NCBI GenBank assembly: GCA_038104845.1
Contig: JAYOBJ010000008.1
Coordinates: 7,788-71,787, forward strand
Source of the DNA: Methanobacteriota archaeon
GTDB lineage: Archaea; Thermoplasmatota; Poseidoniia; Poseidoniales; Poseidoniaceae
Length of the DNA: 64,000 bases
Reading direction: 5' to 3'
Shown here: positions 1 to 64,000 of the stretch, one piece after another
Layout of the letters: every line of letters starts with the position of its first letter
Position numbering within the stretch: position 1 is the stretch's first letter
The notes under the pieces: model-generated
Told to the model about the DNA's origin: nothing
The model's database searches: none
What the model saw: only the letters and a program-made list of their open reading frames with translations
Position numbers and translations under genes: made by a program

Positions 1-1573
1 CGGCGGTGGCTTGGGAGGTTCCGGACAAGGACATGTAGTAGGCGTTCCCACCGACGTGCGTGCCGGTCAAACAATCGGGACCTGCAGGGAACCGGGCTTC
101 TTCAGCCAGCCCAGAGCAAACGCCCACACCTGGCGCGACAACATCGGGCTTGATTCGCCCATCAAGCGCTGGACCGAGCGAGGAGAAGTTGGCCACCTGC
201 CCCGGCACTGCGGTACCACCTGCACCCGTGGTGGATGCCCCAACAGCCAGCACGTTTTTCGCGGTCCCGGGCGAGGTCACTTGGGAAGCACCTTGTGCTC
301 CCCGGTCACCCACAGAAAAGACGGGCGTCAAGTCTGACCGATCACGAACAAACACGTCCACGGAACGGGCGTCGGCGGTGTATTGGCCGTAGTTGCCGTT
401 GAGGCCCCACGCGTTGACGGCGATGCGTGCCGTTTTTTGTTCGGCGTCTCGAAGCATGTCGTAGATCGAGCCGATGCGTCCAAACACGCCCGTTGGGTCG
501 TGTTCAAGCGCATACATCACGATGTTGGCGGCGGGCGCAACACCCCGAGCATCAACGTTGCCCGTCCCGTTGCCAGCCACCGTGATGGCGACGTGCGTGC
601 CATGACCGGTGTTCGTATCGGCGGGTGACGGATCCAGTCCGAACTGGGTCAGCGTTCCCGCCACGCGTCCGGTTAGGTCGGGGTGGTTTTGATCAAGTCC
701 CGTGTCGGTGATGGCGATCATCTCACCCGAACCATCGAGTGTAAAGGATGCATTCGAGGTGACATCGGCCACACCTGCGATGGACCATGCAACGGCGTTG
801 TGAGGGGACATCGTTGCGGACGGTTCGGTCCACATGATGCGCCCGTCGTGTGCCACGTTTTGCACCAAAACGGCGGCAAAGTCGGGTTGAACGCTGGCAC
901 GGCAGAGCCAGGCGTCGCACCAGGCGTCGTTGGCCCCGTATCGAACCAGGTCCGTCGAGAGGGCGTCGTAACCACCTGCATGCAAATCAGGCGTGGGCAC
1001 CAAGGTCAACGCAGCCACCTGGTCAGGCACCTCCAACAGTGACGTTTCGACCCGCCATCCCGGGGCCTGATGCCCGACCCAGCGAATGCGCTCGTCACCG
1101 TTCAATCGATGCATGGCGTCCATGGGTGGATCGGGCAATCGGACCAACCATGCCTCGTCGTGGAGCACGTCCAACACCGTCAAACCGTGTTCCTTGGCCA
1201 ATGCCTCCATCAACACGCCGTCGGCGCGGTGCAGTTGAACCATCGCCAAACCGGTTTGCTGTGCATCGCCGAGACGACCGAACCCAGTGGGTACATCCGG
1301 GCCTTCGGTGACAAGAGGGTCAAACGAACCAGCTGCCAAGTGAATGAAGCCGGTCGATGCTGCCCAATGACCGGCTTCGAGGGCCGGTTCAGGAAGCAAG
1401 TTCCAGTGCGCCGATGCTCGGAGCAAACGTTCGTCTTCGGTTGGATTCTGAGGGAGTTCAGTTGCATGTTCACCCGACAACGATGGGTCGGGAGCAGCGG
1501 ATGATACCACGGCCGTCAGCGGCAACGAAACCATCAGCCAAAAGACGAGCCAGAGGCCTGCCCGTGAACGCAT
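1..1573 (-). CDS. Subtilisin-like serine protease (peptidase S8), secreted; C-terminal end runs off the window (partial)
   Basis: Absent from the ORF track because it has no stop in the window. Hand translation of the minus strand from ATG (complement of 1571-1573) gives MRSRAGLWLVFWLMVSLPLTAVVSS (signal peptide). It then shows AITDTGLDQNHPDL (Asp), GHGTHVAITVAG (His, ~590-610) and SGTSQATA (Ser, complement of 8-25). The frame stays open down to base 1. Confidence 0.85.
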   Translation of the reverse strand, partial: MRSRAGLWLVFWLMVSLPLTAVVSSAAPDPSLSGEHATELPQNPTEDERLLRASAHWNLLPEPALEAGHWAASTGFIHLAAGSFDPLVTEGPDVPTGFGRLGDAQQTGLAMVQLHRADGVLMEALAKEHGLTVLDVLHDEAWLVRLPDPPMDAMHRLNGDERIRWVGHQAPGWRVETSLLEVPDQVAALTLVPTPDLHAGGYDALSTDLVRYGANDAWCDAWLCRASVQPDFAAVLVQNVAHDGRIMWTEPSATMSPHNAVAWSIAGVADVTSNASFTLDGSGEMIAITDTGLDQNHPDLTGRVAGTLTQFGLDPSPADTNTGHGTHVAITVAGNGTGNVDARGVAPAANIVMYALEHDPTGVFGRIGSIYDMLRDAEQKTARIAVNAWGLNGNYGQYTADARSVDVFVRDRSDLTPVFSVGDRGAQGASQVTSPGTAKNVLAVGASTTGAGGTAVPGQVANFSSLGPALDGRIKPDVVAPGVGVCSGLAEEARFPAGPDCLTGTHVGGNAYYMSLSGTSQATA

Positions 1574-1634
1574 GCCACGAGGAACCGTGGCCCACTTTTC
1601 AATACACCTCATCGGTGCGTGTGACCCGTCCGTG

Positions 1635-2672
1635 TCAAAGCCCGTTGTAGGCGGAGATGGCAGCGTCCGTTTTGGCAACGCTGACCAACCAATCCGTTTC
1701 CGTGCCCATCAGGGCACGAATGGCATCGACGTTCTCGGGAATGACGTCCGATTCCTGGTGAATCGCTTGGAAGTAGTACAGGGTGTTGCCGTCGAGCTTC
1801 ACGCCATCCTCCCAAACAAAGATTTCGTGGAGATCACCCCACTTTCGGCCAATGTCACGTGCATATTCCATGACCTCAGCCGTGGTGGTGATGCCGGTTT
1901 CTGCTCCGTTCATGATGATGATGCGGGGCTGCTCACGCCACATCGCCAGGACCGATTCGGTGGTCAAACCGTGACCGTCGGGCAACATCGCCACGATGGA
2001 ATGGCAGTGCATCAGGGTGGTCGGAACGGCCACGGCCATGGAGTTGATCTGAATTTCGGGTTTCACCGTCATCACATCGGGCCCGTGGTGCGACGGCACC
2101 TTGAGCACAGGCTTGATGGCGTTGATGGGGCCTTTGGCCGAATCGCCGGGGTCGGCTGCACGTCGAATCATGGTGCACTCCACCGACAGCGAACCGCAGT
2201 GATTGTATAGGGGTACGAGGGTTCGGGACAATCCAGTGGTGTTGCAGGACACCACCCGTGTTCCCACGGCGTTCAGGTTCTCGGCGTGATTGGCGGACGA
2301 TGTGTACGACAATCCCGCCATGGCGTGCTTTTCACCGCCTTGAAAGATGTACTTGACCCCGGCGTTGATGTAGATGTCTTTGTTGGCGGCACCGACTTTA
2401 CCGGGTGAACAATCCACCACCACATCGGCCACAGCCAGCAGGTCACGCAAACCTCCGTGGCATTCGTAACCGGCATCTGCAAAGGCATCGATGCGCTCTT
2501 GATCGTCAAACGTGCAGTAGAGCGGGTAGCCTTTGCGCACAGCGAGATCGCACCCGAAGGACGGGCGGGTTTTCGTCACCCCGACAATGACCATGTCGTC
2601 CTGTGCGTCCACGGCGTCAGCGACGCGCTTTCCGATGGTTCCGTACCCGTTGATGGCGACGTTGATGGTCAT
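1635..2672 (-). CDS. gap: Glyceraldehyde-3-phosphate dehydrogenase, archaeal type II
   Basis: ORF 1635..2855 trimmed to the internal ATG (complement of 2670-2672). The product starts MTINVAINGYGTIGKRVADAV (N-terminal Rossmann GxGxxG) and carries the VVSCNTTGL catalytic Cys motif. Length of 345 aa is typical for archaeal GAPDH. Confidence 0.9.
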   Translation of the reverse strand: MTINVAINGYGTIGKRVADAVDAQDDMVIVGVTKTRPSFGCDLAVRKGYPLYCTFDDQERIDAFADAGYECHGGLRDLLAVADVVVDCSPGKVGAANKDIYINAGVKYIFQGGEKHAMAGLSYTSSANHAENLNAVGTRVVSCNTTGLSRTLVPLYNHCGSLSVECTMIRRAADPGDSAKGPINAIKPVLKVPSHHGPDVMTVKPEIQINSMAVAVPTTLMHCHSIVAMLPDGHGLTTESVLAMWREQPRIIIMNGAETGITTTAEVMEYARDIGRKWGDLHEIFVWEDGVKLDGNTLYYFQAIHQESDVIPENVDAIRALMGTETDWLVSVAKTDAAISAYNGL

Positions 2673-2805
2673 GAGGTTCCCCGAACATTCCCTCTCACAG
2701 ACCGCACATAAGGATTCGTGAGCGGGTGAGATGAGGTCGAAAGGACACCCTCTCCCTTGCCGGTTGGACGGATGGATATTTGTGCGAGGAACCGAACGAC
2801 AGACC

Positions 2806-4383
2806 ATGGCCGGCAACGCCGATGCGGTCCAACGGTCGCTGAACATCAACGCCAAACTTGGGCCCCGACTGGAAGCTGCGGCTCAGCAAAACGCCATTCT
2901 TCGAATCGGGTGGACGAACGCCGGCGACCCCGTGCCCAAAAACGGCGAATTGGGGCTTTGTCCCGGTCTGCCTCAGGGTGCTCGAATTCGTGCGCTGGGT
3001 GTGTTGGGGTCGTGGATTGCCGCTTTTGGATTGGGCGGGTCGTTCACCCTTCAAGGCGATGCGGGTGGTTTCCTCGGAGCCGGCAACAACGGGACCAGCA
3101 TTCGGTGTGAACAACTGGCTGGAGATTACGTTGGGTTCCGTATGGTCGACGGCGACATCACCGTGCTCGAAGGCGTCGGTCACGATGCTGGCGCCATGAT
3201 GCAAGGCGGCCGTTTGGTGGTCCGTGGACCTGCAGGTGCACGCGTTGGTGGCGGCATGAGCGATGGACTCATTGTGATTCATGGCGATGTGGGGCCGGAC
3301 CCCGGCGCCGGCATGGCCGGTGGCCTCATCGTGGTCAATGGACGGTGCCCAAGCCCCCCACCGGGCGTGATGTTGCGGCCGCTGAACACCAAGGAAGTCA
3401 AGCAGATCAACAGCGACATCGGCGATGAATCCATGCACGTTCCAAGCGATGCCGTCTGCCTGTGCGCTGCACCTCATGCCACCACAGTGGAAGGCATGGG
3501 AAGCATGGTGTCGGCAGGAGACCTCTCGTCCGTGGGACTCACGTCGCATGAGCAAGCAGCCCTTCCAACCTACGCAACGGTGGACACGGTGGCGCTTGTT
3601 GGCAACACCGACGATGTGAACGCCCTCGCCCTGCCCATGCCCATGATCCCCCATCTCCCGCCCGGCTTCGAGCGCTCGTCCATGGAGCCAAGCGACACGG
3701 CAACCGGTGTGATGGACCGACACCCCATGCTGGTGCACGCGTCACCAAGGAACGTCGACATCTTGGTCGCCGATGTAGACAACCTGTCAACCTTGGCGAA
3801 GGAACTCCCTCATTCGGGCGGCATCGCCGTCGACCTCGATCGGCTCCCCGCCATGACTCCGGAACAATTGGACGGCTTGCTGGTGGCCATGAAATCCCTG
3901 GCACAGGAACGTGCTCCCACCGCCCTCATCCAGGGCATCGGTCGGGTCCAATCGCTCCACCGATCGTCCGTTCATCACGGTGTGCACCTCGCTTTGGCAA
4001 GGATCGAAGACGGCAGCGGCATCAGTGAAGCTGCTGCCCTGCCGTTGATTGGCCGGTCCTCCAAGGAACACCTGACTGGCTCATCCACGCAATGCGGTGC
4101 GCTGCTTGGCTTCGCCGCCACCGGTCACGACCTTGCGGTGCTGCTGGCCTCGGGCGTGGGCGTTGTTGCCAGCGAAGTCCCCATGGCCGACGCTGAGGAT
4201 GTGGCCTTGTGGTTGTCCGGGACCCAGACGGACCTGGCGGATGAATTGCGACGCATTGGCGTGGCAAGCGTGGATTTGCTCCAGCGCCACCACCTTCGGG
4301 CGCTCGACACCGAAACAGCCGCCGTCAGCGGATTGCGTTTGGCTGGCTACGGTCGACCGCTGCCCCACTGGTTCGCAAGGTAG
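2806..4383 (+). CDS. GXGXG-motif protein related to the glutamate synthase alpha-subunit C-terminal domain / FwdC, with a C-terminal half of uncertain function
   Basis: ORF 2731..4383 trimmed to ATG 2806. It has repeated Gly-rich beta-helix rungs: GDAGGFLGAGNNGTSIRCE..VGHDAGAMMQGGRLVVRGPAGARVGGGMSDGLIVIHGDVGPDPGAGMAGGLIVVNG. The C-terminal ~300 aa only weakly resemble the distal part of a GltS-type barrel (ALLGFAATGHDLAVLLASGVGVV). It is divergent from gap across a 133-nt spacer. Confidence 0.6.
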   Translation: MAGNADAVQRSLNINAKLGPRLEAAAQQNAILRIGWTNAGDPVPKNGELGLCPGLPQGARIRALGVLGSWIAAFGLGGSFTLQGDAGGFLGAGNNGTSIRCEQLAGDYVGFRMVDGDITVLEGVGHDAGAMMQGGRLVVRGPAGARVGGGMSDGLIVIHGDVGPDPGAGMAGGLIVVNGRCPSPPPGVMLRPLNTKEVKQINSDIGDESMHVPSDAVCLCAAPHATTVEGMGSMVSAGDLSSVGLTSHEQAALPTYATVDTVALVGNTDDVNALALPMPMIPHLPPGFERSSMEPSDTATGVMDRHPMLVHASPRNVDILVADVDNLSTLAKELPHSGGIAVDLDRLPAMTPEQLDGLLVAMKSLAQERAPTALIQGIGRVQSLHRSSVHHGVHLALARIEDGSGISEAAALPLIGRSSKEHLTGSSTQCGALLGFAATGHDLAVLLASGVGVVASEVPMADAEDVALWLSGTQTDLADELRRIGVASVDLLQRHHLRALDTETAAVSGLRLAGYGRPLPHWFAR

Positions 4384-4391
4384 GTGACATC

Positions 4392-6140
4392 ATGCCAACG
4401 ATCTCTGTCCCTCAACAACTGCTCGCCGACTTGATGGGTCAACATGGATTTCACCACGACATCGACGACCTTGAACAGCGGTTGCCCTTGTTGGGCACCG
4501 ACATCGACGGTTGCACTGAAACACAATTGGACATCGAGATATTTCCCGACCGCCCCGACCTCCTCAGCGGAGAAACCCTGGCGTTTGCCATGCGACCCTT
4601 CCTCCACGGGGCACCGAGTGCCCCGGACCTTCCCTCATCGCCCAGTGGCATCGCCTTCTCGGTGGATGAAGCGCTGGCCGATGTGCGCCCGGTGATGCTG
4701 GCGGCGGTGGTGCGAGGCGTTGAGTTGGCCCCTGACGACGAGGGGCGCGAGGCCTTCATCAAAGCCCTCATGGACCACCAGGAAAAACTTCACTTCGCCC
4801 TTGGGCGCGGGCGCAAGCGCGCCTCCATTGGCGTCCACGATTTGGCAAGGTTGAGTCCACCCTTCCATGCCAAAGCAGTACCGAGGTCAACGGCCTTTGT
4901 GCCGCTCGGGGAAACCGAGCCCATGACGATCGATGAAATCCTTGAGCATCACCCCAAAGGGCAGGACTACGCCCATCTGTTGGACGGTATGGACCGCGTG
5001 CCGTTGATCGAGGACAGCAACGGCGATGTCCTTTCGTTCCCCCCCATCATCAACGGGGCGCACACCACGGTCACCCACACCACCGAGGATTTCTTCATCG
5101 ACGTCACCGGCTGGGACCCACGTGCCTGTGAAGCAGCCCTCATGCTGGTGTGTTTGCAACTGCAAGAACGCGGCGGAACCATCCAGTCGGTGGACATCAC
5201 CACCTGCGAAGGGACCTCCGTCACCATGCCTCGACCCGATGCCATGCGTCACACCGTGCCCGAAGGACTGGTGAACGACTTGTTGGGTCGAGCGCTGGAC
5301 GATACCGAACTTGAGCAAGCCATCACCCGGATGGGCGGACGGTTGGCTGGACGGGAACCTGCAGGCTCCGACGCACCCGAACACAGCACGTCCATGGCGG
5401 TGGCTGCTCGAGGGGAATCGTGTCTTGTGGTGGAGATGCCTCGCTGGCGATTCGACCTGCTCCACCCTGTGGACATCGTCGAAGACATCGCCATTGGCCA
5501 CGGCTACGAAGACCTCGGGACCGATTGGCCCAAGGCACCGTTGACCGCCGTGGCACGACCCGACCACCACCTGCGCCGCCGCCTCCGTGAGGCGATGCAG
5601 GGCATGGGCTTTCTCCAAATTCAATCCTTGACACTGTCCAACATGGAGGACCAATTCCAACGCATGAGGTGGACGCCCAAGCACAAGGTCACGCAGTTGA
5701 CCAACCCAATCACGGTGGATCACACCGTGCTGCGCCAGCATCTCATGCCAGGCCTCATTCGTCTGCTGGCTGCCAACAAGCATCACGATCTACCGCAGCG
5801 TGTGTACGAACAGGGCACCGTGGTGAGGGACCACCGGAACTGCAACCGGTTGGCCATGCTCTCGGCGGAACGTTCCGGTGGTTTCTCCGCCGTCCGTGGA
5901 CGAATCCAAGCCTTTTGCCGAGACATGGGCATCACGGAGTGGGACGTCCAACCCATGGAAGCGGGTGATGGACCTTGGCTGGCTGGCCGAGGTGCGAAAC
6001 TCATGGTGAATGGCACGTGGGTGGGTTGCTTCGGTGAACTGGACCCGCATGTGGCTTCAGCGTTTGACCTGAACGTGCCGTTGAACGGGGCTGAATTCGA
6101 CGTGGATGCGTTGTTCAGCGTCATGGAAGACCCGGTGTGA
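4392..6140 (+). CDS. pheT: Phenylalanyl-tRNA synthetase beta subunit, archaeal/eukaryal type
   Basis: The product starts MPTISVPQQLLADLMG...EIFPDRPDLLSGE, matching the N-terminal signature of archaeal PheT (M-P-x-[IF]..., NRPDLWS-like). Length is 582 aa. An AGGTGA Shine-Dalgarno sits at 4382-4387, 4 nt before the ATG. Confidence 0.9.
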   Translation: MPTISVPQQLLADLMGQHGFHHDIDDLEQRLPLLGTDIDGCTETQLDIEIFPDRPDLLSGETLAFAMRPFLHGAPSAPDLPSSPSGIAFSVDEALADVRPVMLAAVVRGVELAPDDEGREAFIKALMDHQEKLHFALGRGRKRASIGVHDLARLSPPFHAKAVPRSTAFVPLGETEPMTIDEILEHHPKGQDYAHLLDGMDRVPLIEDSNGDVLSFPPIINGAHTTVTHTTEDFFIDVTGWDPRACEAALMLVCLQLQERGGTIQSVDITTCEGTSVTMPRPDAMRHTVPEGLVNDLLGRALDDTELEQAITRMGGRLAGREPAGSDAPEHSTSMAVAARGESCLVVEMPRWRFDLLHPVDIVEDIAIGHGYEDLGTDWPKAPLTAVARPDHHLRRRLREAMQGMGFLQIQSLTLSNMEDQFQRMRWTPKHKVTQLTNPITVDHTVLRQHLMPGLIRLLAANKHHDLPQRVYEQGTVVRDHRNCNRLAMLSAERSGGFSAVRGRIQAFCRDMGITEWDVQPMEAGDGPWLAGRGAKLMVNGTWVGCFGELDPHVASAFDLNVPLNGAEFDVDALFSVMEDPV

Positions 6141-6147
6141 TGACGGC

Positions 6148-6807
6148 ATGTGCGGTAGATTTGCACGCGCACGACCTTTGGATGCGTCGCTCGACGGGCT
6201 GACAGCGGTGGACCGTTCAACCCTCCAACCCTTGGAACCGTCGTGGAATGTGGCGCCGCAACAGACTGCGACCGTTCTGTGCGCTCACCCGACTCGGGCC
6301 GACGGTCTCGCCTTTGACCGCATGACCTGGGGGTTCCGACCCGCTTGGTCCCGGTCCTCCAAGCGCGAACCCATCAACGCACGAATCGAAACGGTGGCTG
6401 AGAAACCGATGTTTCGTGAAGCCTACGCCACGCAGCGATGCTTGGTGCCCATGGACGGTTGGTACGAGTGGATGACCACCCCGCAGGGCCAGCAGCCTTG
6501 GTACCATCAACGCGTGGATGGGGCCATCCTTTGGGCGGCCGGCATCCATTCGACCTGGGAAGGGCAAGGTGAAGTTCACACCTCCTTCGCCCTGCTAACG
6601 ACCGCCGCCAACGAAGATTGCGATCATGTTCACCACCGCATGCCGGTGTTGATCGAACCGGGGCAAGCAGGGGCGTGGATTCACCAGCAATCGTGGCAAG
6701 GTTGGCCCCAGAGTGGAGTTGTGCAAGCCCACGCTGTGGGACGAGAGGTGAACCGAACTGCGGTTGACCACGCCGGTTTGATTCGCCCGTTGCCGACGCT
6801 GTTCTGA
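6148..6807 (+). CDS. SRAP-domain protein (YedK/HMCES-like abasic-site processing protein, DUF159)
   Basis: ORF 6106..6807 trimmed to ATG 6148, giving the N-terminus MCGRFA (catalytic Cys2). It also has the conserved HHRMPVLI motif. Length is 219 aa. Confidence 0.85.
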   Translation: MCGRFARARPLDASLDGLTAVDRSTLQPLEPSWNVAPQQTATVLCAHPTRADGLAFDRMTWGFRPAWSRSSKREPINARIETVAEKPMFREAYATQRCLVPMDGWYEWMTTPQGQQPWYHQRVDGAILWAAGIHSTWEGQGEVHTSFALLTTAANEDCDHVHHRMPVLIEPGQAGAWIHQQSWQGWPQSGVVQAHAVGREVNRTAVDHAGLIRPLPTLF

Positions 6808-7227
6808 TCAAGCGTAGGCTGTGTAGGTTCCGTCCTCGTTTTGCGTGTAGGCCGTGGGTTCAAACGAACCGTCCTTTAATCGCTTGTAGTGGTAGCCATC
6901 GGTGTGGTGCACCCACGAAAAATCAGCCTCTTCATCGAGCGGTTCTGCGCTTGACGCTTCCACCCCAGCGGCCGGCGCCTCGTTGACCGAAGCATCGCCA
7001 CCGGACACAATGCCGTCGTAGCGTTCGGTTTGATCGCTCGCAGCATGAACCGTGGCCGAGCCGTCGCCAAACAACGCCAAGGCATCGGTGTAGGCCGTGG
7101 TATCCACAGCAACGGCCGCCTCCCGGCGGTTGGGGTCTTCCCCTTTCTTGTAGACCAACGGGGCGGGCGGTGCTTCATCGACCTGGTCGGGGTCCTTGTT
7201 CCGCTTGAACGGCCAGAACGGTGCCAT
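6808..7227 (-). CDS. Hypothetical acidic low-complexity protein
   Basis: ORF 6808..7278 trimmed to ATG (complement of 7225-7227), giving MAPFWPFKRNKDPDQ... It is Asp/Glu/Ala-rich with a C-terminal aromatic motif, DFSWVHHTDGYHYKRLKDGSF. Its stop abuts the SRAP gene stop with 0 nt between them. No family recognised. Confidence 0.45.
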   Translation of the reverse strand: MAPFWPFKRNKDPDQVDEAPPAPLVYKKGEDPNRREAAVAVDTTAYTDALALFGDGSATVHAASDQTERYDGIVSGGDASVNEAPAAGVEASSAEPLDEEADFSWVHHTDGYHYKRLKDGSFEPTAYTQNEDGTYTAYA

Positions 7228-7319
7228 GGCTTGGCGTGGTTGTTGGTCTTGATGAAGCCTGCGACTTTGGTGGCTCAAGGCATCGTGGCCTTCATAGGGC
7301 GAGCACCGATGACCGAGCC

Positions 7320-9764
7320 ATGCGATGGTGGGCCGTGGTGTGCATGCTCTGGCTCACCACCCTCCACCCGCTCATCACCGTGGAGGGGGTGCCGGTTGTT
7401 GGTGACACCATGGAAGCGGTGGTTGAGACGAACGTCGTCGTCCACCGCTCCGAATCGAACGGTGCCTACGTGACCGTCCACAACACCGCCGAAGAAACGC
7501 AGTCCATCGAATTGGACCTGGCCTCCAACCACACAGGTTTGACGTTCACCGGTTTGCCGACCGAACACGAATTGGCGGCGAACCACCTCAAGCAAATCAC
7601 CTTCACCATCAACGCATCTGCCGATGCACCGTTCACCACCCACGATCTTGTCCTGCGGCTCACAGGTTCGTTGGACCCATCCAGCCCGCTCGAAGTGGTG
7701 ATGCGTGTAAAGGTCGCGCCGTATTCCAACCTCAGTTTCGGTGCAGAAGGCACGTCACAGTTCACGGTGGACGAGTTGGTTCGAACCGCGGTGGCGGTCA
7801 ACATGACCAACGGTGCCGACATCAACGACAACGTGACGTTCTCGTTGTTCAGCACGTCCGAGTGGAACTGGGGCTGGGACATGGATGTCAACGCTCAAGG
7901 GCATGCCTATCTGAACCTCTCCAGTGGGCAAGTGGGCTACATTTACCTCTGGGTGGATGTCCCTGCCGTTGTCGACGGAGCGCCGTTGGTTGGAACAGGG
8001 CCACGATGGACGGTCTCGGCCGTCTCTGGAGTTGATAACGAAGCGCACCTTTGGAATTTTGATCTCTTGATGAACCAAAAACGAAACATGAGCATCGATG
8101 AAGTGGAGGAGGAACTGGTGCTGGCGCCGGGTGAGGACGGTCGTGCGTCGGTAACGGTCCGAAACACCGGCAACACCCTCAGCACGGTGAACCTCACGCT
8201 CCTCGCCGTGGATCAACATGGCCAACCGCTCCCCGGCATGAGTTCAGCCGACCGATTCAACCGGAGCGGTTGGACCGTGGCACTGTTTGGGGGCCTTGAG
8301 CATCTCGTGCTCTCACCCAACGAATCAAGAACGGTTGAAATTGGGATTCAGGCACCGAATGAATTGAGCGGTGCATTCCATGTTCAGTTCATCGGGTTCG
8401 CTTCGGGGGCACCATCGCTCGCACGCACGGCGATGGTGAACGCCACCATCAATCGCGTGGCCAACGCATCCATCGAAACCGATGCAACGGGTTGCACCGC
8501 CCTGAACGACGAAACGATGTGCATCGTCACCGCATCGGTGACCAACACCGGGAATGCATACGACACCCTCACGTTGCGGGTGGCGGATGCCACCGATGGG
8601 TTCAATGCCACCGTGAACGGAACGGACCAGGCTTTTTTCCTCCCCGGGCAAACCAAATCCCTTGGAACCATCTCCATCGAAGCACGCAGCAACCTCTTGG
8701 CCTTCACCGAAGGAACGCTGAGCCTTGAGGTGATCAACGATCAAGGCGATACCGTCGCCCAAACCACCGTCCAACTCCGTGTTGCGCCGTTGATCCGCTG
8801 GAACCTCACCGTGGTGGAGGAACGCGTTGATGCGCGTGGCCAGCTTTCCATCGCACTCGATGTCCGCAACGACGGCAACGCTGAGGACGGTCTGCTCGTC
8901 CAACTGCAAAGCAGCCATCTTATCGACATGGGGCTTATTCCGCCGGCCAACGCCGTGTGGGAGGAAGGCGTTGCAAACCCACGCTCCATCGAACTCGACG
9001 CGGTGCCGTTGGGCTCAACCTTCACCCTGCGGGCGTGGGCGGATTTGCCTCAAGATCAACCCACGAACGGCACGGTTTACCTCAACACCACGTTGAGATC
9101 GCGCTACGCACCTGAAGATGCCTTTGTCCACACCTCCACTGGCGATTACCTCGGGACGCCTTGGCAATCGTCCGAGGAGAGCGATGACGGTTTCAACGTC
9201 GGTGAGGCTCTCGCCCTTTCCGTTGCCTACGTGAAAGCGTGGAGCGGGGTGTTGTTGGCGCTGGTCTTTTCCGTTGGCATCGTGACGGCAGCCGTCCGAG
9301 CGAGGCAGCGTCGCAACGAGGAGCAAGCGACGTTGCCCTACCAGAGGGTCAGTGAATCCGCTGACGATTGGATGGCGAAATTCAATCCAACGCCCGTCGA
9401 AGCAGCTCCACCCGACGAACCGACGCCTGAAGCCCAACCCATCCCAGCCGCAGCCTTTGAACAGTCCTTCCGGCGTCAACACGGCCACACAGCACCCGCC
9501 CAAACACCGGTGGACACCGGGTTGGTTTCAGCGGCTCAACTGGTGCTTGAGAAACGAAGCGATGAGCGGGAATTGCAACGGGCCGATGATTTGCTCAGTT
9601 CGTTGAACAAGGGGGAAACGGCCGCTCCCATGATGGACCTCCCCCCACCCGTGCCTGCACCGACAGCATCCACCACCGAAACACCTCCCGTGCAGCCGTC
9701 AACACCACCAGCCCAACCCACCAACGCGGCTGCTTCATCGGCGGACGACGATCTCGATTTCTGA
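7320..9764 (+). CDS. Type I membrane surface glycoprotein candidate (signal peptide, sequon-rich ectodomain, one TM, Pro/Thr/Ala-rich tail)
   Basis: ORF 7221..9764 trimmed to ATG 7320, giving MRWWAVVCMLWLTTLHPLITVEG. I count 17 N-x-S/T sequons in the ~630-aa ectodomain. The TM is AWSGVLLALVFSVGIVTAAV followed by RARQRRNE, then a ~165-aa tail ending PPVQPSTPPAQPTNAAASSADDDLDF. Confidence 0.75.
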   Translation: MRWWAVVCMLWLTTLHPLITVEGVPVVGDTMEAVVETNVVVHRSESNGAYVTVHNTAEETQSIELDLASNHTGLTFTGLPTEHELAANHLKQITFTINASADAPFTTHDLVLRLTGSLDPSSPLEVVMRVKVAPYSNLSFGAEGTSQFTVDELVRTAVAVNMTNGADINDNVTFSLFSTSEWNWGWDMDVNAQGHAYLNLSSGQVGYIYLWVDVPAVVDGAPLVGTGPRWTVSAVSGVDNEAHLWNFDLLMNQKRNMSIDEVEEELVLAPGEDGRASVTVRNTGNTLSTVNLTLLAVDQHGQPLPGMSSADRFNRSGWTVALFGGLEHLVLSPNESRTVEIGIQAPNELSGAFHVQFIGFASGAPSLARTAMVNATINRVANASIETDATGCTALNDETMCIVTASVTNTGNAYDTLTLRVADATDGFNATVNGTDQAFFLPGQTKSLGTISIEARSNLLAFTEGTLSLEVINDQGDTVAQTTVQLRVAPLIRWNLTVVEERVDARGQLSIALDVRNDGNAEDGLLVQLQSSHLIDMGLIPPANAVWEEGVANPRSIELDAVPLGSTFTLRAWADLPQDQPTNGTVYLNTTLRSRYAPEDAFVHTSTGDYLGTPWQSSEESDDGFNVGEALALSVAYVKAWSGVLLALVFSVGIVTAAVRARQRRNEEQATLPYQRVSESADDWMAKFNPTPVEAAPPDEPTPEAQPIPAAAFEQSFRRQHGHTAPAQTPVDTGLVSAAQLVLEKRSDERELQRADDLLSSLNKGETAAPMMDLPPPVPAPTASTTETPPVQPSTPPAQPTNAAASSADDDLDF

Positions 9765-9774
9765 GGCATCCATC

Positions 9775-10509
9775 ATGCAAGGGGGAGTCGACGAAGCGGG
9801 TCGTGGGCCCGTCTTGGGTCCTTTGGTGGTCGCCGCATGTGCTGTACCCGATGCTGACCTTCCGTTGCTGGTTGAAGCCGGTGTTCGCGATTCAAAATTG
9901 CTGAGTGCAACGAAACGTACGGCACTCGCCGCATGGTTCACGGAGCAAAAGGAAGCACGGGGGTGGCGGTCGTGCACGGTGGTCATCGATGCAGAAGCGG
10001 TTGACCTTGCCCTTGCGGATGACGGGTTGAATTGGCTGGAGGTGCGGGGGTTCGCCCGTGCCATCAACGGCTTGGGCCTGTCCCGTGACGTTCACCTGGT
10101 GGCCGATGCATGCGATGTGAACGCTGAGCGATTCACGCACCGCATCACGGACCGGCTCAACGGCTGGCCTTGGCCGAACGCCGTCATGGAAAGCGAGCAC
10201 AAAGCGGACAGCAACCACCCGGTGGTGGCCATGGCCAGCATCCTCGCCAAGCACCGACGGGACCAAGCCATGGCAGCCATGGCCGAACGCGTCGGGTATC
10301 CCATCGGTTCCGGGTACCCCAGCGACCCCGCCACGGTGGCCGCCTTGGAGCGCTTGATTGGCCCCGAACACCTCGACCCGGACGTGCGGTGGTCGTGGGC
10401 CACCGTTGAACGGTTTTGGAGGCAGCGTTACCCTGGCGAACCTCCGGTCCGAGGTCAACCGCATCGCATCCAACGCACCTTGTTCCAGACCGACGAGCCA
10501 CGCCCTTGA
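9775..10509 (+). CDS. rnhB: Ribonuclease HII
   Basis: The product starts MQGGVDEAGRGPVLGPLVVAA, containing the DEAGRG catalytic motif. Length is 244 aa. Its stop overlaps the gltX ATG (TGATG at 10507-10511). Confidence 0.9.
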   Translation: MQGGVDEAGRGPVLGPLVVAACAVPDADLPLLVEAGVRDSKLLSATKRTALAAWFTEQKEARGWRSCTVVIDAEAVDLALADDGLNWLEVRGFARAINGLGLSRDVHLVADACDVNAERFTHRITDRLNGWPWPNAVMESEHKADSNHPVVAMASILAKHRRDQAMAAMAERVGYPIGSGYPSDPATVAALERLIGPEHLDPDVRWSWATVERFWRQRYPGEPPVRGQPHRIQRTLFQTDEPRP

Positions 10510-12275
10510 TGAGGGATGGGCCAAACGCTCGGTTCATGACCGAAGGCTGGCAGGCGGACGAAGCAACCGTTCGGTTCATCCATCACCTCTCGCTTCAGAA
10601 CGCCCTGCAGTACGAGGGCAAGGCAGCCGTTGGGTCGGTGATCAGCCGCATCATGGGTTCACGCGCCGACCTCCGTCAGCACGGTCAAGCCGTAGCGGGT
10701 TTGGTGGCCCAGCACGTCGCTCAAGCAAATGCAATGGCGAAGGAGGAAGGATTGGAAGCCATTCGCGACCTCCTGGCTTCCGAAGCCCCCGACCTGCTGG
10801 CGACGAAAGCCAAACAAACCAAGCGAGAGGGACTTCCTCCGTTGGAAGGTGCTGAGGACGGTAACGTGGTGCTCCGTTTTGCACCCAACCCCAACGGACC
10901 GCTTTCCTTCGGACACGCTCGGGGCTTGGTCATCAACGCTGCGTACCGAGCCATGTACAACGGGACACTGATCCTGCGCTTTGATGACACCGACACCAAA
11001 GTCAAACCACCGATGCTGGAAGCGTACGAACAAATCGAGAAGGAGGCAACGTGGTTGATGGGACGAGCACCTGAACGCATCGTCATCGCCTCCGACCGGA
11101 TGGACGTGTACCACCAACACGCTGTTCGACTCCTCACCGAAGGCCACGGTTATGTCTGCACCTGTCCAGCAGAGGTGTTCAAAACGCACCGAGTGGGGCA
11201 AACGAACTGTCCTTGTCGGGACAACAGCATCGATGCCAACCTCGAGGGTTGGCGCCTCATGAACGACGGCACCCATCAACCCGGTGACGCAGTGGTCCGT
11301 GTCCGCACCGACATGACGCTGAAAAACCCCGCTCTTCGCGACTGGCCCGCCCTCCGCATACAGGACACGACCGCACACCCACACCCACGTCCCGAGGTGG
11401 GCTCCAAACACCGTGTGTGGCCGTTGTTGGATTTTCAGAGCGCAGTGGAGGACCATCTCCAAGGCGTGACCCACATCATTCGGGGGAAGGACTTGATGGA
11501 TTCCACCCGAAAGCAAACCCTCCTGTACGAGCATTTTGGCTGGACTTACCCCGAAACGCTGTACTGGGGTCGCGTGAAAGTCCACGAATGGGGCGGTTTC
11601 TCCACATCGGCCATGCGCAACGACATCGAGGCGGGGCGCTACAGCGGTTGGGACGACCCACGGTTGCCGACCTTGGCCGGCCTCTCCGCTCGTGGCATCT
11701 CAGCGGAGGCCTTGCGAGGGTTCTGGACGGAACTGGGCATCACCCAGAAGGACATCGCTGTTCCCCTGTCCACCCTCTACGCACACAACACCAAGGCGAT
11801 TGACGATGGAGCGCCAAGGCTCACGCTTGTGCGTCAACCCGTTCGCTTGGACCTCTCCGGACACAACGCACAGCAGGTCGTCCAGGTGCCGGTCCACCCC
11901 AACCACGAGGGCATGGGGCATCGGTCGTGGAGTTTAGCGAACAACGGCGTGTTGCTGGAACCCGATGATGTTGCCAAGGGGTCGGTTCGACTGAAGGAGT
12001 TTGCCGACGTGGTGGTGAGCGACGGCGTGGCCTTAGTGCAGGGGCTTGAACGCTCCGACCGAAGACCCATCGTTCACTGGCTGCCCGAAAGCCAGGTGAC
12101 GCTCGCTACCTTGATTGAAACATCGGAAGGCCAGGTGCTGACAACGGATGGCGCCGTCGAAATTCACGACCACCCGGTGGGAACGATCGTTCAACTCGAG
12201 CGAATCGGCTACGCCATTGTCATGGCCAACGGGTCGTTCATGCTCTGTCATGAAACGACGGCAGACGCCGCTTGA
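10509..12275 (+). CDS. gltX: Glutamyl-tRNA synthetase, archaeal type
   Basis: ORF 10416..12275 trimmed to ATG 10509 (alternative ATG at 10536). It has the class I HIGH-region variant RFAPNPNGPLSFGHARG. The catalytic and anticodon-binding layout and the ~588-aa length fit archaeal GluRS. Confidence 0.9.
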   Translation: MRDGPNARFMTEGWQADEATVRFIHHLSLQNALQYEGKAAVGSVISRIMGSRADLRQHGQAVAGLVAQHVAQANAMAKEEGLEAIRDLLASEAPDLLATKAKQTKREGLPPLEGAEDGNVVLRFAPNPNGPLSFGHARGLVINAAYRAMYNGTLILRFDDTDTKVKPPMLEAYEQIEKEATWLMGRAPERIVIASDRMDVYHQHAVRLLTEGHGYVCTCPAEVFKTHRVGQTNCPCRDNSIDANLEGWRLMNDGTHQPGDAVVRVRTDMTLKNPALRDWPALRIQDTTAHPHPRPEVGSKHRVWPLLDFQSAVEDHLQGVTHIIRGKDLMDSTRKQTLLYEHFGWTYPETLYWGRVKVHEWGGFSTSAMRNDIEAGRYSGWDDPRLPTLAGLSARGISAEALRGFWTELGITQKDIAVPLSTLYAHNTKAIDDGAPRLTLVRQPVRLDLSGHNAQQVVQVPVHPNHEGMGHRSWSLANNGVLLEPDDVAKGSVRLKEFADVVVSDGVALVQGLERSDRRPIVHWLPESQVTLATLIETSEGQVLTTDGAVEIHDHPVGTIVQLERIGYAIVMANGSFMLCHETTADAA

Positions 12276-12303
12276 GGAAGAATCATAGACAACAGGACCA
12301 TGT

Positions 12304-12720
12304 ATGCCCATGGGCAAACAGGTCAAGGAATTGAAGTTGGACGATGAACACCTCACCATCGGCATGGAGGATTCCCTTCAGGAAGCCGCTCGTCGCCTCC
12401 TGACCATCAGCGGTGGGATTTTGATTGTGCTCGACGATGACGAGAAGGTGAAGGGTGTGCTCGGCCAACGGCAACTTGTTCAGGCCTTGGCCGATGGTGT
12501 GGAGGCCAGCGTTGCAACCTGCCATGCGCACATGGAGATGGATTTCCTGCAGGTGAAACTTGAGGACGCTTTGAGCGATGTGTTGGCCGATGTTCGCAAG
12601 CGAAGCCCACAAGCAGTGGTTGCCGTGGATCATGAGGGGGTCTTTTCGGGCTATTTCTCACCCGGCGACTACCAAGAAGCCCTGGCGATGGTGAAGAACC
12701 TCAAGGGTCTGAACCTTTAG
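12304..12720 (+). CDS. CBS-domain pair protein
   Basis: 138 aa with two CBS-like halves (LTIGMEDSLQEAARRLLTISGGILIVLDDDEKVKGVLGQRQLV and VKLEDALSDVLADVRKRSPQAVVAVDHEGVFSGYFSPGD). Confidence 0.75.
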   Translation: MPMGKQVKELKLDDEHLTIGMEDSLQEAARRLLTISGGILIVLDDDEKVKGVLGQRQLVQALADGVEASVATCHAHMEMDFLQVKLEDALSDVLADVRKRSPQAVVAVDHEGVFSGYFSPGDYQEALAMVKNLKGLNL

Positions 12721-12737
12721 GTCGCGCATCGCAGGCA

Positions 12738-14756
12738 TCAGCCTTCGATCTTGATCACACGAGCGCATCCACCGCATGTCAGTCGGAACGGCCGCTCGTC
12801 GCTGTCCACGACGTTGGATGTGCTGCATTTCGGACATGCCACCGTCGGCCACACACGGGCAGAGGACGCCACCCTTGGACTCCCGATGGCCGTGATCCAC
12901 CACACGAGTGCCACCGCCACCACGCTGCCTCCAATGAACTCAGGTGGGAAGCCGAACACAAACACCGCACCGACCATCGGCATGAGGACCAGTTCGAGGT
13001 ACAGGTAGGTGCGCCGGCGGTTTCGCGAGAGTCGCAATCCGACGAGCATGGCCGCTGCACAGCCAAGCATGGTCAGCAAGGCCAGAGGCAAGGGCGCGAA
13101 GGTGATCGCTGACGTCGCAATGGTGGTGAAGGTGAATTTCTCGTCCTGGGACAGCCCTTCACCGCGCAGGGTGACCACATCCCCCCAGGGCGTTCGAGCA
13201 ACGGAAAGGGTGAGATCGTCGTTGTCCACATCGCTGAGGGTAAGCCCGGTGAGCATGGAGGATGCGTATTCGACGTCAAGGTTGACCGTGGACCAGATGG
13301 GGGCGGGTTGAACCACGATGAAGTTGGAAAGCGCTGTCATTTTGTCACCGTCGCCAATGCGCTGAGTCGTGAAGAACACAACGGTCACCGGGTGGTTCAC
13401 GACGTTGCTCTCACCCATCAAATCCAATTTGATTTGGAGCTGGTCGAAATCCCGGAACTCGCCCAGCAGCTCATCGCTGTCCAAGCCGAGACCGTTGGTG
13501 AGGAACAATTGACCCAAGTTGACCATTTGGCGCTCAAATTCAGCAACTTCGACGCTTTCCAGACTTCGGCTGATCCGGTCATCGTCCGAAACTGCACCGG
13601 CGCTGAAGGCATCGAGCGTGGGCGACAAGGACGTGACATCGTCGCCCAAGTGGTCCAAACCCCATCGGAACCAAAACGCCACTTCATCGCTCATCGTGAT
13701 GGACGTGGTCGTCTTGAGCATCAGATCGTCGTTCGTTCCGGTTTCGACCTCAGCCCGCACCGACACACTGAGGCGACTTCCGCTACCGTCCGTTCGCAGC
13801 GGTTCGTCGGGAGGGTAATACGTCCCGGTGCCACCACCGGTGTCGAAGGTCTCAATCTCAAACGTCGCCGAACCCGTCAAGGCCAATTGTCCGGGTTGAA
13901 AGACCAACTCAACCTGCACATTGATGCTTTCAACACCACCTGCAGCGCCGTCCCAGGTCCACGTGACCCGAACGGTGTCGTCGGAGGCGGTTTCGATGGG
14001 ATCCCCCGTGACCTCACGACCGTTCACAAGAAGGGTGATGGAATCCGAAAGCGACAGGGTTGACAAACCCCAAGGCGAATCCAATCGGACCGCCAGGTAA
14101 ACGTCGTCCCCTTCCACCTCCGGTTCAATCATCCAAATGTCAAGCAGTGGGATGGTCGCCGTCAACGCCGAATCCTCATCTTCGGTTCCCCAGAGCAACT
14201 CGAAGGAGGCGTCGGAGCCGGGCACCTGGAAGGCGATGGCTTGCGCCGTCAGCGTGAGTTCGATGTTCGAATTACCGCTCGAAGTGAAGGCCTCCACATC
14301 GATGTCAAACGTCAACGTACCAACGCCTTGAGCCAAGAACGAACCGGCCGGCTCAGTGCTGGCGGAGAAGGACTTCGAGCCGATGTCCACGGTAGCGGTG
14401 GCGTTGATCTGCACCCCCGCAGCGTTGGAAATCTCGTAGTTGATGGCGAACTGCCACGTTCCTCCTGGAACGTCACCTGCCCAAAGGTCGGGCATCAGCC
14501 AGGTGCCAAGCGTTTCCTGACCCGTTACGGAGGATTCCACCACGGCGCGTTGAACATCCTCGCCCAATTCCGCGGAAAACGGTGTCAGCGAGGCGCTGCT
14601 GTCGCTGCCCACCAAGTAAAGGTCCACCTCCCCCGGGGAACAGCAGACCAGGGATTCCTCGGTGGTTTGAGCCCGAGCCTCACCGACGAGGAGGGGCGAC
14701 CAAAGGGTGACCGCCATCATCACAGCGACTGCAAGGCCTCGTAGCATGTTGTTCAT
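12738..14756 (-). CDS. Membrane protein: signal peptide, ~540-aa ectodomain, three TM helices and a C-terminal cytoplasmic zinc ribbon
   Basis: ATG at complement of 14754-14756, giving MNNMLRGLAVAVMMAVTLWSPLLVGEARAQ. The three hydrophobic helices are LPLALLTMLGCAAAMLVGL, LYLELVLMPMVGAVFVFGF and GGSVVAVALVWWITAIG. The terminal zinc ribbon is CPKCSTSNVVDSDERPFRLTCGGC (CxxC-x17-CxxC). Confidence 0.75.
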   Translation of the reverse strand: MNNMLRGLAVAVMMAVTLWSPLLVGEARAQTTEESLVCCSPGEVDLYLVGSDSSASLTPFSAELGEDVQRAVVESSVTGQETLGTWLMPDLWAGDVPGGTWQFAINYEISNAAGVQINATATVDIGSKSFSASTEPAGSFLAQGVGTLTFDIDVEAFTSSGNSNIELTLTAQAIAFQVPGSDASFELLWGTEDEDSALTATIPLLDIWMIEPEVEGDDVYLAVRLDSPWGLSTLSLSDSITLLVNGREVTGDPIETASDDTVRVTWTWDGAAGGVESINVQVELVFQPGQLALTGSATFEIETFDTGGGTGTYYPPDEPLRTDGSGSRLSVSVRAEVETGTNDDLMLKTTTSITMSDEVAFWFRWGLDHLGDDVTSLSPTLDAFSAGAVSDDDRISRSLESVEVAEFERQMVNLGQLFLTNGLGLDSDELLGEFRDFDQLQIKLDLMGESNVVNHPVTVVFFTTQRIGDGDKMTALSNFIVVQPAPIWSTVNLDVEYASSMLTGLTLSDVDNDDLTLSVARTPWGDVVTLRGEGLSQDEKFTFTTIATSAITFAPLPLALLTMLGCAAAMLVGLRLSRNRRRTYLYLELVLMPMVGAVFVFGFPPEFIGGSVVAVALVWWITAIGSPRVASSARVWPTVACPKCSTSNVVDSDERPFRLTCGGCARVIKIEG

Positions 14757-14811
14757 GCCTCGCAGATGGATTCAGCACATAACTTCCACGGATTCGTGGC
14801 CGTTGTTGACC

Positions 14812-15162
14812 TCAAAGCGCCTTTTCGAGGAGGTCGCCAAGTTCCTTTTCAAACAAGGTCACGAGCGCATTGCCGACCTCGCCTTGAATGTCATCGGGGA
14901 GCATGCGAAGCCCGAGTCGGGTCGCTGCACGTGTGGCTTTCAACTCGGCGTAAATGGAACGTGCTTTGGAATGAAAGTAGTAGGCAACGGCTTCTTTGAT
15001 CTCAGCCTTGAGTTCTGGATCGCTGTCCACCTTGGCACGAACGTGGGCTTTGAGTTCATCCTTCACCAATTCTCGGAACGCCTCAATGACCAAATCTTCC
15101 GTGGACAACAACCCTTGGAGTTGCGATTGGATGCTTCCGGTCAACAATCGCTCAATCGCCAT
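14812..15162 (-). CDS. Hypothetical small all-helical cytoplasmic protein
   Basis: ORF 14812..15207 trimmed to ATG (complement of 15160-15162), giving MAIERLLTGSIQSQL... The composition is charged and helical. It lies 25 nt downstream of the preceding gene on the same strand as rps15. Confidence 0.5.
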   Translation of the reverse strand: MAIERLLTGSIQSQLQGLLSTEDLVIEAFRELVKDELKAHVRAKVDSDPELKAEIKEAVAYYFHSKARSIYAELKATRAATRLGLRMLPDDIQGEVGNALVTLFEKELGDLLEKAL

Positions 15163-15187
15163 GAAAACCCCACGCCACCAAGGGATT

Positions 15188-16108
15188 TCAATCCGTCGTT
15201 GATCCAAGCCACAGGGAACCCGTCCCCAACCAGTCGTCCAGCACCTTGCTGCAGTGCGACTTCACGTCCACCGCCTCGGTTGGCCAAGCCTCCATGTGGT
15301 GATGGATTTGGCTGACCAGGTCAACAGGGTCCTCACCCACCACCATCCGGAACCAAACCAGGGATTCCAACCGAGGGGTGGACAGTGTGCGGACCGTCAA
15401 CGCAGGGAGGACCAATTCGCTCAACGCCTGGCGACGACCCTCCACGGCCATGGTTGGCCATGCCTTGGACAACTTCGCCACACGACGCTGTGAGACGTTG
15501 GGGATGAGGCCCGCCTTGGGTTGCTTCACTTCGGGAAGCGGCACCAATCGCAACGACCCCTCATCGTGAAGTTGGTGCATCAAGACGTTGTGAAACACGT
15601 CCATGGACGTGTCCAAGGCGCTCCCCATCCACATGCCCAATGAGGCCATGGGCCGAACGGACCGAACACGGCGTCCGTTGGGTGCCAACAAGGCCGCAAT
15701 CGCAGCAGCCTGCGCAACCACGTCAAGAGAGCCTTGGTGGGTTTTGTTGCTTGAACCGGTCACCATGCTGGTCGACAGCGGTGTCATGCGCAACCATGGA
15801 AGGGCTTCGAGGTCGGACAAGGACCATGTGGGTTCCTCTGTCATAAGGCCCACCGTGCATCCTTGTTTGGCGATCGGCACTGAGGGAGGTTCGTCGCGAG
15901 GTCGGTGAGCTTTGGGGGCAAAAAAACGACGGCTGTACGCCAAGCCAGCGTCCAGACAGGCCGCTTCCAATTGCGCCATGGCAAGCACACCTGTCAAGGT
16001 AGCAGGTGCATGAAGGTGCACCAACGGCGTTTGGCTGATGGTGTCCGTGAGTTCACGCATACGCGAGGCGATGCCGGAAAACAGTGGGAGGGACAGCAGG
16101 TCGCGCAT
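15188..16108 (-). CDS. Hypothetical protein downstream of rps15; possibly a degenerate DHH/RecJ-Cdc45-like domain (weak)
   Basis: ORF 15188..16141 starts with TTG at 16141; the first ATG is at 16108 (MRDLLSLPLFSG...). The segment VHLHAPATLTGVLAMAQLEAAC sits where RecJ-like proteins carry H-x-D-x-D-G-hydrophobic. No DHH triad is visible. The call rests mostly on gene context. Confidence 0.5.
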   Translation of the reverse strand: MRDLLSLPLFSGIASRMRELTDTISQTPLVHLHAPATLTGVLAMAQLEAACLDAGLAYSRRFFAPKAHRPRDEPPSVPIAKQGCTVGLMTEEPTWSLSDLEALPWLRMTPLSTSMVTGSSNKTHQGSLDVVAQAAAIAALLAPNGRRVRSVRPMASLGMWMGSALDTSMDVFHNVLMHQLHDEGSLRLVPLPEVKQPKAGLIPNVSQRRVAKLSKAWPTMAVEGRRQALSELVLPALTVRTLSTPRLESLVWFRMVVGEDPVDLVSQIHHHMEAWPTEAVDVKSHCSKVLDDWLGTGSLWLGSTTD

Positions 16109-16163
16109 GCTCAGCACACCGAGCAGGGAGCGACACCTCAAGAAGGTGAGCGTTTGGTGGAAA

Positions 16164-16622
16164 TCACTCCACCATCAGGCGGAGCTCGTCACGCTTGTAC
16201 CGCCAGTCGGCGGGCAAGCGACCTTCGCCCTTGTAGTAGTTGGCCAACTTTCGAATCTTGGCTTCCGTGATCTCAAGGGCTCGCTTGTTGTGAATGTCCT
16301 TGTGGTTGCCCGAACCAAGGTGGTTGATGATGCCCACAGCTTGTCGCATGAGGTTCATCATGTCCTCGGGGTAGGTGCCGAGCATGTCGTGGTCGGCGAG
16401 CACCTGCGAAATGCGCTTCCCGAGGACGAGGCGGGCGTTGGGGACGGCGTGTTTGTCGCGGAGGACCGTGCCGATTTCAGCGCTGGAATGACCGGCTTTG
16501 GCCAGGTCAAGAACGATGGACGTCACGGCATCCTTGTTGGTGTTGGACCATTCGGGTGCCGCCGAAACGTGGGGGCGAGAGGAGCCGCTTTTTCCCTTGC
16601 GAGATTTGTACATACGCGCCAT
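16164..16622 (-). CDS. rps15: 30S ribosomal protein uS15 (S15P/S13e)
   Basis: MARMYKSRKGKSGSSRPH...HSSAEIGTVLRDKHAVPN...AKIRKLANYYKGEGRLPADWRY. Length is 152 aa, with the archaeal/eukaryal N-terminal extension plus the S15 fold. Confidence 0.95.
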   Translation of the reverse strand: MARMYKSRKGKSGSSRPHVSAAPEWSNTNKDAVTSIVLDLAKAGHSSAEIGTVLRDKHAVPNARLVLGKRISQVLADHDMLGTYPEDMMNLMRQAVGIINHLGSGNHKDIHNKRALEITEAKIRKLANYYKGEGRLPADWRYKRDELRLMVE

Positions 16623-16697
16623 AAAGACATCACCGGGCGGCCTTCCGACTTATCTCCCCTTCTTAACCACTCCGCACCGGCACGAGGGGCCCTACGT

Positions 16698-18473
16698 TCA
16701 CTTCTTCTTGCGTTGATGCGATTTGGCGAGGGTCCCAATGGTGGTGGCCCATTCCCAGCCCGGGCAAACGGCACGCGCCAAGCCGACCGGTTCGCCGTGT
16801 TGGAGGATCATCAGGTCGTCCCCTTGACGAATGGATGGGTCGTAACGCTGCACCATGGAGGCAAACACATCGCCACGCCAATCAACGTCTGGGTTGAGGG
16901 ACACCGTTCTCAGCGCTCCGTGCTGATGGAGGTGATCGATGGCGGCCCTGGAAAACGAGAACCCGTTGCGATCAATGGACCACACGGCCAATTGTTGACC
17001 GTCAAGTTCCAAACGCCATCTCGGCAATTTGCCCTTAATGCGCAACGGAAGGACCCAGGCATCGTTGAGTGTGGATTTGCGAGCGATGCTCATGAATTTC
17101 TGCTTCAACCGTTCGCTGTTTTTCTGATTGCGCAAACCGTGTTGCTCGACGGCCGCCTTCACCGCCGCACCGAGATCGTTCAGCGCATCGTGGTGCGTTG
17201 AGCCTCGACCTTTGCGCGTGTCCACCACCTTGACGTCGAGGAAACTCAGGTCAAACCCGGTGTGGTTGATGACCGTGGCGTACCCCGTTCGTTCGACGAG
17301 TCGTGAGAGCATCCGCCTGATTCGGGCCTCTTCCTCAAGCGACCAGTCGCCTGTGACCGGCACATCGTAGTGAGCAGCGGGCCAAACGTCCTCCAGGTCG
17401 CGCGGGACGATGCCCAGCGGCGAGGTCATCATCACCTCATGGCAGGCGCTCGAACGCATGGCGTGCAGAAACCGGTCGTGCGTTTTGGACAAACGGTAGG
17501 GTTTGCGAGCGGAACAGGGCAGGAACACCATGACGGTTCGCGTCGACTCGGGAGCCTCATAGGCATCCATCATGAAGCGCTCCCAATCCAACACAAGCGG
17601 GTCGCTGAGGGCCGTTGCCGTGTAGCAAGGAAACGTGGTCGAGGCGCTGACGTGGGAGGCGAGCACACCCTCTAACTGGCCAACCAACCGTCGATGGTGC
17701 CGCAGGTGCTCCACCGAGCGCGGGCTTGACAGGCTCTGTCGTTCGGCCAACGTGTGGACCGTGCCTTGTTGAATGGCGGCTCGAACTTCGGCGATGGCTG
17801 CCGTCCAGTGGGTCAGTTGATCGTCCATTGTGACCGATTCACCGGCCAACGGCCAGCGTGGGCCGTTGACCGTTAACAACGCACCGTGGGCCACGGCTTC
17901 CCGGCATCGCGCCAGGTCGAACAGGTCCACACCCATGGACGCAAGCACCGCCATGTTGTCGGGACCCGCAAGACCGGGTGCCCAAATCAAGGCCCCTGGG
18001 AACCGTTGCTTCAAGGTGAGCAGCGCTTGTGGTAGTTTTCCGGGTTGCGCCGCCAACTGAGGTGCATCCGTTAGCACCACGATTTCGGGCTGCAACGATG
18101 TGTCCAACAGGCCTTCATCGTGGTGCATGCGTTGCCACGACACCGGCAGCAGTTGCCCCGTGCCTTGTGCTTCACCGGCATTGGCCTCCTCGAGGGAGGG
18201 CGGCAGCACGTGCCCCACGTTCACGGTGTACGCCGGGCCCAAGGCGTCGAACGCAGGCGGGACAAAAGCGCCTCTGGAACGAACGGTCATGGTTGCTGGG
18301 AGGTCATCGGAACGCGTGGCGTGAAAGGGTGCTTCATGGCTGGGAAGATCGGGGTCGCCATCGCTCATCACGCACGCAGGGGTCATCGCAGAGGGGGTCT
18401 TTCGGTCACCAAGCCCCCAGCAACGCGCCATGCGGTCCCTGGCCATCACGGTGCGGGCCAATGGACCGGTCAT
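16698..18473 (-). CDS. arcS: Archaeosine synthase ArcS (TGT-like N-domain, PC-x3-KPY domain, C-terminal PUA)
   Basis: It carries VFLPCSARKPYRLSKTH (PC-x3-KPY motif) and a C-terminal PUA-like segment, RQGDDLMILQHGEPVGLARAV. Length is 591 aa. The ATG is at complement of 18471-18473; the start is not otherwise verified. Confidence 0.8.
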   Translation of the reverse strand: MTGPLARTVMARDRMARCWGLGDRKTPSAMTPACVMSDGDPDLPSHEAPFHATRSDDLPATMTVRSRGAFVPPAFDALGPAYTVNVGHVLPPSLEEANAGEAQGTGQLLPVSWQRMHHDEGLLDTSLQPEIVVLTDAPQLAAQPGKLPQALLTLKQRFPGALIWAPGLAGPDNMAVLASMGVDLFDLARCREAVAHGALLTVNGPRWPLAGESVTMDDQLTHWTAAIAEVRAAIQQGTVHTLAERQSLSSPRSVEHLRHHRRLVGQLEGVLASHVSASTTFPCYTATALSDPLVLDWERFMMDAYEAPESTRTVMVFLPCSARKPYRLSKTHDRFLHAMRSSACHEVMMTSPLGIVPRDLEDVWPAAHYDVPVTGDWSLEEEARIRRMLSRLVERTGYATVINHTGFDLSFLDVKVVDTRKGRGSTHHDALNDLGAAVKAAVEQHGLRNQKNSERLKQKFMSIARKSTLNDAWVLPLRIKGKLPRWRLELDGQQLAVWSIDRNGFSFSRAAIDHLHQHGALRTVSLNPDVDWRGDVFASMVQRYDPSIRQGDDLMILQHGEPVGLARAVCPGWEWATTIGTLAKSHQRKKK

Positions 18474-18558
18474 GTGCCTTGGGTTTCACCGCTGTTCTTC
18501 AAAGGTTTGAACCGATTGACAACGGTTGGTTTGAAAGCGGTGGCGGACAGGCCCCAGC

Positions 18559-20763
18559 ATGAACCGTGCTCGAGCGGTCGCCATGCTTGGCATCCTGTTG
18601 ATGTCGACGTGGTTGACGGCGGCATCGGTCTCCGCACAAGATGCGTCGACGCTCGGGACCGATTCAACCGCCGCCGTGGTTGACCTCCAAGCGGGGGACA
18701 CCGTCGCGGCCACCCTCAACCTCAATCCGGGTGACGGGCTGATGGTGGGGGTTGAATGCGAAGGGTGCACCATCGCTGTTGGCCACGACGGTCAAACCAC
18801 CGAAAGCACACACGTGCTCAGCCGCATCAGCGAAACAGGAGGTGAAGCTGAAGTTCGCATCAACGCTACCTTGACCGAAACCGTTCGATACTTCATCGTC
18901 GTCGGTTCTGTTGAGAACCACCCGAGCGTGCGACCGGCCCCCTCGGCACCTGCCGCCTCCCACGGCGCAGGCCTGTGTGACGCCAACCGATCCTGCATGG
19001 ACCCCGAACGCGGCATGCTCAACGGGGTGGTGCCCAGTGACGATGCGCCTGCGTTCTTGGCGATCGGCACCCTTGACGGCTCGGATGAATTCCACATTGT
19101 GAACGCCTTCGAGGGCGACACCTTGGAATGGCAGTGGTTGATGACGACGGGCGCAGTGGACATCGAGGTCTATTTCCAGGACGGCGCTTCTGAACGCCTG
19201 GATGAACTGCGGCTGTCCGTTCCTTCGCCTCATCTGATGCCGGCCGACCAGCACCCGGTTTCGGGGTATTGGACAGCGGAGACGGATGGACGATGGGTGG
19301 TTCGCCTTGCCACGCCCGAAACGCAGGTCGACTGGGCTGCCCACGTCTTCAGGCATGCGGCACAGGCGCCCATCGATTTGACCGACCGAAACCTCACGCA
19401 CGGCACCGCCGTGCTGGGTCACGACACCGCCTCGGCCTTTTTTGATTGGACGCCCAACACCAAACTGACCGCCACCCACCGTTTCGCTGACACTCTGTTG
19501 AGGATTGACCAACTCATGAACGGTGTTTGGGTCACGGGAACAACGGTGAACCTCAGCGCAGGAACCGTCCACGCAGCCTACCCTTACCCAGGGGTCACGG
19601 CTGGCCGCTTGATCGTCAACGGAACGGCAGCGTTCGCGGTGGAACTTCTGGCGCTTTCGTATGCAGATGTGGACGGTCTGGAAGCCCCGGCCTACCGCCC
19701 ACACAACATCGAGGACAACAATGCGTCCTGGCCGGTTCTCAACCTCACTTCCGCCACCCACGCTACGCTGACATTGGCCGTGCACGATGCTGCCGACACC
19801 TATCGGTTGGTGGTCGATGGATGGGAGGATTCCATCCACTTCGTTGAATTTACGCTCGACGGGGATGTGGCAGGGCTGGAGGCGCAAGTCTGGGACATCG
19901 ATCAAACCACCGGTGAGGTGTTGAACACCGAGATCACTCGGCCCATCACCGACCAACTGCGCATTGGATTGCAGGTTGGTCGGGGCACCCACTACGTCCA
20001 ATTCCGACTCCAGGACGCCAACGCCACCATCACGCACCTCTGGGGTGAGGATGTTGAGCCGATGGAGTACACCGTGGTGCCCGGGTACGAATTGATGGAC
20101 GAAGGTGAAGAGCCGTGGTTCGAACCCAGCGATGATGCCCTGCGATGGGGTGAAACCGCTCGATGGTTCCTCGGTGCATTGTTTCTGATTCCCGTCGCAT
20201 TCGTGTACCTCAACCTTCGCCGGGAGCGGCGGTTTGCGGAGGAGATCGTCCAAAAGCGCTCTCGGTTGGCTTGGTATGCCGAACGGTTGAACACCGGTGA
20301 ATCCACAGCAAAGGCTTCACGAAAAGACCTGGTTCGAGCCCTTTCGGCAGTGGCCCAACTCCCTTGGGAAGACGGTGACAAAGCATGGGGAGCACCCATC
20401 CAAACCCACACCACGGACGGTTTGGAGCTCGGCGTCTGGAAGGTGGATCCGCGACTCGCCCATGTTGAACGGGCGTGGCCCCTCGTGGTGGGTGTTCACG
20501 TGACCAAGGGCGACTGGAACATCGCAGCATTGAGGTTCGACGCCCCTGACGGGGCCGCCTTTGAGGTGGTTCACGTTGAGCCACGGTTCCTGTATCACGG
20601 GGAGGAGGTGTTCCTTGACACTTTGAAGGAGGGGCACCGGGTGTACGTTTATGTCGAGCTCCTCGGCTCAGCGGGCGCAGTGGATGTGGAATTGAACGGC
20701 AGAATGGACCAGGTGCCGTTCGCCTCCCGTGTCCCCCGAGCGGTGATGATGGAAGAAGAATGA
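18559..20763 (+). CDS. Type I membrane protein with jelly-roll/PPC-like ectodomain and ~190-aa cytoplasmic domain
   Basis: Signal peptide MNRARAVAMLGILLMSTWLTAASVSAQD. One TM, ARWFLGALFLIPVAFVYLNL, followed by RRERRF. The cytoplasmic C-terminal domain belongs to no family I recognise. Confidence 0.75.
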   Translation: MNRARAVAMLGILLMSTWLTAASVSAQDASTLGTDSTAAVVDLQAGDTVAATLNLNPGDGLMVGVECEGCTIAVGHDGQTTESTHVLSRISETGGEAEVRINATLTETVRYFIVVGSVENHPSVRPAPSAPAASHGAGLCDANRSCMDPERGMLNGVVPSDDAPAFLAIGTLDGSDEFHIVNAFEGDTLEWQWLMTTGAVDIEVYFQDGASERLDELRLSVPSPHLMPADQHPVSGYWTAETDGRWVVRLATPETQVDWAAHVFRHAAQAPIDLTDRNLTHGTAVLGHDTASAFFDWTPNTKLTATHRFADTLLRIDQLMNGVWVTGTTVNLSAGTVHAAYPYPGVTAGRLIVNGTAAFAVELLALSYADVDGLEAPAYRPHNIEDNNASWPVLNLTSATHATLTLAVHDAADTYRLVVDGWEDSIHFVEFTLDGDVAGLEAQVWDIDQTTGEVLNTEITRPITDQLRIGLQVGRGTHYVQFRLQDANATITHLWGEDVEPMEYTVVPGYELMDEGEEPWFEPSDDALRWGETARWFLGALFLIPVAFVYLNLRRERRFAEEIVQKRSRLAWYAERLNTGESTAKASRKDLVRALSAVAQLPWEDGDKAWGAPIQTHTTDGLELGVWKVDPRLAHVERAWPLVVGVHVTKGDWNIAALRFDAPDGAAFEVVHVEPRFLYHGEEVFLDTLKEGHRVYVYVELLGSAGAVDVELNGRMDQVPFASRVPRAVMMEEE

Positions 20764-20764
20764 T

Positions 20765-21892
20765 TCAACCACGACGCCGTCGTTCTTCAGCGTCGTCCCT
20801 GATCGCGGCTTGCAGGTCGGACGGTGACAACGCCTCACGCAGGCCTTCCAGTGTTTTCTTTGAGGCACGGTTGAGTTTCTTGGGCATGTGGAGTTTCAAC
20901 AACACCACGACATCCCCTCGACCACCGCCCCGTTGACGCGGCAAACCTCGCTTGCGAACTTCAACCGTCTCACCTGAATTGGACATGGCGGGGACTTTGA
21001 TGACCAAAGGTTCACCATCAATGTGGTCAAGGGTCACGCTTGTTCCCAGCGCCAAATCGGCGTAGCCGATGGGCAGGGACATGATCAAATCGGAACCGGA
21101 CCGCTCAAAGAACGGGTGGGGTGCGAGTTCGAGTTCGATAAAGAGGTCACCGGGCGAACCGACACCTTGCGGTGCGGGTTCTCCCTTGCCCCTCATGCGC
21201 ATCCGGGTCCCGTCCTCGGCCCCCAACGGCACCTTGAACCGCAGTGTGCTGCTCTTCATTTGCTGCCCGTTGCCATCGCAATCACCGCAGGCAACGTCGC
21301 TCACCTGACCTCGGCCAGCGCAATCCCTGCACGCTTGGACCGCTTCCTGGACGAACGGCCCGATCTGTTGACGCACGCGAACCTGCCCTTGACCCGAACA
21401 TGTCGAGCAGGAGGTCAATCGACCGCCTTCTGCGCCGGTGCCCTCGCATCCATCGCAAGGGTGCGGTAGATCGAGGGTCACTTCCTGTTCGGTACCGTTC
21501 AACACATCCGTGTATTCCACGGTGTGCCGCAGGAGGATGTCCGAACCGCTTTGACGGCGACGGCGACCGCCTCCACCGAACATGGAGGAAAAGAAATCAC
21601 CGCCCAAAATGTCCTCAAGGTTGATGTTGAAGCCACCGCCGAATCCACCGAACGGGTTGCCTTGTGGACCGTCATGGCCGAATCGGTCGTACTGTGCCCG
21701 CTTCTGTTCGTCCGACAGGACGGCATACGCCTCCTGAATTTCTTTGAAACGGTTTTCTGCATCCGCTTCGGTGCTCCGGTCCGGGTGGTACTTTCGGGCC
21801 AAACGGCGGAAGGCGTTTTTGAGTTCAGCATCCGTAGCGGACCGTTCAACACCCAAGACCTCGTAGTAGTCTCGTTTGCTGGCCATCACCAT
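20765..21892 (-). CDS. dnaJ: Chaperone DnaJ (Hsp40), type I
   Basis: J-domain KRDYYEVLGVERSATDAELKNAFRRLARKYHPDR, a Gly/Phe-rich linker, and four CxxCxGxG repeats (CDGCEGTG, CSTCSGQG, CRDCAGRG, CGDCDGNG). Alternative ATG at 21886. Confidence 0.9.
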   Translation of the reverse strand: MVMASKRDYYEVLGVERSATDAELKNAFRRLARKYHPDRSTEADAENRFKEIQEAYAVLSDEQKRAQYDRFGHDGPQGNPFGGFGGGFNINLEDILGGDFFSSMFGGGGRRRRQSGSDILLRHTVEYTDVLNGTEQEVTLDLPHPCDGCEGTGAEGGRLTSCSTCSGQGQVRVRQQIGPFVQEAVQACRDCAGRGQVSDVACGDCDGNGQQMKSSTLRFKVPLGAEDGTRMRMRGKGEPAPQGVGSPGDLFIELELAPHPFFERSGSDLIMSLPIGYADLALGTSVTLDHIDGEPLVIKVPAMSNSGETVEVRKRGLPRQRGGGRGDVVVLLKLHMPKKLNRASKKTLEGLREALSPSDLQAAIRDDAEERRRRG

Positions 21893-21943
21893 CCGCTCCG
21901 TTTCGGGACGATGACCCGACCTCTTTGAAATTCACGCCCGGAC

Positions 21944-22861
21944 TCACAGGTCCAATCCGCAATGGAGGCAGTAGGCCGTTCCTTGGGGCGCACTTCCACC
22001 GCACCCTCGGCACTGCAGCCCCGTTGAATCAGGTTGGCTCAACGGTTTGAAACCGGCCATTTCCTCCAGTGTCATGGACACTGCTGGTGCCGTGAACTCG
22101 GTGCCGTCGTCCTCCGCCCGCTCAGCACCTCGCCCGTCCAGCACCGTCTCCACGCCCCCTGAATCGCTCATGGACGTCAATTGCACCACATCGTTGTCGG
22201 CAGAGGGCGAGGTGCGAATCGGGGCCACCGGACGTTGTGCGATGACCGGTGCTGCAGAGGAACGCGCCAGCATTCGTGCTTGACGTTGTGCCTCACGTTC
22301 GGAACGCGTGTCGCGTCCAAACCAACCCCAAACAGCATCCAACAACCGATCCATGGGGCTTTGGCGGGCCTCAGCACCCAACGTTCGGTCGACATCGGTC
22401 GCCTCCACCCCTCCACCCGGTCCGGCCCGCCCGGAGGCCGCCACGATGTGTGGGGCCGAGCTCAAGACGGTGACGTCCACTTTGTCGTCGTTGCTGAGTT
22501 CTCGCTCGCCCACTTCGGGGGCAAGGGCACCCACCGATCGGTTCATGGTCGCCGGACCGGCATCGGGAAGCGTCCCGTCGAGCACGACGTTGCGGTCCCA
22601 AATCCCCTCGGCTTCCGCCCTGTAGACATGCCGAACCGAACGCATGGCTTGGGTTCGGTTGTATTCGTGATCCTTGACCACACGTGAGCGACGAAACAAC
22701 ACCCACCCAAGCACGAGTGCGACAACGTACCATACCCCCATCAAGCGAGGCTCAAGTTCGAACGTCCCCCGCAGGGGTGGCACGCTCATGTGCAGCGCGC
22801 CCATCAACAGCAACGGGAGAACAGCAAGGCCGCGTGCGGTCTGCCGACGCGTACCAGCCAT
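21944..22861 (-). CDS. Membrane protein with two N-terminal TM helices, a long low-complexity region and a C-terminal zinc ribbon
   Basis: MAGTRRQTARGLAVLPLLLMGAL...MGVWYVVALVLGWVLF, then RRSR. The terminal zinc ribbon is CRGCGGSAPQGTAYCLHC (CxxC-x10-CxxC). Confidence 0.65.
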   Translation of the reverse strand: MAGTRRQTARGLAVLPLLLMGALHMSVPPLRGTFELEPRLMGVWYVVALVLGWVLFRRSRVVKDHEYNRTQAMRSVRHVYRAEAEGIWDRNVVLDGTLPDAGPATMNRSVGALAPEVGERELSNDDKVDVTVLSSAPHIVAASGRAGPGGGVEATDVDRTLGAEARQSPMDRLLDAVWGWFGRDTRSEREAQRQARMLARSSAAPVIAQRPVAPIRTSPSADNDVVQLTSMSDSGGVETVLDGRGAERAEDDGTEFTAPAVSMTLEEMAGFKPLSQPDSTGLQCRGCGGSAPQGTAYCLHCGLDL

Positions 22862-22906
22862 GAATCGTGGTCAACCCCTCGCTTCATGTAGGTATGGGAT
22901 TGCTGT

Positions 22907-23938
22907 TCAACGGTCGGATGCGGGTCTGCCTCGACGCAGAAAACCGTCGATCAGCCCCAACGAAAAGCTGGCATGCAGCATCAACAAACACAGGGGCACA
23001 CCCACGATGTACGAGGCACCCGAGCGAATGTGGCGGATGCCCTCGGCGACCAACACGGACCCATAGGCTGCGGCGCCCATCCACCAGAGGGGTGCAGCCG
23101 TGACGCAGGCCAACACCGTAGCGACCGCACCCGCCCACGGCAGCCACTCGACCCAACGGAAGCGTGATGGATGCCGGAGCAGGACCTTGGTCCGCCAAAA
23201 TCCGTAACGATGACCCATTTTCCACCACTTGCCCAACGTGGTGCGCCGAGCCATGCGGACCGTGGGTGACGGCACACGGTGAAGCGCATACCCCGCCTTC
23301 AACAGACGCATGGAAAGATCGCTGTCCTGACTGGTCAACAGTTCCGTGTCCCAACCGCCCACCGCTTCCAATGCGGAGCGGCGATGCGTCACAAAGGCGG
23401 GAACCTTGGTGGGGCCGGGGGCGGTGAACCGACTGAATTGGCCATCGCTTTGACCCAACGGAGATGCAAGCGCCGCATCAATCCACCCGGCGACAAGGGC
23501 TTGCTCGCCCGCAAGACCCTCCACCTTGCACCCGACGCCGGCCAGCGGAGCCGCTGCCTGCTGTTCCGCCAGTTGCCAAGCGACCAAGCGGTCCTCCAGA
23601 TGGGTGCGCTCGATGGTGGCATGCCCCAACAGCTCCACGACAAATTCAACCGTCTTGGGCAGCAAGGACAGGGCCAAATTGCGTGCATGGGCGACGGTAC
23701 GCTCAGGATTGTGCACCACATGGACCGAAGGAAGCCTTGTGGACCGTTGGGCCAACACCGTTTCGATGGCCTCGAGGGTGTTGTCGGTCGACCCCCCATC
23801 CACCAAAACAACCGTGTGGGCTTCCGGCGCCATGGATTGAGCAAGAAGGGACTCCAGCAGGGAACCCACATGCTCGCCTTCGTTGAGCAACGGCACCACG
23901 GTGGCCAACACCGGTCCTTCGTTCACCTCCATGGACAT
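22907..23938 (-). CDS. Family 2 glycosyltransferase with C-terminal TM helices
   Basis: VVPLLNEGEHVGSLLESLLAQ and VVLVDGGSTDNT are GT2 (GT-A) signatures. The C-terminus is hydrophobic (WVEWLPWAGAVATVLACVTAAPLWWMGAAAYGSVLV). Confidence 0.85.
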   Translation of the reverse strand: MSMEVNEGPVLATVVPLLNEGEHVGSLLESLLAQSMAPEAHTVVLVDGGSTDNTLEAIETVLAQRSTRLPSVHVVHNPERTVAHARNLALSLLPKTVEFVVELLGHATIERTHLEDRLVAWQLAEQQAAAPLAGVGCKVEGLAGEQALVAGWIDAALASPLGQSDGQFSRFTAPGPTKVPAFVTHRRSALEAVGGWDTELLTSQDSDLSMRLLKAGYALHRVPSPTVRMARRTTLGKWWKMGHRYGFWRTKVLLRHPSRFRWVEWLPWAGAVATVLACVTAAPLWWMGAAAYGSVLVAEGIRHIRSGASYIVGVPLCLLMLHASFSLGLIDGFLRRGRPASDR

Positions 23939-23979
23939 GGCTCGGTGCGGGAACCTTTGACGCCTTCGGCACCGATGCT

Positions 23980-24537
23980 GTGGCTGACGAAGTTCTTGTA
24001 GACCTGTGGCATGGGATACATATGGTCGCCAGCAGGGTCCGCCTCACCGGCGTCGACGAAGGCATTGCATGCACCGTCACCACAGTGCTCCGAGGTGCCG
24101 ACGACGGAACGCGCGCGGTTGACGCACTCGCTCATTTCTTTCCAGAGGTGACCGTTCCCGACGGTTTGGTCCCCCCTTCGTTTGGGATGGACCAAAACCG
24201 CACCCTGGAATGGACCGACCTTTCGATGAACGCCTTCCTTGATGCCCTCCATCAGCAACGGATCCTCGACACGGCGCTGGATGCCATGAGTCGGTTTCTT
24301 GAGAATGAAACCACGCACTTCCACATCGGCCGCCAAGCCGCTGCAGCCCGGAAGGTGGCCTTTCCCATCCCCGATGAACAACCCGTTGGGGGCACGTTTG
24401 ATGTTCGGCTCTCAGGGCGGGGTCTGGGCGACTGGTTGGAGGCCGCAACGTGGCATCCGGGCCGGTCCCAGGTCCCTCGGGCGATCGGCGACGAGCGAAG
24501 CATGACCCTGGACGGAGAAGCTAGCACCTGGCATTGA
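23980..24537 (+). CDS. Hypothetical protein, possibly UPF0201/COG1931-like putative RNA-binding protein
   Basis: GTG start at 23980, with the first ATG at 24022 (MVASRVRL...). VLRGADDGTRAVDALAHFFPE and RILDTALDAMSRFLENETTHFHIGRQAAAARKVAF resemble the PTED-x-KV..A...FP and ...LNKQAA..G.V.F pattern as I remember it for that family. Not verified. Confidence 0.45.
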   Translation: MADEVLVDLWHGIHMVASRVRLTGVDEGIACTVTTVLRGADDGTRAVDALAHFFPEVTVPDGLVPPSFGMDQNRTLEWTDLSMNAFLDALHQQRILDTALDAMSRFLENETTHFHIGRQAAAARKVAFPIPDEQPVGGTFDVRLSGRGLGDWLEAATWHPGRSQVPRAIGDERSMTLDGEASTWH

Positions 24538-25546
24538 ATCGGCCAGCGAGTTCATTTGCGAGTTCACCGTTGCGCCCCACCCATGGACGCTCATCGTCAA
24601 CTCGAGGCTGCCACCACAACCAAGCGTCGTGGGCGGATAAGGTCACCTTCACCGCTTCATCAATCGGCTCACACAGCACGGCGTGCACGTGGTGCTGTGC
24701 ATCACCCGAGCCGCTTGATCGAGAACCAATCAGTTGTGTTGGACGGACATGAATGGACAATTCTTCGACCCATTCACGAACCAGCGCTTCCCGCCAGTGT
24801 TCACCGGGTTCAATTTTACCGCCTGGAAACTCCCATGCACCGGCATGGGATTGGTCGGGTCCACGGCGAGCGATCAGCACACGCCCGTCCACGGTGGGGA
24901 CCACACCCGCCACCACATCCACGCCCAAGTTTGGTTGCTGAAGCATCAGCGACAGCAGCTCCTCCACCAGCTTGACAGCATCGTCCACGGCCATGCGCTC
25001 GTGGGATGGCAGGTGGACAAACAGGCACGGAACCGGCAAGCCAGTGTCATCGATGCAACCGTGCAACGCCATCAGGGTGCGATGGTAGGTTTCATTGCAA
25101 ATGAACGCACCTGCATCGTGGGACACCGTGACCGCTGAAGACAGGGCATCAAGCGGCCAAACCAGTGGGTCCAGCCTGGCACCCACATCGCCCAGCCCCG
25201 TGACCGTGGAAGACACCACCTGACGTCCTGCATTGTCGGGGATGCGCATGGACAGGCCATCTGCACCACGAACCTCCAAACGCGTCACGTCGCACGAATC
25301 GCACAAACCAAGGTGAAGGACCGCATCCCAACGTTCACCTTGCTCCAACCGTTTGGCAACACGGCGAGCACCTGCTGCATCAACGGTCAGAACGTCCACC
25401 TCCATCGTTAACGGCAGCGACACATTCGCCCCATCCGGTGCTCGCTCGTGTGCGACATCGAGTCGGCGGACCACCTCTTGGCTGATGTTGACCTTGTGGC
25501 CCCCAAACGGTTCGAAACCGGTGACAAGCACCCGACGGTGGGCCAT
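24521..25546 (-). CDS. Fusion protein: pyroglutamyl peptidase I (Pcp) domain plus MutT-like NUDIX hydrolase domain
   Basis: ORF 24521..25606 trimmed to ATG (complement of 25544-25546). The N-terminal half has VLVTGFEPFGG, TRLEVRGADG (Glu), DAGAFICNETYH (Cys) and LFVHLP (His). The C-terminal half has a Nudix box, GGKIEPGEHWREALVREWVEELSI (G-x5-E-x7-RE-U-x-EE-x-[G to S]-U). Confidence 0.8.
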   Translation of the reverse strand: MAHRRVLVTGFEPFGGHKVNISQEVVRRLDVAHERAPDGANVSLPLTMEVDVLTVDAAGARRVAKRLEQGERWDAVLHLGLCDSCDVTRLEVRGADGLSMRIPDNAGRQVVSSTVTGLGDVGARLDPLVWPLDALSSAVTVSHDAGAFICNETYHRTLMALHGCIDDTGLPVPCLFVHLPSHERMAVDDAVKLVEELLSLMLQQPNLGVDVVAGVVPTVDGRVLIARRGPDQSHAGAWEFPGGKIEPGEHWREALVREWVEELSIHVRPTQLIGSRSSGSGDAQHHVHAVLCEPIDEAVKVTLSAHDAWLWWQPRVDDERPWVGRNGELANELAGRFNARC

Positions 25547-25641
25547 GGACCACCGTTGACACCCAGCAATATGGAGCCTGCGCCCCTCGGCCGGCGTCAT
25601 GTTCACAAAGCCTCACCCGCAGGGTGGTGTGCGGTGCGACC

Positions 25642-25983
25642 ATGGAAGATGAGTTGGTGGTGGTGCTTGGCCAAGACCAAACAGCCGCTCGTCAACGCAT
25701 GTCACCCGTTCGCTTGGTTCGTGAAATTTGGCGGGAGATCACCTTTGGCGTGGGCACTTGGGGGGCCCTGCGCCCGTTGATCACGGCAATGTTGGCGCTG
25801 GTCCCCTTCCTGTTCCTGGGTCAACACTTCAACCGTGAGCACCGACGTGGAATCGAGTGGGGCTTGCTGCAAATCCCACTGGCCTTCACGATCGTGCTGT
25901 GGGTGGGGCTCTACGTGTGGTCCATTTTCGATGCGTGGAGGGACGCTGTCGCCTTCATGACCAGCCGTCAAGTCCAGAGCTGA
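25642..25983 (+). CDS. Small hypothetical membrane protein (two TM helices)
   Basis: GTG at 25624, first ATG at 25642. The helices are ALRPLITAMLALVPFLFLG and LLQIPLAFTIVLWVGLYVWSIF. Its 3' end overlaps the convergent metalloprotease gene by 16 nt. Confidence 0.5.
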   Translation: MEDELVVVLGQDQTAARQRMSPVRLVREIWREITFGVGTWGALRPLITAMLALVPFLFLGQHFNREHRRGIEWGLLQIPLAFTIVLWVGLYVWSIFDAWRDAVAFMTSRQVQS

Positions 25984-26756
25984 TCGCTCGCCACGACCGA
26001 ACCATCGGCGAGACCAGCGAGGTCGGCCAGGTCGTTTTCATCAAACTCATTGGGGAGGGAGGAAAAGAAAATGTTGGCCAAATCGGCCGAATTGACCGCC
26101 CAATACATCACAGAATCCTCGTTGCTCGAGTGGCCGGGATGATCATCGTCCTCGTGATCCACTGGCGATGTGTAGACCAGGTTCACCAGGCCAAGAAGGT
26201 GGCCCACCTCGTGAACAATCACGCTGTTTTCGACGTCTTCCACCGATGGTCGGCCGAACGGGCCGTCTGCATTCTGAATGGTGTCGCCGAACAGGGCCAC
26301 AGTGGAAGCATCGACCGCTACACCAAGCACCCCATCCTGGTCGTATTCACCTGCTGGGAAGATGAGTTGCCATCGCAACACGCCACCGTCTTGGACCTCG
26401 CCTGACTTGGCAGCCCACGCCTCGGTGCGGACGTCCGTATCGCTCCACGCACCATCATGATCAAAATTGACCGCTTCGAATTCAAGGGTGATTCCGTTGG
26501 GTTTGGCACACACCGATTCAAGGCGCTCAAGCAACATGTCGGTGCTGCTCGTGAGGGGTTTGTAGCCTGCTTCATAGTCGATCTCCACCACCATGGAGGT
26601 GAACCGGTCGTCCTGCAAGCATGCCAGTGTCAGCCCACCGGGGATTCCTTTTCGTTCAGGAACCAAATCGTCAACAGCGCCTCCAAGGCACCCTGCCATC
26701 GGTGCAAAAAACACCAGCAGGACGATGAGGAAGCCTCGCATCCACGCTGAGGGCAT
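25968..26756 (-). CDS. Zinc metalloprotease (HEXXH, metzincin-like), probable lipoprotein
   Basis: ORF 25968..26882 trimmed to ATG (complement of 26754-26756), giving MPSAWMRGFLIVLLVFFAPMAGC (lipobox-like M-A-G-C). The active site is VIVHEVGHLLGLVN..., with a possible Met-turn at EDSVMYW. Confidence 0.7.
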   Translation of the reverse strand: MPSAWMRGFLIVLLVFFAPMAGCLGGAVDDLVPERKGIPGGLTLACLQDDRFTSMVVEIDYEAGYKPLTSSTDMLLERLESVCAKPNGITLEFEAVNFDHDGAWSDTDVRTEAWAAKSGEVQDGGVLRWQLIFPAGEYDQDGVLGVAVDASTVALFGDTIQNADGPFGRPSVEDVENSVIVHEVGHLLGLVNLVYTSPVDHEDDDHPGHSSNEDSVMYWAVNSADLANIFFSSLPNEFDENDLADLAGLADGSVVASDQLWT

Positions 26757-26794
26757 GGCTCCGACCTGCCCTCCCTTGTTTTTCAACCCCGCCC

Positions 26795-27256
26795 TCACCA
26801 GTCCTCGGGAATGGCCAGCGGGGAAAACAGTTGACCGGGACCGTTGGCTTGGGCCAATTGTGTTCTGACCAAATGCTCCCATTGCCGAAGAGCGAGCACC
26901 GCATCGAGCACCGTCACATCGATCTCCACCAGCGTCACGCGAATCAACGTGTCCAGAATGTCCATTCGCTGGGTGTCAACAATGTCCATCACCTTTTCCA
27001 ACGCAAATTGGCTTGTGGATTCGCTGCGTTCAGCATCGAGCGGCCACGGAGCCGCTGCACGCTGCGGCAAGGGCTGACCCACCGATTGAGCGTGTTCCTC
27101 GAGGGTGTTCATGAGCGCGTTCAGATGCTTTTGCAGCACCAAGGCGACTTCCACCACCGGCATGGTCAGTTGATTGATGAGGTTCACCGTTCGCTCCTGA
27201 AGCGTCACGAGACCGGACGTATCGTCAGCGACCCCGGTCAAACGAGCCCACCTCAT
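26795..27256 (-). CDS. Hypothetical cytoplasmic helical protein translationally coupled to the upstream giant ORF
   Basis: ORF 26795..27316 trimmed to ATG (complement of 27254-27256). This ATG overlaps the TGA stop (27253-27255) of the 1,807-aa ORF as ATGA. There is no signal peptide or TM. Confidence 0.55.
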   Translation of the reverse strand: MRWARLTGVADDTSGLVTLQERTVNLINQLTMPVVEVALVLQKHLNALMNTLEEHAQSVGQPLPQRAAAPWPLDAERSESTSQFALEKVMDIVDTQRMDILDTLIRVTLVEIDVTVLDAVLALRQWEHLVRTQLAQANGPGQLFSPLAIPEDW

Positions 27257-30200
27257 TGCGAGCCAAGGGCGTCGATGTACTGCCAGCCGTAGGATGCCCA
27301 CTGTTCTTCCGTCCAACCATCAGGAAGACCGTTCGGCGGCAGGGGAGGGGGCTGCGAGCGATCGATGGCTGGCGCAGGGGGTTGAGCGTTCATGGGAGGC
27401 GGCGGGGGCGAGCCGGCAGCATCGGGTTGAATCGCGGTTGGAGCGATCGCTGGAACGGCTTTTTCCGCGGCCATCTGAGTCATCACGTCCTCCGTCTGGT
27501 CAAGCAACGCCTCTTCGGGAGGCGGTGCCAGCATTCGACGACGCATGACCAGTGCGTACATGCCGAAGGAGACCGACCCCAGGGCAATCAAGAACAGCGT
27601 CACGCTGAACAGGTCATCCGAGAGTTGTTGAGAAAGTGCCTCGCCGTCACGGACCGTGACCTCTTTCACGAGCAGAGAGGGAACCATCTTACGGTCCATT
27701 TCCACGCCGTCAACGAACACCACCACGCGATAAGCAAAGGAATCGCCAGGGTCACCGGATGCGGTGATGGACAAACCTGCTGCGATGGGTTGGCCTGCGA
27801 TGGCGTCAACCGATTGGTTCGCGTCGGTGGCCCAGAAACCGCTTTCTGTCAGCCGCTGAAGGGCAACCACCACTTGACCGTCGCCACCCAGGTTGTTGGC
27901 ACTCACCATCATGGTGGCCGTGGAACCGGCGTATGGACTCGGTGTGTCCCACGACAGCATCGTGGCCTCGTGCTGGAGGTCGATGTTGGGACCCGTCAAC
28001 GACAAGGGCCAAGAGGCGAAGGGCGTCATCATGGTGTTGTCTGCCGTATCGTACGGGTTGCCCGCTTCGTCCGAACCCGAAATCCACACGTCCACGGTGT
28101 AACTGGGCAGCAACGTCGTGGCGCCGGAGTCGGTCAGGTCGAGGACACCGCTCCAGAAGATTTCGGAACCGAAGGCCGTCACATCGGGGAGCAACACGCT
28201 TCCTCGGGAAATCTCCGATTCACCTGCCACCACCCGGTAATGGAGCACAGCGGGTTCGTCCAAATCAAACCCGTTTTCGTCCCGTGTCACCAAACGAACG
28301 TCGAGGTGCTCGGCTTGTCCAATGGGAAGCGGTTGTCCTGCGAGCACGCCGTTCAACGACATGCTATCGATCGTGGGGCGCTCGTTGTCAACAACCAAGC
28401 GCAGACGGGGTTGAATGTCGGATTCATCCAACGCCAGGCCTGGAAGGTCGTCCATGCTGAGTCGCAGATCAAGGCGCCCGGACCGCACGGCTGGCACCAA
28501 CAAATCCACCGAGAATTCACCATCCTCTCGGGTCGAGGTTCGCCAGTTGTTCTCGAAATCACCAAACACGACATCGAACGACCCAGGCGGCGCTGGTGTT
28601 TCCGTTTCGGAAAAGAGCACACGACCCGTGATGCGCAGGGCTTGGCCTGCCCCAATGATGGATTCGAAGTTTTCAGAGGTGTAGTGGTTGACCGAATTGC
28701 GAAGTTCTATGGCGCGAATGTGGCCTTGTTCAGTGTCAAAGCGGAAGTCGTTGTCAAGGCTCCAATGGTTGTCGCCGAGCCCTTCCTCGACCTCGAAACA
28801 AGGTTGGAGTTCACCTTCGTTGCATGGCATGTCGGTGACCTTGATCTTGGGGATGAACGTGCTTTCACCGTTGGTGTCGTACGTCTCCGGGAACATCCAT
28901 GTCAACTGGAATCGAGCTTGGATGATCACAACGCTGTCGTTGTTCGCATCCAGTTCAACCGTTGAATAGAGGTTGGAAACGGCGATGTTGTCGCTTCCGG
29001 ACGTCATCACGGCGCGTGGCTGACCATCGTCGTCGGCTGCAAGGGTAATGAACATTGACGATTCATCGTCATCAAAGTCGCCTCCCAAGGCGACCTGAAC
29101 CGCTTGGATGTCCCGCCACCCGTTGTAATCAGCAAGTTTCACCTGAACCGTGTAGGGGACACCGGGGTGAAGCGGTTCACCGTCGTCGTGACCGAGAATG
29201 GAGGAATTGCCGAGGTCAATGACCGGTTCGAATTCTTGACGGATGAAGTACGTTGACAGGTCGGCGTTCCAGTCGGGTGGTGTCTCACCGGGTCGGAAGC
29301 CACAGGCAACGGTGCTGGTGGGGCACACCGGGCCTCGACCCATGGCGATCTCGTTGTTCTGGCCGTCCTCTCCCGTCACGAAGAACGAAACGCGCTGTCG
29401 GTGGAGGAGCATGGAATCGTCGATGAGCCCTTCGAAAATGTTGAGCCCACCGGCCCGGGTTTCGGGAGAGGAGAGGGTCGTCATCTCGTACTCGTCTTCG
29501 TTGGGAAGTCCGTCGAAATTGTAGTCGTGGCAACCGATGGCCTCACTGGGATTGCAACCGACCCAGTAATGCAGGTTGATTTGACTCGGTGGGTCAACCG
29601 AGTCTTGAATCACGATGGAAAGCGGCTGGCCAGCACCTGCTGAACCGACATGGCGCTCCTCGCCGTCCCTAGGAGTGGCACTGAGAACGAGCGGGGAGTT
29701 GCCATCAAGGATGAGGCGGATGGTGTTGTAGTTGGGATTGGTGAAGGTTGAGCCGTTTTCCATGTTCACGGCTTGAACGTAGAACACCATACCACCCGGT
29801 GCTGATTCAATGGGTGATTGAACCGTGATGTTGAAATCACCAAAAGCAGGGTTGGCTTCCTGATACAACAACAACGGCTCGTCGATCGGGTCACCATCAA
29901 ACGTGACATTTTGGCCCAAAATTTGGAGGTCAAACGTCCCGGAGGGGGGCATGAGTTGAGAATCCTGGAAGTGCATGCTGCCGGTGAAACTCAAATTAAA
30001 ACCGCCTCGCACCCAATCCATCGGGTAGAGTTGGCGACCGGTTTCTTCCCAAACCCGGAGCCCGTCGAGTTGGATGTCGTTCTCGATGATCAAGTCCATG
30101 CCCTCCGTGTTCCAACGGTTCACGGCCACGCCAAGGTCGTCTTCCACGGAGATGATGGCTTCAGTATCGGTCTGGTCGTCCCAACTCCAGTTGACCTTGG

Positions 30201-32676
30201 TGGGCATCCAGATGGAGACCACACCTGCATTGTCCACCATCGAGGTGCAGTTTGCGGTGTCGAAGACCACGATGCCACCTGCGTCATCGATGAGACTGCA
30301 GGAATCGCCCCGCTCCCACGTGAATCCGGGGTCGACACCGTCGGTATGGCTGAGCATCACCGTGGCTTCCGTTACGTAGTCGACATCGTCACCGGGGGCG
30401 ACGCGTGCGATGAGGTTGCGGAAGATCCCGTCCGGTGCGGCCAACCCACCCTCAAATGCAGCGTCGATGGCTCGCGTTTGCATGGCGTAGGTGATGTCAA
30501 TGTTGGAGAGTTTGACGCGCCCAGAACTCGCTGCCTTGATCGCCAACGGGACGTTCACCACACCGTCACCGTTGTCCGGCACGAACGCATTGAACGCATC
30601 GACGAGGGTCGGCGCTCGTTTGACGATGACTCCGACTTCAGAGTCGTCGGTGGCCACCACGCTGGATTCGTTCAGGAAGATCTCGGATTCCCAGTCGTAG
30701 GTCCCGTCTGCACCAACGTCAATCATGGGACGGTCGGGGTACCCTTCCTCGTACTCAAGCACGAAACGATCCACGGTGGGTGTGAGGGTCGGGCTTGTGC
30801 TGGTCATGAGGATGGAATACCGCAAGGTGTTGCCGGCAGCTTCAGTGGAAAAGCTGGTTTCCATCTGATTCTGGGCCTCAAGCCAGGTTGTGCCGTTGTC
30901 GTTGGAAACCATCACTTGCATGGTGGTGCCTGCGGGCACATCGGACGTCCATGTGGGACGAACCTTCCCCACCTTGGTACCGGTGTTGAAATGCGGCGAA
31001 GTCCAGTCGCCACTGGCCGTGTAGGCCGAGGCATGTTCGATGTCCACCCACCAGGACACGGCGGTCGACCCGATGAGTTGGGCCTTCCACACCAGTTCGT
31101 TGCCCGGGAACGCAAAGTGAATGGTCGTGTTGGACGTGACTTGCTCCCAATGGGTGCCGTTATCAGCGGACACCCAGTAGTCCACACGGTCACCAATGGA
31201 CGCTGCTGACCAGTAGGTTTCGACGTTGGCAGCAACGATGTCGTCATCCGTGACCAACACGTCCCCGTACCATGTGGTGGTGCCTGGAGCAGGGGTGGTC
31301 TGGTATTGCCATCCGGTCCCGAACTCTCGGTAATACAGGGTGGTGCCTGACCACGTTGAGTAGCCAGCATCCACCGTGATGAAGCGTTGACCGTCGTACT
31401 GGAGGCCGTAGCCCAAGCGAGAGATCTGCCGAGTCGTGGTTTCAGGGATCAGGGCTTGCGAAGATCCGGAAACCGACCATGCCTCAAGGCTGTCCCGGTC
31501 GTTGTAGTAGTAATCCTTCTGACAGCGCATGTAGAATGTCGAGCCGTTGACTTCCAATCCTCGCAACATTTGTCGGCTGCCGCCGGGATCGGAACCCCCG
31601 CAGTACCACGATGAACCCGATGAGGATGTGTACGTGAAGAAGTCCGTGCTCCGGGTGTAACTGCCGGTGCCATCGCTGGCGAAATCATAGGCATACAACC
31701 GGTTCATGTTGTTGTGGGCAATCCACACTTGATCGGTGGTGCGGTCGTAAGCGATGCCGGTGTATTCGCCAACGGAGGGTGACACATCGTACGAGTCAAT
31801 GCACGTCCACACGTCGTCTCGAGAAACATCCATTTCCATCACACGGTGGTACTGGGTTGGTGCCGAGGAACCGTAGCTGTAGCGGTAACCCGAAAGGATG
31901 CCAAAGAGGCGTTCATCGTCCGTGACCGTCCAGTCCCGGAATCCATAGTAGGCGTAGTAGGAGGAAGAGTGCTTCTGAGGCAGGGTGCATTCGGCTTGGT
32001 CGAGCGTAATGATGGATTCTCGCGTGGCGTTGTTGGGGTACAGTCGGTGAACAACGTTGTGGAAGGAGGACGACGACCAGGTTGAGAGGAACAACCAATC
32101 GTGATGCTTGAGGATGGCACCCTGCGCCTGAGCATTGAAACTGTTTGACGACTTGGTCAATTGCTGAGAAAAGAGGGTCTCGGTGGCGTTGGAGGTGTGC
32201 GGCTGCCGAAGGGCGTAGGAGCCGTTGTCGAGCCACGCGTCCGAGTTAGGGTCGATGTAAGCGTCTTGGCCGTGGGGCAAAAACAGATCACTTGTGCTGT
32301 CCAGCGCGAGGGTCAAGTCACCGCTGCGGTCGTCTGTTCCGCTCGCTTCGCCCGCAACCCAATGCGAGCGGTCATCGGTCACGAGTTGGGACCATCCTGT
32401 CGCAGACGCTCCGGACAGCGTGAGGCTCACATCGGTGATCTCAGCGCCTCGGGGCAGCGAAACTTGCGCCCCTGCATCGGGGTTGGCGCCCTGATAGAGC
32501 GCGATGTATTCGACAGAACCGTCGTGAAATTCGTAGACGTGTCGGGTTCCTGCCGCAGCGTCGGCAGGGGCCATGAGGTTGTCCACCATGGGCGACATGG
32601 GGAGCAGCACCATCAAAGCGACCATGAGAAACAACACGGTCTTTGAAGAACCGCCATGCTGACCGCTACCGAGCAT
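27253..32676 (-). CDS. Giant surface protein (1,807 aa): signal peptide, ectodomain with two Asp-box (BNR) motifs, C-terminal TM and Pro-rich cytoplasmic tail
   Basis: ORF 27253..32814 trimmed to ATG (complement of 32674-32676), giving MLGSGQHGGSSKTVLFLMVALMVLLPMSPM. Asp-boxes are SADNGTHW (~31147-31170) and SNDNGTTW (~30883-30906). The TM is LFSVTLFLIALGSVSFGMYALV followed by MRRR. The tail is ...GSPPPPPMNAQPPAPAIDRSQPPPLPPNGLPDGWTEEQWASYGWQYIDALGSQ. Confidence 0.85.
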   Translation of the reverse strand: MLGSGQHGGSSKTVLFLMVALMVLLPMSPMVDNLMAPADAAAGTRHVYEFHDGSVEYIALYQGANPDAGAQVSLPRGAEITDVSLTLSGASATGWSQLVTDDRSHWVAGEASGTDDRSGDLTLALDSTSDLFLPHGQDAYIDPNSDAWLDNGSYALRQPHTSNATETLFSQQLTKSSNSFNAQAQGAILKHHDWLFLSTWSSSSFHNVVHRLYPNNATRESIITLDQAECTLPQKHSSSYYAYYGFRDWTVTDDERLFGILSGYRYSYGSSAPTQYHRVMEMDVSRDDVWTCIDSYDVSPSVGEYTGIAYDRTTDQVWIAHNNMNRLYAYDFASDGTGSYTRSTDFFTYTSSSGSSWYCGGSDPGGSRQMLRGLEVNGSTFYMRCQKDYYYNDRDSLEAWSVSGSSQALIPETTTRQISRLGYGLQYDGQRFITVDAGYSTWSGTTLYYREFGTGWQYQTTPAPGTTTWYGDVLVTDDDIVAANVETYWSAASIGDRVDYWVSADNGTHWEQVTSNTTIHFAFPGNELVWKAQLIGSTAVSWWVDIEHASAYTASGDWTSPHFNTGTKVGKVRPTWTSDVPAGTTMQVMVSNDNGTTWLEAQNQMETSFSTEAAGNTLRYSILMTSTSPTLTPTVDRFVLEYEEGYPDRPMIDVGADGTYDWESEIFLNESSVVATDDSEVGVIVKRAPTLVDAFNAFVPDNGDGVVNVPLAIKAASSGRVKLSNIDITYAMQTRAIDAAFEGGLAAPDGIFRNLIARVAPGDDVDYVTEATVMLSHTDGVDPGFTWERGDSCSLIDDAGGIVVFDTANCTSMVDNAGVVSIWMPTKVNWSWDDQTDTEAIISVEDDLGVAVNRWNTEGMDLIIENDIQLDGLRVWEETGRQLYPMDWVRGGFNLSFTGSMHFQDSQLMPPSGTFDLQILGQNVTFDGDPIDEPLLLYQEANPAFGDFNITVQSPIESAPGGMVFYVQAVNMENGSTFTNPNYNTIRLILDGNSPLVLSATPRDGEERHVGSAGAGQPLSIVIQDSVDPPSQINLHYWVGCNPSEAIGCHDYNFDGLPNEDEYEMTTLSSPETRAGGLNIFEGLIDDSMLLHRQRVSFFVTGEDGQNNEIAMGRGPVCPTSTVACGFRPGETPPDWNADLSTYFIRQEFEPVIDLGNSSILGHDDGEPLHPGVPYTVQVKLADYNGWRDIQAVQVALGGDFDDDESSMFITLAADDDGQPRAVMTSGSDNIAVSNLYSTVELDANNDSVVIIQARFQLTWMFPETYDTNGESTFIPKIKVTDMPCNEGELQPCFEVEEGLGDNHWSLDNDFRFDTEQGHIRAIELRNSVNHYTSENFESIIGAGQALRITGRVLFSETETPAPPGSFDVVFGDFENNWRTSTREDGEFSVDLLVPAVRSGRLDLRLSMDDLPGLALDESDIQPRLRLVVDNERPTIDSMSLNGVLAGQPLPIGQAEHLDVRLVTRDENGFDLDEPAVLHYRVVAGESEISRGSVLLPDVTAFGSEIFWSGVLDLTDSGATTLLPSYTVDVWISGSDEAGNPYDTADNTMMTPFASWPLSLTGPNIDLQHEATMLSWDTPSPYAGSTATMMVSANNLGGDGQVVVALQRLTESGFWATDANQSVDAIAGQPIAAGLSITASGDPGDSFAYRVVVFVDGVEMDRKMVPSLLVKEVTVRDGEALSQQLSDDLFSVTLFLIALGSVSFGMYALVMRRRMLAPPPEEALLDQTEDVMTQMAAEKAVPAIAPTAIQPDAAGSPPPPPMNAQPPAPAIDRSQPPPLPPNGLPDGWTEEQWASYGWQYIDALGSQ

Positions 32677-32746
32677 GATGGTGCCACGGTCAACATAGAC
32701 TTTGAACCATGCGGTCCAAGTGTCCCTGTTCAGGGTGGCCCAACCG

Positions 32747-35700
32747 TCACGTACTGGTTTGGCGTGAGTCGTACCTGATGGGCGACGAATCACCTCGCAC
32801 ACCGTCTTCCTCATCGTCGCGAACCTCGAACCAATCGTTCATCCAATCGCCGTCGGTGTCCCAGTTCATCGGGTTGCTGCCCTCGGCGAGATGGTCATCA
32901 TCAAAGTCCAGCATGTACCAACCGAATTCATGCTCCCCCACATTCCGAATCGGTGCTGTGTTGGGGGATGAAGCGTAGTAAATCTCCCATTGGTCGGTGC
33001 GGTTGCCGGCCATCACGATCACATCGTCATCAGGGTTCACGGTGAGGAAATCCGTGTCCATGTCGTCCACGATGTACCCGTACTGCCGGTCGAGACCTGC
33101 GTACTTGTCCAGCTTGAGGTAATTCAACACCAATTCATTGGGTTGCCCCAATCCCAACAGGGCTGCACGGAACTGCCAACCCTCGCTCACGGGCGTGCCT
33201 TCATGGGTCAATCCACTCAGTCGCACGGCATTCGGTGAAGCGTATTCGCTGGTGGTGATGGCGTAAAATTCCTGAAAATTCGTGTACGGCTCGTACGTGC
33301 AACCGCCTGCACCGCTGCAGTCCCAGTTCCCGTCCTGGTCGGGGTCCTGGTTCGCATCGGTGGCATCAGCGGGGTCAAGCGTGAACCAGGCCATGGACAC
33401 CTCCGGTCGTCCGAGGGTTCCATCACCGGCGTCCCTTGAAAGCGGCAAACACGAGTTGGTGTCCGTGTCGCACGGGCCACCGGTGGCCACGTCGATCCAG
33501 GTCACTCGGATGGGCAAGTACGAACTGAAGTTGTCGTTGCTCTCGTTCCAAGCCAATTTGTATTCGTACCAATCGGGAAGCATGTCACCGTCCGTGTCGT
33601 TGTCGCTTGGGTTGGAACCGTACTTGAACACCTCACGCCCGTCGGAGTAGTTGAAGTCACGAACGTGCGACTGCACGACACCGGCTGCGACCGTGGTGAT
33701 GAACGTCCGGCTGTCACCATCGCTGTCGTTCAAATCCGGTCGCGTGTTGTTGGCGTGTTCCATGGCATTGGTGAACGGCAGATCGCCCACACCGTTCTGG
33801 ATGACTTGCCCGGAAGGGGTGAACACACGGTTGTCCCACGTGCCTTGTTCGGCAGGAATGTCGAAGCTGGTGCGGTCGTACCAGCCGTCGTGGTCTCCGT
33901 CGTAGTCGACGTCCCATGGGTTGATTGGGTTGGCGGCCCAATGCGACAACGTCGTTGCATCGTTCATCCCAAAGATGGCGTAACAGTACTCCCAACCGTC
34001 CGGAATGCCATCGCTGTCGGAGTCGGCGTGGGTGGGGTCGGACACGCCCCTGAGGCTGCGATTGAAGTTTTCACTGTCGAATTCGTTGATCTTCGTCATG
34101 CGATTCAACGAATCGGTGCCCTTTCGAACGAAATCGTTGTACAACGCCAGTTGGGCTTGGAACGCAGAGTACCCCAAGGTTTCGCTGTAGGCTGCCATGG
34201 CATCCTCTCCGAAATCTACAATCCCAAGGTCGACCGGAACGGTGTTGCGGTTGAGGTATTTCCCCCACGTTCGGGATTCCCATTCGCGCAGGTTGGAGTA
34301 GGTCTCGTTGGCGTCAACGGTGCCGTCTTGGTTGCAATCGTAGCTGTCGCCGTCTGAATCGAGGTTGACATCGTTGTCGATGAGGGGGTTCAGTGCCCAT
34401 CGGTTGGCATCCAAATCCCATGACGTGAACCAGTACTCAAAGCCGTCAAACATGCCGTCGCCGTCTGTATCGGACAGCGTCGGGTCGGTCATGCCCAACA
34501 CCACACTCAGGAATGCGTTGGGGGGCTCGCCTTGCTGCCAGGCGTTGAAATCGCTGAGCAGGCGCTTACCGCGAGTTTCCTTGGAGATGAGGATGTTGAA
34601 AACCCGTTGTGCTTTTTCCGTGGGTTGTTGAAGATCGCCGTCGATGTGAAGCAGCGGTGCGTCGGAAGGGTGGTCATCTCCGTTGTCGGGTTGCGAAACG
34701 GCGATGGCGAATTCCTGCCGGTCCGTAAGGCCGTCTTCGTCTCCGTCAAAATCGCCGTCCCCGGGCACCAACGGATTGAGCGTCCATACGCCAGCCGAAG
34801 CGTTCCAAGCCGTGAACAACAACTCGACACCGTCCAACATACCGTCGCCGTCCGTGTCAACGTTGTTGGGGTCCGATGTTGGACCGGTGAGGTTGTATTG
34901 GTCGCTGGGCACGAATGAACCGAAGGAGTCGGTTGTGGGAATGCCCGGCCATTGCTGGAAGGCGAAGGCTTGACCGATGGTGGTCACGAACCACTGAGGG
35001 GATGAACGGTTGGCGTCGGTTTCACTCGCATCTGGAGCGATGACATTGTATTCCTCCCAGTTGGTCATGCCGTCCTGATCGGCGTCGCCCCAACGGTCCG
35101 TGGCATCGAGCGGGTTGAGGGTCCATGCGTCGTCGAGTTGGTCCCAGCGTGCGAACCAAACCTCCCAACCGTCCGGCATACCATCGTCATCGGAATCGGC
35201 GTTCAGCGGGTCGGCTGCACCCACGCTGTAGGCCGACTGACCGGCCGTAACGGCTCCAGAAGCGCGTTCAGCGAACGTTGCTTCGGGGGCACCCAAGTCA
35301 CCCAACATATCAAAGAGCGAAGTGTTGAATCCGTTGGGAATGGGTTCACCACCCACGGTGGTGTTGCCCATGAACAAATGGTCCCGAATGTGGTATTCCA
35401 GGTAGTTCACGAACGCTTCGTTGGCGGACAGAATGCCGTCGAGGTTGATGTCGTATCCGTCCCCGTCCGGGTTCCCAAAGGCGTCCGAACCGTTCAGGGG
35501 GTTGACGCCTTGTCGTGCTGGGTCCCAGGCGCAGAAACCGCCCGATTCCCATCCGTCGGGGAGGGTGTCGCCGTCCGAATCGATGTTGTTGGGGTCCGCT
35601 GTCGCCCACTGTTGCGCCGATGCTGACGATTCTCCGTGGGACTCATACAGATCACCGTTCGCGGCGATGTCACGTACAATGGACCATTGATATTCGCACA

Positions 35701-38503
35701 GGTTGGCAAGCCCATCGCCATCGGCATCCCACAGCGCGTCGTCGGCACGCAACGGGTCGAGGGTCCAGTTGTTGCCTCCTGTGAAGGCGGAGCCCACCCA
35801 ACGGCGGTGCTCAATCTCCCAACCATCGGGCATTCCATCACCGTCCGAGTCGGGGTTGGTCGGGTCCACCGGAGCGTCGATGTTGGCGACACCAAGGTAG
35901 GTCGCGTTGGCAGCTTGGCCCGCAGCATCACCGCACACATACGCCATCTGCACGGTGTAGTGGCACCACAGGTTGGAGGCCTCGTAAAAGAACCCGAAAT
36001 ACTCCGAGCCGTCGCCAAGTCCATCTCCGTCAGTGTCGCCTTCCCGTGGGTCGGTGGCGTCGTACCCATCGGGTGTCGACGCAACATAACGGAATTCGTC
36101 AAGGTTGGTCCACAAACGCTCAAGGTTCATGTCCCCAGACTGGTCGAGGTCCAAACCGTCACTGTCCGAATCGTAGAGCGCATCCCAAGGGTCGGTGGGG
36201 TCCAATCCGTGAACGACCTCCCAACCATCCGGCATCCCGTCGGAGTCGGAGTCGTTGGCACCCGGATCCATCAGGCGTAGGTTGGCGAATTCACCCGGTG
36301 AAGCGCCGGCGTACACCACGCTCATGCCATCGTGGACCACGGGGAGAACGTGGGTGAGGTCACCCGGGATCGATGTTTGTTCCTGCAGGCCGTAGACGGC
36401 GGTGTAGTCGCCAGCGATGGCCCACAAACCGCGTTGAGACCCCACCAGGATCTCATCACCTGTCGGGCGGATGCTTTTCACGCTGTTGTAGTCCCGAGCG
36501 TGTTGCCCGTTCACACCCGGGTGAACCAACAAACCACTGTGGGCGATGCTGTTGTCGTTGAGGCTCATTTTGTGCAGGCCGAAGGGCGTCCCGAACCACA
36601 GTGCTTGGGCGTTGTCAGCGTTTGGACCGTCGAGCACCAACGCCCGAACCTCGGCCGGGTTGCCTGTCGAACCCAATGGCAGCGGGCGGACTTCGTCCAC
36701 GATGGGCGTCATCGGCACGTTTTCGCTGGTGTAGAAGAAGCGCCATGTCCCCGTGGCGTCGTCGCGGGCCGATGGAGTTTCCACCACCAACAGGCCGCGG
36801 TCGGTTCCGACATAGAGCGTGAGGGTGGAGCCAACGGCTAAACCGTGGGCAAGGGCCGTCACGGTGGCGTTGGCGGTTCCCAGGGATTCGGTCAGACCCG
36901 AACCCACTCCGTTGACCGAAGCCAAGGCGCCAAAGGCATCCACACTCACGACCATACCCGCACCGGCATGACCCAGCCCCAGGAATTCTGGTTCACCGTC
37001 CACCATTGACAGCGCCGTGATGGCGGTCAAGGGCACACCTGTGGCCCACGTCCACTCGCTGACCTCGGCCACCGAACCGTCGGCCAACAACGGCGCAGCC
37101 ACAAAACCAACGCTTGTCGCCATCACCATCGCATAGGGTCGGTCATCGTCCACCACCAAGCGCGAGGCAGCGATGTCAACCCCTTGAACCATCGATGAAT
37201 GAGCGGATGTGTTGGTCGCCAAGTCAATGACTGAAACGCCGTACCGAGTGGTCACATAGAGGGAACCTGCCGCTTCTTCAAGACCGCGAATGTCGTGATG
37301 GACCACGCTGGGGTCATCAAGCGTTGCTTCGTACACCAATGGGTGCACCATGACCTCGCCCGTGGCGCCCAGCGGCGTTTGCTTGAGACCCGGCAACACG
37401 GTGTTGCCGCCGTCGTAGTGGACGTTGTACTCTTGGAGCGTGGACAACGCCTCGCCGAGGGCCATCGCCGTTTCGGTTCTCGAGAGATCTTGGCTGATGA
37501 ACCCGTCCCTGTTCTCGTCCCAACCGTCCTGATCGGGGTCGCTCAGAGCGTTCGTCCTGTTCAGCGGGTCCAAGCCAAAGTGAGCCTCCCATCCGTCGGG
37601 CATCCCGTCGCCAAAGGAAGGATACAACGGACGCAATGAAAATCCGTCCCAGTGGTACCGGTCAGAGTCATCCAGCAACGGGTCGGTGCCCAACCACACG
37701 TCTTCACCAACCGGTTGCGAAGCGCTCGTGGTGCAGGCAGCGAGCAGGTGTTTGAACGTGGCGTTGGCGCCTGTGGGAATGTACGGCCAGACCTTCAGCG
37801 TGGCGCCTTCTGGCAACGTGGCGTGGCACCACAAGCCGTCGAGTTCCGTTGTGTGGGTGCTGGGCATGCCGTGTGCGTACTCCTCGGGAGCGGTGAACCG
37901 TTCAGCATCGGTCATCACGCCGTCACGATTAACGTCAAAGCCGTCGTTGTCCCCGTCGAGTGTCAAATCCGAAGCGTTCAGGGGGTTGAAGGTTGGGCAC
38001 AAGAACCGTTGACTGACGGCATCAAATCCGCCGATTCGCTGGCACATGTAGGCCTCGTAGCCGTCAGGCATCCCGTCGCCGTCGGTGTCGGCCAATCGAG
38101 GATCGAGGTAGATTCGGTCGTTGTTCCCGTCCAATTCGCCCGTGAGCCCACGGGGGAATCCGGGCTCGGTGCAGTTGGCAGGGTAGGGCCAGCAAAACTC
38201 CTCTGTGGCATTCAAACCGTCCTTGTCAAGGTCAACAAAGGCGTCAGATCCATTGTTTTTGTCAAGCCCTTTGATGACGACCTCTCGCCCGTCAACCGCC
38301 GTCCAATTCATCCATTCCTCAAACAAAGTTTCGTGGACATCGGGAATCAAATCGCCGTCGGAGTCGGTGTTGGGAGGTGGTGAGCCGTCCGTGTCGTCAG
38401 GGTGAATGTTGGCAACGTTGGAAACTGCAGGAAATTGCGACATAAAGAGCAGCGATGACACCACGGCGAGGGTGGTCAGCAAGGTGGTTTGACTCCGTCG
38501 CAT
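32747..38503 (-). CDS. Giant secreted protein (1,918 aa) with ~two dozen thrombospondin type 3-like Ca-binding repeats flanking a central beta-propeller-like region; no membrane anchor seen
   Basis: ORF 32747..38626 trimmed to ATG (complement of 38501-38503), giving MRRSQTTLLTTLAVVSSLLFMSQFPAVSNVA. A GGAGGG Shine-Dalgarno lies 8 nt upstream. It has repeated D-x-D-x-DG-x-x-D-x-x-E loops (DTDGDGMPDGYE, DSDSDGMPDGWE, DSDGDGMPDGWE, DSDDDGMPDGWE, DTDGDGMLDGVE, DSDSDGIPDGWE, DTDGDMLPDWYE and others). Central repeats are LYVTTRYGVSV, LYVGTDRGLLVV, LWFGTPFGLHKM and ILVGSQRGLWAI. Confidence 0.85.
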   Translation of the reverse strand: MRRSQTTLLTTLAVVSSLLFMSQFPAVSNVANIHPDDTDGSPPPNTDSDGDLIPDVHETLFEEWMNWTAVDGREVVIKGLDKNNGSDAFVDLDKDGLNATEEFCWPYPANCTEPGFPRGLTGELDGNNDRIYLDPRLADTDGDGMPDGYEAYMCQRIGGFDAVSQRFLCPTFNPLNASDLTLDGDNDGFDVNRDGVMTDAERFTAPEEYAHGMPSTHTTELDGLWCHATLPEGATLKVWPYIPTGANATFKHLLAACTTSASQPVGEDVWLGTDPLLDDSDRYHWDGFSLRPLYPSFGDGMPDGWEAHFGLDPLNRTNALSDPDQDGWDENRDGFISQDLSRTETAMALGEALSTLQEYNVHYDGGNTVLPGLKQTPLGATGEVMVHPLVYEATLDDPSVVHHDIRGLEEAAGSLYVTTRYGVSVIDLATNTSAHSSMVQGVDIAASRLVVDDDRPYAMVMATSVGFVAAPLLADGSVAEVSEWTWATGVPLTAITALSMVDGEPEFLGLGHAGAGMVVSVDAFGALASVNGVGSGLTESLGTANATVTALAHGLAVGSTLTLYVGTDRGLLVVETPSARDDATGTWRFFYTSENVPMTPIVDEVRPLPLGSTGNPAEVRALVLDGPNADNAQALWFGTPFGLHKMSLNDNSIAHSGLLVHPGVNGQHARDYNSVKSIRPTGDEILVGSQRGLWAIAGDYTAVYGLQEQTSIPGDLTHVLPVVHDGMSVVYAGASPGEFANLRLMDPGANDSDSDGMPDGWEVVHGLDPTDPWDALYDSDSDGLDLDQSGDMNLERLWTNLDEFRYVASTPDGYDATDPREGDTDGDGLGDGSEYFGFFYEASNLWCHYTVQMAYVCGDAAGQAANATYLGVANIDAPVDPTNPDSDGDGMPDGWEIEHRRWVGSAFTGGNNWTLDPLRADDALWDADGDGLANLCEYQWSIVRDIAANGDLYESHGESSASAQQWATADPNNIDSDGDTLPDGWESGGFCAWDPARQGVNPLNGSDAFGNPDGDGYDINLDGILSANEAFVNYLEYHIRDHLFMGNTTVGGEPIPNGFNTSLFDMLGDLGAPEATFAERASGAVTAGQSAYSVGAADPLNADSDDDGMPDGWEVWFARWDQLDDAWTLNPLDATDRWGDADQDGMTNWEEYNVIAPDASETDANRSSPQWFVTTIGQAFAFQQWPGIPTTDSFGSFVPSDQYNLTGPTSDPNNVDTDGDGMLDGVELLFTAWNASAGVWTLNPLVPGDGDFDGDEDGLTDRQEFAIAVSQPDNGDDHPSDAPLLHIDGDLQQPTEKAQRVFNILISKETRGKRLLSDFNAWQQGEPPNAFLSVVLGMTDPTLSDTDGDGMFDGFEYWFTSWDLDANRWALNPLIDNDVNLDSDGDSYDCNQDGTVDANETYSNLREWESRTWGKYLNRNTVPVDLGIVDFGEDAMAAYSETLGYSAFQAQLALYNDFVRKGTDSLNRMTKINEFDSENFNRSLRGVSDPTHADSDSDGIPDGWEYCYAIFGMNDATTLSHWAANPINPWDVDYDGDHDGWYDRTSFDIPAEQGTWDNRVFTPSGQVIQNGVGDLPFTNAMEHANNTRPDLNDSDGDSRTFITTVAAGVVQSHVRDFNYSDGREVFKYGSNPSDNDTDGDMLPDWYEYKLAWNESNDNFSSYLPIRVTWIDVATGGPCDTDTNSCLPLSRDAGDGTLGRPEVSMAWFTLDPADATDANQDPDQDGNWDCSGAGGCTYEPYTNFQEFYAITTSEYASPNAVRLSGLTHEGTPVSEGWQFRAALLGLGQPNELVLNYLKLDKYAGLDRQYGYIVDDMDTDFLTVNPDDDVIVMAGNRTDQWEIYYASSPNTAPIRNVGEHEFGWYMLDFDDDHLAEGSNPMNWDTDGDWMNDWFEVRDDEEDGVRGDSSPIRYDSRQTST
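32821..36265 (-). repeat. C-terminal block of thrombospondin type 3-like repeats, often as [DN]-x-D-[ST]-D-[GD]-D-G-[MI]-P-D-G-W-E (coding repeats, also visible as recurring DNA strings)
   Basis: The plus strand shows recurring reverse-complement strings of the type ctcccaaccatc[cg]ggcat[tc]cc[ag]tc..., for example near 35817, 36218, 35161 and 33990. Protein motifs are listed under the CDS. Confidence 0.7.
36271..37309 (-). other. Central beta-propeller-like region (Reg_prop/Y_Y_Y-like blades) inside the TSP3-repeat giant
   Basis: A blade-like motif, hydrophobic-[WY]-[VF]-G-T-x-x-G-L, recurs four or more times: SLYVTTRYGVSVIDL, TLYVGTDRGLLVVET, ALWFGTPFGLHKMSL and EILVGSQRGLWAIAG. The boundaries are approximate. 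Confidence 0.45.
37486..38395 (-). repeat. N-terminal block of thrombospondin type 3-like Asp-rich Ca-binding repeats (coding repeats)
   Basis: NTDSDGDLIPDVHE, DLDKDGLNATEE, DTDGDGMPDGYE, DGDNDGFDVNRDGVMTDAE and DPDQDGWDENRDGFISQD. The boundaries are approximate. Confidence 0.65.
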
Positions 38504-38511
38504 GCAGTGGA

Positions 38512-38517
38512 CCCTCC
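38512..38517 (-). promoter_or_regulatory. Shine-Dalgarno (GGAGGG) for the TSP3-repeat giant ORF
   Basis: The minus strand reads tttGGAGGGtccactgcATG, with an 8-nt spacer. Confidence 0.5.
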
Positions 38518-38688
38518 AAAGCGAGCATCTCGCCCTTTGTGACTCGGAATGAACGCTTAAGAGGCTGATGGAACATTGTTCATACATCGTTGGTGTTCGC
38601 TGGCGCCAACAACGGCGCAAAAGCACGGTTTTCGAACGGCATGGGCGGTGTGTTCAAGTCCTTCCCGCGCTGGTTCGCGCTTGTTCCC

Positions 38689-39564
38689 ATGACGCTCACC
38701 ATCACGCACCTTGGCACGGGAAGTCGTGGCAACGCCACGCTTCTCTCAACGCCCAAGGTCAACGTGCTCGTCGACCAGGGTTTCAGCGGCGTTCAGTTGC
38801 AGAAGCGCTTGAAGATGATGGGGCTTGAACCCGACGACATCGATTGCGTTCTCATCACACATCACCATGGCGACCATGGAGGCGGGGCCACCGTGGCCCA
38901 AAACAAATGGGGCATCCCCGTTTTGGCCAACGAACGAACCTCCCTTGAACTCGGTTTGAACCCCGAGCTGACGACCTTCTTTGATGCGCTGGATTTGATT
39001 CGCATCGGGGACGACCTCAGCGTCCTGCCGGTCCCGGTGCCCCACGACGGCTCGGACAACGTCGCTTTTGTCGCCAGCCACAACGGCGAGAGGGTGGCGA
39101 TCATCACCGACCTCGGCACCTTCACCGACGAATTGGTGCGGCATGTCCGTGGATGCGAACACATCGCCGTGGAGGCCAACTACGACGAGCGACGCTTGCT
39201 CAACGGCCCCTACCCGCGCTCCCTCAAGGACCGCATCTCCGGTCCAGGCGGCCACCTCTCCAACGATCAAACGGGCCAGTTTTTGGCCAGGGTGTGCACG
39301 CCAGCTACACGAAGCATCACGCTGACCCACTTGAGTCAAAAAAACAACGAACCCCACATTGCAGAGGCGACGGTGCTGTACTACATCGAAGAGGTCTTCA
39401 CCGGCGACCTGTGCATCTCAACCCAAGACGGTCCAGAATTTTCCCACTACATCGGCCGCGACACCGACTCAACAGACCTCTCCGCACCCCACACAGCAAT
39501 CGACCCCACCGCCGACTCGGAAGGTCAAGGCCTAAATGCGACCATCAGGTGTGACGAATCGTGA
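38689..39564 (+). CDS. Metallo-beta-lactamase fold hydrolase (PhnP/YycJ-like, COG1235-type)
   Basis: ORF 38590..39564 trimmed to ATG 38689, giving MTLTITHLGTGSRGNATLL. Motifs are VLITHHHGDHGGG (HxHxDH) and the distal GGHLSN. Its stop TGA (39562-39564) overlaps the next gene's ATG (39564). Confidence 0.8.
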   Translation: MTLTITHLGTGSRGNATLLSTPKVNVLVDQGFSGVQLQKRLKMMGLEPDDIDCVLITHHHGDHGGGATVAQNKWGIPVLANERTSLELGLNPELTTFFDALDLIRIGDDLSVLPVPVPHDGSDNVAFVASHNGERVAIITDLGTFTDELVRHVRGCEHIAVEANYDERRLLNGPYPRSLKDRISGPGGHLSNDQTGQFLARVCTPATRSITLTHLSQKNNEPHIAEATVLYYIEEVFTGDLCISTQDGPEFSHYIGRDTDSTDLSAPHTAIDPTADSEGQGLNATIRCDES

Positions 39565-39692
39565 TGCGCCGAGGGCCTGCGTCCGGACGTCGACGGCTCC
39601 AAGCCGACGAACGTGCCGTGAGCGAGGTCCTCGGCGTGGTGATGTTGTTGGCCATGGTCATCACCATCATGGGAGGGGTGTGGGTGTTCCTC
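39564..39692 (+). other. Class III (prepilin-type) signal peptide, pilin-like protein 1
   Basis: RRRLQADERA / VSEVLGVVMLLAMVITIMGGVWVFL. Confidence 0.7.
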
Positions 39693-40622
39693 AACCCCTA
39701 CCTTTCCGACTTTGAGGACAACACCAACTGGAACTCAGCGACCGGCATTGCCGACCGAATCGAGGATCGTGTTGAGGTGGCAGGAAACGCACCCAACGGG
39801 ACCGGTTTCCGCAACACCCTCGCCATTCAATCCACCTCGATCCGCTCCGTGCAAAACGTGGAATCATGGACCATTGCGGCGGACTTGACCCCGCGCGATG
39901 CCGTGACGGTTCAACACCTCAACGATTCCGCTTTGACCGTCTATTCCGCCAACGAATCGGCACGGAGCGTGACCGTTGAACGGCCCGAAGGGACGTTCAC
40001 GGCCAATTTTTCGGCGAGCCACGAACCGGTGTTGGTGAACCACGACGGCGTGTCCAGCCATTGGATGGTGGTGACGGTGTACGATGAAGTCGGCACACCG
40101 TTGCACCGAACGGTGGATGTGTCGCTTTCCGGGTTGCAAATCACCACATCGCTCGGCCAGGGTGAGCATGAAATCGTACTGATGAACAACGCTCGAGCCG
40201 AACGGTTCCCCAACGGGGCATGGGATGTCTCCGTTATGCCTGCTCTGCGGTTCGACCGTATGGCCAACGATGAATTGCGCCTCTCGGTGTTGCTGACCGA
40301 CGTTCGCAGCGAGGGCGCGGTCGGCAGTGGAAGCAACATCGGCATTGAATTTGTCTCAAAGGGACCCATGGCCTTGTTTACAGGGGAGGCGCACAACGTC
40401 CGGTTCAACGTCCACAACCACCTCCACGCCGTTGTGACGCCCCAATACCACGAAACGTGGTTGACCGACTACACCATTCAGCGGTCGGCTGGCACCTTGG
40501 ACACCTACATCGGCTTCGCCCCGTTTGAGCGGGCCAGTGGGGCAGACGGCTTCACCGTCCAGGCACTTGACCTCCCACTGTTTTTCGAAGTTGACTTTCA
40601 GCGATTGGAGGTGAGCCCGTGA
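39564..40622 (+). CDS. Archaeal type IV pilin-like protein (class III signal peptide, DUF1628-like N-terminus), 352 aa
   Basis: MRRGPASGRRRLQADERAVSEVLGVVMLLAMVITIMGGVWVFL: a basic N-terminus, then ERA/VS, then a ~22-residue hydrophobic helix. This is the canonical archaeal prepilin layout. GTG at 39561 is an alternative start. Confidence 0.75.
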   Translation: MRRGPASGRRRLQADERAVSEVLGVVMLLAMVITIMGGVWVFLNPYLSDFEDNTNWNSATGIADRIEDRVEVAGNAPNGTGFRNTLAIQSTSIRSVQNVESWTIAADLTPRDAVTVQHLNDSALTVYSANESARSVTVERPEGTFTANFSASHEPVLVNHDGVSSHWMVVTVYDEVGTPLHRTVDVSLSGLQITTSLGQGEHEIVLMNNARAERFPNGAWDVSVMPALRFDRMANDELRLSVLLTDVRSEGAVGSGSNIGIEFVSKGPMALFTGEAHNVRFNVHNHLHAVVTPQYHETWLTDYTIQRSAGTLDTYIGFAPFERASGADGFTVQALDLPLFFEVDFQRLEVSP

Positions 40623-40738
40623 ACGGTGCATTGCGGCGGGACGAGACCGCGGTTTCTGCCGCTGTTGCCACCGTGCTTTTGTTCGGCGGCGTGCTCTCGA
40701 TCATCGGTTTGATGATGGTGTCCATGATGCCCGTCATC
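40619..40738 (+). other. Class III-like signal peptide, pilin-like protein 2
   Basis: ALRRDETA / VSAAVATVLLFGGVLSIIGLMMVSMM. Confidence 0.55.
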
Positions 40739-42850
40739 GAAGAGATGGAAGGGTCGGTGGAACGCCATGACATGGCCTCGCAAATGACGCTTCTTGCGAC
40801 CCAGACGCATGAATTGAGTGAACGCGGCATGCCCGGTGATGCCACGACCGCCGAACTCATCCCTGTGGACGGGACCCTTGCATGGGACAGCCTCCGAGGG
40901 GGCATGTGGTATTCCGCCACCTGGCATGAGGGGCACGAACTTCGTGCTCGTGGCGCCTTGGATTTCGACGACCAGGTCGAAATCCGTCACGGGGAAAGTC
41001 GCATCGAGGCGGTGTGCATCACCGACTTGCGCCAAGGTGTTGAGCGACCCTACCGCTACACCCTCCACGCCAACCTCGACACCGCCATGGTGACGGTGCT
41101 TCCCGGACTGACCATGCCGTTGGGACCCATCGAATTGGCCCTCGAAAACAGCACCGATGTGGTTGAAGAACGCCAACTTCGCGTGGACGAACTCACCACG
41201 TTCACCCTTGGCGGGGCCGAAGATCAGGTGTTGAGTTCAACCCACGAACTCACCGTTCTCGCCATGCGGGGAGAAGCAGGTGCTTCCATCCTGTTGCCCA
41301 GCGACCACGAGCCGGTGGATGACCGTGGCCACGCCTGGTCCATCCCCATGCCGGCCGGTGCGCACCGGCTCGAAGTGTTGAGCGATGTGGCCAATCAAAT
41401 TCAAACGACCATCGACGGCACCACCGAGGTGCATTACGCGCTGCCCACCGATGAAATTCACACCGGTGTGACGCACACCATCGAGGTCAATTTGACCTCA
41501 AGCCGAGTGGTGCAACTCACCACCAGCGCCCCCTCGAGAACGCTCTTCATCAACAACGCATCTGCCGACGTCGGTGTGACGCCTTGGCCCGCCAACACAG
41601 GGCAGTACATCGGGAGCCGTTTCCTACCACCGACCGAACCGGGCACCTTGCGCCTGACCAATCCCAGCGACCAAGTGGTGACCGCCACATGGCTCGGTAG
41701 CGGCATTTCGGTTCAGCCCGGCGATGTGGAACACGTGGCTTGGCCGCCTGAACAGGTCGAGGGAGCTGCGGTACTGGATGCAGACGGTCCGCTGATGGTG
41801 ACCTGGGGGGCAGCCGTTGACATTCAGGCATGGTCCGATGTCTCGGGCCAACACGTCGTCGCTGCCCACGACACAGGGAGTTTCAGCGGCGCAGACTTCC
41901 TGTTCATCGTTGATGGTGAGCAATCCGAATCCATTCGAATCGAGTTGGCAGGCTATGTCAGCACGTGGAACATCACCGGCCCGAACAACGCCTCTGGCAC
42001 CTTCCTTGAATCACAACGCTCGACCAACGTTGATTTGGTTGAGGGCAACAGTTCCCTGACCGTGGTTGAAGACCATCCAATCCGTGTCACTCGATTTACG
42101 GGGGAACACGGAATGAACCTGCTGTTGCACGACGGTGCTGAACGCTGCACCGCAGTGGGCACCCAGGCGAGCGGCTGGATCACCACCGCACTTCCATGGG
42201 AGCCCATGGGTGGACGTGGGGCCGTCGATGTCGAACGAGCGTGGCAGCAAGGCACCCACCCCTCCAGTGTTGAAATCGAGGTCATCGGCGGTGCCGAATT
42301 GGAATCGCACGCTGTGATCGGGACCGTGTGGGCCTTCCATTTGTCCCGATTGGCCTACGAGTTCTCTTCGTCGATCAGCGGCATGGAGGTTGCGTTCAGT
42401 GGCGGCGCCGTGGTCACCAACCATCCCGAATTCAAGCCTTATGTCGTTGTCCCACCCTCCGATCGCGGTGGCCCAGGCCCCCGATTTGCCGCCACCGTCC
42501 CCTCCTTCCATCCAACCGATGGAAGCTTGAGCGGAGGCGGGGCAGTGACCTTGGACATCGAGTTGGTGAACCGACGTTCACTCGCCTCCACCCCCGCCTT
42601 TGAAATCCGGCGCGGATGGAGCGAACCTTACGGAACGGCCATCGCCGACCATGCCGGTGCAGGGCTCGATGCAAGTGAGGATTGGGCCGTCTACCCAGGT
42701 CGCCTTGATTTGTTGACCGATCATGTGGGTTGGGTCCCCGACCCGAGTTACGGTACGGCAGAAGCCGTTTGGCACACCAACGGGCATGTCATCGAATTCA
42801 CCCTCCAGTTGTCCATGCTCGACGTGACCGCACGGGGGGCGTTGACATGA
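40619..42850 (+). CDS. Large pilin-like protein (class III-like signal peptide), 743 aa
   Basis: GTG start at 40619 overlaps the upstream TGA as GTGA. The N-terminus is NGALRRDETAVSAAVATVLLFGGVLSIIGLMMVSMMPV, with the same D-E-[RT]-A motif followed by a hydrophobic helix. Confidence 0.65.
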   Translation: MNGALRRDETAVSAAVATVLLFGGVLSIIGLMMVSMMPVIEEMEGSVERHDMASQMTLLATQTHELSERGMPGDATTAELIPVDGTLAWDSLRGGMWYSATWHEGHELRARGALDFDDQVEIRHGESRIEAVCITDLRQGVERPYRYTLHANLDTAMVTVLPGLTMPLGPIELALENSTDVVEERQLRVDELTTFTLGGAEDQVLSSTHELTVLAMRGEAGASILLPSDHEPVDDRGHAWSIPMPAGAHRLEVLSDVANQIQTTIDGTTEVHYALPTDEIHTGVTHTIEVNLTSSRVVQLTTSAPSRTLFINNASADVGVTPWPANTGQYIGSRFLPPTEPGTLRLTNPSDQVVTATWLGSGISVQPGDVEHVAWPPEQVEGAAVLDADGPLMVTWGAAVDIQAWSDVSGQHVVAAHDTGSFSGADFLFIVDGEQSESIRIELAGYVSTWNITGPNNASGTFLESQRSTNVDLVEGNSSLTVVEDHPIRVTRFTGEHGMNLLLHDGAERCTAVGTQASGWITTALPWEPMGGRGAVDVERAWQQGTHPSSVEIEVIGGAELESHAVIGTVWAFHLSRLAYEFSSSISGMEVAFSGGAVVTNHPEFKPYVVVPPSDRGGPGPRFAATVPSFHPTDGSLSGGGAVTLDIELVNRRSLASTPAFEIRRGWSEPYGTAIADHAGAGLDASEDWAVYPGRLDLLTDHVGWVPDPSYGTAEAVWHTNGHVIEFTLQLSMLDVTARGALT

Positions 42851-42963
42851 ACCGAGAACGAGGCCTCCATGGCGATGAACGTGCAGCCGCCACGGAACTT
42901 GGCTACATCTTCACGTTCTTGCTCGGCGTGATGTTGATGACGATGTTCAGCGTTTGGGCGTGG
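42847..42963 (+). other. Class III-like signal peptide, pilin-like protein 3
   Basis: RGLHGDERA / AATELGYIFTFLLGVMLMTMFSVWAW. Confidence 0.5.
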
Positions 42964-43326
42964 GACATCGAGACGAACACCCGTTTGCGATGGAACCAAG
43001 AGGCCATTCAAGCCAACATGGACGACCTCGCCGCTGCGGTTGAACGAGCGGATGAGGCCAGCCGGCTTGGCAACGTGTCCTACGCTGAAGAAGTGGCATG
43101 GCGTCCCACCGAGGCCGACGAATCCCTCTTCTGGTTGGAATTGACCAACACTGCGGTCGTGCTCATCGATGAGGGGGGGCCGTTGGACACCGAGGTCCCC
43201 ATCTCCGGTGCAGGTCGTGGTGTCCATGAAGGCATGATCCCGCTGGCGGGTGTGGACCGGATTTGGGTCATCTACGATGACGGCGTCACCAGCATCGGAT
43301 TGGAACGGCCTTCCAATGTGGCTTGA
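42847..43326 (+). CDS. Small pilin-like protein (class III-like signal peptide), 159 aa
   Basis: ORF 42730..43326 trimmed to ATG 42847, which overlaps the upstream TGA as ATGA. The N-terminus is MNRERGLHGDERAAATELGYIFTFLLGVMLMTMFSVWAW. Confidence 0.6.
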   Translation: MNRERGLHGDERAAATELGYIFTFLLGVMLMTMFSVWAWDIETNTRLRWNQEAIQANMDDLAAAVERADEASRLGNVSYAEEVAWRPTEADESLFWLELTNTAVVLIDEGGPLDTEVPISGAGRGVHEGMIPLAGVDRIWVIYDDGVTSIGLERPSNVA

Positions 43327-43327
43327 T

Positions 43328-45847
43328 TCAACGACTCATCACAGCCCGGTGAACCATTGTTTGAACCTCTTTCATTCGTGAACGAGCACCGAGTTCACGG
43401 AACACTGCGAGGGCTCGCTGAAGGTATTCCATGCGCTCTTGACGGTCGGGAGAGGTGCCGCCCAAACGGGTGAGCAGTTCACCGATTTCCATTCGCATGT
43501 CGTTGGCCTCTGCCACCACCAACGCCTGCCGGTAGTGGTCCATGGCCTCCTCATCCTTACCAGCGTCGTGCAACACACCACCAAGCAAAATCGTCACCTC
43601 CACCAGGGATTGCAGATCGCCCGAATCACTCATGGCTTCAAGGGCAGCGGAATAATGAAACAAGGCCAATTCGGACTGTTTGATTTTGGCGTAGTAGCGA
43701 CCCAACACCGATTGAGCTCGTGCGTGAAGCAAGGCGTCGTCACCCTCTGCGGTTCGCTCATGAGCGGCAATGGCGTGGTCCTTGGCTCGGTCGAGTTCAT
43801 CGAGGTCGATCAAGGCGCGAGCCAGGGTGATCTGGCTGTTGATGAGCGATGGTTCATCGCTGGACGACAGGATGGATTCCACCTCGCCGTAGGCTTCGAG
43901 AGCCTTGCTTCGCTCCTTTTTTCGGCGCAAGAGGTACCCAAGGTTGTTGTACGTCCGTGCCGCCCAGAGGGCGTCGCCTTGCTGAATGTACGAGGACAAC
44001 GCCTGCTTGTGCCGCTCGAGGGCAAGATCGCTGTTGCCGACCTTGCGAGCAACGTCTGCCAACGACGACAGCAACTGTGCTCGCATCACGTCGTCAGCAG
44101 AACACTGCTCCAAGGCGGATGAAAGCACCGTTTCGGCGTCGTCCAAACGACCCATCAACGCCATCATCTCACCCTTGAGTTGTGACAGGTTCAGCACGAT
44201 GCTCGCACCGAGGTCGTTCAAGTCAATCTGTTCGACAAGACCCAGCAATTCCAAGTGCCCCGACTGCACAAGCCGCCGTCCATCCTCAACCACGAGTTCA
44301 GCAGCCATCTCATGCTGTTGGGAGCGGATGGCGTGGAAAATGCGTTCGAGACGGACTTCGTTCGTGTCCGCTCGCTCGGCGTACCACTCGCTGCAACGTT
44401 GATGAAACTCGGACTTCAACAGGTCGGACATGCTCCGAATGAGAAATTCACGAATCAAATCGTGGACATCGTACGATTCCGAGTCAGCCCGGCGAGCCAA
44501 TCCGGATTCCACCAACGTGTCCAACACGTCCGTGTCCAACCCCTGTTGTGCAAGGGCATCGAGCACAACAGGCTCACGAAAAATCGCCAACGCCGACAAC
44601 ACACGCTTTTGTTCGGCGTTGAGTTTGGAGAAAATTTCCACGGTCACGTAATTCTCCAACGTCTCGTGGTACGCACCGGCGGATGCGCCGCGATTGATCA
44701 ATTCCAAGACAAGGGGGTGACCGCGCGACAGACCATGGATGTGCAGCCACTGCTCGTCGTCCAAATCACCAAAACTTGACAGCAATTTCCGTCCAGCGTC
44801 GCTGTCCAAACCGTCGAGGGGAAGCACCAAACTGGCGATTCGGCCTTCGGCATCTTTGGCTGGAACCACGGTCTTGAACGACCGAGAAAAAATCACCAAG
44901 CCGATGTGTTCGTCACTTCCCAGAAGTGCCAAGGCCATGGCCTGGAACGTCTGATGCAACACACTGTCAGCCACCTTGTGGAAGTCATCCACAACCATCA
45001 GGGAAGGCGAACCCTTCAGAGAGTCAACGATCAACTTGGCGGCGTCTGCAGGATTTGGGACGGGCGTGGCAGCCAAGTAGGTCGAAAAATCAGAATCGCC
45101 CATGCTCGACAACCAATCGGCGACCGATTCAAAAAACGCCCGTGAGCCTTCCCAGTCCTGGCAACGGTGGTACAGGAGGTTCCTTCGGTGAACGAATTGC
45201 TCGATGAGCTTCGAGGCCATGGTTGTCTTGCCGATACCGGCAATACCGGGGACCATGAGGGTGGTGGCACGGGCCTCGAGGAGGTTCACCATGTTGTCCA
45301 TCTCTTGAGTCCGCCCGTAGAAATGGCGTAGCCTCGGAAGGTCGGCCAACGACGTGACCAATTGCTTTTCCACGTGTTTGGACAGGTCGCGCTGGACGAG
45401 GTCCTCAGAGAGGTTTCGCACGTCCAAAAACGCCTGGTCGTTCATGTAGCGGATGATGTCCACCGGTCGCATCTCAAATGGAATGATGGACTTGGCCGTG
45501 CTCAGCGTTGTGCTTTGAACGGGACCATCGTCGACACGACACGTCAACGGGTAGGTGGAAAGACGCTGCCACGTCTCGTTGGCGAGGTGAACCCCGGCAT
45601 CGGTCAGGAAGTAGGCCTTGCGCTTTCTCGACACGCCTTGGACGTGGGCCTGCCGTTCGATCAGCGTCCCCTGCTCTTTCAAACCCGCAATCGCCCGAGG
45701 AACATTGGACCTCGCAATCGCCACGGCGTTGGCGATGCCCATCTGGGAGAGGGCAAAGGGCACCTCAATGCTGTCTTTGTAGTCGGAATAGTCGAGCAGG
45801 TGAAGCAAAATGCGTTCTTGAACGCCCGGTTTTGGTTGCACGCCCAC
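43328..45847 (-). CDS. wHTH - P-loop NTPase (STAND-like) - TPR protein, probable signal-transducing regulator
   Basis: GTG start (complement of 45845-45847) with an AGGTGA Shine-Dalgarno 6 nt upstream. The N-terminal winged-helix-like segment is ERILLHLLDY...MGIANAVAIARSNVPRAIAGLKEQGTLIERQ. Walker A is MVPGIAGIGKTT and Walker B is SLMVVDDFH. The C-terminal ~400 aa are TPR-like helical repeats (ARTYNNLGYLLRRKKERSKALEAY, HARAQSVLGRYYAKIKQSELALFHY). Confidence 0.8.
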   Translation of the reverse strand: MGVQPKPGVQERILLHLLDYSDYKDSIEVPFALSQMGIANAVAIARSNVPRAIAGLKEQGTLIERQAHVQGVSRKRKAYFLTDAGVHLANETWQRLSTYPLTCRVDDGPVQSTTLSTAKSIIPFEMRPVDIIRYMNDQAFLDVRNLSEDLVQRDLSKHVEKQLVTSLADLPRLRHFYGRTQEMDNMVNLLEARATTLMVPGIAGIGKTTMASKLIEQFVHRRNLLYHRCQDWEGSRAFFESVADWLSSMGDSDFSTYLAATPVPNPADAAKLIVDSLKGSPSLMVVDDFHKVADSVLHQTFQAMALALLGSDEHIGLVIFSRSFKTVVPAKDAEGRIASLVLPLDGLDSDAGRKLLSSFGDLDDEQWLHIHGLSRGHPLVLELINRGASAGAYHETLENYVTVEIFSKLNAEQKRVLSALAIFREPVVLDALAQQGLDTDVLDTLVESGLARRADSESYDVHDLIREFLIRSMSDLLKSEFHQRCSEWYAERADTNEVRLERIFHAIRSQQHEMAAELVVEDGRRLVQSGHLELLGLVEQIDLNDLGASIVLNLSQLKGEMMALMGRLDDAETVLSSALEQCSADDVMRAQLLSSLADVARKVGNSDLALERHKQALSSYIQQGDALWAARTYNNLGYLLRRKKERSKALEAYGEVESILSSSDEPSLINSQITLARALIDLDELDRAKDHAIAAHERTAEGDDALLHARAQSVLGRYYAKIKQSELALFHYSAALEAMSDSGDLQSLVEVTILLGGVLHDAGKDEEAMDHYRQALVVAEANDMRMEIGELLTRLGGTSPDRQERMEYLQRALAVFRELGARSRMKEVQTMVHRAVMSR

Positions 45848-45853
45848 CTCAAC

Positions 45854-45859
45854 TCACCT
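45854..45859 (-). promoter_or_regulatory. Shine-Dalgarno (AGGTGA) for the STAND-like gene, inside the 20-nt spacer after the beta-helix gene stop
   Basis: The minus strand reads TGA acatcgacAGGTGAgttgag GTG. AGGTGA is complementary to the conserved 16S rRNA 3' end (established knowledge for SD-using archaea). Confidence 0.5.
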
Positions 45860-45867
45860 GTCGATGT

Positions 45868-48800
45868 TCATTGGTCTGGTGTGTAATTGGGGTCCGGCAC
45901 CCATTGGTTGCTGGCTTGATCCCACAACCAACCGGGATGCTGTGAAGCAGCTGCGGGCGCTGCGGCCTCAGCTGCCTGCGGCACCGCTGCGGGCGCTGCC
46001 TCGGCTGGAAGGGCCGGGGTTTGCTTGGCCTTGGCCCAAGCGTACGGATCCTCCTCAACAGCCGTTTCCTGACCGGTCAACTCGTCCTCGTCGACCACGT
46101 CTTCAAATTCGATGAAGAAGAAAGCGCCCGCACCGAGCAAGACGAGCACGCCAACCACGATGAGCACGATGTTCAACACACCGGAACCTCCATCATCGGC
46201 AGAAGCCACCGAGATGGAGAATTCACCGTTCACGTCTTCGCCTGCAAATTGGAAGGTTTGGTCGCCCATCGTGAAGATGATTGCGGATTGGCCCTCAATC
46301 CCCAACTGTCCGCTGGAGAGGTCCATCGACCACGTGCCGTCCGAAAGGACCGAGGTGTAGTTCAATCGACCGTCGCCGTCAGCGTACCGGATCGTGACCA
46401 CGCTGCCGGGCATCCCCGTTCCCTGGAAGGTAGCGGGGTCATCAGCGGAGATGACACCGGAATCCACACGCTCAACCGTGAAGGTCACCGCACGGACAAG
46501 AATGTTGACCTGAAGCGAATAGACCCTGGATTCGGCATCGTCCACGGCGTAGAACATCACACCGTTCAACGACCACTCGGGGATGTTGTTGTTGGAGAGG
46601 GCGATGCTTTCCATCGGGTCGTACACGGCTCGGCCGTCGGCCGTAAGGCGGATGTATTGGTTGTAATTGTCGTCCTCAAGCGTGCTTTCATCGTCGAAAA
46701 TCCAGAACTCAAGGTCATCAATGGGAGATCCCGAACCATCGGGGTCACTGAAGAACTGGGTCAAATCGATCTCGACACCGCCACCGCACCGGTCAAGATA
46801 GCCGGTTTGCGTGTCGCAGAAAATGGTCAAACTTCCGGGCCATGCGGTTTCGTTGAACACCGGGTCGACGTTGTTGGCGTCCAGCGGGTTGTTGATGGTC
46901 ATGCGCCACACGGTGGCATCGGAGAAGTCCTCACCGTCGTAGGCGCGCACCGTCACCTCGTACACCTGGTCGTGAATCAAATCGGAGGTGTCCCAATTGG
47001 CCACCCACGAGCCATCGGGGTTGAATTGCGTCACGGGGAGAATGGCATCGTTGAGTGGAAGGCCGGTGGCCAAATCAACGATGTCAATCTCCACACGGGT
47101 CACTTGACCACCAACGTCAACCGCCACACCGATGATCTTCGTTTGCTCCGATGCACGCACCGTGTCGCCGTTGATGCCACCGGTCATCTGGTCAGCAGAG
47201 CCAATCCACGAAACTTGCAGTTGAGGCCGCGTGTTCTCATTCACGATGTTCAGCGTGCGGGTTTCCACAGCACAGGAGCCGGGTTCACCAGCCGGACCGG
47301 GCGACTCAACACAGAAATCGGAATCGGCGGCCCAAACGGTCACGGTGTACTCGCCGGTGAGGAGCGAGGAAACGTCCCAGTTGAAGGACCAACTCGTGGA
47401 ACCTGGAGATGCAAAGTTGGCAACGTAATCATCGGGCCCCTGTATGTTGAACCAGATGTTCTCAATGTCGCTGCCATAAACACCCTGGTAGGGGTCTGAG
47501 GCGGTCCCTTGGAACAGCACGTTGCCCGTGCTGTGTGTGCTGCCCGAAAGCGGGACATCGAGCAGCAGCTGCGGTGGCACGAGGTTCAATTTGAACAGAC
47601 GGGAATCCACAGGTGAATAGTCCAACCCGTCGTAGGAGCGAACACGGAACGTCACGTCGCCTTCACCCTCGGGGTGAGCCGACATGTCCCAGTCAAACGA
47701 CCAGGTCTTGAACGGGTGGTTCTCTTCGGTGATGACACCACCGGCACCGGACGTGTCAACGGCCGAGTACCAATCCGTGGAACCCGGTGGCTGGACCTCA
47801 ACACGCTTGATCAGGCCAAATTGCCGGTCGATGGCCACCTGGTCAGCGCAGCAGTAGGGCCACTTGGCGCCGTCCCAGGCCTCACCCGTCAACACCACGG
47901 TGGTGGCGAACGATGCACCGTCTGCCTCGTTGACGGTCACGCTGGGTCGAAGGTTTTCGAGGTTGATGATTTCGTCAACCTCACCGGACAAAACGAAGGT
48001 CAAGTCCTTGCGGCCACTGCCGAATTTGAACGCCTCGACCGAGTAGAAGGGCAATTCACGCCCGTTGGCGCAGTCGGAATCATCGCCGTCGACGTACGTG
48101 TCACCGTCGTTGTCAATGCCGTCAGCGCAGGAATCCTCATCCATCACGATGGGTTGGCCCGTACCGTCGTTGGAACCGGGCACGGCGACATCACGCTCAC
48201 CCACGATGTGGTTCCAGTTGTGGTCGAGCATGAAATCGGAAGGAAGCGAAACTTGCTGTGTGAAACCAAAGACATCCGTCTCCAGTTCATACAACGGAAG
48301 CCCAGTGGCGTCGCTGATGACCACGGTGGCGCCGGCCACGTTGGAGTTCTTGGCCTTCACTTGGTAGCGAACAAGCTCACCCTCACGGATTTGCGAACCC
48401 CAAGCGGAGTTCTGGTTCTGGACGTGGATCATGGTGGAATCGAAGTTGGTGAGGTCAGCAAAGGAGAACACCGTAGCGTTCTCAACGACTTCAAGCGCCA
48501 GCGGCATACCACGGGGTGGCATGGCGGAGGTGTCGGGAACCTCGATGCACGCATCTTGGACGTAGGGGCACTCGCCGCTGAGCCATCGGACGTTCACCGG
48601 GTAGAGTTCACCGCCGCCGGGGCTGGGGATTTGCTCGGATTGGACCGTCACTCGGGACTCAGTGATGTTGTACACTTGAGAAACACCTGACCAGCTGTTG
48701 CCCGAGAAGTAGCCGATGGAGCCGTAGCGGTTGCCGTAGTTGTCGTCGTGAACGCTGATGTTGCCAGCGAAGCCAAGTTGAGAATCAGCGGTGTTGTCCT

Positions 48801-50271
48801 GGACGTTGATGATGGCACCCTTGGCACGGATGATGTCGCCGATGTTGCCGGAAATGGTGTTGTCCAGGATGGAGGCCGAGGCCCGGAACACGTGAACGGC
48901 TGGGCAGGGGAAATCACCGCCGTACATCTGCGAGTTGCAGGTGCCTGAGTTGTTCATGATCTGGTTGTTGGCCAAATACAGGCGAGCTGCGCTGGGCGCA
49001 GGGACCTGCCATCCCTGGTCTTGGTAGTGGTATTCACCGATGAGCACGGGTTCCTTCCCGGTTTCCGTGATGGTGTTGTTTTCGGCGACCACATCGGACG
49101 TGCCGTAGATCCAGAGACCGTTCCACCCGCCGATGGGACCGATGGTGTTGCGGTGAAGTTCAACAGTGGAGGATCGAATACCGACGCCGGAACCCTCGGC
49201 AGCACCGACGATGGTGTTGCCTTCAGCGTAGACCTTGGCCCCGTCGTATGCGGTCAAGCCCGCGCCTTCTTCCGTGGTGATGACGTTGTTGTTGACCAGG
49301 AGCGTGTGTTCAATGTTCCCTGTGGTCTTGAGCGAGTTGGTGTCGATGGCGTTGCACTTGACGGTCACATCCGAATTGGTGAACGTACCGGAGCTCTGCT
49401 TCAGCAAAATGCCGTACGAGTTTTGTGTGATCTCGATGTCGTCGATGTCCACGTAGGAATCCTCGATGAAGATGACGGCACGTCCACCGCCCTGTTGGCC
49501 ACAATCGGCGTCGTTGCCCGTGAAACTCGAGCGCTCAATGGTGAGGGCCGAAAGGATGCCTGCCCCAGCACCGTAACCACGAATGGCGGCTGCGTCGTAG
49601 CCCTGCCCGTCGTTGCCGAGCGTGAAGGTGGAGTCGGTGATGGTCGGTGAGGCGAAGTCAACAGCGATGATGTTGGAGGTGTTGATGTTGGTGAAACTCA
49701 GGCCTTCTGCCGTGGTGCTTGAACCGTCAAACACCAGCACACCGTACTGGACCTGTTGGAGGGTTTGGACGTAAATGGGGTAGCCGTAAGCGTTCTCAAA
49801 GTGAGCGTACTTGATTGAAGTGACGGACTGGTCGATGGTGTCTCGGATGATCATGCCCGAACCGCACGCTGCGTCGGGGTTGTTGAGCAAGTTGCTGGAG
49901 TTGTCAGCGCAGCGTCCCCAGCGAGAGGTGTCGGTCGGGTTCGACCAGATGAAGCGCGCTTGGCTTGATTGGGACCCAGCGCTGGCTCCGCACAACGAGT
50001 CACCGATGCAGATGGCGCCTCGCACATCGATGAAGTTGCCAGCAGGGATGTTGATCGTGGTCCCGGCATTGACGATGAGGGTCGCACCTTCGGCCACCTC
50101 AACATCGCCCTGCAGGTTCATCGTACCGGTCCATGTTTCGGTCCCGGTGACCGTTCCCACCGTTGTTTCGTTCACAGCCTGCGCCGTGGGGACCACGGCA
50201 AGGCCAGCGAGAATGGACAGCATGTACAGCAGCACCAGTGAGACAGATTTGGATTTCTTGCTCGATGACAT
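45868..50271 (-). CDS. Giant surface protein (1,467 aa): signal peptide, right-handed parallel beta-helix (PbH1-like) region, Asp-rich Cys-bracketed loop, Ig-like repeats, C-terminal TM and Ala/Pro-rich tail
   Basis: ORF starts at TTG 50283, with ATG at 50271 (MSSSKKSKSVSLVLLYMLSILAGLAVVPTAQA). Beta-helix rungs include NTIVGAAEGSGVGIRSSTVELHRNTI and AENNTITETG. There is a CADGIDNDGDTYVDGDDSDC loop. The TM is GVLNIVLIVVGVLVLLGAGAFFFI, and the tail ends ...AAEAAAPAAASQHPGWLWDQASNQWVPDPNYTPDQ. Confidence 0.85.
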   Translation of the reverse strand: MSSSKKSKSVSLVLLYMLSILAGLAVVPTAQAVNETTVGTVTGTETWTGTMNLQGDVEVAEGATLIVNAGTTINIPAGNFIDVRGAICIGDSLCGASAGSQSSQARFIWSNPTDTSRWGRCADNSSNLLNNPDAACGSGMIIRDTIDQSVTSIKYAHFENAYGYPIYVQTLQQVQYGVLVFDGSSTTAEGLSFTNINTSNIIAVDFASPTITDSTFTLGNDGQGYDAAAIRGYGAGAGILSALTIERSSFTGNDADCGQQGGGRAVIFIEDSYVDIDDIEITQNSYGILLKQSSGTFTNSDVTVKCNAIDTNSLKTTGNIEHTLLVNNNVITTEEGAGLTAYDGAKVYAEGNTIVGAAEGSGVGIRSSTVELHRNTIGPIGGWNGLWIYGTSDVVAENNTITETGKEPVLIGEYHYQDQGWQVPAPSAARLYLANNQIMNNSGTCNSQMYGGDFPCPAVHVFRASASILDNTISGNIGDIIRAKGAIINVQDNTADSQLGFAGNISVHDDNYGNRYGSIGYFSGNSWSGVSQVYNITESRVTVQSEQIPSPGGGELYPVNVRWLSGECPYVQDACIEVPDTSAMPPRGMPLALEVVENATVFSFADLTNFDSTMIHVQNQNSAWGSQIREGELVRYQVKAKNSNVAGATVVISDATGLPLYELETDVFGFTQQVSLPSDFMLDHNWNHIVGERDVAVPGSNDGTGQPIVMDEDSCADGIDNDGDTYVDGDDSDCANGRELPFYSVEAFKFGSGRKDLTFVLSGEVDEIINLENLRPSVTVNEADGASFATTVVLTGEAWDGAKWPYCCADQVAIDRQFGLIKRVEVQPPGSTDWYSAVDTSGAGGVITEENHPFKTWSFDWDMSAHPEGEGDVTFRVRSYDGLDYSPVDSRLFKLNLVPPQLLLDVPLSGSTHSTGNVLFQGTASDPYQGVYGSDIENIWFNIQGPDDYVANFASPGSTSWSFNWDVSSLLTGEYTVTVWAADSDFCVESPGPAGEPGSCAVETRTLNIVNENTRPQLQVSWIGSADQMTGGINGDTVRASEQTKIIGVAVDVGGQVTRVEIDIVDLATGLPLNDAILPVTQFNPDGSWVANWDTSDLIHDQVYEVTVRAYDGEDFSDATVWRMTINNPLDANNVDPVFNETAWPGSLTIFCDTQTGYLDRCGGGVEIDLTQFFSDPDGSGSPIDDLEFWIFDDESTLEDDNYNQYIRLTADGRAVYDPMESIALSNNNIPEWSLNGVMFYAVDDAESRVYSLQVNILVRAVTFTVERVDSGVISADDPATFQGTGMPGSVVTIRYADGDGRLNYTSVLSDGTWSMDLSSGQLGIEGQSAIIFTMGDQTFQFAGEDVNGEFSISVASADDGGSGVLNIVLIVVGVLVLLGAGAFFFIEFEDVVDEDELTGQETAVEEDPYAWAKAKQTPALPAEAAPAAVPQAAEAAAPAAASQHPGWLWDQASNQWVPDPNYTPDQ

Positions 50272-50303
50272 TGGAGGCACCAAATATCTCCATGCCCAAG
50301 CAG

Positions 50304-50311
50304 AATATAAG
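50304..50311 (-). promoter_or_regulatory. Candidate TATA box for the beta-helix surface protein gene
   Basis: This lies in the only clearly AT-richer intergenic stretch of the island (50272-50435). The minus strand reads CTTATATT about 36 nt upstream of ATG 50271, compatible with an archaeal TATA at about -26 and a short leader. Confidence 0.3.
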
Positions 50312-50435
50312 ACTGCGCCCTCGTTGGCGGAATGAGAATATCAAATCTACGAGATAGTATCAGCCATAACAGGCAGAAAAAGGACATTCGCAACCAGCAC
50401 TGGACCTCCATTTCCCGCCAAACATCGCCGCAGAA

Positions 50436-51659
50436 TCACGATGAGCCGCAGGTGGATTCACCAGCCAAGGCATCGTACCAGGCCTGAGCATTGAGTGAAC
50501 CGTAGCCACGGCGTTCGTCGTGGCCCAATGCATCGTTGGGGTTCACCGACTGCATCAAGGCAGTTTTCACCACCTCGATGCACGCGGAGGAACCGCCTGG
50601 CTGGGGCTTGAGGTGGGGGTACGCTTCGAGCAACAGCGACAGTGTCCCTGCGACAAACACCGTGGAGTCGGACGTGCCGCTCGACGAATACCATCGGTTG
50701 TTGTCGCCCGTGCTGATGATGTTCACGCCTGGCGCCACAACTTCTGGCTTCTGATGGGGCGATGCACGCACCTCACCGTTTGAATCCAGGGATGAACCGA
50801 TGGACGAGTTGGCCCACACCGCACCCGAACGATCCGTCGCCCCAACGGAAATGGCCAACCGTGCGCTGCCGGGGGACGCCACATCGCCGTCGTCGGACGG
50901 ACCGCCATCGTTACCGGCTGCGGCCACGACAAAGATCCCTGCATCCGTCGCCTGCCGGGTGGCGGCCGAGGAAGCACCCTCCCGTTCGTCCACCCGGGCG
51001 GTGGAACCGCCCAGTGATAGCGAGATGATGTCAGCCTCAAATTCAAACTGGCACCAACGGATGGCATCGGCCACATCGGCATCCGTTCCGCTGTTGGCAT
51101 CGTCGGAACCGGCTCGTAAAGCCGCCACCATAGCAAAGGTCACGTTGGGCGATACGCCCATTTGGTGGGTGGCTGAGAGCAGAAGTCCAGACATGAGGGT
51201 TCCGTGGGCCACCGATCCATAGTCAACCGGTTCGGTGGAGCCCTCCAGCAAATCCTTGAACGTGATGTTTGCACCCGCAAGGGCTTCGTGTGAGGTGTCC
51301 ACTCCCGTGTCCACCATGCACAACCGAACACCTTCACCGCTCAGACCACCGTCTTGCAACGCTCGAACGGCTGTGGATTCGTAGGCCCATTCCGAGTCGG
51401 GGAGGGGCAATTCAATCACGTACCACTGATTTTGCCACGCGACCATCCCCAAGGCCACCAACAACGCAAACAGCGCCAATCCACCGATGGTCACCGGTGA
51501 GCGCCGTGCACGCCCCACGGGGCGAACTTCTTGCGGTGCCCAGCCCATCACTTCAGACCGCCAAGGTCCTTCATGGTTCACCACGGTCGGATCCACTGCA
51601 GAGAGCATGCTCCGGTCCGTTGGCTCCGGAAGGTATTCCACACCCCGGAGGTCGTTCAT
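50436..51659 (-). CDS. Subtilisin-like serine protease (peptidase S8) with N-terminal signal anchor
   Basis: ORF starts at TTG 51683, with ATG at 51659 (MNDLRGVEYL...). The TM is VTIGGLALFALLVALGMVAW. Catalytic motifs are MVDTGVDTSHEAL (Asp), SVAHGTLMSG (His), AAGNDGG (oxyanion Asn) and SSGTSDSTVFVAG (Ser). Confidence 0.85.
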   Translation of the reverse strand: MNDLRGVEYLPEPTDRSMLSAVDPTVVNHEGPWRSEVMGWAPQEVRPVGRARRSPVTIGGLALFALLVALGMVAWQNQWYVIELPLPDSEWAYESTAVRALQDGGLSGEGVRLCMVDTGVDTSHEALAGANITFKDLLEGSTEPVDYGSVAHGTLMSGLLLSATHQMGVSPNVTFAMVAALRAGSDDANSGTDADVADAIRWCQFEFEADIISLSLGGSTARVDEREGASSAATRQATDAGIFVVAAAGNDGGPSDDGDVASPGSARLAISVGATDRSGAVWANSSIGSSLDSNGEVRASPHQKPEVVAPGVNIISTGDNNRWYSSSGTSDSTVFVAGTLSLLLEAYPHLKPQPGGSSACIEVVKTALMQSVNPNDALGHDERRGYGSLNAQAWYDALAGESTCGSS

Positions 51660-51716
51660 GTCCCAAGGCCAGCCTATCGGCAAATCAACTCTTGTTCCAA
51701 CAGGACACGTTTGGCC

Positions 51717-54700
51717 TCAGAAGCGACTGCCGCCACGGCTGCGTGAGGTTTTGACACCACCGTACACCACGAGGGCAACAAGGAGGGCAATCACAACGGT
51801 CAGCCAGGGCGAATCACCGTCGGCCGTCGTTCGTGGGTTGTACTCGATTTGGAAGTCGAATTCACCACCTTCAGAGATGGAGTCAACGAAATCAGCTTCT
51901 TGTCCTTGAACGTCGATTCGAACGTGGTAGCGAGCGTTGCCGGCCTGTTCTTTGGTGATGCCCTCGAACACAGCCACCGTTTCACCTTCTGCTGGGACGT
52001 TGATGTTCACCTGCATCTCTTCACCTGTCGCTTCGTCCGTCAGGTAAACGAAGACGCTGGGTGCATCGAGCAGGCCGGTGTTCCGAACAGGGACACGCAC
52101 AGCGCCCTCCTCGTTGGTGTATTGGTCCGATGCCGTGATGATGTCGTTCTGATCCACGACCAAGGTGATGCGAGCCGATTGAATCGTGACCGTCGCTTCC
52201 TTTGTGGTGCCGCTGCCTTCGCTGTCAACGTACACAGTCAGCGTAAATTCGCCTTCCGTGAAGTCCTCGGGTGCGAACGCAGTGAAGGTTTGCGAGCGGG
52301 TTTCATCCTTGGCCAAAACCAACGTCGATTCCAATGGGGTGATGGACCAGCCTTCAGGAATGGCCTCTTCCACAAGGTAGGACGTGAACGTGTCACGTCC
52401 GTTACCTTCGTTGGTGATGTCAACCGAGAATTGGCGCTCAACCAACGCCCCCATACCAACGGTGTCGCTTTCTTGGGTTAGGTCAAAGCCGTAGGTTTGT
52501 GGCACTTCCACCTTAACTTGGACCGTGGATGCCTCACCAAGTTCGGTCTGGAGGCGAACCGTCACACGGTGCGAATCCTCAAGGTGCCAAGCATCCTCAA
52601 CGTCAGGCAAGGTGATCTGCACGGTCACCGTGGCCGTCAATGATGCTTGAACATCGTCGCTGCCCACACCAAGCCCGATGTCCACGCTGTCCTCATACTC
52701 GCCACTGGAGGTGTTGAGGATGGCTACGGACCAATCATCGGAGTCCTGAGCAAGACCCATCTCGCCGGTGACGGTGAAGATGTCCATGGTCTCCGTACCG
52801 TTGTAGGTCACGTCAACGTTGACCGTGATGATGTTGAACATCGAGTCGTTCGAAGAAGAAACACTGGCAAGGAGATGGCGGTCGTCCTCGTCCTCCACCG
52901 AAGCACCCGTGACGCTCGAGGCATCCATGTCCAGCACAAGGTCAGAGTTGACACGACGGTTGTACTCCAGCACCGAGTTGATGGTGGTGTCGGCCAACAC
53001 ACTCACGGTTTGGCCACCGTAGTATTCCATCGTCAAGGAAGTGCTGTGTTGCGTCGTTGAGAATTCCGAATCGTAACTGATGGTGCCTTCAGGGAAGAGT
53101 TGTTCCAACGAACCGTTGGCGGGAACAGCCATCATCCAAGCCATGTTGTCGTAACTGACTTCAATTTCAACGGGCACATTGAGGAGCGCAGCGCCTGCAT
53201 CATTCGAACCGGCATGGTGCTCGTTCTGCTCAATGTCCAGCCAAAGTGTCTCGAGGGAAACGTAACCGCCAAGCGCCATCACCATGGATACATTGCCGCC
53301 ATTGGCCACCGTTGCATCCAGCAGAGCGTAAGCCGTCCCGCCACCGTTGGGGCCGGGGTTGGCTTCCGTCACGACGACGACCCACTCACCGGGCTGAATC
53401 AAAGCTGACCACTCAAGGGTGGAACCGTTCATAGCACCGGTCACTGTCACAGGATCACGCTCAACACCGGAAACCGGATACAGCACGATGCTGGCCCCGT
53501 CAAGGCGGGCGGCATCGATTTGGTCGGTCACGGTACCCATCACATCCACCGAACCGGCATTGACCTCAATGTCCCTCGAATCGGGGCTGTCGTATACAAC
53601 GAATCCAGTAGCGTTTGCTTCTTCGTAGTGAACCGTGGCAAAGCCTTCCTTGACAACGGTGACGTTGTATGCATCACGGATGGGGACGAACAGTCGCCAC
53701 ACACCTTCACTGTCGGTCATCACCGTCTCGTTCACGTCGGTATTGTTGTTGCCGAGCACGGTGACATTGAACTCAGGGATGCCTTCAGTACTGTCAGGTA
53801 CATCGTCCTCGTCCAGATCCCAGAAGACCTTCCCACCGATTTGCACTTCCAGGTCGGCAATCAAATCACCTGCATCGAAGGTGTTGTTGTCGCTACCCGC
53901 AACGGTCACTGGGGCATGGCTCGTGTCCATGAACCAATGCTTGGTGCCGACCGTTCGGTTGAGGGTGAAACTCCAATTCCCTGGCATCATCATTTCCGTT
54001 GTGTTTCCGTTCTCGTCGGTCCGCTCGAAGGTGATGTTACCGTATCCGTCGTGGCTGACGGCGGTCACGCTCATGTCGGACAGGTCAGCGTCCGTAAGGC
54101 CCTCCATCAGGTGGATGGACACATCGACCGCAGCAACGGTTTGGAACGTCAAATCGGTGCGGCCGGCGGCATCCTCGGTCACGGTCAATGGCGCTCGAAG
54201 CGTTTCAGTCACCTCATCGTTCATGAACGGTGCAACAACGACAAGCCAATCGCCTGCTGGTACATAAGCTGCAAACGAGCCGTTTTCATCGGAGCCGATG
54301 TTGAACCACTGGTCGTCGGCCTCGTTGTAGAGAAGGAACTGGTTCGCAATGCCTTCATCGGTGCTGTTGACGAGTGTTCCGGTCACGCGGTAGGTGTGGC
54401 GCAGCGGCACGGAGAGGGGCTCCTCCGGGCCATCAAGACCGATGTAAATTTGCTCAAAGGCGATCTCACCGACGAGGTCGTAATCTGTGGCGTTCTCATC
54501 ACCGGCAGCGGTTCGGTTGAACACCAGGTTGTAGGTGCCGGGGGTCAGGTTCACCGTCACGTTTCCAGCGGAATCGTAGTCATCGGCGTCGAAATGGAGC
54601 GCATCACGGTTGGAGTCAGAGGGTTCCAGCGTGAAATCCGGTGACACCTTGGTTCCGTTCTCGTACGATTGGTCCTCTGCGGAGTTGAGGAACACATTCA

Positions 54701-57071
54701 GGGTCACATCGATGCCGTCGGGCATGGCCGTGAGCTCCATCAACGACAGATCGTCGGTCAACGACAAATTGACGGCGATGTTCTCCACAGGGTCGATGTT
54801 CAAGCGCTCTTCAGTGACGCTGAGGTCCCACGAACCATCGGGCAACAAGAAGAAGAACTCACCGTTTGCATCGGCTTCGGTTCGCCACTCATAGCCGTCA
54901 CCCGTGGCGACCACAACGGGCGCCTCCCAGCGAGGCAGCGAGCTGTCCCACCGGGTGGAATTGTCATAGAGGTAAATCACACCATTGACCGCAGTCAAGG
55001 GTTCGAGGAAGATGTTACCGAGGTCCACACTGGTGCCGGTGACCACTTCAACAAGGGACCCGTATCCAACGTTGCCTTGTATGCTGCTGGTGGTCATGTC
55101 GTAGTCGAATCCTGACGGTAGACGAACGGAGAAGTGGCCCGTCACGTTGGTGGTTGCTTCGAACTCCAGGTCGCCGGTTTGGAAATGCACCTCCAAACCA
55201 GAGGCGGCATCGGTGGATTCTAACTTGTTCTCTTCGGGGGTGTTGTCCACCCACGTGAGGTATTCTTCAGCAGAGCCGGGGAACACACGGAAACTGCCGT
55301 TGATGTATGCCGCCTGTGAATAGGTCACATCCTTAGCCAATTCGTCCATGTCCATGTCGAGCTCCAATTGATCGAACAGAACAAATTCGGGGTTGATGTC
55401 ATCGCTGATGTCCCACGTGCCGTAGAACAATTCAGCATAGACCACCCCGTTTTCGTCAGAAGTCGCATTCACCGGTTCAAGCACACCCAAGGTGTTGGCG
55501 AAGGTGATCACACGTCCGGACACGTCAAACAGGGGCTCCATGGTGTTGTCATCAACGGGCGAGATAAGCTGCAGCGTCACGTCCACGGTCGTTGGCACAC
55601 CGGAGGTCAGCGTGATGTTGGTGGTGTCATCGATGACACTCACGGACTCGTTCAGGTCGTACCAACCGTCGTTGTCAAGGTCCACGCGGTAGTAGTAATC
55701 GCCTTTGGCCACGGGGCCGTAGGAGAACGTTGCGTTTTCATCGGTCATGATGGTCACGACCTCGCCCTCGCCAAGGTCCACGTCAACCAATTGAATCGTT
55801 GTGTTTCGGAGCAGATCCCCGTCAAGTGTCGTCAAGGTATCAGCGAAAATGGCCCCGGGCATGTTCATGGCCAAATCGTAGGATGGCGTCACACCGATTT
55901 CCACCGGGTCAGGGAGCAGGACTTCCTTCCCGTTGGCAAGTTGAGCAATCATGTTGTACGTCCCGGGCAAGAGACCCGTTTTGTAGAACGAACCGGGTTC
56001 GACCATCGGACCCGAGAAGGACCCAACACCGATGAACAGGCCAGTTCCGTTGAAGGTGCCAGTGCCAGCAAAGCTGCCTGCACCTTCGATGGTCTCACCG
56101 GTGCCGGCTTCAGCGTCGCCATAGGTTCGCGTTAGTGTTGTCGTGCCTTCGGAGGTGAAGGTGCCGGATGCATTGACTGTTCCTTGGAGGAGGTATTGGG
56201 GCACATCGCTGCTGTCGTCGACCAAACAGACCGTTTCGTTGCCCGGCATGACCGGGTTGGAATCGTTGTCAGCGTCGCAACCAACGGGCGACCCTTCAAT
56301 CCACGAAGCGTCAATGGTGCCGTAACCGGTCCACGTGCCGTTGGCGAAGAAGGTCCGGCCGTCGCCGATGTCTCGGGTGTAGGTGCCGATGAAATTCTGT
56401 GCCACGGCGATGCCCTCACTCTCGAAGGTACCGTTTTCCACGAAGTTCGCCTCGCCAGTGCCTTGGAGGATGCGGCTTTCATCACTGGTGAAGGACCCGC
56501 TGGTGGTTTCCACGGTGTAGTTGTCCGTCATCGACCAAATGTTGCGCAAAATGAACGTCGTTTCAGCGATGGGGTCGCCGTTGAACGATTCGTCACCGCT
56601 CCAGGTCACGGTACCGGAAACGCCCGAACTCTTGACGGCGACATCAAGGGTCTGCGTCAAATCGGTCAAACGGTTGGCCTCGTCACCGGTCACGTTCATT
56701 TCAGCCTCACCCAACCAGCTCATGTTGGCGACTTGACCGAGAATGGCTGTGATTTGGTTGACCTCACGATCGTCGTTCGTGGGCTCAAGGATGTCACCCA
56801 AGCGTTCTGCATACGAACCGTCACGGATTTGGTCACGGGCCGCGGCGGGGTCGTAATCGCCTGCATACGCCGAGACTCGGATTCGACCGGCGGGAGCGAT
56901 GAACGAGTAGTGGCCGGTTTCGTCGGTGTCGGTGAACCCGATTGGAATCCAATATGTGTCATCGTCCAAGTCCGTCTCACCTTCGCCCGAGAAGGCGTCT
57001 CGCTCAACGAGGAGGCGGACGCCAGACAGACCTTGGCCGTTGTCGGCGAGGGTAACTTGGCCGCTCATTTC
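51717..57071 (-). other. C-terminal extension of AglB: repeated beta-sandwich modules, CARDB/NEW3-like modules and a terminal TM
   Basis: It begins after ...NTLVKILKYYPGAE. Module signatures are TDETGHYSFIAPAGRIRVSAY, DENATFSYGPVAKGDYYYRV, TNVTGHFSVRLPSGFDYDMT, ADANGEFFFLLPDGSWDLSV, SDENGSFAAYVPAGDWLVVV, TDENGNTTEMMMPGNWSFTL and TDSEGVWRLFVPIRDAYNVTV. Later come VDITNEGNGRDTFTSYLVEEAIPEGWSI and VPVRNTGLLDAPSVFVYL. The end is SPWLTVVIALLVALVVYGGVKTSRSRGGSRF. Confidence 0.6.
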
Positions 57072-60000
57072 AGCCCCTGGGTAATACTTCAGGATCTTGA
57101 CCAGCGTGTTGGTTTGTGGAATGCCCATGTTGGCGTCTTCGCTGTACCAGTTGGCGATGACGAAGTGGTTCATCATGGCACCGGGCAGCGGAAGGGCCTG
57201 GGACAAGATGCTCCCGGGTGAGCCGGACTGGCCAAAGTGCTGCGATGGTTGCGGGTTGGAGGCGCTCGTTGACACACCGAGGGTCGATGCACCGTAGCCC
57301 ACGTAGGTGCGGGCCACCATGGTGTCAAAGAACGCAGGGTTGTGATCAACCCGGACGTCCTCAATGAGCAACGGATCGATGTCAGCACCGGCTTGTTGGT
57401 TGAGGATGTCCTGTGCCATGGCCTCGTCGACTTCCTCACGGGTCATTTCGTCTTGGAATTCACCACGAACCGTTTCGTACACTTCGTCCATGTACGTCGC
57501 AATGTCCTGACCGGAAAGGATGGTGGGCGCACCGAAAATGCCCATGGGCTGGCCACGGTTGTAGTTGGCATCCGCCGTGTAGCGGCCAGCACGTGGGTAG
57601 AGACGGTCATCGATGGCGAAGTACCGAATCTCTTGATTCCGCTCGATCGTATCACCGGGCATTCCGTGGTAGTCCTGAACATCGTATTGATCAAGTTGAA
57701 TCAAATCGTTGTAGAGATCGTGGATGGTGGCGTCTGGGTTGGCTTCGAACGCTTTTGTCAACAGTTGCGTGACCATGGCCAGACGTGCATTGGTCCGGTG
57801 GATGCTTGTTGAAACCGAATTGTATTCCTCGAGCAAATCGGCAGTGTACCAGTAGTCGCCGAAAATGGTGTAGGATGCACCCTCAACGGTGTCGGCACCG
57901 GTGCGGATGTTGTTTTGGAAGGTGCTGTTGGCGTCGACGATGGACGTGAATTCGTCGCCCAAGCACGACGTGGACAAGTCATCCGTGCACGGCAATTGCT
58001 GTCCATCCTTGTAAATGCGGTATATCGTCTGCGACGTGTCAAACAAACCGCCCGTATCGGGGTGACCTTCGGCCATCACAACATCACGGTTGATCTTGAC
58101 AACTTGGAACGAACGGTCTTTGATGTAATCAACCATCCCTTCGTCGAACGTTGTCTGCATCGTTACAAATTCGTCCACTTGCTGTTCAGTGAGGTGGTTG
58201 CCAAGCACGCCAAGGAATGCAGGCGTGAATCGCAACGAATCGGCGTTTTGCGACGCAAACACACGGTCGCCGTCGGAGAGACGCCAGACCCACATGGCCG
58301 TCAAGTCCTCCTGTGACCGGGCCATGAGCATGTTTCCAGCAGAAGGAATACCGGATTGGAAGTTGTCCGAAACCGAGGGATGCTGACCGGTGTTGAGGGC
58401 TTGGAACCCGTAGTCCCACCACGACACGAAGGCGGGTCGATCGGAGTATGACTCATCCGTGTCTTGGTCCGCCAGCCATTTGTATGCTGTGTTCCACCCG
58501 TTGTCGTTGAATGAGGAACCGAAGCTGCCGAGGTACCATCGACCGTCGTAGGTGCTGCTGTCGAGCACGGAGAAACCCAAGGCGTTGTAGCGAAGAATGT
58601 CCGGGATGATGTTGTAGATCTGTTCGTCAATCTCACCCTCTTGGTTGGATGTACCTGGAATGGCAGAATCCAACCCGTAGGTGGCTTGCTGACCGAACAG
58701 CATGATCATCACAAGGAACACGGCGGAAAACTGTGGCGTACGCCAGACGGCTTTCCGAGCGCCCGAAATACGGTCGGCCGGCGTGCGGATGCCAAATTTC
58801 TTCCACGAACGGACCAGGCTGTTCCAATCGGCCCACCGCCAGAACGACATGATCCCGGCGGCACCGAGAACGGCCATGATGGGGGTGGCGTTGAACATGA
58901 AACGTGCAGCGTTCCAGGACATGAACGTCGCCACAAACACCCAGACACCGAAGACAAGGGAAGTGGAGGCGCGACTTCGCAGCCCTTTCCAAAGGAGGCC
59001 TGCGCCCATGATGAGAGCGAGCAGGAACGTGATCGGTCCAAACGACGCAAACAACTGTGCACGGTTGGGTGCGTTGGCTTCTGCAACGGTCCCGAAGATC
59101 TTGGTCTTGGCGAAGTAACCACTGCCCGAGAACAAGATGTCCCATCCGTACCAGATGTTGAAAAATTGTAGAACATAGAGAACCACGAAAAACACGATGG
59201 CCACGGTGCCCAACGTACCGAGGACCAGCAGCCAGGGCTTGTCTCGGAAACCGGTCGTCACGAAAGCGATAACGACGCTAAAGACCGCGATGAACAGGAA
59301 GGGCTGCAGGCCGGTGGGGTCAAGGACCAAGTTCAGCGTCGGGTGAGCGTAGAACGGAAGCCCCATCAGGAAGATCACGGCGAGCATCGTCAGGAACATC
59401 ACGCTGATGGCCGTGGAATCACGGCGTCGGAACATGTTGAGTGCCACCTGAAGGGCGTAAGCCAGGAACAGAATGGCGGGCCCGACAACGAACCCTTTCC
59501 AACCGAGCGAAGCGATCCCGAAGGAAACACCAGCGAGCACGGCGTTCGAGAGCGCATACGGTCGTGCTTGAGCAACGTCACGATAGGCGGCCATGAAGGA
59601 CGCCGGGTGAGGCGAGGTCACGCGGCTGATGCGAGCGGTGCCAGCGTAGCGGACGGCGCGCATCCAGAACATGAAGCCCAGCGAAATGAACAGCATCACG
59701 AAGGCGTCGTGGTCCGCCAAGGCCCAGGTTGAGTGAGTGACGTGAGCGGGCATGAAGGCGATGAGCCAAGCGGCGAGCACAGCGGCGCCCTTGCCGAACT
59801 GGTCGTTGGCCATGGCAGCGATGGGGAACACCGTCAGGGCACCGTAGATGGCGGGAAGGGCCAGCATGCTGAACCAGACAGCATCGGCCGGGTTGGCGAG
59901 GAAGGGCTTCAGCAGCATAGCACCAACGGCCATCGACCACGAAAACAGAGGGGGTCGGGGATTGATACCGCCCACGGGATAGTTTCGGTCGGCATCAACG

Positions 60001-61268
60001 AGGAGGTGCGCGTTGTTGGCCAAGATGTAGTCGACCACCCGCTTCATGTACCAAGGGTCAGAACCGCCGGTCATGTCCCAGTTACCGGTGCCAAAGGCGT
60101 TCATGGACGGCACGGCGTACCACTGAATGCGGACGGCCAAACCGATCAGGAAGGCTGCGGCAATCATCATGCCTGCACCATGGGTTCGCAGGAACATACG
60201 AGCGTTGGAAGGCTCGTGCTCACCGCGATTAGCCCAGCCACCGTAACGCTCGTGGTTACCGATGTAATAAATGGCGACACCGATGAAGAAGGTGAAACCA
60301 AACCACAGCCAGGGGGCCAGCGAGGTGTCAAGGTTTTCGTTGTACCAGATGCCACGCTCAAACCAAGACGACACTTGATAGAGCATCCACATCGACCCGG
60401 TGAGCATAGCACGGGTGTACCACCGCTCAGCGACCATGCCGGCGATGATCAGGGCTACCACACCGGTCAGGAAGGCGTTCCAATAGCCAACGTATCCGTG
60501 GTAGCCATCAACGGTCGTGATGCCAAGTTGGTCCATCACGTCAACGCTGTGGAAGTGCCAGAGTGAACCGCCAAAGGTGAGCACCCACACGCCGAGGGCC
60601 ACCATCAGTGGCAGAGCGTTGCGGTTGAACCCTTCTTCATGGCCAAGGAAGGAAAACCAACCGGCATCGCCAGCGGGGTTGAGCACCCCACGGGCCATCA
60701 CACCGGCCAGAACACCGGCCACAGTGGTGGCGGTCCACCACGCAAAGAAGGTGTAGGCCACGGCCTGACGCTGAAGGTTGAGCGTCGAGACCTCTTGCCC
60801 ACTGGGCATGAAGTAGGTCGTGGGGAGGGTCGCAAGGGCATCCGATGCAGCGGCGAGTGACACCCAAAAACCAACGCCCGAAAAGACGACCATGGTCTGC
60901 CATTCGTAGCGCTCGTTGAGGTTCAGCAGTGAGCCGAACAGGAACACCACGGCAAACAGCAGGGCTGCTACGGCGTCGTCGAGCGCCAAATGAATGGCCT
61001 CAGCACCGAGGAAACCGACCAAGAGCACACCGAGGGAAACGGAAGAAGGTGCGAGGTTGGGCTGGCTCGTTCGGAGCATGCGGGGCACGTAGCTCAGGGC
61101 CCCGGCGACGCCCGTGATCAGCAGGGGCGTCATGTTGTTCACCGTCAGGTCGTAGTCCAGACCCGTAATCTTCGCAGCGGCAATCGCCAGCAACACGGCA
61201 AGGGGGGCCAACAGCCACCCCATGGTTTGCCGAGAGGCGGATGCCTTCGTTTCAGCATGTTCGTTCAT
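51717..61268 (-). CDS. aglB: Oligosaccharyltransferase AglB/STT3 with extra N-terminal multi-TM block and ~1,780-aa C-terminal beta-sandwich ectodomain (3,183 aa)
   Basis: One uninterrupted ORF, with TTG at 61286 and ATG at 61268 preceded by GAGGG 7 nt upstream. WWDYG is encoded at 58407-58421. First-loop-type motifs are GSDPWYMKRVVDY and LADHDAF. At least 7 CarboxypepD_reg-like modules and CARDB/NEW3-like modules follow the normal AglB periplasmic domain. A terminal TM is followed by KTSRSRGGSRF. Confidence 0.9.
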   Translation of the reverse strand: MNEHAETKASASRQTMGWLLAPLAVLLAIAAAKITGLDYDLTVNNMTPLLITGVAGALSYVPRMLRTSQPNLAPSSVSLGVLLVGFLGAEAIHLALDDAVAALLFAVVFLFGSLLNLNERYEWQTMVVFSGVGFWVSLAAASDALATLPTTYFMPSGQEVSTLNLQRQAVAYTFFAWWTATTVAGVLAGVMARGVLNPAGDAGWFSFLGHEEGFNRNALPLMVALGVWVLTFGGSLWHFHSVDVMDQLGITTVDGYHGYVGYWNAFLTGVVALIIAGMVAERWYTRAMLTGSMWMLYQVSSWFERGIWYNENLDTSLAPWLWFGFTFFIGVAIYYIGNHERYGGWANRGEHEPSNARMFLRTHGAGMMIAAAFLIGLAVRIQWYAVPSMNAFGTGNWDMTGGSDPWYMKRVVDYILANNAHLLVDADRNYPVGGINPRPPLFSWSMAVGAMLLKPFLANPADAVWFSMLALPAIYGALTVFPIAAMANDQFGKGAAVLAAWLIAFMPAHVTHSTWALADHDAFVMLFISLGFMFWMRAVRYAGTARISRVTSPHPASFMAAYRDVAQARPYALSNAVLAGVSFGIASLGWKGFVVGPAILFLAYALQVALNMFRRRDSTAISVMFLTMLAVIFLMGLPFYAHPTLNLVLDPTGLQPFLFIAVFSVVIAFVTTGFRDKPWLLVLGTLGTVAIVFFVVLYVLQFFNIWYGWDILFSGSGYFAKTKIFGTVAEANAPNRAQLFASFGPITFLLALIMGAGLLWKGLRSRASTSLVFGVWVFVATFMSWNAARFMFNATPIMAVLGAAGIMSFWRWADWNSLVRSWKKFGIRTPADRISGARKAVWRTPQFSAVFLVMIMLFGQQATYGLDSAIPGTSNQEGEIDEQIYNIIPDILRYNALGFSVLDSSTYDGRWYLGSFGSSFNDNGWNTAYKWLADQDTDESYSDRPAFVSWWDYGFQALNTGQHPSVSDNFQSGIPSAGNMLMARSQEDLTAMWVWRLSDGDRVFASQNADSLRFTPAFLGVLGNHLTEQQVDEFVTMQTTFDEGMVDYIKDRSFQVVKINRDVVMAEGHPDTGGLFDTSQTIYRIYKDGQQLPCTDDLSTSCLGDEFTSIVDANSTFQNNIRTGADTVEGASYTIFGDYWYTADLLEEYNSVSTSIHRTNARLAMVTQLLTKAFEANPDATIHDLYNDLIQLDQYDVQDYHGMPGDTIERNQEIRYFAIDDRLYPRAGRYTADANYNRGQPMGIFGAPTILSGQDIATYMDEVYETVRGEFQDEMTREEVDEAMAQDILNQQAGADIDPLLIEDVRVDHNPAFFDTMVARTYVGYGASTLGVSTSASNPQPSQHFGQSGSPGSILSQALPLPGAMMNHFVIANWYSEDANMGIPQTNTLVKILKYYPGAEMSGQVTLADNGQGLSGVRLLVERDAFSGEGETDLDDDTYWIPIGFTDTDETGHYSFIAPAGRIRVSAYAGDYDPAAARDQIRDGSYAERLGDILEPTNDDREVNQITAILGQVANMSWLGEAEMNVTGDEANRLTDLTQTLDVAVKSSGVSGTVTWSGDESFNGDPIAETTFILRNIWSMTDNYTVETTSGSFTSDESRILQGTGEANFVENGTFESEGIAVAQNFIGTYTRDIGDGRTFFANGTWTGYGTIDASWIEGSPVGCDADNDSNPVMPGNETVCLVDDSSDVPQYLLQGTVNASGTFTSEGTTTLTRTYGDAEAGTGETIEGAGSFAGTGTFNGTGLFIGVGSFSGPMVEPGSFYKTGLLPGTYNMIAQLANGKEVLLPDPVEIGVTPSYDLAMNMPGAIFADTLTTLDGDLLRNTTIQLVDVDLGEGEVVTIMTDENATFSYGPVAKGDYYYRVDLDNDGWYDLNESVSVIDDTTNITLTSGVPTTVDVTLQLISPVDDNTMEPLFDVSGRVITFANTLGVLEPVNATSDENGVVYAELFYGTWDISDDINPEFVLFDQLELDMDMDELAKDVTYSQAAYINGSFRVFPGSAEEYLTWVDNTPEENKLESTDAASGLEVHFQTGDLEFEATTNVTGHFSVRLPSGFDYDMTTSSIQGNVGYGSLVEVVTGTSVDLGNIFLEPLTAVNGVIYLYDNSTRWDSSLPRWEAPVVVATGDGYEWRTEADANGEFFFLLPDGSWDLSVTEERLNIDPVENIAVNLSLTDDLSLMELTAMPDGIDVTLNVFLNSAEDQSYENGTKVSPDFTLEPSDSNRDALHFDADDYDSAGNVTVNLTPGTYNLVFNRTAAGDENATDYDLVGEIAFEQIYIGLDGPEEPLSVPLRHTYRVTGTLVNSTDEGIANQFLLYNEADDQWFNIGSDENGSFAAYVPAGDWLVVVAPFMNDEVTETLRAPLTVTEDAAGRTDLTFQTVAAVDVSIHLMEGLTDADLSDMSVTAVSHDGYGNITFERTDENGNTTEMMMPGNWSFTLNRTVGTKHWFMDTSHAPVTVAGSDNNTFDAGDLIADLEVQIGGKVFWDLDEDDVPDSTEGIPEFNVTVLGNNNTDVNETVMTDSEGVWRLFVPIRDAYNVTVVKEGFATVHYEEANATGFVVYDSPDSRDIEVNAGSVDVMGTVTDQIDAARLDGASIVLYPVSGVERDPVTVTGAMNGSTLEWSALIQPGEWVVVVTEANPGPNGGGTAYALLDATVANGGNVSMVMALGGYVSLETLWLDIEQNEHHAGSNDAGAALLNVPVEIEVSYDNMAWMMAVPANGSLEQLFPEGTISYDSEFSTTQHSTSLTMEYYGGQTVSVLADTTINSVLEYNRRVNSDLVLDMDASSVTGASVEDEDDRHLLASVSSSNDSMFNIITVNVDVTYNGTETMDIFTVTGEMGLAQDSDDWSVAILNTSSGEYEDSVDIGLGVGSDDVQASLTATVTVQITLPDVEDAWHLEDSHRVTVRLQTELGEASTVQVKVEVPQTYGFDLTQESDTVGMGALVERQFSVDITNEGNGRDTFTSYLVEEAIPEGWSITPLESTLVLAKDETRSQTFTAFAPEDFTEGEFTLTVYVDSEGSGTTKEATVTIQSARITLVVDQNDIITASDQYTNEEGAVRVPVRNTGLLDAPSVFVYLTDEATGEEMQVNINVPAEGETVAVFEGITKEQAGNARYHVRIDVQGQEADFVDSISEGGEFDFQIEYNPRTTADGDSPWLTVVIALLVALVVYGGVKTSRSRGGSRF
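58407..58421 (-). other. WWDYG catalytic signature of STT3/AglB
   Basis: The plus strand reads cccgtagtcccacca; its reverse complement TGG TGG GAC TAC GGG encodes WWDYG, in the context RPAFVSWWDYGFQALNTGQHPSVSDNFQSG. Confidence 0.9.
60195..61268 (-). other. N-terminal extension of AglB: ~360 aa with about 9-10 hydrophobic helices preceding the canonical STT3 first TM and loop
   Basis: Helices seen by eye include WLLAPLAVLLAIAAA, VSLGVLLVGFLGAEAI, AVAALLFAVVFLFGSLL, TMVVFSGVGFWVSLAAA, AYTFFAWWTATTVAGVLAGV, LPLMVALGVWVLTFGG, AFLTGVVALIIAGMV and PWLWFGFTFFIGVAIYYI. The boundary is approximate. Confidence 0.55.
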
Positions 61269-61275
61269 GGTGTTT

Positions 61276-61280
61276 CCCTC
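61276..61280 (-). promoter_or_regulatory. Shine-Dalgarno (GAGGG) for aglB
   Basis: The minus strand reads aatGAGGGaaacaccATG, with a 7-nt spacer. This supports ATG 61268 over TTG 61286. Confidence 0.45.
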
Positions 61281-61288
61281 ATTCAAGG

Positions 61289-61306
61289 TCCAGCCTCAAG
61301 GCTGGA
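61289..61306 (-). promoter_or_regulatory. Perfect 7-bp stem / 4-nt loop hairpin between purD stop and aglB start
   Basis: tccagcc-tcaa-ggctgga, 21 nt upstream of the aglB ATG. It could be a leader structure or a purD 3' element. No adjacent oligo-T tract is present. Confidence 0.25.
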
Positions 61307-61402
61307 GCACTTCGGCCACTTGTAAACCCCTTTTGAAAGTGACGGGGATGGTACCCCCCAAAACCAGCGCTCAGTCACTCGTTCGGCGCACCCAAGATAC
61401 GG

Positions 61403-62680
61403 TCACCGGTTGAGGGCACGGTGAGCGATGTCACGGCGGTGGTGACCGCCATCCAGCGAGAGTTGCTCCAACTGCAGGTAAGCACGCTGTCGGGCAACCG
61501 CGACATCTTCGGCAACCGCCGTGCTCGACAAGACGCGACCGCCGGTGGCCAACCAGGTGTCACCGTCGCGACCGACACCCGCAAGGCTCAGCCATGTGTC
61601 GCCGTACGCACCGTTGGCCATCGCCTCCTTCATGCCGTCGATGGGCCGACCCTTGATCGGTGCCTCGGGATATCCCTCGGACGCCAACACCACCGTCAAT
61701 GCAAACCGATTGCTGATGGTCACGCTTGCGGCATCCAATTGGTCCGTCGCAGCACCGTGGAGGAGGTCAAAGACGTCGCTGGTGATCAGTGGCAAGGTCA
61801 CTTGGCATTCCGGGTCACCAAACCGGACGTTGAACTCAACGACGTACGGGTCCCCAAAGTCATCGATCATCAAACCGATAAACAAAACCCCGCGGTAAGG
61901 CACAGGCTGGTTCGCAAGGTAGCGATGCATGGGCTCAATGATGCGTGACACAATGCGTTCGTGGACCGCATCATCCACCACCGGTGCGGGGCAGTAGGCG
62001 CCCATACCGCCGGTGTTGGGGCCCTCATCACCATCGAACGCTCGCTTGTGGTCCTGACTGGCTGGAAGCGGAACGAATGTTTGCCCGTCCATCACCACCA
62101 ACATACTGGCCTCTTCACCGGGTAAAAACGCCTCCAGCAAGACGCAACCGTCGGTCTCGATGGAGGCCTCAATGAAAGCTCGAGCCTCGGCCCGATCACG
62201 AGTCACCACCACCCCTTTTCCGCCGGCCAACACATCACGCTTCACCACCCAGGGTGATGCAGCGTACGCATCCAGCGCCGATTCAATGTCCGAATCAGCC
62301 TCCAGAAGCACGTAATCGGCCGTCGGGACGCCGGCTTCCTGCATGGTCATCTTAGCGTGAAGTTTGGAACCCTCGAGACGCGCCAGCGCAGCCACGGGAC
62401 CGAAGCATGGCAGCCCTGCAGCCGAACAGGCATCGGCCAATCCATCGCAGAGCGGTGCCTCTGGCCCGACCACGACCAGGCCAACGCCAAGGTTGGTTGC
62501 CAGATCTGCAGTGGCTTGTTGCGATGCGTCTTGAAGGACATGGTTGGTGGCGATGTCAGCGGTTCCTGCGTTGCCGGGCAGGCAGTGGACGGTCCCGACG
62601 TTAGGCGATTCCAACAGGGCCAACACGAGGGCGTGTTCTCGACCGCCGCTGCCGACAACGAGTACATCCGTGGGTTGCAT
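61403..62680 (-). CDS. purD: Phosphoribosylamine-glycine ligase
   Basis: ORF 61403..62728 trimmed to ATG (complement of 62678-62680), giving [22 protein letters not shown]. It has the ATP-grasp core, and the 425-aa length is typical for PurD. Confidence 0.9.
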
Positions 62681-62765
62681 GGGATGGCGTTCGAAGAGCA
62701 TGGAATAAGCCCTTCGCGTCGGCCCCATGACCCTGCGAAGACCCCATAGGCATCAACGGGGTCCG

Positions 62766-64000
62766 ATGAACATGCGACGAGCCGCTCAAGCCTTGCTCCT
62801 GACCGCCATGATGCTCATGATGTCCTCCAATGCATGGGCACAACCACCCGCCGATGGTTCCACAACCACCGTAACCGACGACCTCACGTGGTCCGGTGAC
62901 GCCACCATGAGCGGCCACGTGGTCGTGGAGAACGGCGCCATCCTCACGGTTGAAGGCGACATCACCATGGAGTTCGGATCCAGCATCACCGTGGCCGAAG
63001 GCGGTGAACTCAACCTCCAAGGCGGCAGCCTCTCGGGAGAGTCCCTCGACGCCGGCCGGATGGTGAACAGCGTGCCCACCACGTCGGTCACGGTCAATTT
63101 CGGGGACCTCGCTGAGACGGGAGTGGTCCAACTCCAATTTGACCACACCATCGCCTCCGGCGTCGACTTCAACGTGAGCCTTGGGGATGAAACCCAGAAC
63201 CTTTCCGGTCTTGACACCGTCCAATTCAATGCACCGTTGAACGGCACCAACCTGACCTTCACGTTCACATCGTATTACTTCACCCCAACCCACCTCACCT
63301 GGGCGCAGGCCATCCACAGCGGTGGCAGCACCGTGCGCCACCAAGCCATGAACATCGAGTCCGACAACGCCCCGCTTTACTGGTTCAACGCGGCGTTCGA
63401 CATCATCGTCAACGGGCAGCTCAACGCCGAGGCCAGCAACATCACCGGCGCCAACATCACGTGCCAGCACCACTGCCGCTTCAACGGCGCCAACCTCGTG
63501 GGGAGCGCCCCGATTCACGTGGCCAACGCCACATCAATCGAAATGCTGAGTTCAACCGTGGCCGGCTCCCGCACCGACGAGGACATCGTGCTTCACGACG
63601 AAGCCACCATCATCTATACCAACAACGTCGGAACAGGTGGCACGACCGATGCATGGATTCGCTTGCTGTCCGAGCGCGTGATTCAGACCAACATTCCCAA
63701 CGGCTCCCTGGACATCACCGGCATCGGTTGGTCAGCCAGTCAGTGGAACGACCTCACCGATGATCGAGGGCGCATCGTGTTGGTCGCCAATGAGACCACC
63801 AACGAACACAAGCGCATCGTGGAATGGATGGATGGGCAAGGCAACCATGCCACAGAAACTGCGAACATCACCCTCTCCATCACCAGCAATTGGGGTGTGT
63901 TCAGCACGACCGTGCCCGCACCCGCAACGGCGTTCGGAACCATCAACCTCGACCTGCCGTTCGTGAGCGTCACGGGGCTCGAACCCGAAGACATCACCGC
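62766..64000 (+). CDS. Secreted beta-helix-type surface protein, N-terminal part (runs off the window)
   Basis: Absent from the ORF track because it has no stop in the window. Hand translation from ATG 62766 stays open to base 64000: MNMRRAAQALLLTAMMLMMSSNAWAQPPADGSTTTVTDDLTWSGDATMSGHVVVENGAILTVEGDITMEF... It is Thr/Asn/Gly-rich with several N-x-S/T sequons. The competing minus-strand ORF 62601..63518 has shadow-frame composition. Confidence 0.7.
   Translation, partial: MNMRRAAQALLLTAMMLMMSSNAWAQPPADGSTTTVTDDLTWSGDATMSGHVVVENGAILTVEGDITMEFGSSITVAEGGELNLQGGSLSGESLDAGRMVNSVPTTSVTVNFGDLAETGVVQLQFDHTIASGVDFNVSLGDETQNLSGLDTVQFNAPLNGTNLTFTFTSYYFTPTHLTWAQAIHSGGSTVRHQAMNIESDNAPLYWFNAAFDIIVNGQLNAEASNITGANITCQHHCRFNGANLVGSAPIHVANATSIEMLSSTVAGSRTDEDIVLHDEATIIYTNNVGTGGTTDAWIRLLSERVIQTNIPNGSLDITGIGWSASQWNDLTDDRGRIVLVANETTNEHKRIVEWMDGQGNHATETANITLSITSNWGVFSTTVPAPATAFGTINLDLPFVSVTGLEPEDIT

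Follow-up and report, generated by a model that had tools for sequence, protein, structure and literature searches.

Does the dense run of cell-envelope genes in this Poseidoniaceae archaeon (Marine Group II, subgroup a) form an island, the word of the initial annotation, in the sense of an acquired or hypervariable region, or a core locus, and does its oligosaccharyltransferase gene lie beside the substrates of the enzyme? The array takes up 35 kb of the window, the 64,000-nt stretch of DNA that was analyzed. Twelve ORFs had been described in it, and all 12 were present at the positions and sizes claimed.

Layout of the array

25968-26756, minus: metzincin-like gene
26795-27256, minus: small protein (153 aa)
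27253-32676, minus: "Asp-box" giant (1,807 aa), here called the Asp giant
27256-27546, minus: conserved cytoplasmic tail of the Asp giant
32747-38503, minus: TSP3 giant (1,918 aa)
38555-38669, no strand: divergent MBL/TSP3 control region
38689-39564, plus: MBL hydrolase
39561-40622, plus: pil1 (pilin-like 1)
40619-42850, plus: pil2 (pilin-like 2)
42847-43326, plus: pil3 (pilin-like 3)
43328-45847, minus: STAND gene (839 aa)
45868-50271, minus: beta-helix giant (1,467 aa)
45871-46113, minus: conserved cytoplasmic tail of the beta-helix giant
50305-50361, minus: beta-helix/STAND promoter
50436-51659, minus: subtilase S8
51717-61268, minus: AglB giant (3,183 aa)

The four giants together amount to 8,375 aa (25.1 kb) and are the only proteins of >1,400 aa in the window. 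Their reading frames are unbroken, being found intact across many independent assemblies (AglB, 3,146 to 3,228 aa; Asp giant, 1,773 to 1,856 aa). The quoted gaps of 57, 164, 20, 70, and 38 nt and the 4-nt overlaps all matched ORF coordinate arithmetic, the first three gaps were seen again in independent gene calls on related contigs, and the operon-like spacing inside the blocks was supported. Pfam families scoring above cut-off were STT3, Peptidase_S8, Beta_helix, TPR_12, Lactamase_B, and CarboxypepD_reg; those below it were AAA_16 (32.4 versus 32.6 bits), DUF7289/Pilin_N, Peptidase_M10, and TSP3_bac. The topology of all products was read from a Kyte-Doolittle hydropathy scan only. By that measure most products are extracytoplasmic, as had been claimed, with a signal, anchor, or transmembrane (TM) segment in 9 of 12 compared with 5 of the 17 ORFs in the rest of the window (Fisher P = 0.025). 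The dense clustering of genes for extracytoplasmic giants, an oligosaccharyltransferase, and two proteases is real.

A giant AglB and its predicted acceptors

The 3,183-aa giant is itself the "aglB" of the initial annotation. It divides into the following parts, the membrane segments being placed by hydropathy.

60189-61268, minus: extra N-terminal helical membrane bundle of ~8 helices (residues 1 to 360)
58119-60188, minus: STT3/AglB catalytic core (residues ~361 to 1050)
51810-58118, minus: sequon-rich extracellular beta-sandwich tail (residues ~1051 to 3153)
51720-51809, minus: C-terminal TM segment and basic end

Pfam STT3 matched at 41.6 bits against a cut-off of 24.5. Alignment to Archaeoglobus fulgidus AglB (PDB 3WAJ) located four core catalytic motifs, GGsDPWY, DHD, TvAE, and WWDYG, while the DK/MI motif was not located in the giant. 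Residues D404, D519-H520-D521, and E730 were invariant among 23 relatives. Foldseek searches with an AlphaFold2 (AF2) model of modest confidence (pLDDT 63) gave AglB, STT3, and PglB as best matches, each with a probability of 1.0. The giant thus has the predicted fold and four motifs of an active oligosaccharyltransferase. It resembles A. fulgidus AglB-L (PDB 3WAJ, 3WAK, and 7E9S) in its STT3 domain, in its match to the GT-C fold at the level of predicted structure, and in sharing the EL1 Asp (GGsDPWY), DxD/DxH (DHD), TIXE-like (TvAE), and WWDYG motifs. However, the solved enzyme has 875 aa, and the giant adds to it the N-terminal bundle of ~350 aa, the beta-sandwich tail, and a second, C-terminal membrane anchor. 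What is unusual is the fusion of a ~2,100-aa extracellular tail to an AglB catalytic core, a point that the initial annotation did not make.

This tail, which matches CarboxypepD_reg and CARDB, has 42 sequons where 20.2 are expected (z = 5.5). Sequon enrichment of the tail recurred in 24 of the 27 AglB relatives checked (z of 2 to 14), and at the C terminus all 27 had a TM segment and then a basic stretch. Relatives of 3,146 to 3,228 aa include the N-terminal extension, and a broad class of 2,040 to 2,775 aa is without it. Database sequences show giant AglBs to be widespread, and we found no paper discussing them. In one Marine Group II MAG, an oligosaccharyltransferase was among the highly transcribed genes (PMC9723583; Damashek et al. 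2021).

Within the array, sequons were enriched only in the AglB tail and the TSP3 giant (z = 2.9 to 4.8 for the window protein and 10 orthologues). They were not enriched in the beta-helix giant adjacent to the aglB block (z from 0.0 to -2.3) and not clearly so in the Asp giant. The proposed linkage of aglB to its substrates consequently holds in part: two predicted acceptors lie in the array, but the adjacent giant is not one of those enriched, and the deepest conserved neighbor of AglB is purD. The likely sugar acceptor of AglB, on sequon counts, is its own tail, fused to the enzyme. In the Haloferax volcanii agl cluster, aglB lies beside glycan-assembly genes. The two loci have in common an oligosaccharyltransferase gene in a cell-surface neighborhood; here, in contrast, aglB sits between purD and the subtilase gene, and the predicted acceptor is part of AglB. 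The sole glycosyltransferase seen, a GT2 (22907-23938), lies outside the array.

Surface proteins, proteases, and control regions

The label TSP3 was confirmed by motif count, with 11 strict (DxDxDGxxDxxE) and 16 relaxed TSP3-type calcium-binding motifs. The protein is very acidic (12.4% Asp) and, on hydropathy, has a signal peptide and no detectable TM segment or membrane anchor, so that it is predicted to be secreted. Its identity across Poseidonia genomes was mostly ~70 to 75%, and the center of the protein, from the first TSP3 motif to the second, matched no annotated family. Genes called "thrombospondin" were reported to be widespread in Poseidoniales (PMC6461757; Rinke et al. 2018). CglD and MtsD of Myxococcus are likewise large secreted proteins with thrombospondin-type-3 calcium-binding motifs in tandem, although the matches to them were partial and at repeat level only (30 bits versus cut-offs of 400 to 800), and the TSP3 giant has no lipoprotein signal.

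The "Asp-box" label fared less well: two motif matches were present, but no more than two, and Pfam BNR reached only E = 0.9. No Pfam or NCBIfam family matched this giant, which hydropathy indicates is a type I membrane protein. Searches returned 181 clusters, of which the full-length ones listed were ~1,770 to 1,860 aa and any that were named were called hypothetical. An AF2 model of residues 40 to 1190 was all beta (pLDDT 72.9), and its Foldseek matches were generic propeller or Ig-like strings (mastigoneme, alpha-2-macroglobulin, and adhesin extenders). The end of its cytoplasmic tail, PPLPPxGLPxGWTxEQWxxYGWQYI, is near-invariant. The start codon of the small protein overlaps the stop codon of the Asp giant (ATGA). 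This protein matched no family, yet it was kept in all loci, with a near-invariant C terminus (GPGQLFSPLxIPEDW). The metzincin-like gene encodes an HExxH zinc-protease-like lipoprotein (Pfam M10, E = 1.5e-3, below cut-off). Across 11 sequences its HE(V)GHLLGLVN...DHE...GHS...SVMYW pattern was conserved, and a lipobox-like (S/A)GC was nearly invariant, being QGC and VGC in two orthologues.

The subtilase gene lies 57 nt downstream of aglB and was next to it in all related loci. Its product matched Pfam Peptidase_S8 at 124.6 bits, with the triad motifs DTG, HGT, and GTS readable in the sequence and a signal-anchor TM segment at residues 56 to 74 (hydropathy); the nearest NCBIfam model, mycosin, was below cut-off. 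By hydropathy, the beta-helix giant (Pfam Beta_helix and Big_7) is a type I membrane protein, with a signal peptide and, at residues 1368 to 1386, a TM segment. Its whole-protein identity fell to 49%, while the tail motifs EDPYAWAKAKQ and QHPGWLWD...NQWVPDPNY showed only minor substitutions in 16 orthologues.

A gap of 20 nt separates the STAND gene from the beta-helix gene ahead of it. Its product combines a winged helix-turn-helix (wHTH), a P-loop NTPase, and TPRs (Pfam HTH_Crp_2, AAA_16, and TPR_12), with readable Walker A (GIAGIGKTT) and Walker B (VVDDF) motifs. AfsR/SARP and MalT regulators likewise combine a DNA-binding domain with a P-loop NTPase and a TPR sensor, although all matches to those families were below cut-offs (for the TPR part, AfsR was nearest in NCBIfam) and the wHTH is Crp/MarR-like rather than the OmpR-type SARP domain. 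A one-genome-per-species collection contained 504 matching stretches; relatives were 66 to 92% identical, and the full-length ones among the matches listed were ~839 to 844 aa. JGI annotators have named relatives of the protein MalT/MarR-like.

Conserved noncoding elements were found in two places.

50305-50318, minus: beta-helix/STAND TATA element GCGCAGTnTTATAT
50337-50361, minus: two TGATAYT direct repeats ahead of GCGCAGTnTTATAT
38555-38587: conserved box of the MBL/TSP3 divergent region, containing the palindrome GAACAnnGTTC (38571-38581)
38645-38669: second conserved box of the same region, GCGGTGTGTTCAAGTCC

The beta-helix/STAND promoter element was invariant in a nine-genome alignment and unique in the window. 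In 57 of 70 one-per-species loci the exact TATA element preceded the beta-helix gene, and the 2.96 Mb scanned held no other copy. The repeat pair was also present in 57 of the 70 loci, its other matches being scattered within coding sequence. Both MBL/TSP3 boxes were invariant in a nine-genome alignment, with indels in the spacer around them. Three transcription blocks had been proposed from gene spacing. The spacing is operon-like, but the first block splits in two at the near-invariant promoter in its 164-nt gap; because beta-helix/STAND is served by a conserved promoter of its own, the minimum number of transcription units is four rather than three. These would be (i) aglB-S8, (ii) beta-helix giant-STAND, (iii) MBL-pilin-like 1 to 3, and (iv) TSP3 giant-Asp giant-small protein-metalloprotease.

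In the third unit (38689-43326, plus), an MBL hydrolase gene (Pfam Lactamase_B_2) is joined to three pilin-like genes by 4-nt overlaps, an order that was the same in all loci. The conserved sequence of pil1 and pil2 begins directly after an ..ER(A/G)|VS.. site and is followed by a hydrophobic helix. A charged N terminus, a cleavage-like site, a hydrophobic helix, and translational coupling of three genes are shared with archaeal type IV pilins and pilin-like proteins (class III signal peptides; Pilin_N/DUF7289; bindosome-type use in Sulfolobus). Unlike those proteins, the trio gave sub-cut-off scores to DUF7289 and Pilin_N, includes a 743-aa member, and is headed by an MBL-fold hydrolase. Nor is there an ATPase, platform protein, or prepilin peptidase close by, and the window contains neither a prepilin peptidase nor a pilus ATPase.

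Core locus or island

Gene order and orientation were identical wherever informative among 80 one-per-species loci (AglB > S8 > beta-helix > STAND > <pil3 <pil2 <pil1 <MBL, TSP3 >), and TSP3 > Asp > small > metalloprotease with the flanks beyond was fixed across 43 metagenome loci; in both sets the comparison covers the loci long enough to show order. Gene content, order, and spacing were in these comparisons fixed across Poseidoniaceae. The nearest relatives were Poseidoniales and Poseidonia MAGs. Strong purifying selection acts on all array genes (dN/dS of 0.03 to 0.06; AglB tail, 0.085). The giants were 73 to 75% identical where flank genes were only 44 to 54% identical, and three of them were conserved above the level of neighboring genes.

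We consider the array, at a probability of roughly 0.6, to be a core cell-envelope locus, vertically inherited within Poseidoniaceae, that lies among housekeeping genes and comprises at least four transcription units. The giants would be exported through Sec to form a standing surface coat of the cell, two of them (beta-helix and Asp) as type I membrane proteins, on hydropathy, with near-invariant cytoplasmic tail motifs. The main targets of AglB would be the tail of AglB itself and the TSP3 giant with its calcium-binding motifs. Surface proteins may be matured or trimmed by the subtilase, which is membrane-anchored, and by the HExxH lipoprotein. The wHTH-NTPase-TPR protein could regulate transcription of at least its own operon, and the pilin-like trio might build a short surface assembly after processing by a class III signal peptidase whose gene lies elsewhere.

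A rival account, which we regard as rather doubtful, is that independent surface genes were by chance caught side by side on a gene order frozen throughout the family and form no module beyond the individual short operons. The housekeeping flanks are as conserved in order as the array, so that conserved order is weak evidence for the units working together, and outside the array further signal or TM proteins occur here and there among the housekeeping genes of the window. The depth of the purD linkage, rather than linkage to a surface protein, also fits chance adjacency, as do the different conserved elements of the two control regions and a distant lineage whose giant AglB has a CARDB protein and a thioredoxin-like protein as neighbors in place of S8 and the beta-helix giant. 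Set against this are the excess of extracytoplasmic products (P = 0.025), the confinement of all proteins of >1,400 aa to these 35 kb, and the retention of purD > AglB > S8 > beta-helix at an AglB identity of only 47 to 57%.

The initial annotation's own view, an accessory and variable adhesion, glycosylation, and proteolysis island of a particle- or cell-attached lifestyle, is improbable. It draws on adhesin-like domains (TSP3 repeats, beta-helix, and Ig-like strings), a GC content slightly below that of the flanks, the AglB tail as the fastest-evolving part (down to 34% identity, with dN/dS about twice the rest), and the link made in the literature between thrombospondin genes and adhesion in Poseidoniales (PMC6461757). 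However, content and order were invariant in all informative loci and the flanks equally syntenic. No internal repeats were found in the giants, lengths were near-constant in both families tested (full-length AglB and Asp-giant relatives), and the window had no tRNA gene or Rfam match and no mobility gene among the ORFs scanned. One study found Marine Group II populations of the North Sea to be mostly free-living (PMC6864105), yet every related genome examined had the array. Such consistent presence, purifying selection, absence of repeats, and steady length where tested are traits of core structural genes. Least probable of all, to the point of being remote, is that STAND, MBL, and subtilase form an Avs-like or similar antiviral system among the surface genes. 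PADLOC gave weak matches of STAND to PDC-S73 (E = 3e-6), of MBL to RTasMBL and LmuA (about 1e-5), and of S8 to its "subtilase" model (E = 1.6e-25), and MBL matched Pfam Anti-Pycsar_Apyc1 in precomputed gene calls; these matches, however, are confined to generic domains, the effector domain of STAND is a wHTH rather than a nuclease or protease, and its fixed, family-wide place, with ~500 relatives, is unlike that of patchy defense genes.

The preferred reading, a core envelope locus, also sets the array apart from the cell-wall-associated genomic island of Haloquadratum walsbyi, likewise a cluster of surface and cell-wall glycoprotein genes in an abundant planktonic archaeon. As described (PMC4535781), that island occurs in several versions within one natural population, seven novel ones having been recovered, whereas the Poseidoniaceae array is fixed in content and order family-wide under strong purifying selection.

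Gene content of the array and class of its products

The array occupies window positions 25968 to 61268. All twelve ORFs of the initial annotation were found where it had placed them, and the gaps and overlaps that it described could all be derived from the ORF coordinates. The gaps of 57, 164, and 20 nt were seen again in independent gene calls on related contigs.

Genes of the array (window coordinates, strand, product)
25968-26756, minus, HExxH protease-like lipoprotein
26795-27256, minus, small protein, 153 aa
27253-32676, minus, Asp giant, 1,807 aa
32747-38503, minus, TSP3 giant, 1,918 aa
38689-39564, plus, MBL-fold hydrolase
39561-40622, plus, pilin-like protein pil1
40619-42850, plus, pilin-like protein pil2
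42847-43326, plus, pilin-like protein pil3
43328-45847, minus, STAND protein (wHTH-NTPase-TPR), 839 aa
45868-50271, minus, beta-helix giant, 1,467 aa
50436-51659, minus, subtilase (S8)
51717-61268, minus, AglB giant, 3,183 aa

Pfam supported STT3, Peptidase_S8, Beta_helix, TPR, Lactamase_B, and CarboxypepD_reg domains in the array; matches to pilin, metzincin, TSP3, and AAA_16 families fell under the curated cut-offs. Using a hydropathy scan, which is a crude predictor, 9 of the 12 array products were classed as extracytoplasmic; among 17 window ORFs outside the array, the number was 5 (p = 0.025). By the same scan the TSP3 giant carries a signal peptide alone; in both the beta-helix and the Asp giant, a signal peptide is accompanied by a C-terminal transmembrane (TM) segment and a cytoplasmic tail of 80 to 100 aa. 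The N-termini of the pilin-like proteins are class III-like, a signal-anchor was detected in the subtilase, and the protease has a signal followed by a lipobox-like (S/A)GC that is retained in nearly all of its orthologues. AglB has more than 13 TM segments, the last of them at the extreme C-terminal end.

Several of the class assignments made initially could be upheld. The TSP3 giant contains 11 strict and 16 relaxed DxDxDGxxDxxE calcium-binding motifs, with a Pfam TSP3_bac score of 18 bits over four stretches (cut-off, 25), and "thrombospondin" genes are widespread in Poseidoniales (PMC6461757). The subtilase matched PF00082 with 124.6 bits and its DTG, HGT, and GTS triad motifs are readable; its nearest relatives, at scores below cut-off, are membrane-anchored mycosins. 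The STAND protein combines an N-terminal wHTH with Walker A (GIAGIGKTT) and Walker B (VVDDF) motifs, an AAA_16 match just below threshold (32.4 bits; cut-off, 32.6), and a TPR_12 match of 72.5 bits, its TPR array being nearest to that of AfsR. It matched 504 stretches in a one-genome-per-species collection; the relatives listed were 68 to 92% identical, with full-length copies of approximately 839 to 844 aa. A role in antiviral defence was set aside, as PADLOC matches were weak and at domain level only.

Two labels were not retained. "Asp-box" rests on two motif matches (residues 503 and 591), with a Pfam BNR E value of 0.9. The family to which this giant belongs is unannotated and was found only in Poseidoniales-type sequences (181 clusters). 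The structural model, entirely beta, shows propeller-like and Ig-like domains in series, and the nearest structures identified by Foldseek (mastigoneme, alpha-2-macroglobulin, and adhesin extenders) had low TM-scores and were generic; the model says that the product would be an extended surface protein, and nothing more specific. Metzincins are defined by an HExxHxxGxxH zinc motif and a Met-turn. In the lipoprotein labeled "metzincin," the conserved sequence is HEvGHLLGLVN, in which the third His is off the canonical position, a conserved SVMYW is a candidate Met-turn, and the Pfam M10 match was below cut-off, so that from its motifs the product seems better named an HExxH zinc-protease-like lipoprotein. 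In pil1 and pil2, conservation begins exactly at the expected class III cleavage site, and the class III pattern of charged N-terminus, cleavage site, and hydrophobic helix is conserved; pil3 was judged by eye. Matches to Pilin_N (19.4 bits; cut-off, 25.2) and DUF7289 (25.1 bits; cut-off, 27) both fell short, and no pilus ATPase, platform protein, or prepilin peptidase was found among the ORFs scanned in the 64-kb window. No family was detected for the small protein of 153 aa. No internal repeats were found in any giant by self-BLASTP, and a repeat-built adhesin was dropped as an explanation.

Conservation of the array among Poseidoniaceae

Homologues of AglB (searched with the first 1,250 aa), the STAND protein, and the Asp giant all came from Candidatus Poseidoniales, Poseidonia, or Poseidoniaceae MAGs. 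One public contig (L013; NZEQ01000036.1), from a MAG labeled "Verrucomicrobiales bacterium," contains the complete archaeal array, its STAND protein sharing 76% identity with that of the window; mis-binning in the public record almost certainly explains the bacterial label.

Gene order was assessed using tBLASTN of the window proteins against the STAND gene and 10 kb on either side of it in the best 80 of the 504 one-genome-per-species STAND matches, all of them Poseidoniaceae-like. In every locus of these 80 that was long enough, the AglB tail was followed by S8, beta-helix, and STAND genes in one direction, pil3, pil2, pil1, and MBL in the other, and then TSP3 in the first direction again, with the same orientation and nearly the same spacing across informative loci. 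A further 43 metagenome loci, found with the Asp giant, extended this order through pil2, pil1, and MBL to the oppositely oriented TSP3, Asp, small protein, and protease genes, and the flanking genes of the window (a pcp-NUDIX fusion, GT2, DnaJ, and others) recurred beyond the array. The order is thus frozen both within and beyond the limits originally drawn. In the nearest contigs (L087, L089, and L117), protein identity was 97 to 99% from pil1 to the metalloprotease and 86 to 97% for the flank genes. Exact-sequence queries with the S8 and purD products of the window returned no record.

The initial annotation had described the array as a cell-envelope island and had raised the prospect of a hypervariable segment. 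GC content is 0.56 to 0.60 in the array, compared with 0.60 to 0.63 in the flanks. Against a hypervariable or acquired segment stand the identical order in all informative loci of the 80 and the 43, the scan of the whole window, which found no tRNA genes or Rfam families, and the ORFs scanned there, which included no integrase or transposase domains. The flanks are housekeeping in character (GAPDH, PheRS-beta, RNase HII, GluRS, DnaJ, and purD). Given the frozen order, these flanks, and a GC content near that of the flanks, the array is a core chromosomal segment and not a hypervariable or acquired island, and in metagenomic-island mapping the region is not expected to act as one. The possibility that the giants are riddled with frameshifts fared no better: there was no sign of decay, the ORFs being intact in many independent assemblies and under purifying selection. 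Split AglBs occurred only in long-read polished assemblies or in one other contig, and their pieces still span the whole protein.

Estimated against relatives approximately 90% identical, dN/dS (Nei-Gojobori) was 0.03 to 0.06 in every gene, with a value of 0.085 in the tail of AglB. Identity with Poseidonia genomes is 70 to 75% for the TSP3, Asp, and beta-helix giants and approximately 75% for the STAND protein; flank genes such as pcp-NUDIX (44%) and a 734-aa ORF at 18559 (45%) diverge more. The AglB tail evolves fastest (55 to 60%, down to 34% identity), and the lengths of AglB and Asp-giant orthologues vary by approximately 2 to 5%. With its fixed order and purifying selection, the array is best read as a core envelope locus rather than an accessory adhesion island. 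Many coastal populations are mostly free-living (PMC6864105), and a housekeeping role therefore fits better than one specific to attachment. Because the whole neighborhood is syntenic, the fixed order says little about functional coupling among the four transcription units of the array.

Among the planktonic archaea of ocean surface waters, Marine Group II is the most abundant group, and it has never been brought into culture (PMC6461757). Nothing on the make-up of their cell envelope was found in the literature searched, and searches on AglB, S-layer, and giant surface proteins returned no description of the array itself. From the array comes a compact set of candidate envelope components shared across the family, comprising the four conserved giants, both proteases, the pilin-like trio, and a dedicated regulator.

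Two observations concern the region more broadly. Relative to the near-identical population L087 (window 16698-43326), dS varies approximately ten-fold along the region, from 0.05 to 0.06 in pil1 and TSP3 through 0.17 in the Asp giant to 0.50 in dnaJ, which hints at recombination or a local sweep. The pyroglutamyl peptidase (C15)-NUDIX fusion gene at window 24521-25606 keeps its position and diverges fast, at 34 to 51% identity where the giants share approximately 60 to 75%.

A giant AglB with a sequon-rich tail

The 3,183-aa giant is aglB itself, with the STT3 domain at residues ~400 to 780 and the remainder an extension. PF02516 (STT3) matched residues 403 to 782 with 41.6 bits (cut-off, 24.5); an AglB_core-like Pfam match was weak (E value, 0.0078). 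Alignment with A. fulgidus AglB (3WAJ) recovered the external loop 1 Asp (GGsDPWY), laDHD (the DxD/DxH motif), TVAE, and, as the WWDXG motif of the C-terminal globular domain, SWWDYG (WWDYG in A. fulgidus), of which we take GGsDPWY and laDHD to correspond to A. fulgidus D47 and D161/H163. D404, D519-H520-D521, and E730 (of TVAE, the TIXE/SVSE motif of external loop 5) are invariant in 23 relatives. A DK/MI motif was not located by eye downstream of WWDYG, where the AlphaFold model has a pLDDT of <50. For residues 1 to 1100, the model reached a pLDDT of only 63, and its 17 best Foldseek matches (probability, 1.0) were AglB, STT3 (yeast and human), or PglB, in keeping with the GT-C membrane fold of the solved enzymes. 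Approximately eight extra helices (residues ~46 to 340), modeled with fair confidence, precede the canonical first TM segment. From ~1050 to 3150, the tail comprises CarboxypepD_reg-like and CARDB beta-sandwich domains, and the C-terminus is a TM helix with KTSRSRGGSRF after it.

The catalytic core was used in a HMMER scan of 1.84 billion cluster representatives. Homologues with at least 47% identity form a class of 3,146 to 3,228 aa with the N-terminal extension; a broad class at 28 to 38% identity is mostly 2,040 to 2,775 aa, without this extension. Of the top 150 representatives, the majority are longer than 2,000 aa. The tail of the window AglB holds 42 sequons (N-X-S/T) against 20.2 expected, and tails were sequon-enriched in 24 of 27 giant AglBs checked (z, 2 to 14; the other three, 2.1, 0.7, and 2.3); a TM segment and then a basic stretch close the protein in all 27. 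The catalytic parts of 10 Poseidoniales-type enzymes checked showed no such enrichment. An architecture of catalytic core plus a membrane-tethered, sequon-rich tail of 1,400 to 2,200 aa is widespread in databases. With the enriched tail carried on the catalytic core, the enzyme is fused to what looks like its own substrate, and the giant AglB probably glycosylates itself. If so, our view of what can constitute an archaeal oligosaccharyltransferase would change, and there would be concrete targets for glycoproteomics and cryo-tomography of enriched samples.

No description of the giant architecture was found in the literature searched; a 2024 review covers AglB motifs without it (PMC11407970). 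It is the most notable single feature of the array, widespread and apparently undescribed. In one Marine Group II MAG, the highly transcribed genes include one for an oligosaccharyltransferase (PMC9723583). Position four of WWDXG is typically Tyr in TACK/Asgard AglB and in eukaryotic Stt3 and varies among Euryarchaeota (PMC11407970); the window AglB has Tyr there (~58400), as does A. fulgidus AglB-L.

The proposed linkage of aglB to its substrates holds in part. Apart from its own tail, sequon enrichment is seen only in the TSP3 giant (z, 2.9 to 4.8 in the window and ten orthologues). The beta-helix giant beside it is never enriched (z, 0.0 to -2.3); STAND, the pilin-like proteins, and the Asp giant (z, -0.9 to 1.8) are about neutral. 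The oldest neighbor of aglB is purD (window 61403-62728), which is adjacent or close even at 33 to 36% AglB identity (L002, L130, L131, L132, and L133, often with carS upstream). This synteny runs deeper than any link of aglB to a surface gene, the aglB-S8-beta-helix link being kept at 47 to 57% AglB identity. In one distant lineage (L130, 9282-10483), the genes after that for a 2,185-aa AglB encode a CARDB protein and a thioredoxin of 73 aa, the latter with a weak OST3_OST6 match; this could be an archaeal counterpart of a eukaryotic oligosaccharyltransferase accessory subunit.

Control elements and cytoplasmic tails

Promoter elements were sought by aligning orthologous intergenic regions, as a sigma-70 scan is not meaningful for an archaeon.

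Conserved intergenic elements (window coordinates, strand where assigned, element)
50305-50361, minus, beta-helix/STAND promoter block: GCGCAGTnTTATAT and two TGATAYT direct repeats
38555-38587, box in the divergent MBL/TSP3 spacer, invariant in nine genomes
38645-38669, second box in the same spacer, invariant in nine genomes

The element GCGCAGTnTTATAT lies in the 164-nt S8/beta-helix gap, ~35 nt before the beta-helix start codon, with the two repeats ~20 nt apart upstream of it. An alignment of nine genomes shows no variation in this block, which has no second copy in the window. Of 70 one-per-species loci, 57 have the exact TATA element ahead of the beta-helix gene, and it occurred at no other place in the 2.96 Mb scanned; three or more repeat copies are present in L048, L060, and L074 to L082. 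A TGATAY repeat pair common to other array promoters was not found, other matches being scattered inside coding sequence. Of three transcription blocks proposed from spacing, the one running from aglB to the STAND gene did not stand as a single block: the conserved promoter in the 164-nt gap divides it into two units, aglB-S8 and beta-helix-STAND. In the MBL/TSP3 spacer, whose alignment fixes the MBL start at 38689, one box holds the palindrome GAACAnnGTTC and both share a TGAACA core. These boxes are unlike the beta-helix promoter repeats, which suggests that a different regulator may act there.

The cytoplasmic ends of the two type I giants are strongly conserved. The Asp giant tail (27256-27546) ends in a near-invariant PPLPPxGLPxGWTxEQWxxYGWQYI, and an (L)PDGWTEEQWxxYGxQY ending is also present in three membrane proteins that are unrelated to it and lie on other metagenome contigs. 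This end behaves as a portable tail module.

Proteins sharing the Asp-giant tail ending (contig, coordinates, ORF length)
L127, 3347-3781, up to 1,252 aa
L128, 8839-8925, up to 1,140 aa
L129, 671-748, up to 291 aa

In the beta-helix tail, EDPYAWAKAKQ and QHPGWLWD...NQWVPDPNY are near-unchanged in 16 orthologues, over which identity of the whole protein falls to 49%. The small protein closes with a near-invariant GPGQLFSPLxIPEDW (26798-26842), ending IPEDW-COOH. Free C-terminal Trp-acidic peptides are a ligand type often bound by TPR domains. Such strong conservation of cytoplasmic motifs implies a cytoplasmic partner, for which the neighboring STAND protein, with its TPR array, would be an obvious candidate.

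These elements can be joined in one scheme, of outside-in coat signaling together with a self-glycosylating AglB. The TPR sensor of the STAND protein would read the tryptophan-acidic ends (GWTxEQW..YGWQY, PGWLWD..NQWVPDPNY, and IPEDW-COOH) shown by the two type I giants, by the small protein, and by unrelated surface proteins on other contigs. The wHTH of the STAND protein would then act on the TGATAYT repeats that precede its operon, and the membrane-tethered, glycan-covered tail of AglB would form a major structural element of the envelope. As a whole this scheme is speculative, and we put its probability at roughly 0.12.

Outside the array, the protein encoded at 7221-9764 (ORF of up to 847 aa, signal/TM-bearing) has DDWMAKFNPTP in its cytoplasmic tail, which by eye resembles the motif EDPYAWAKAKQTP of the beta-helix tail (45871-46113).
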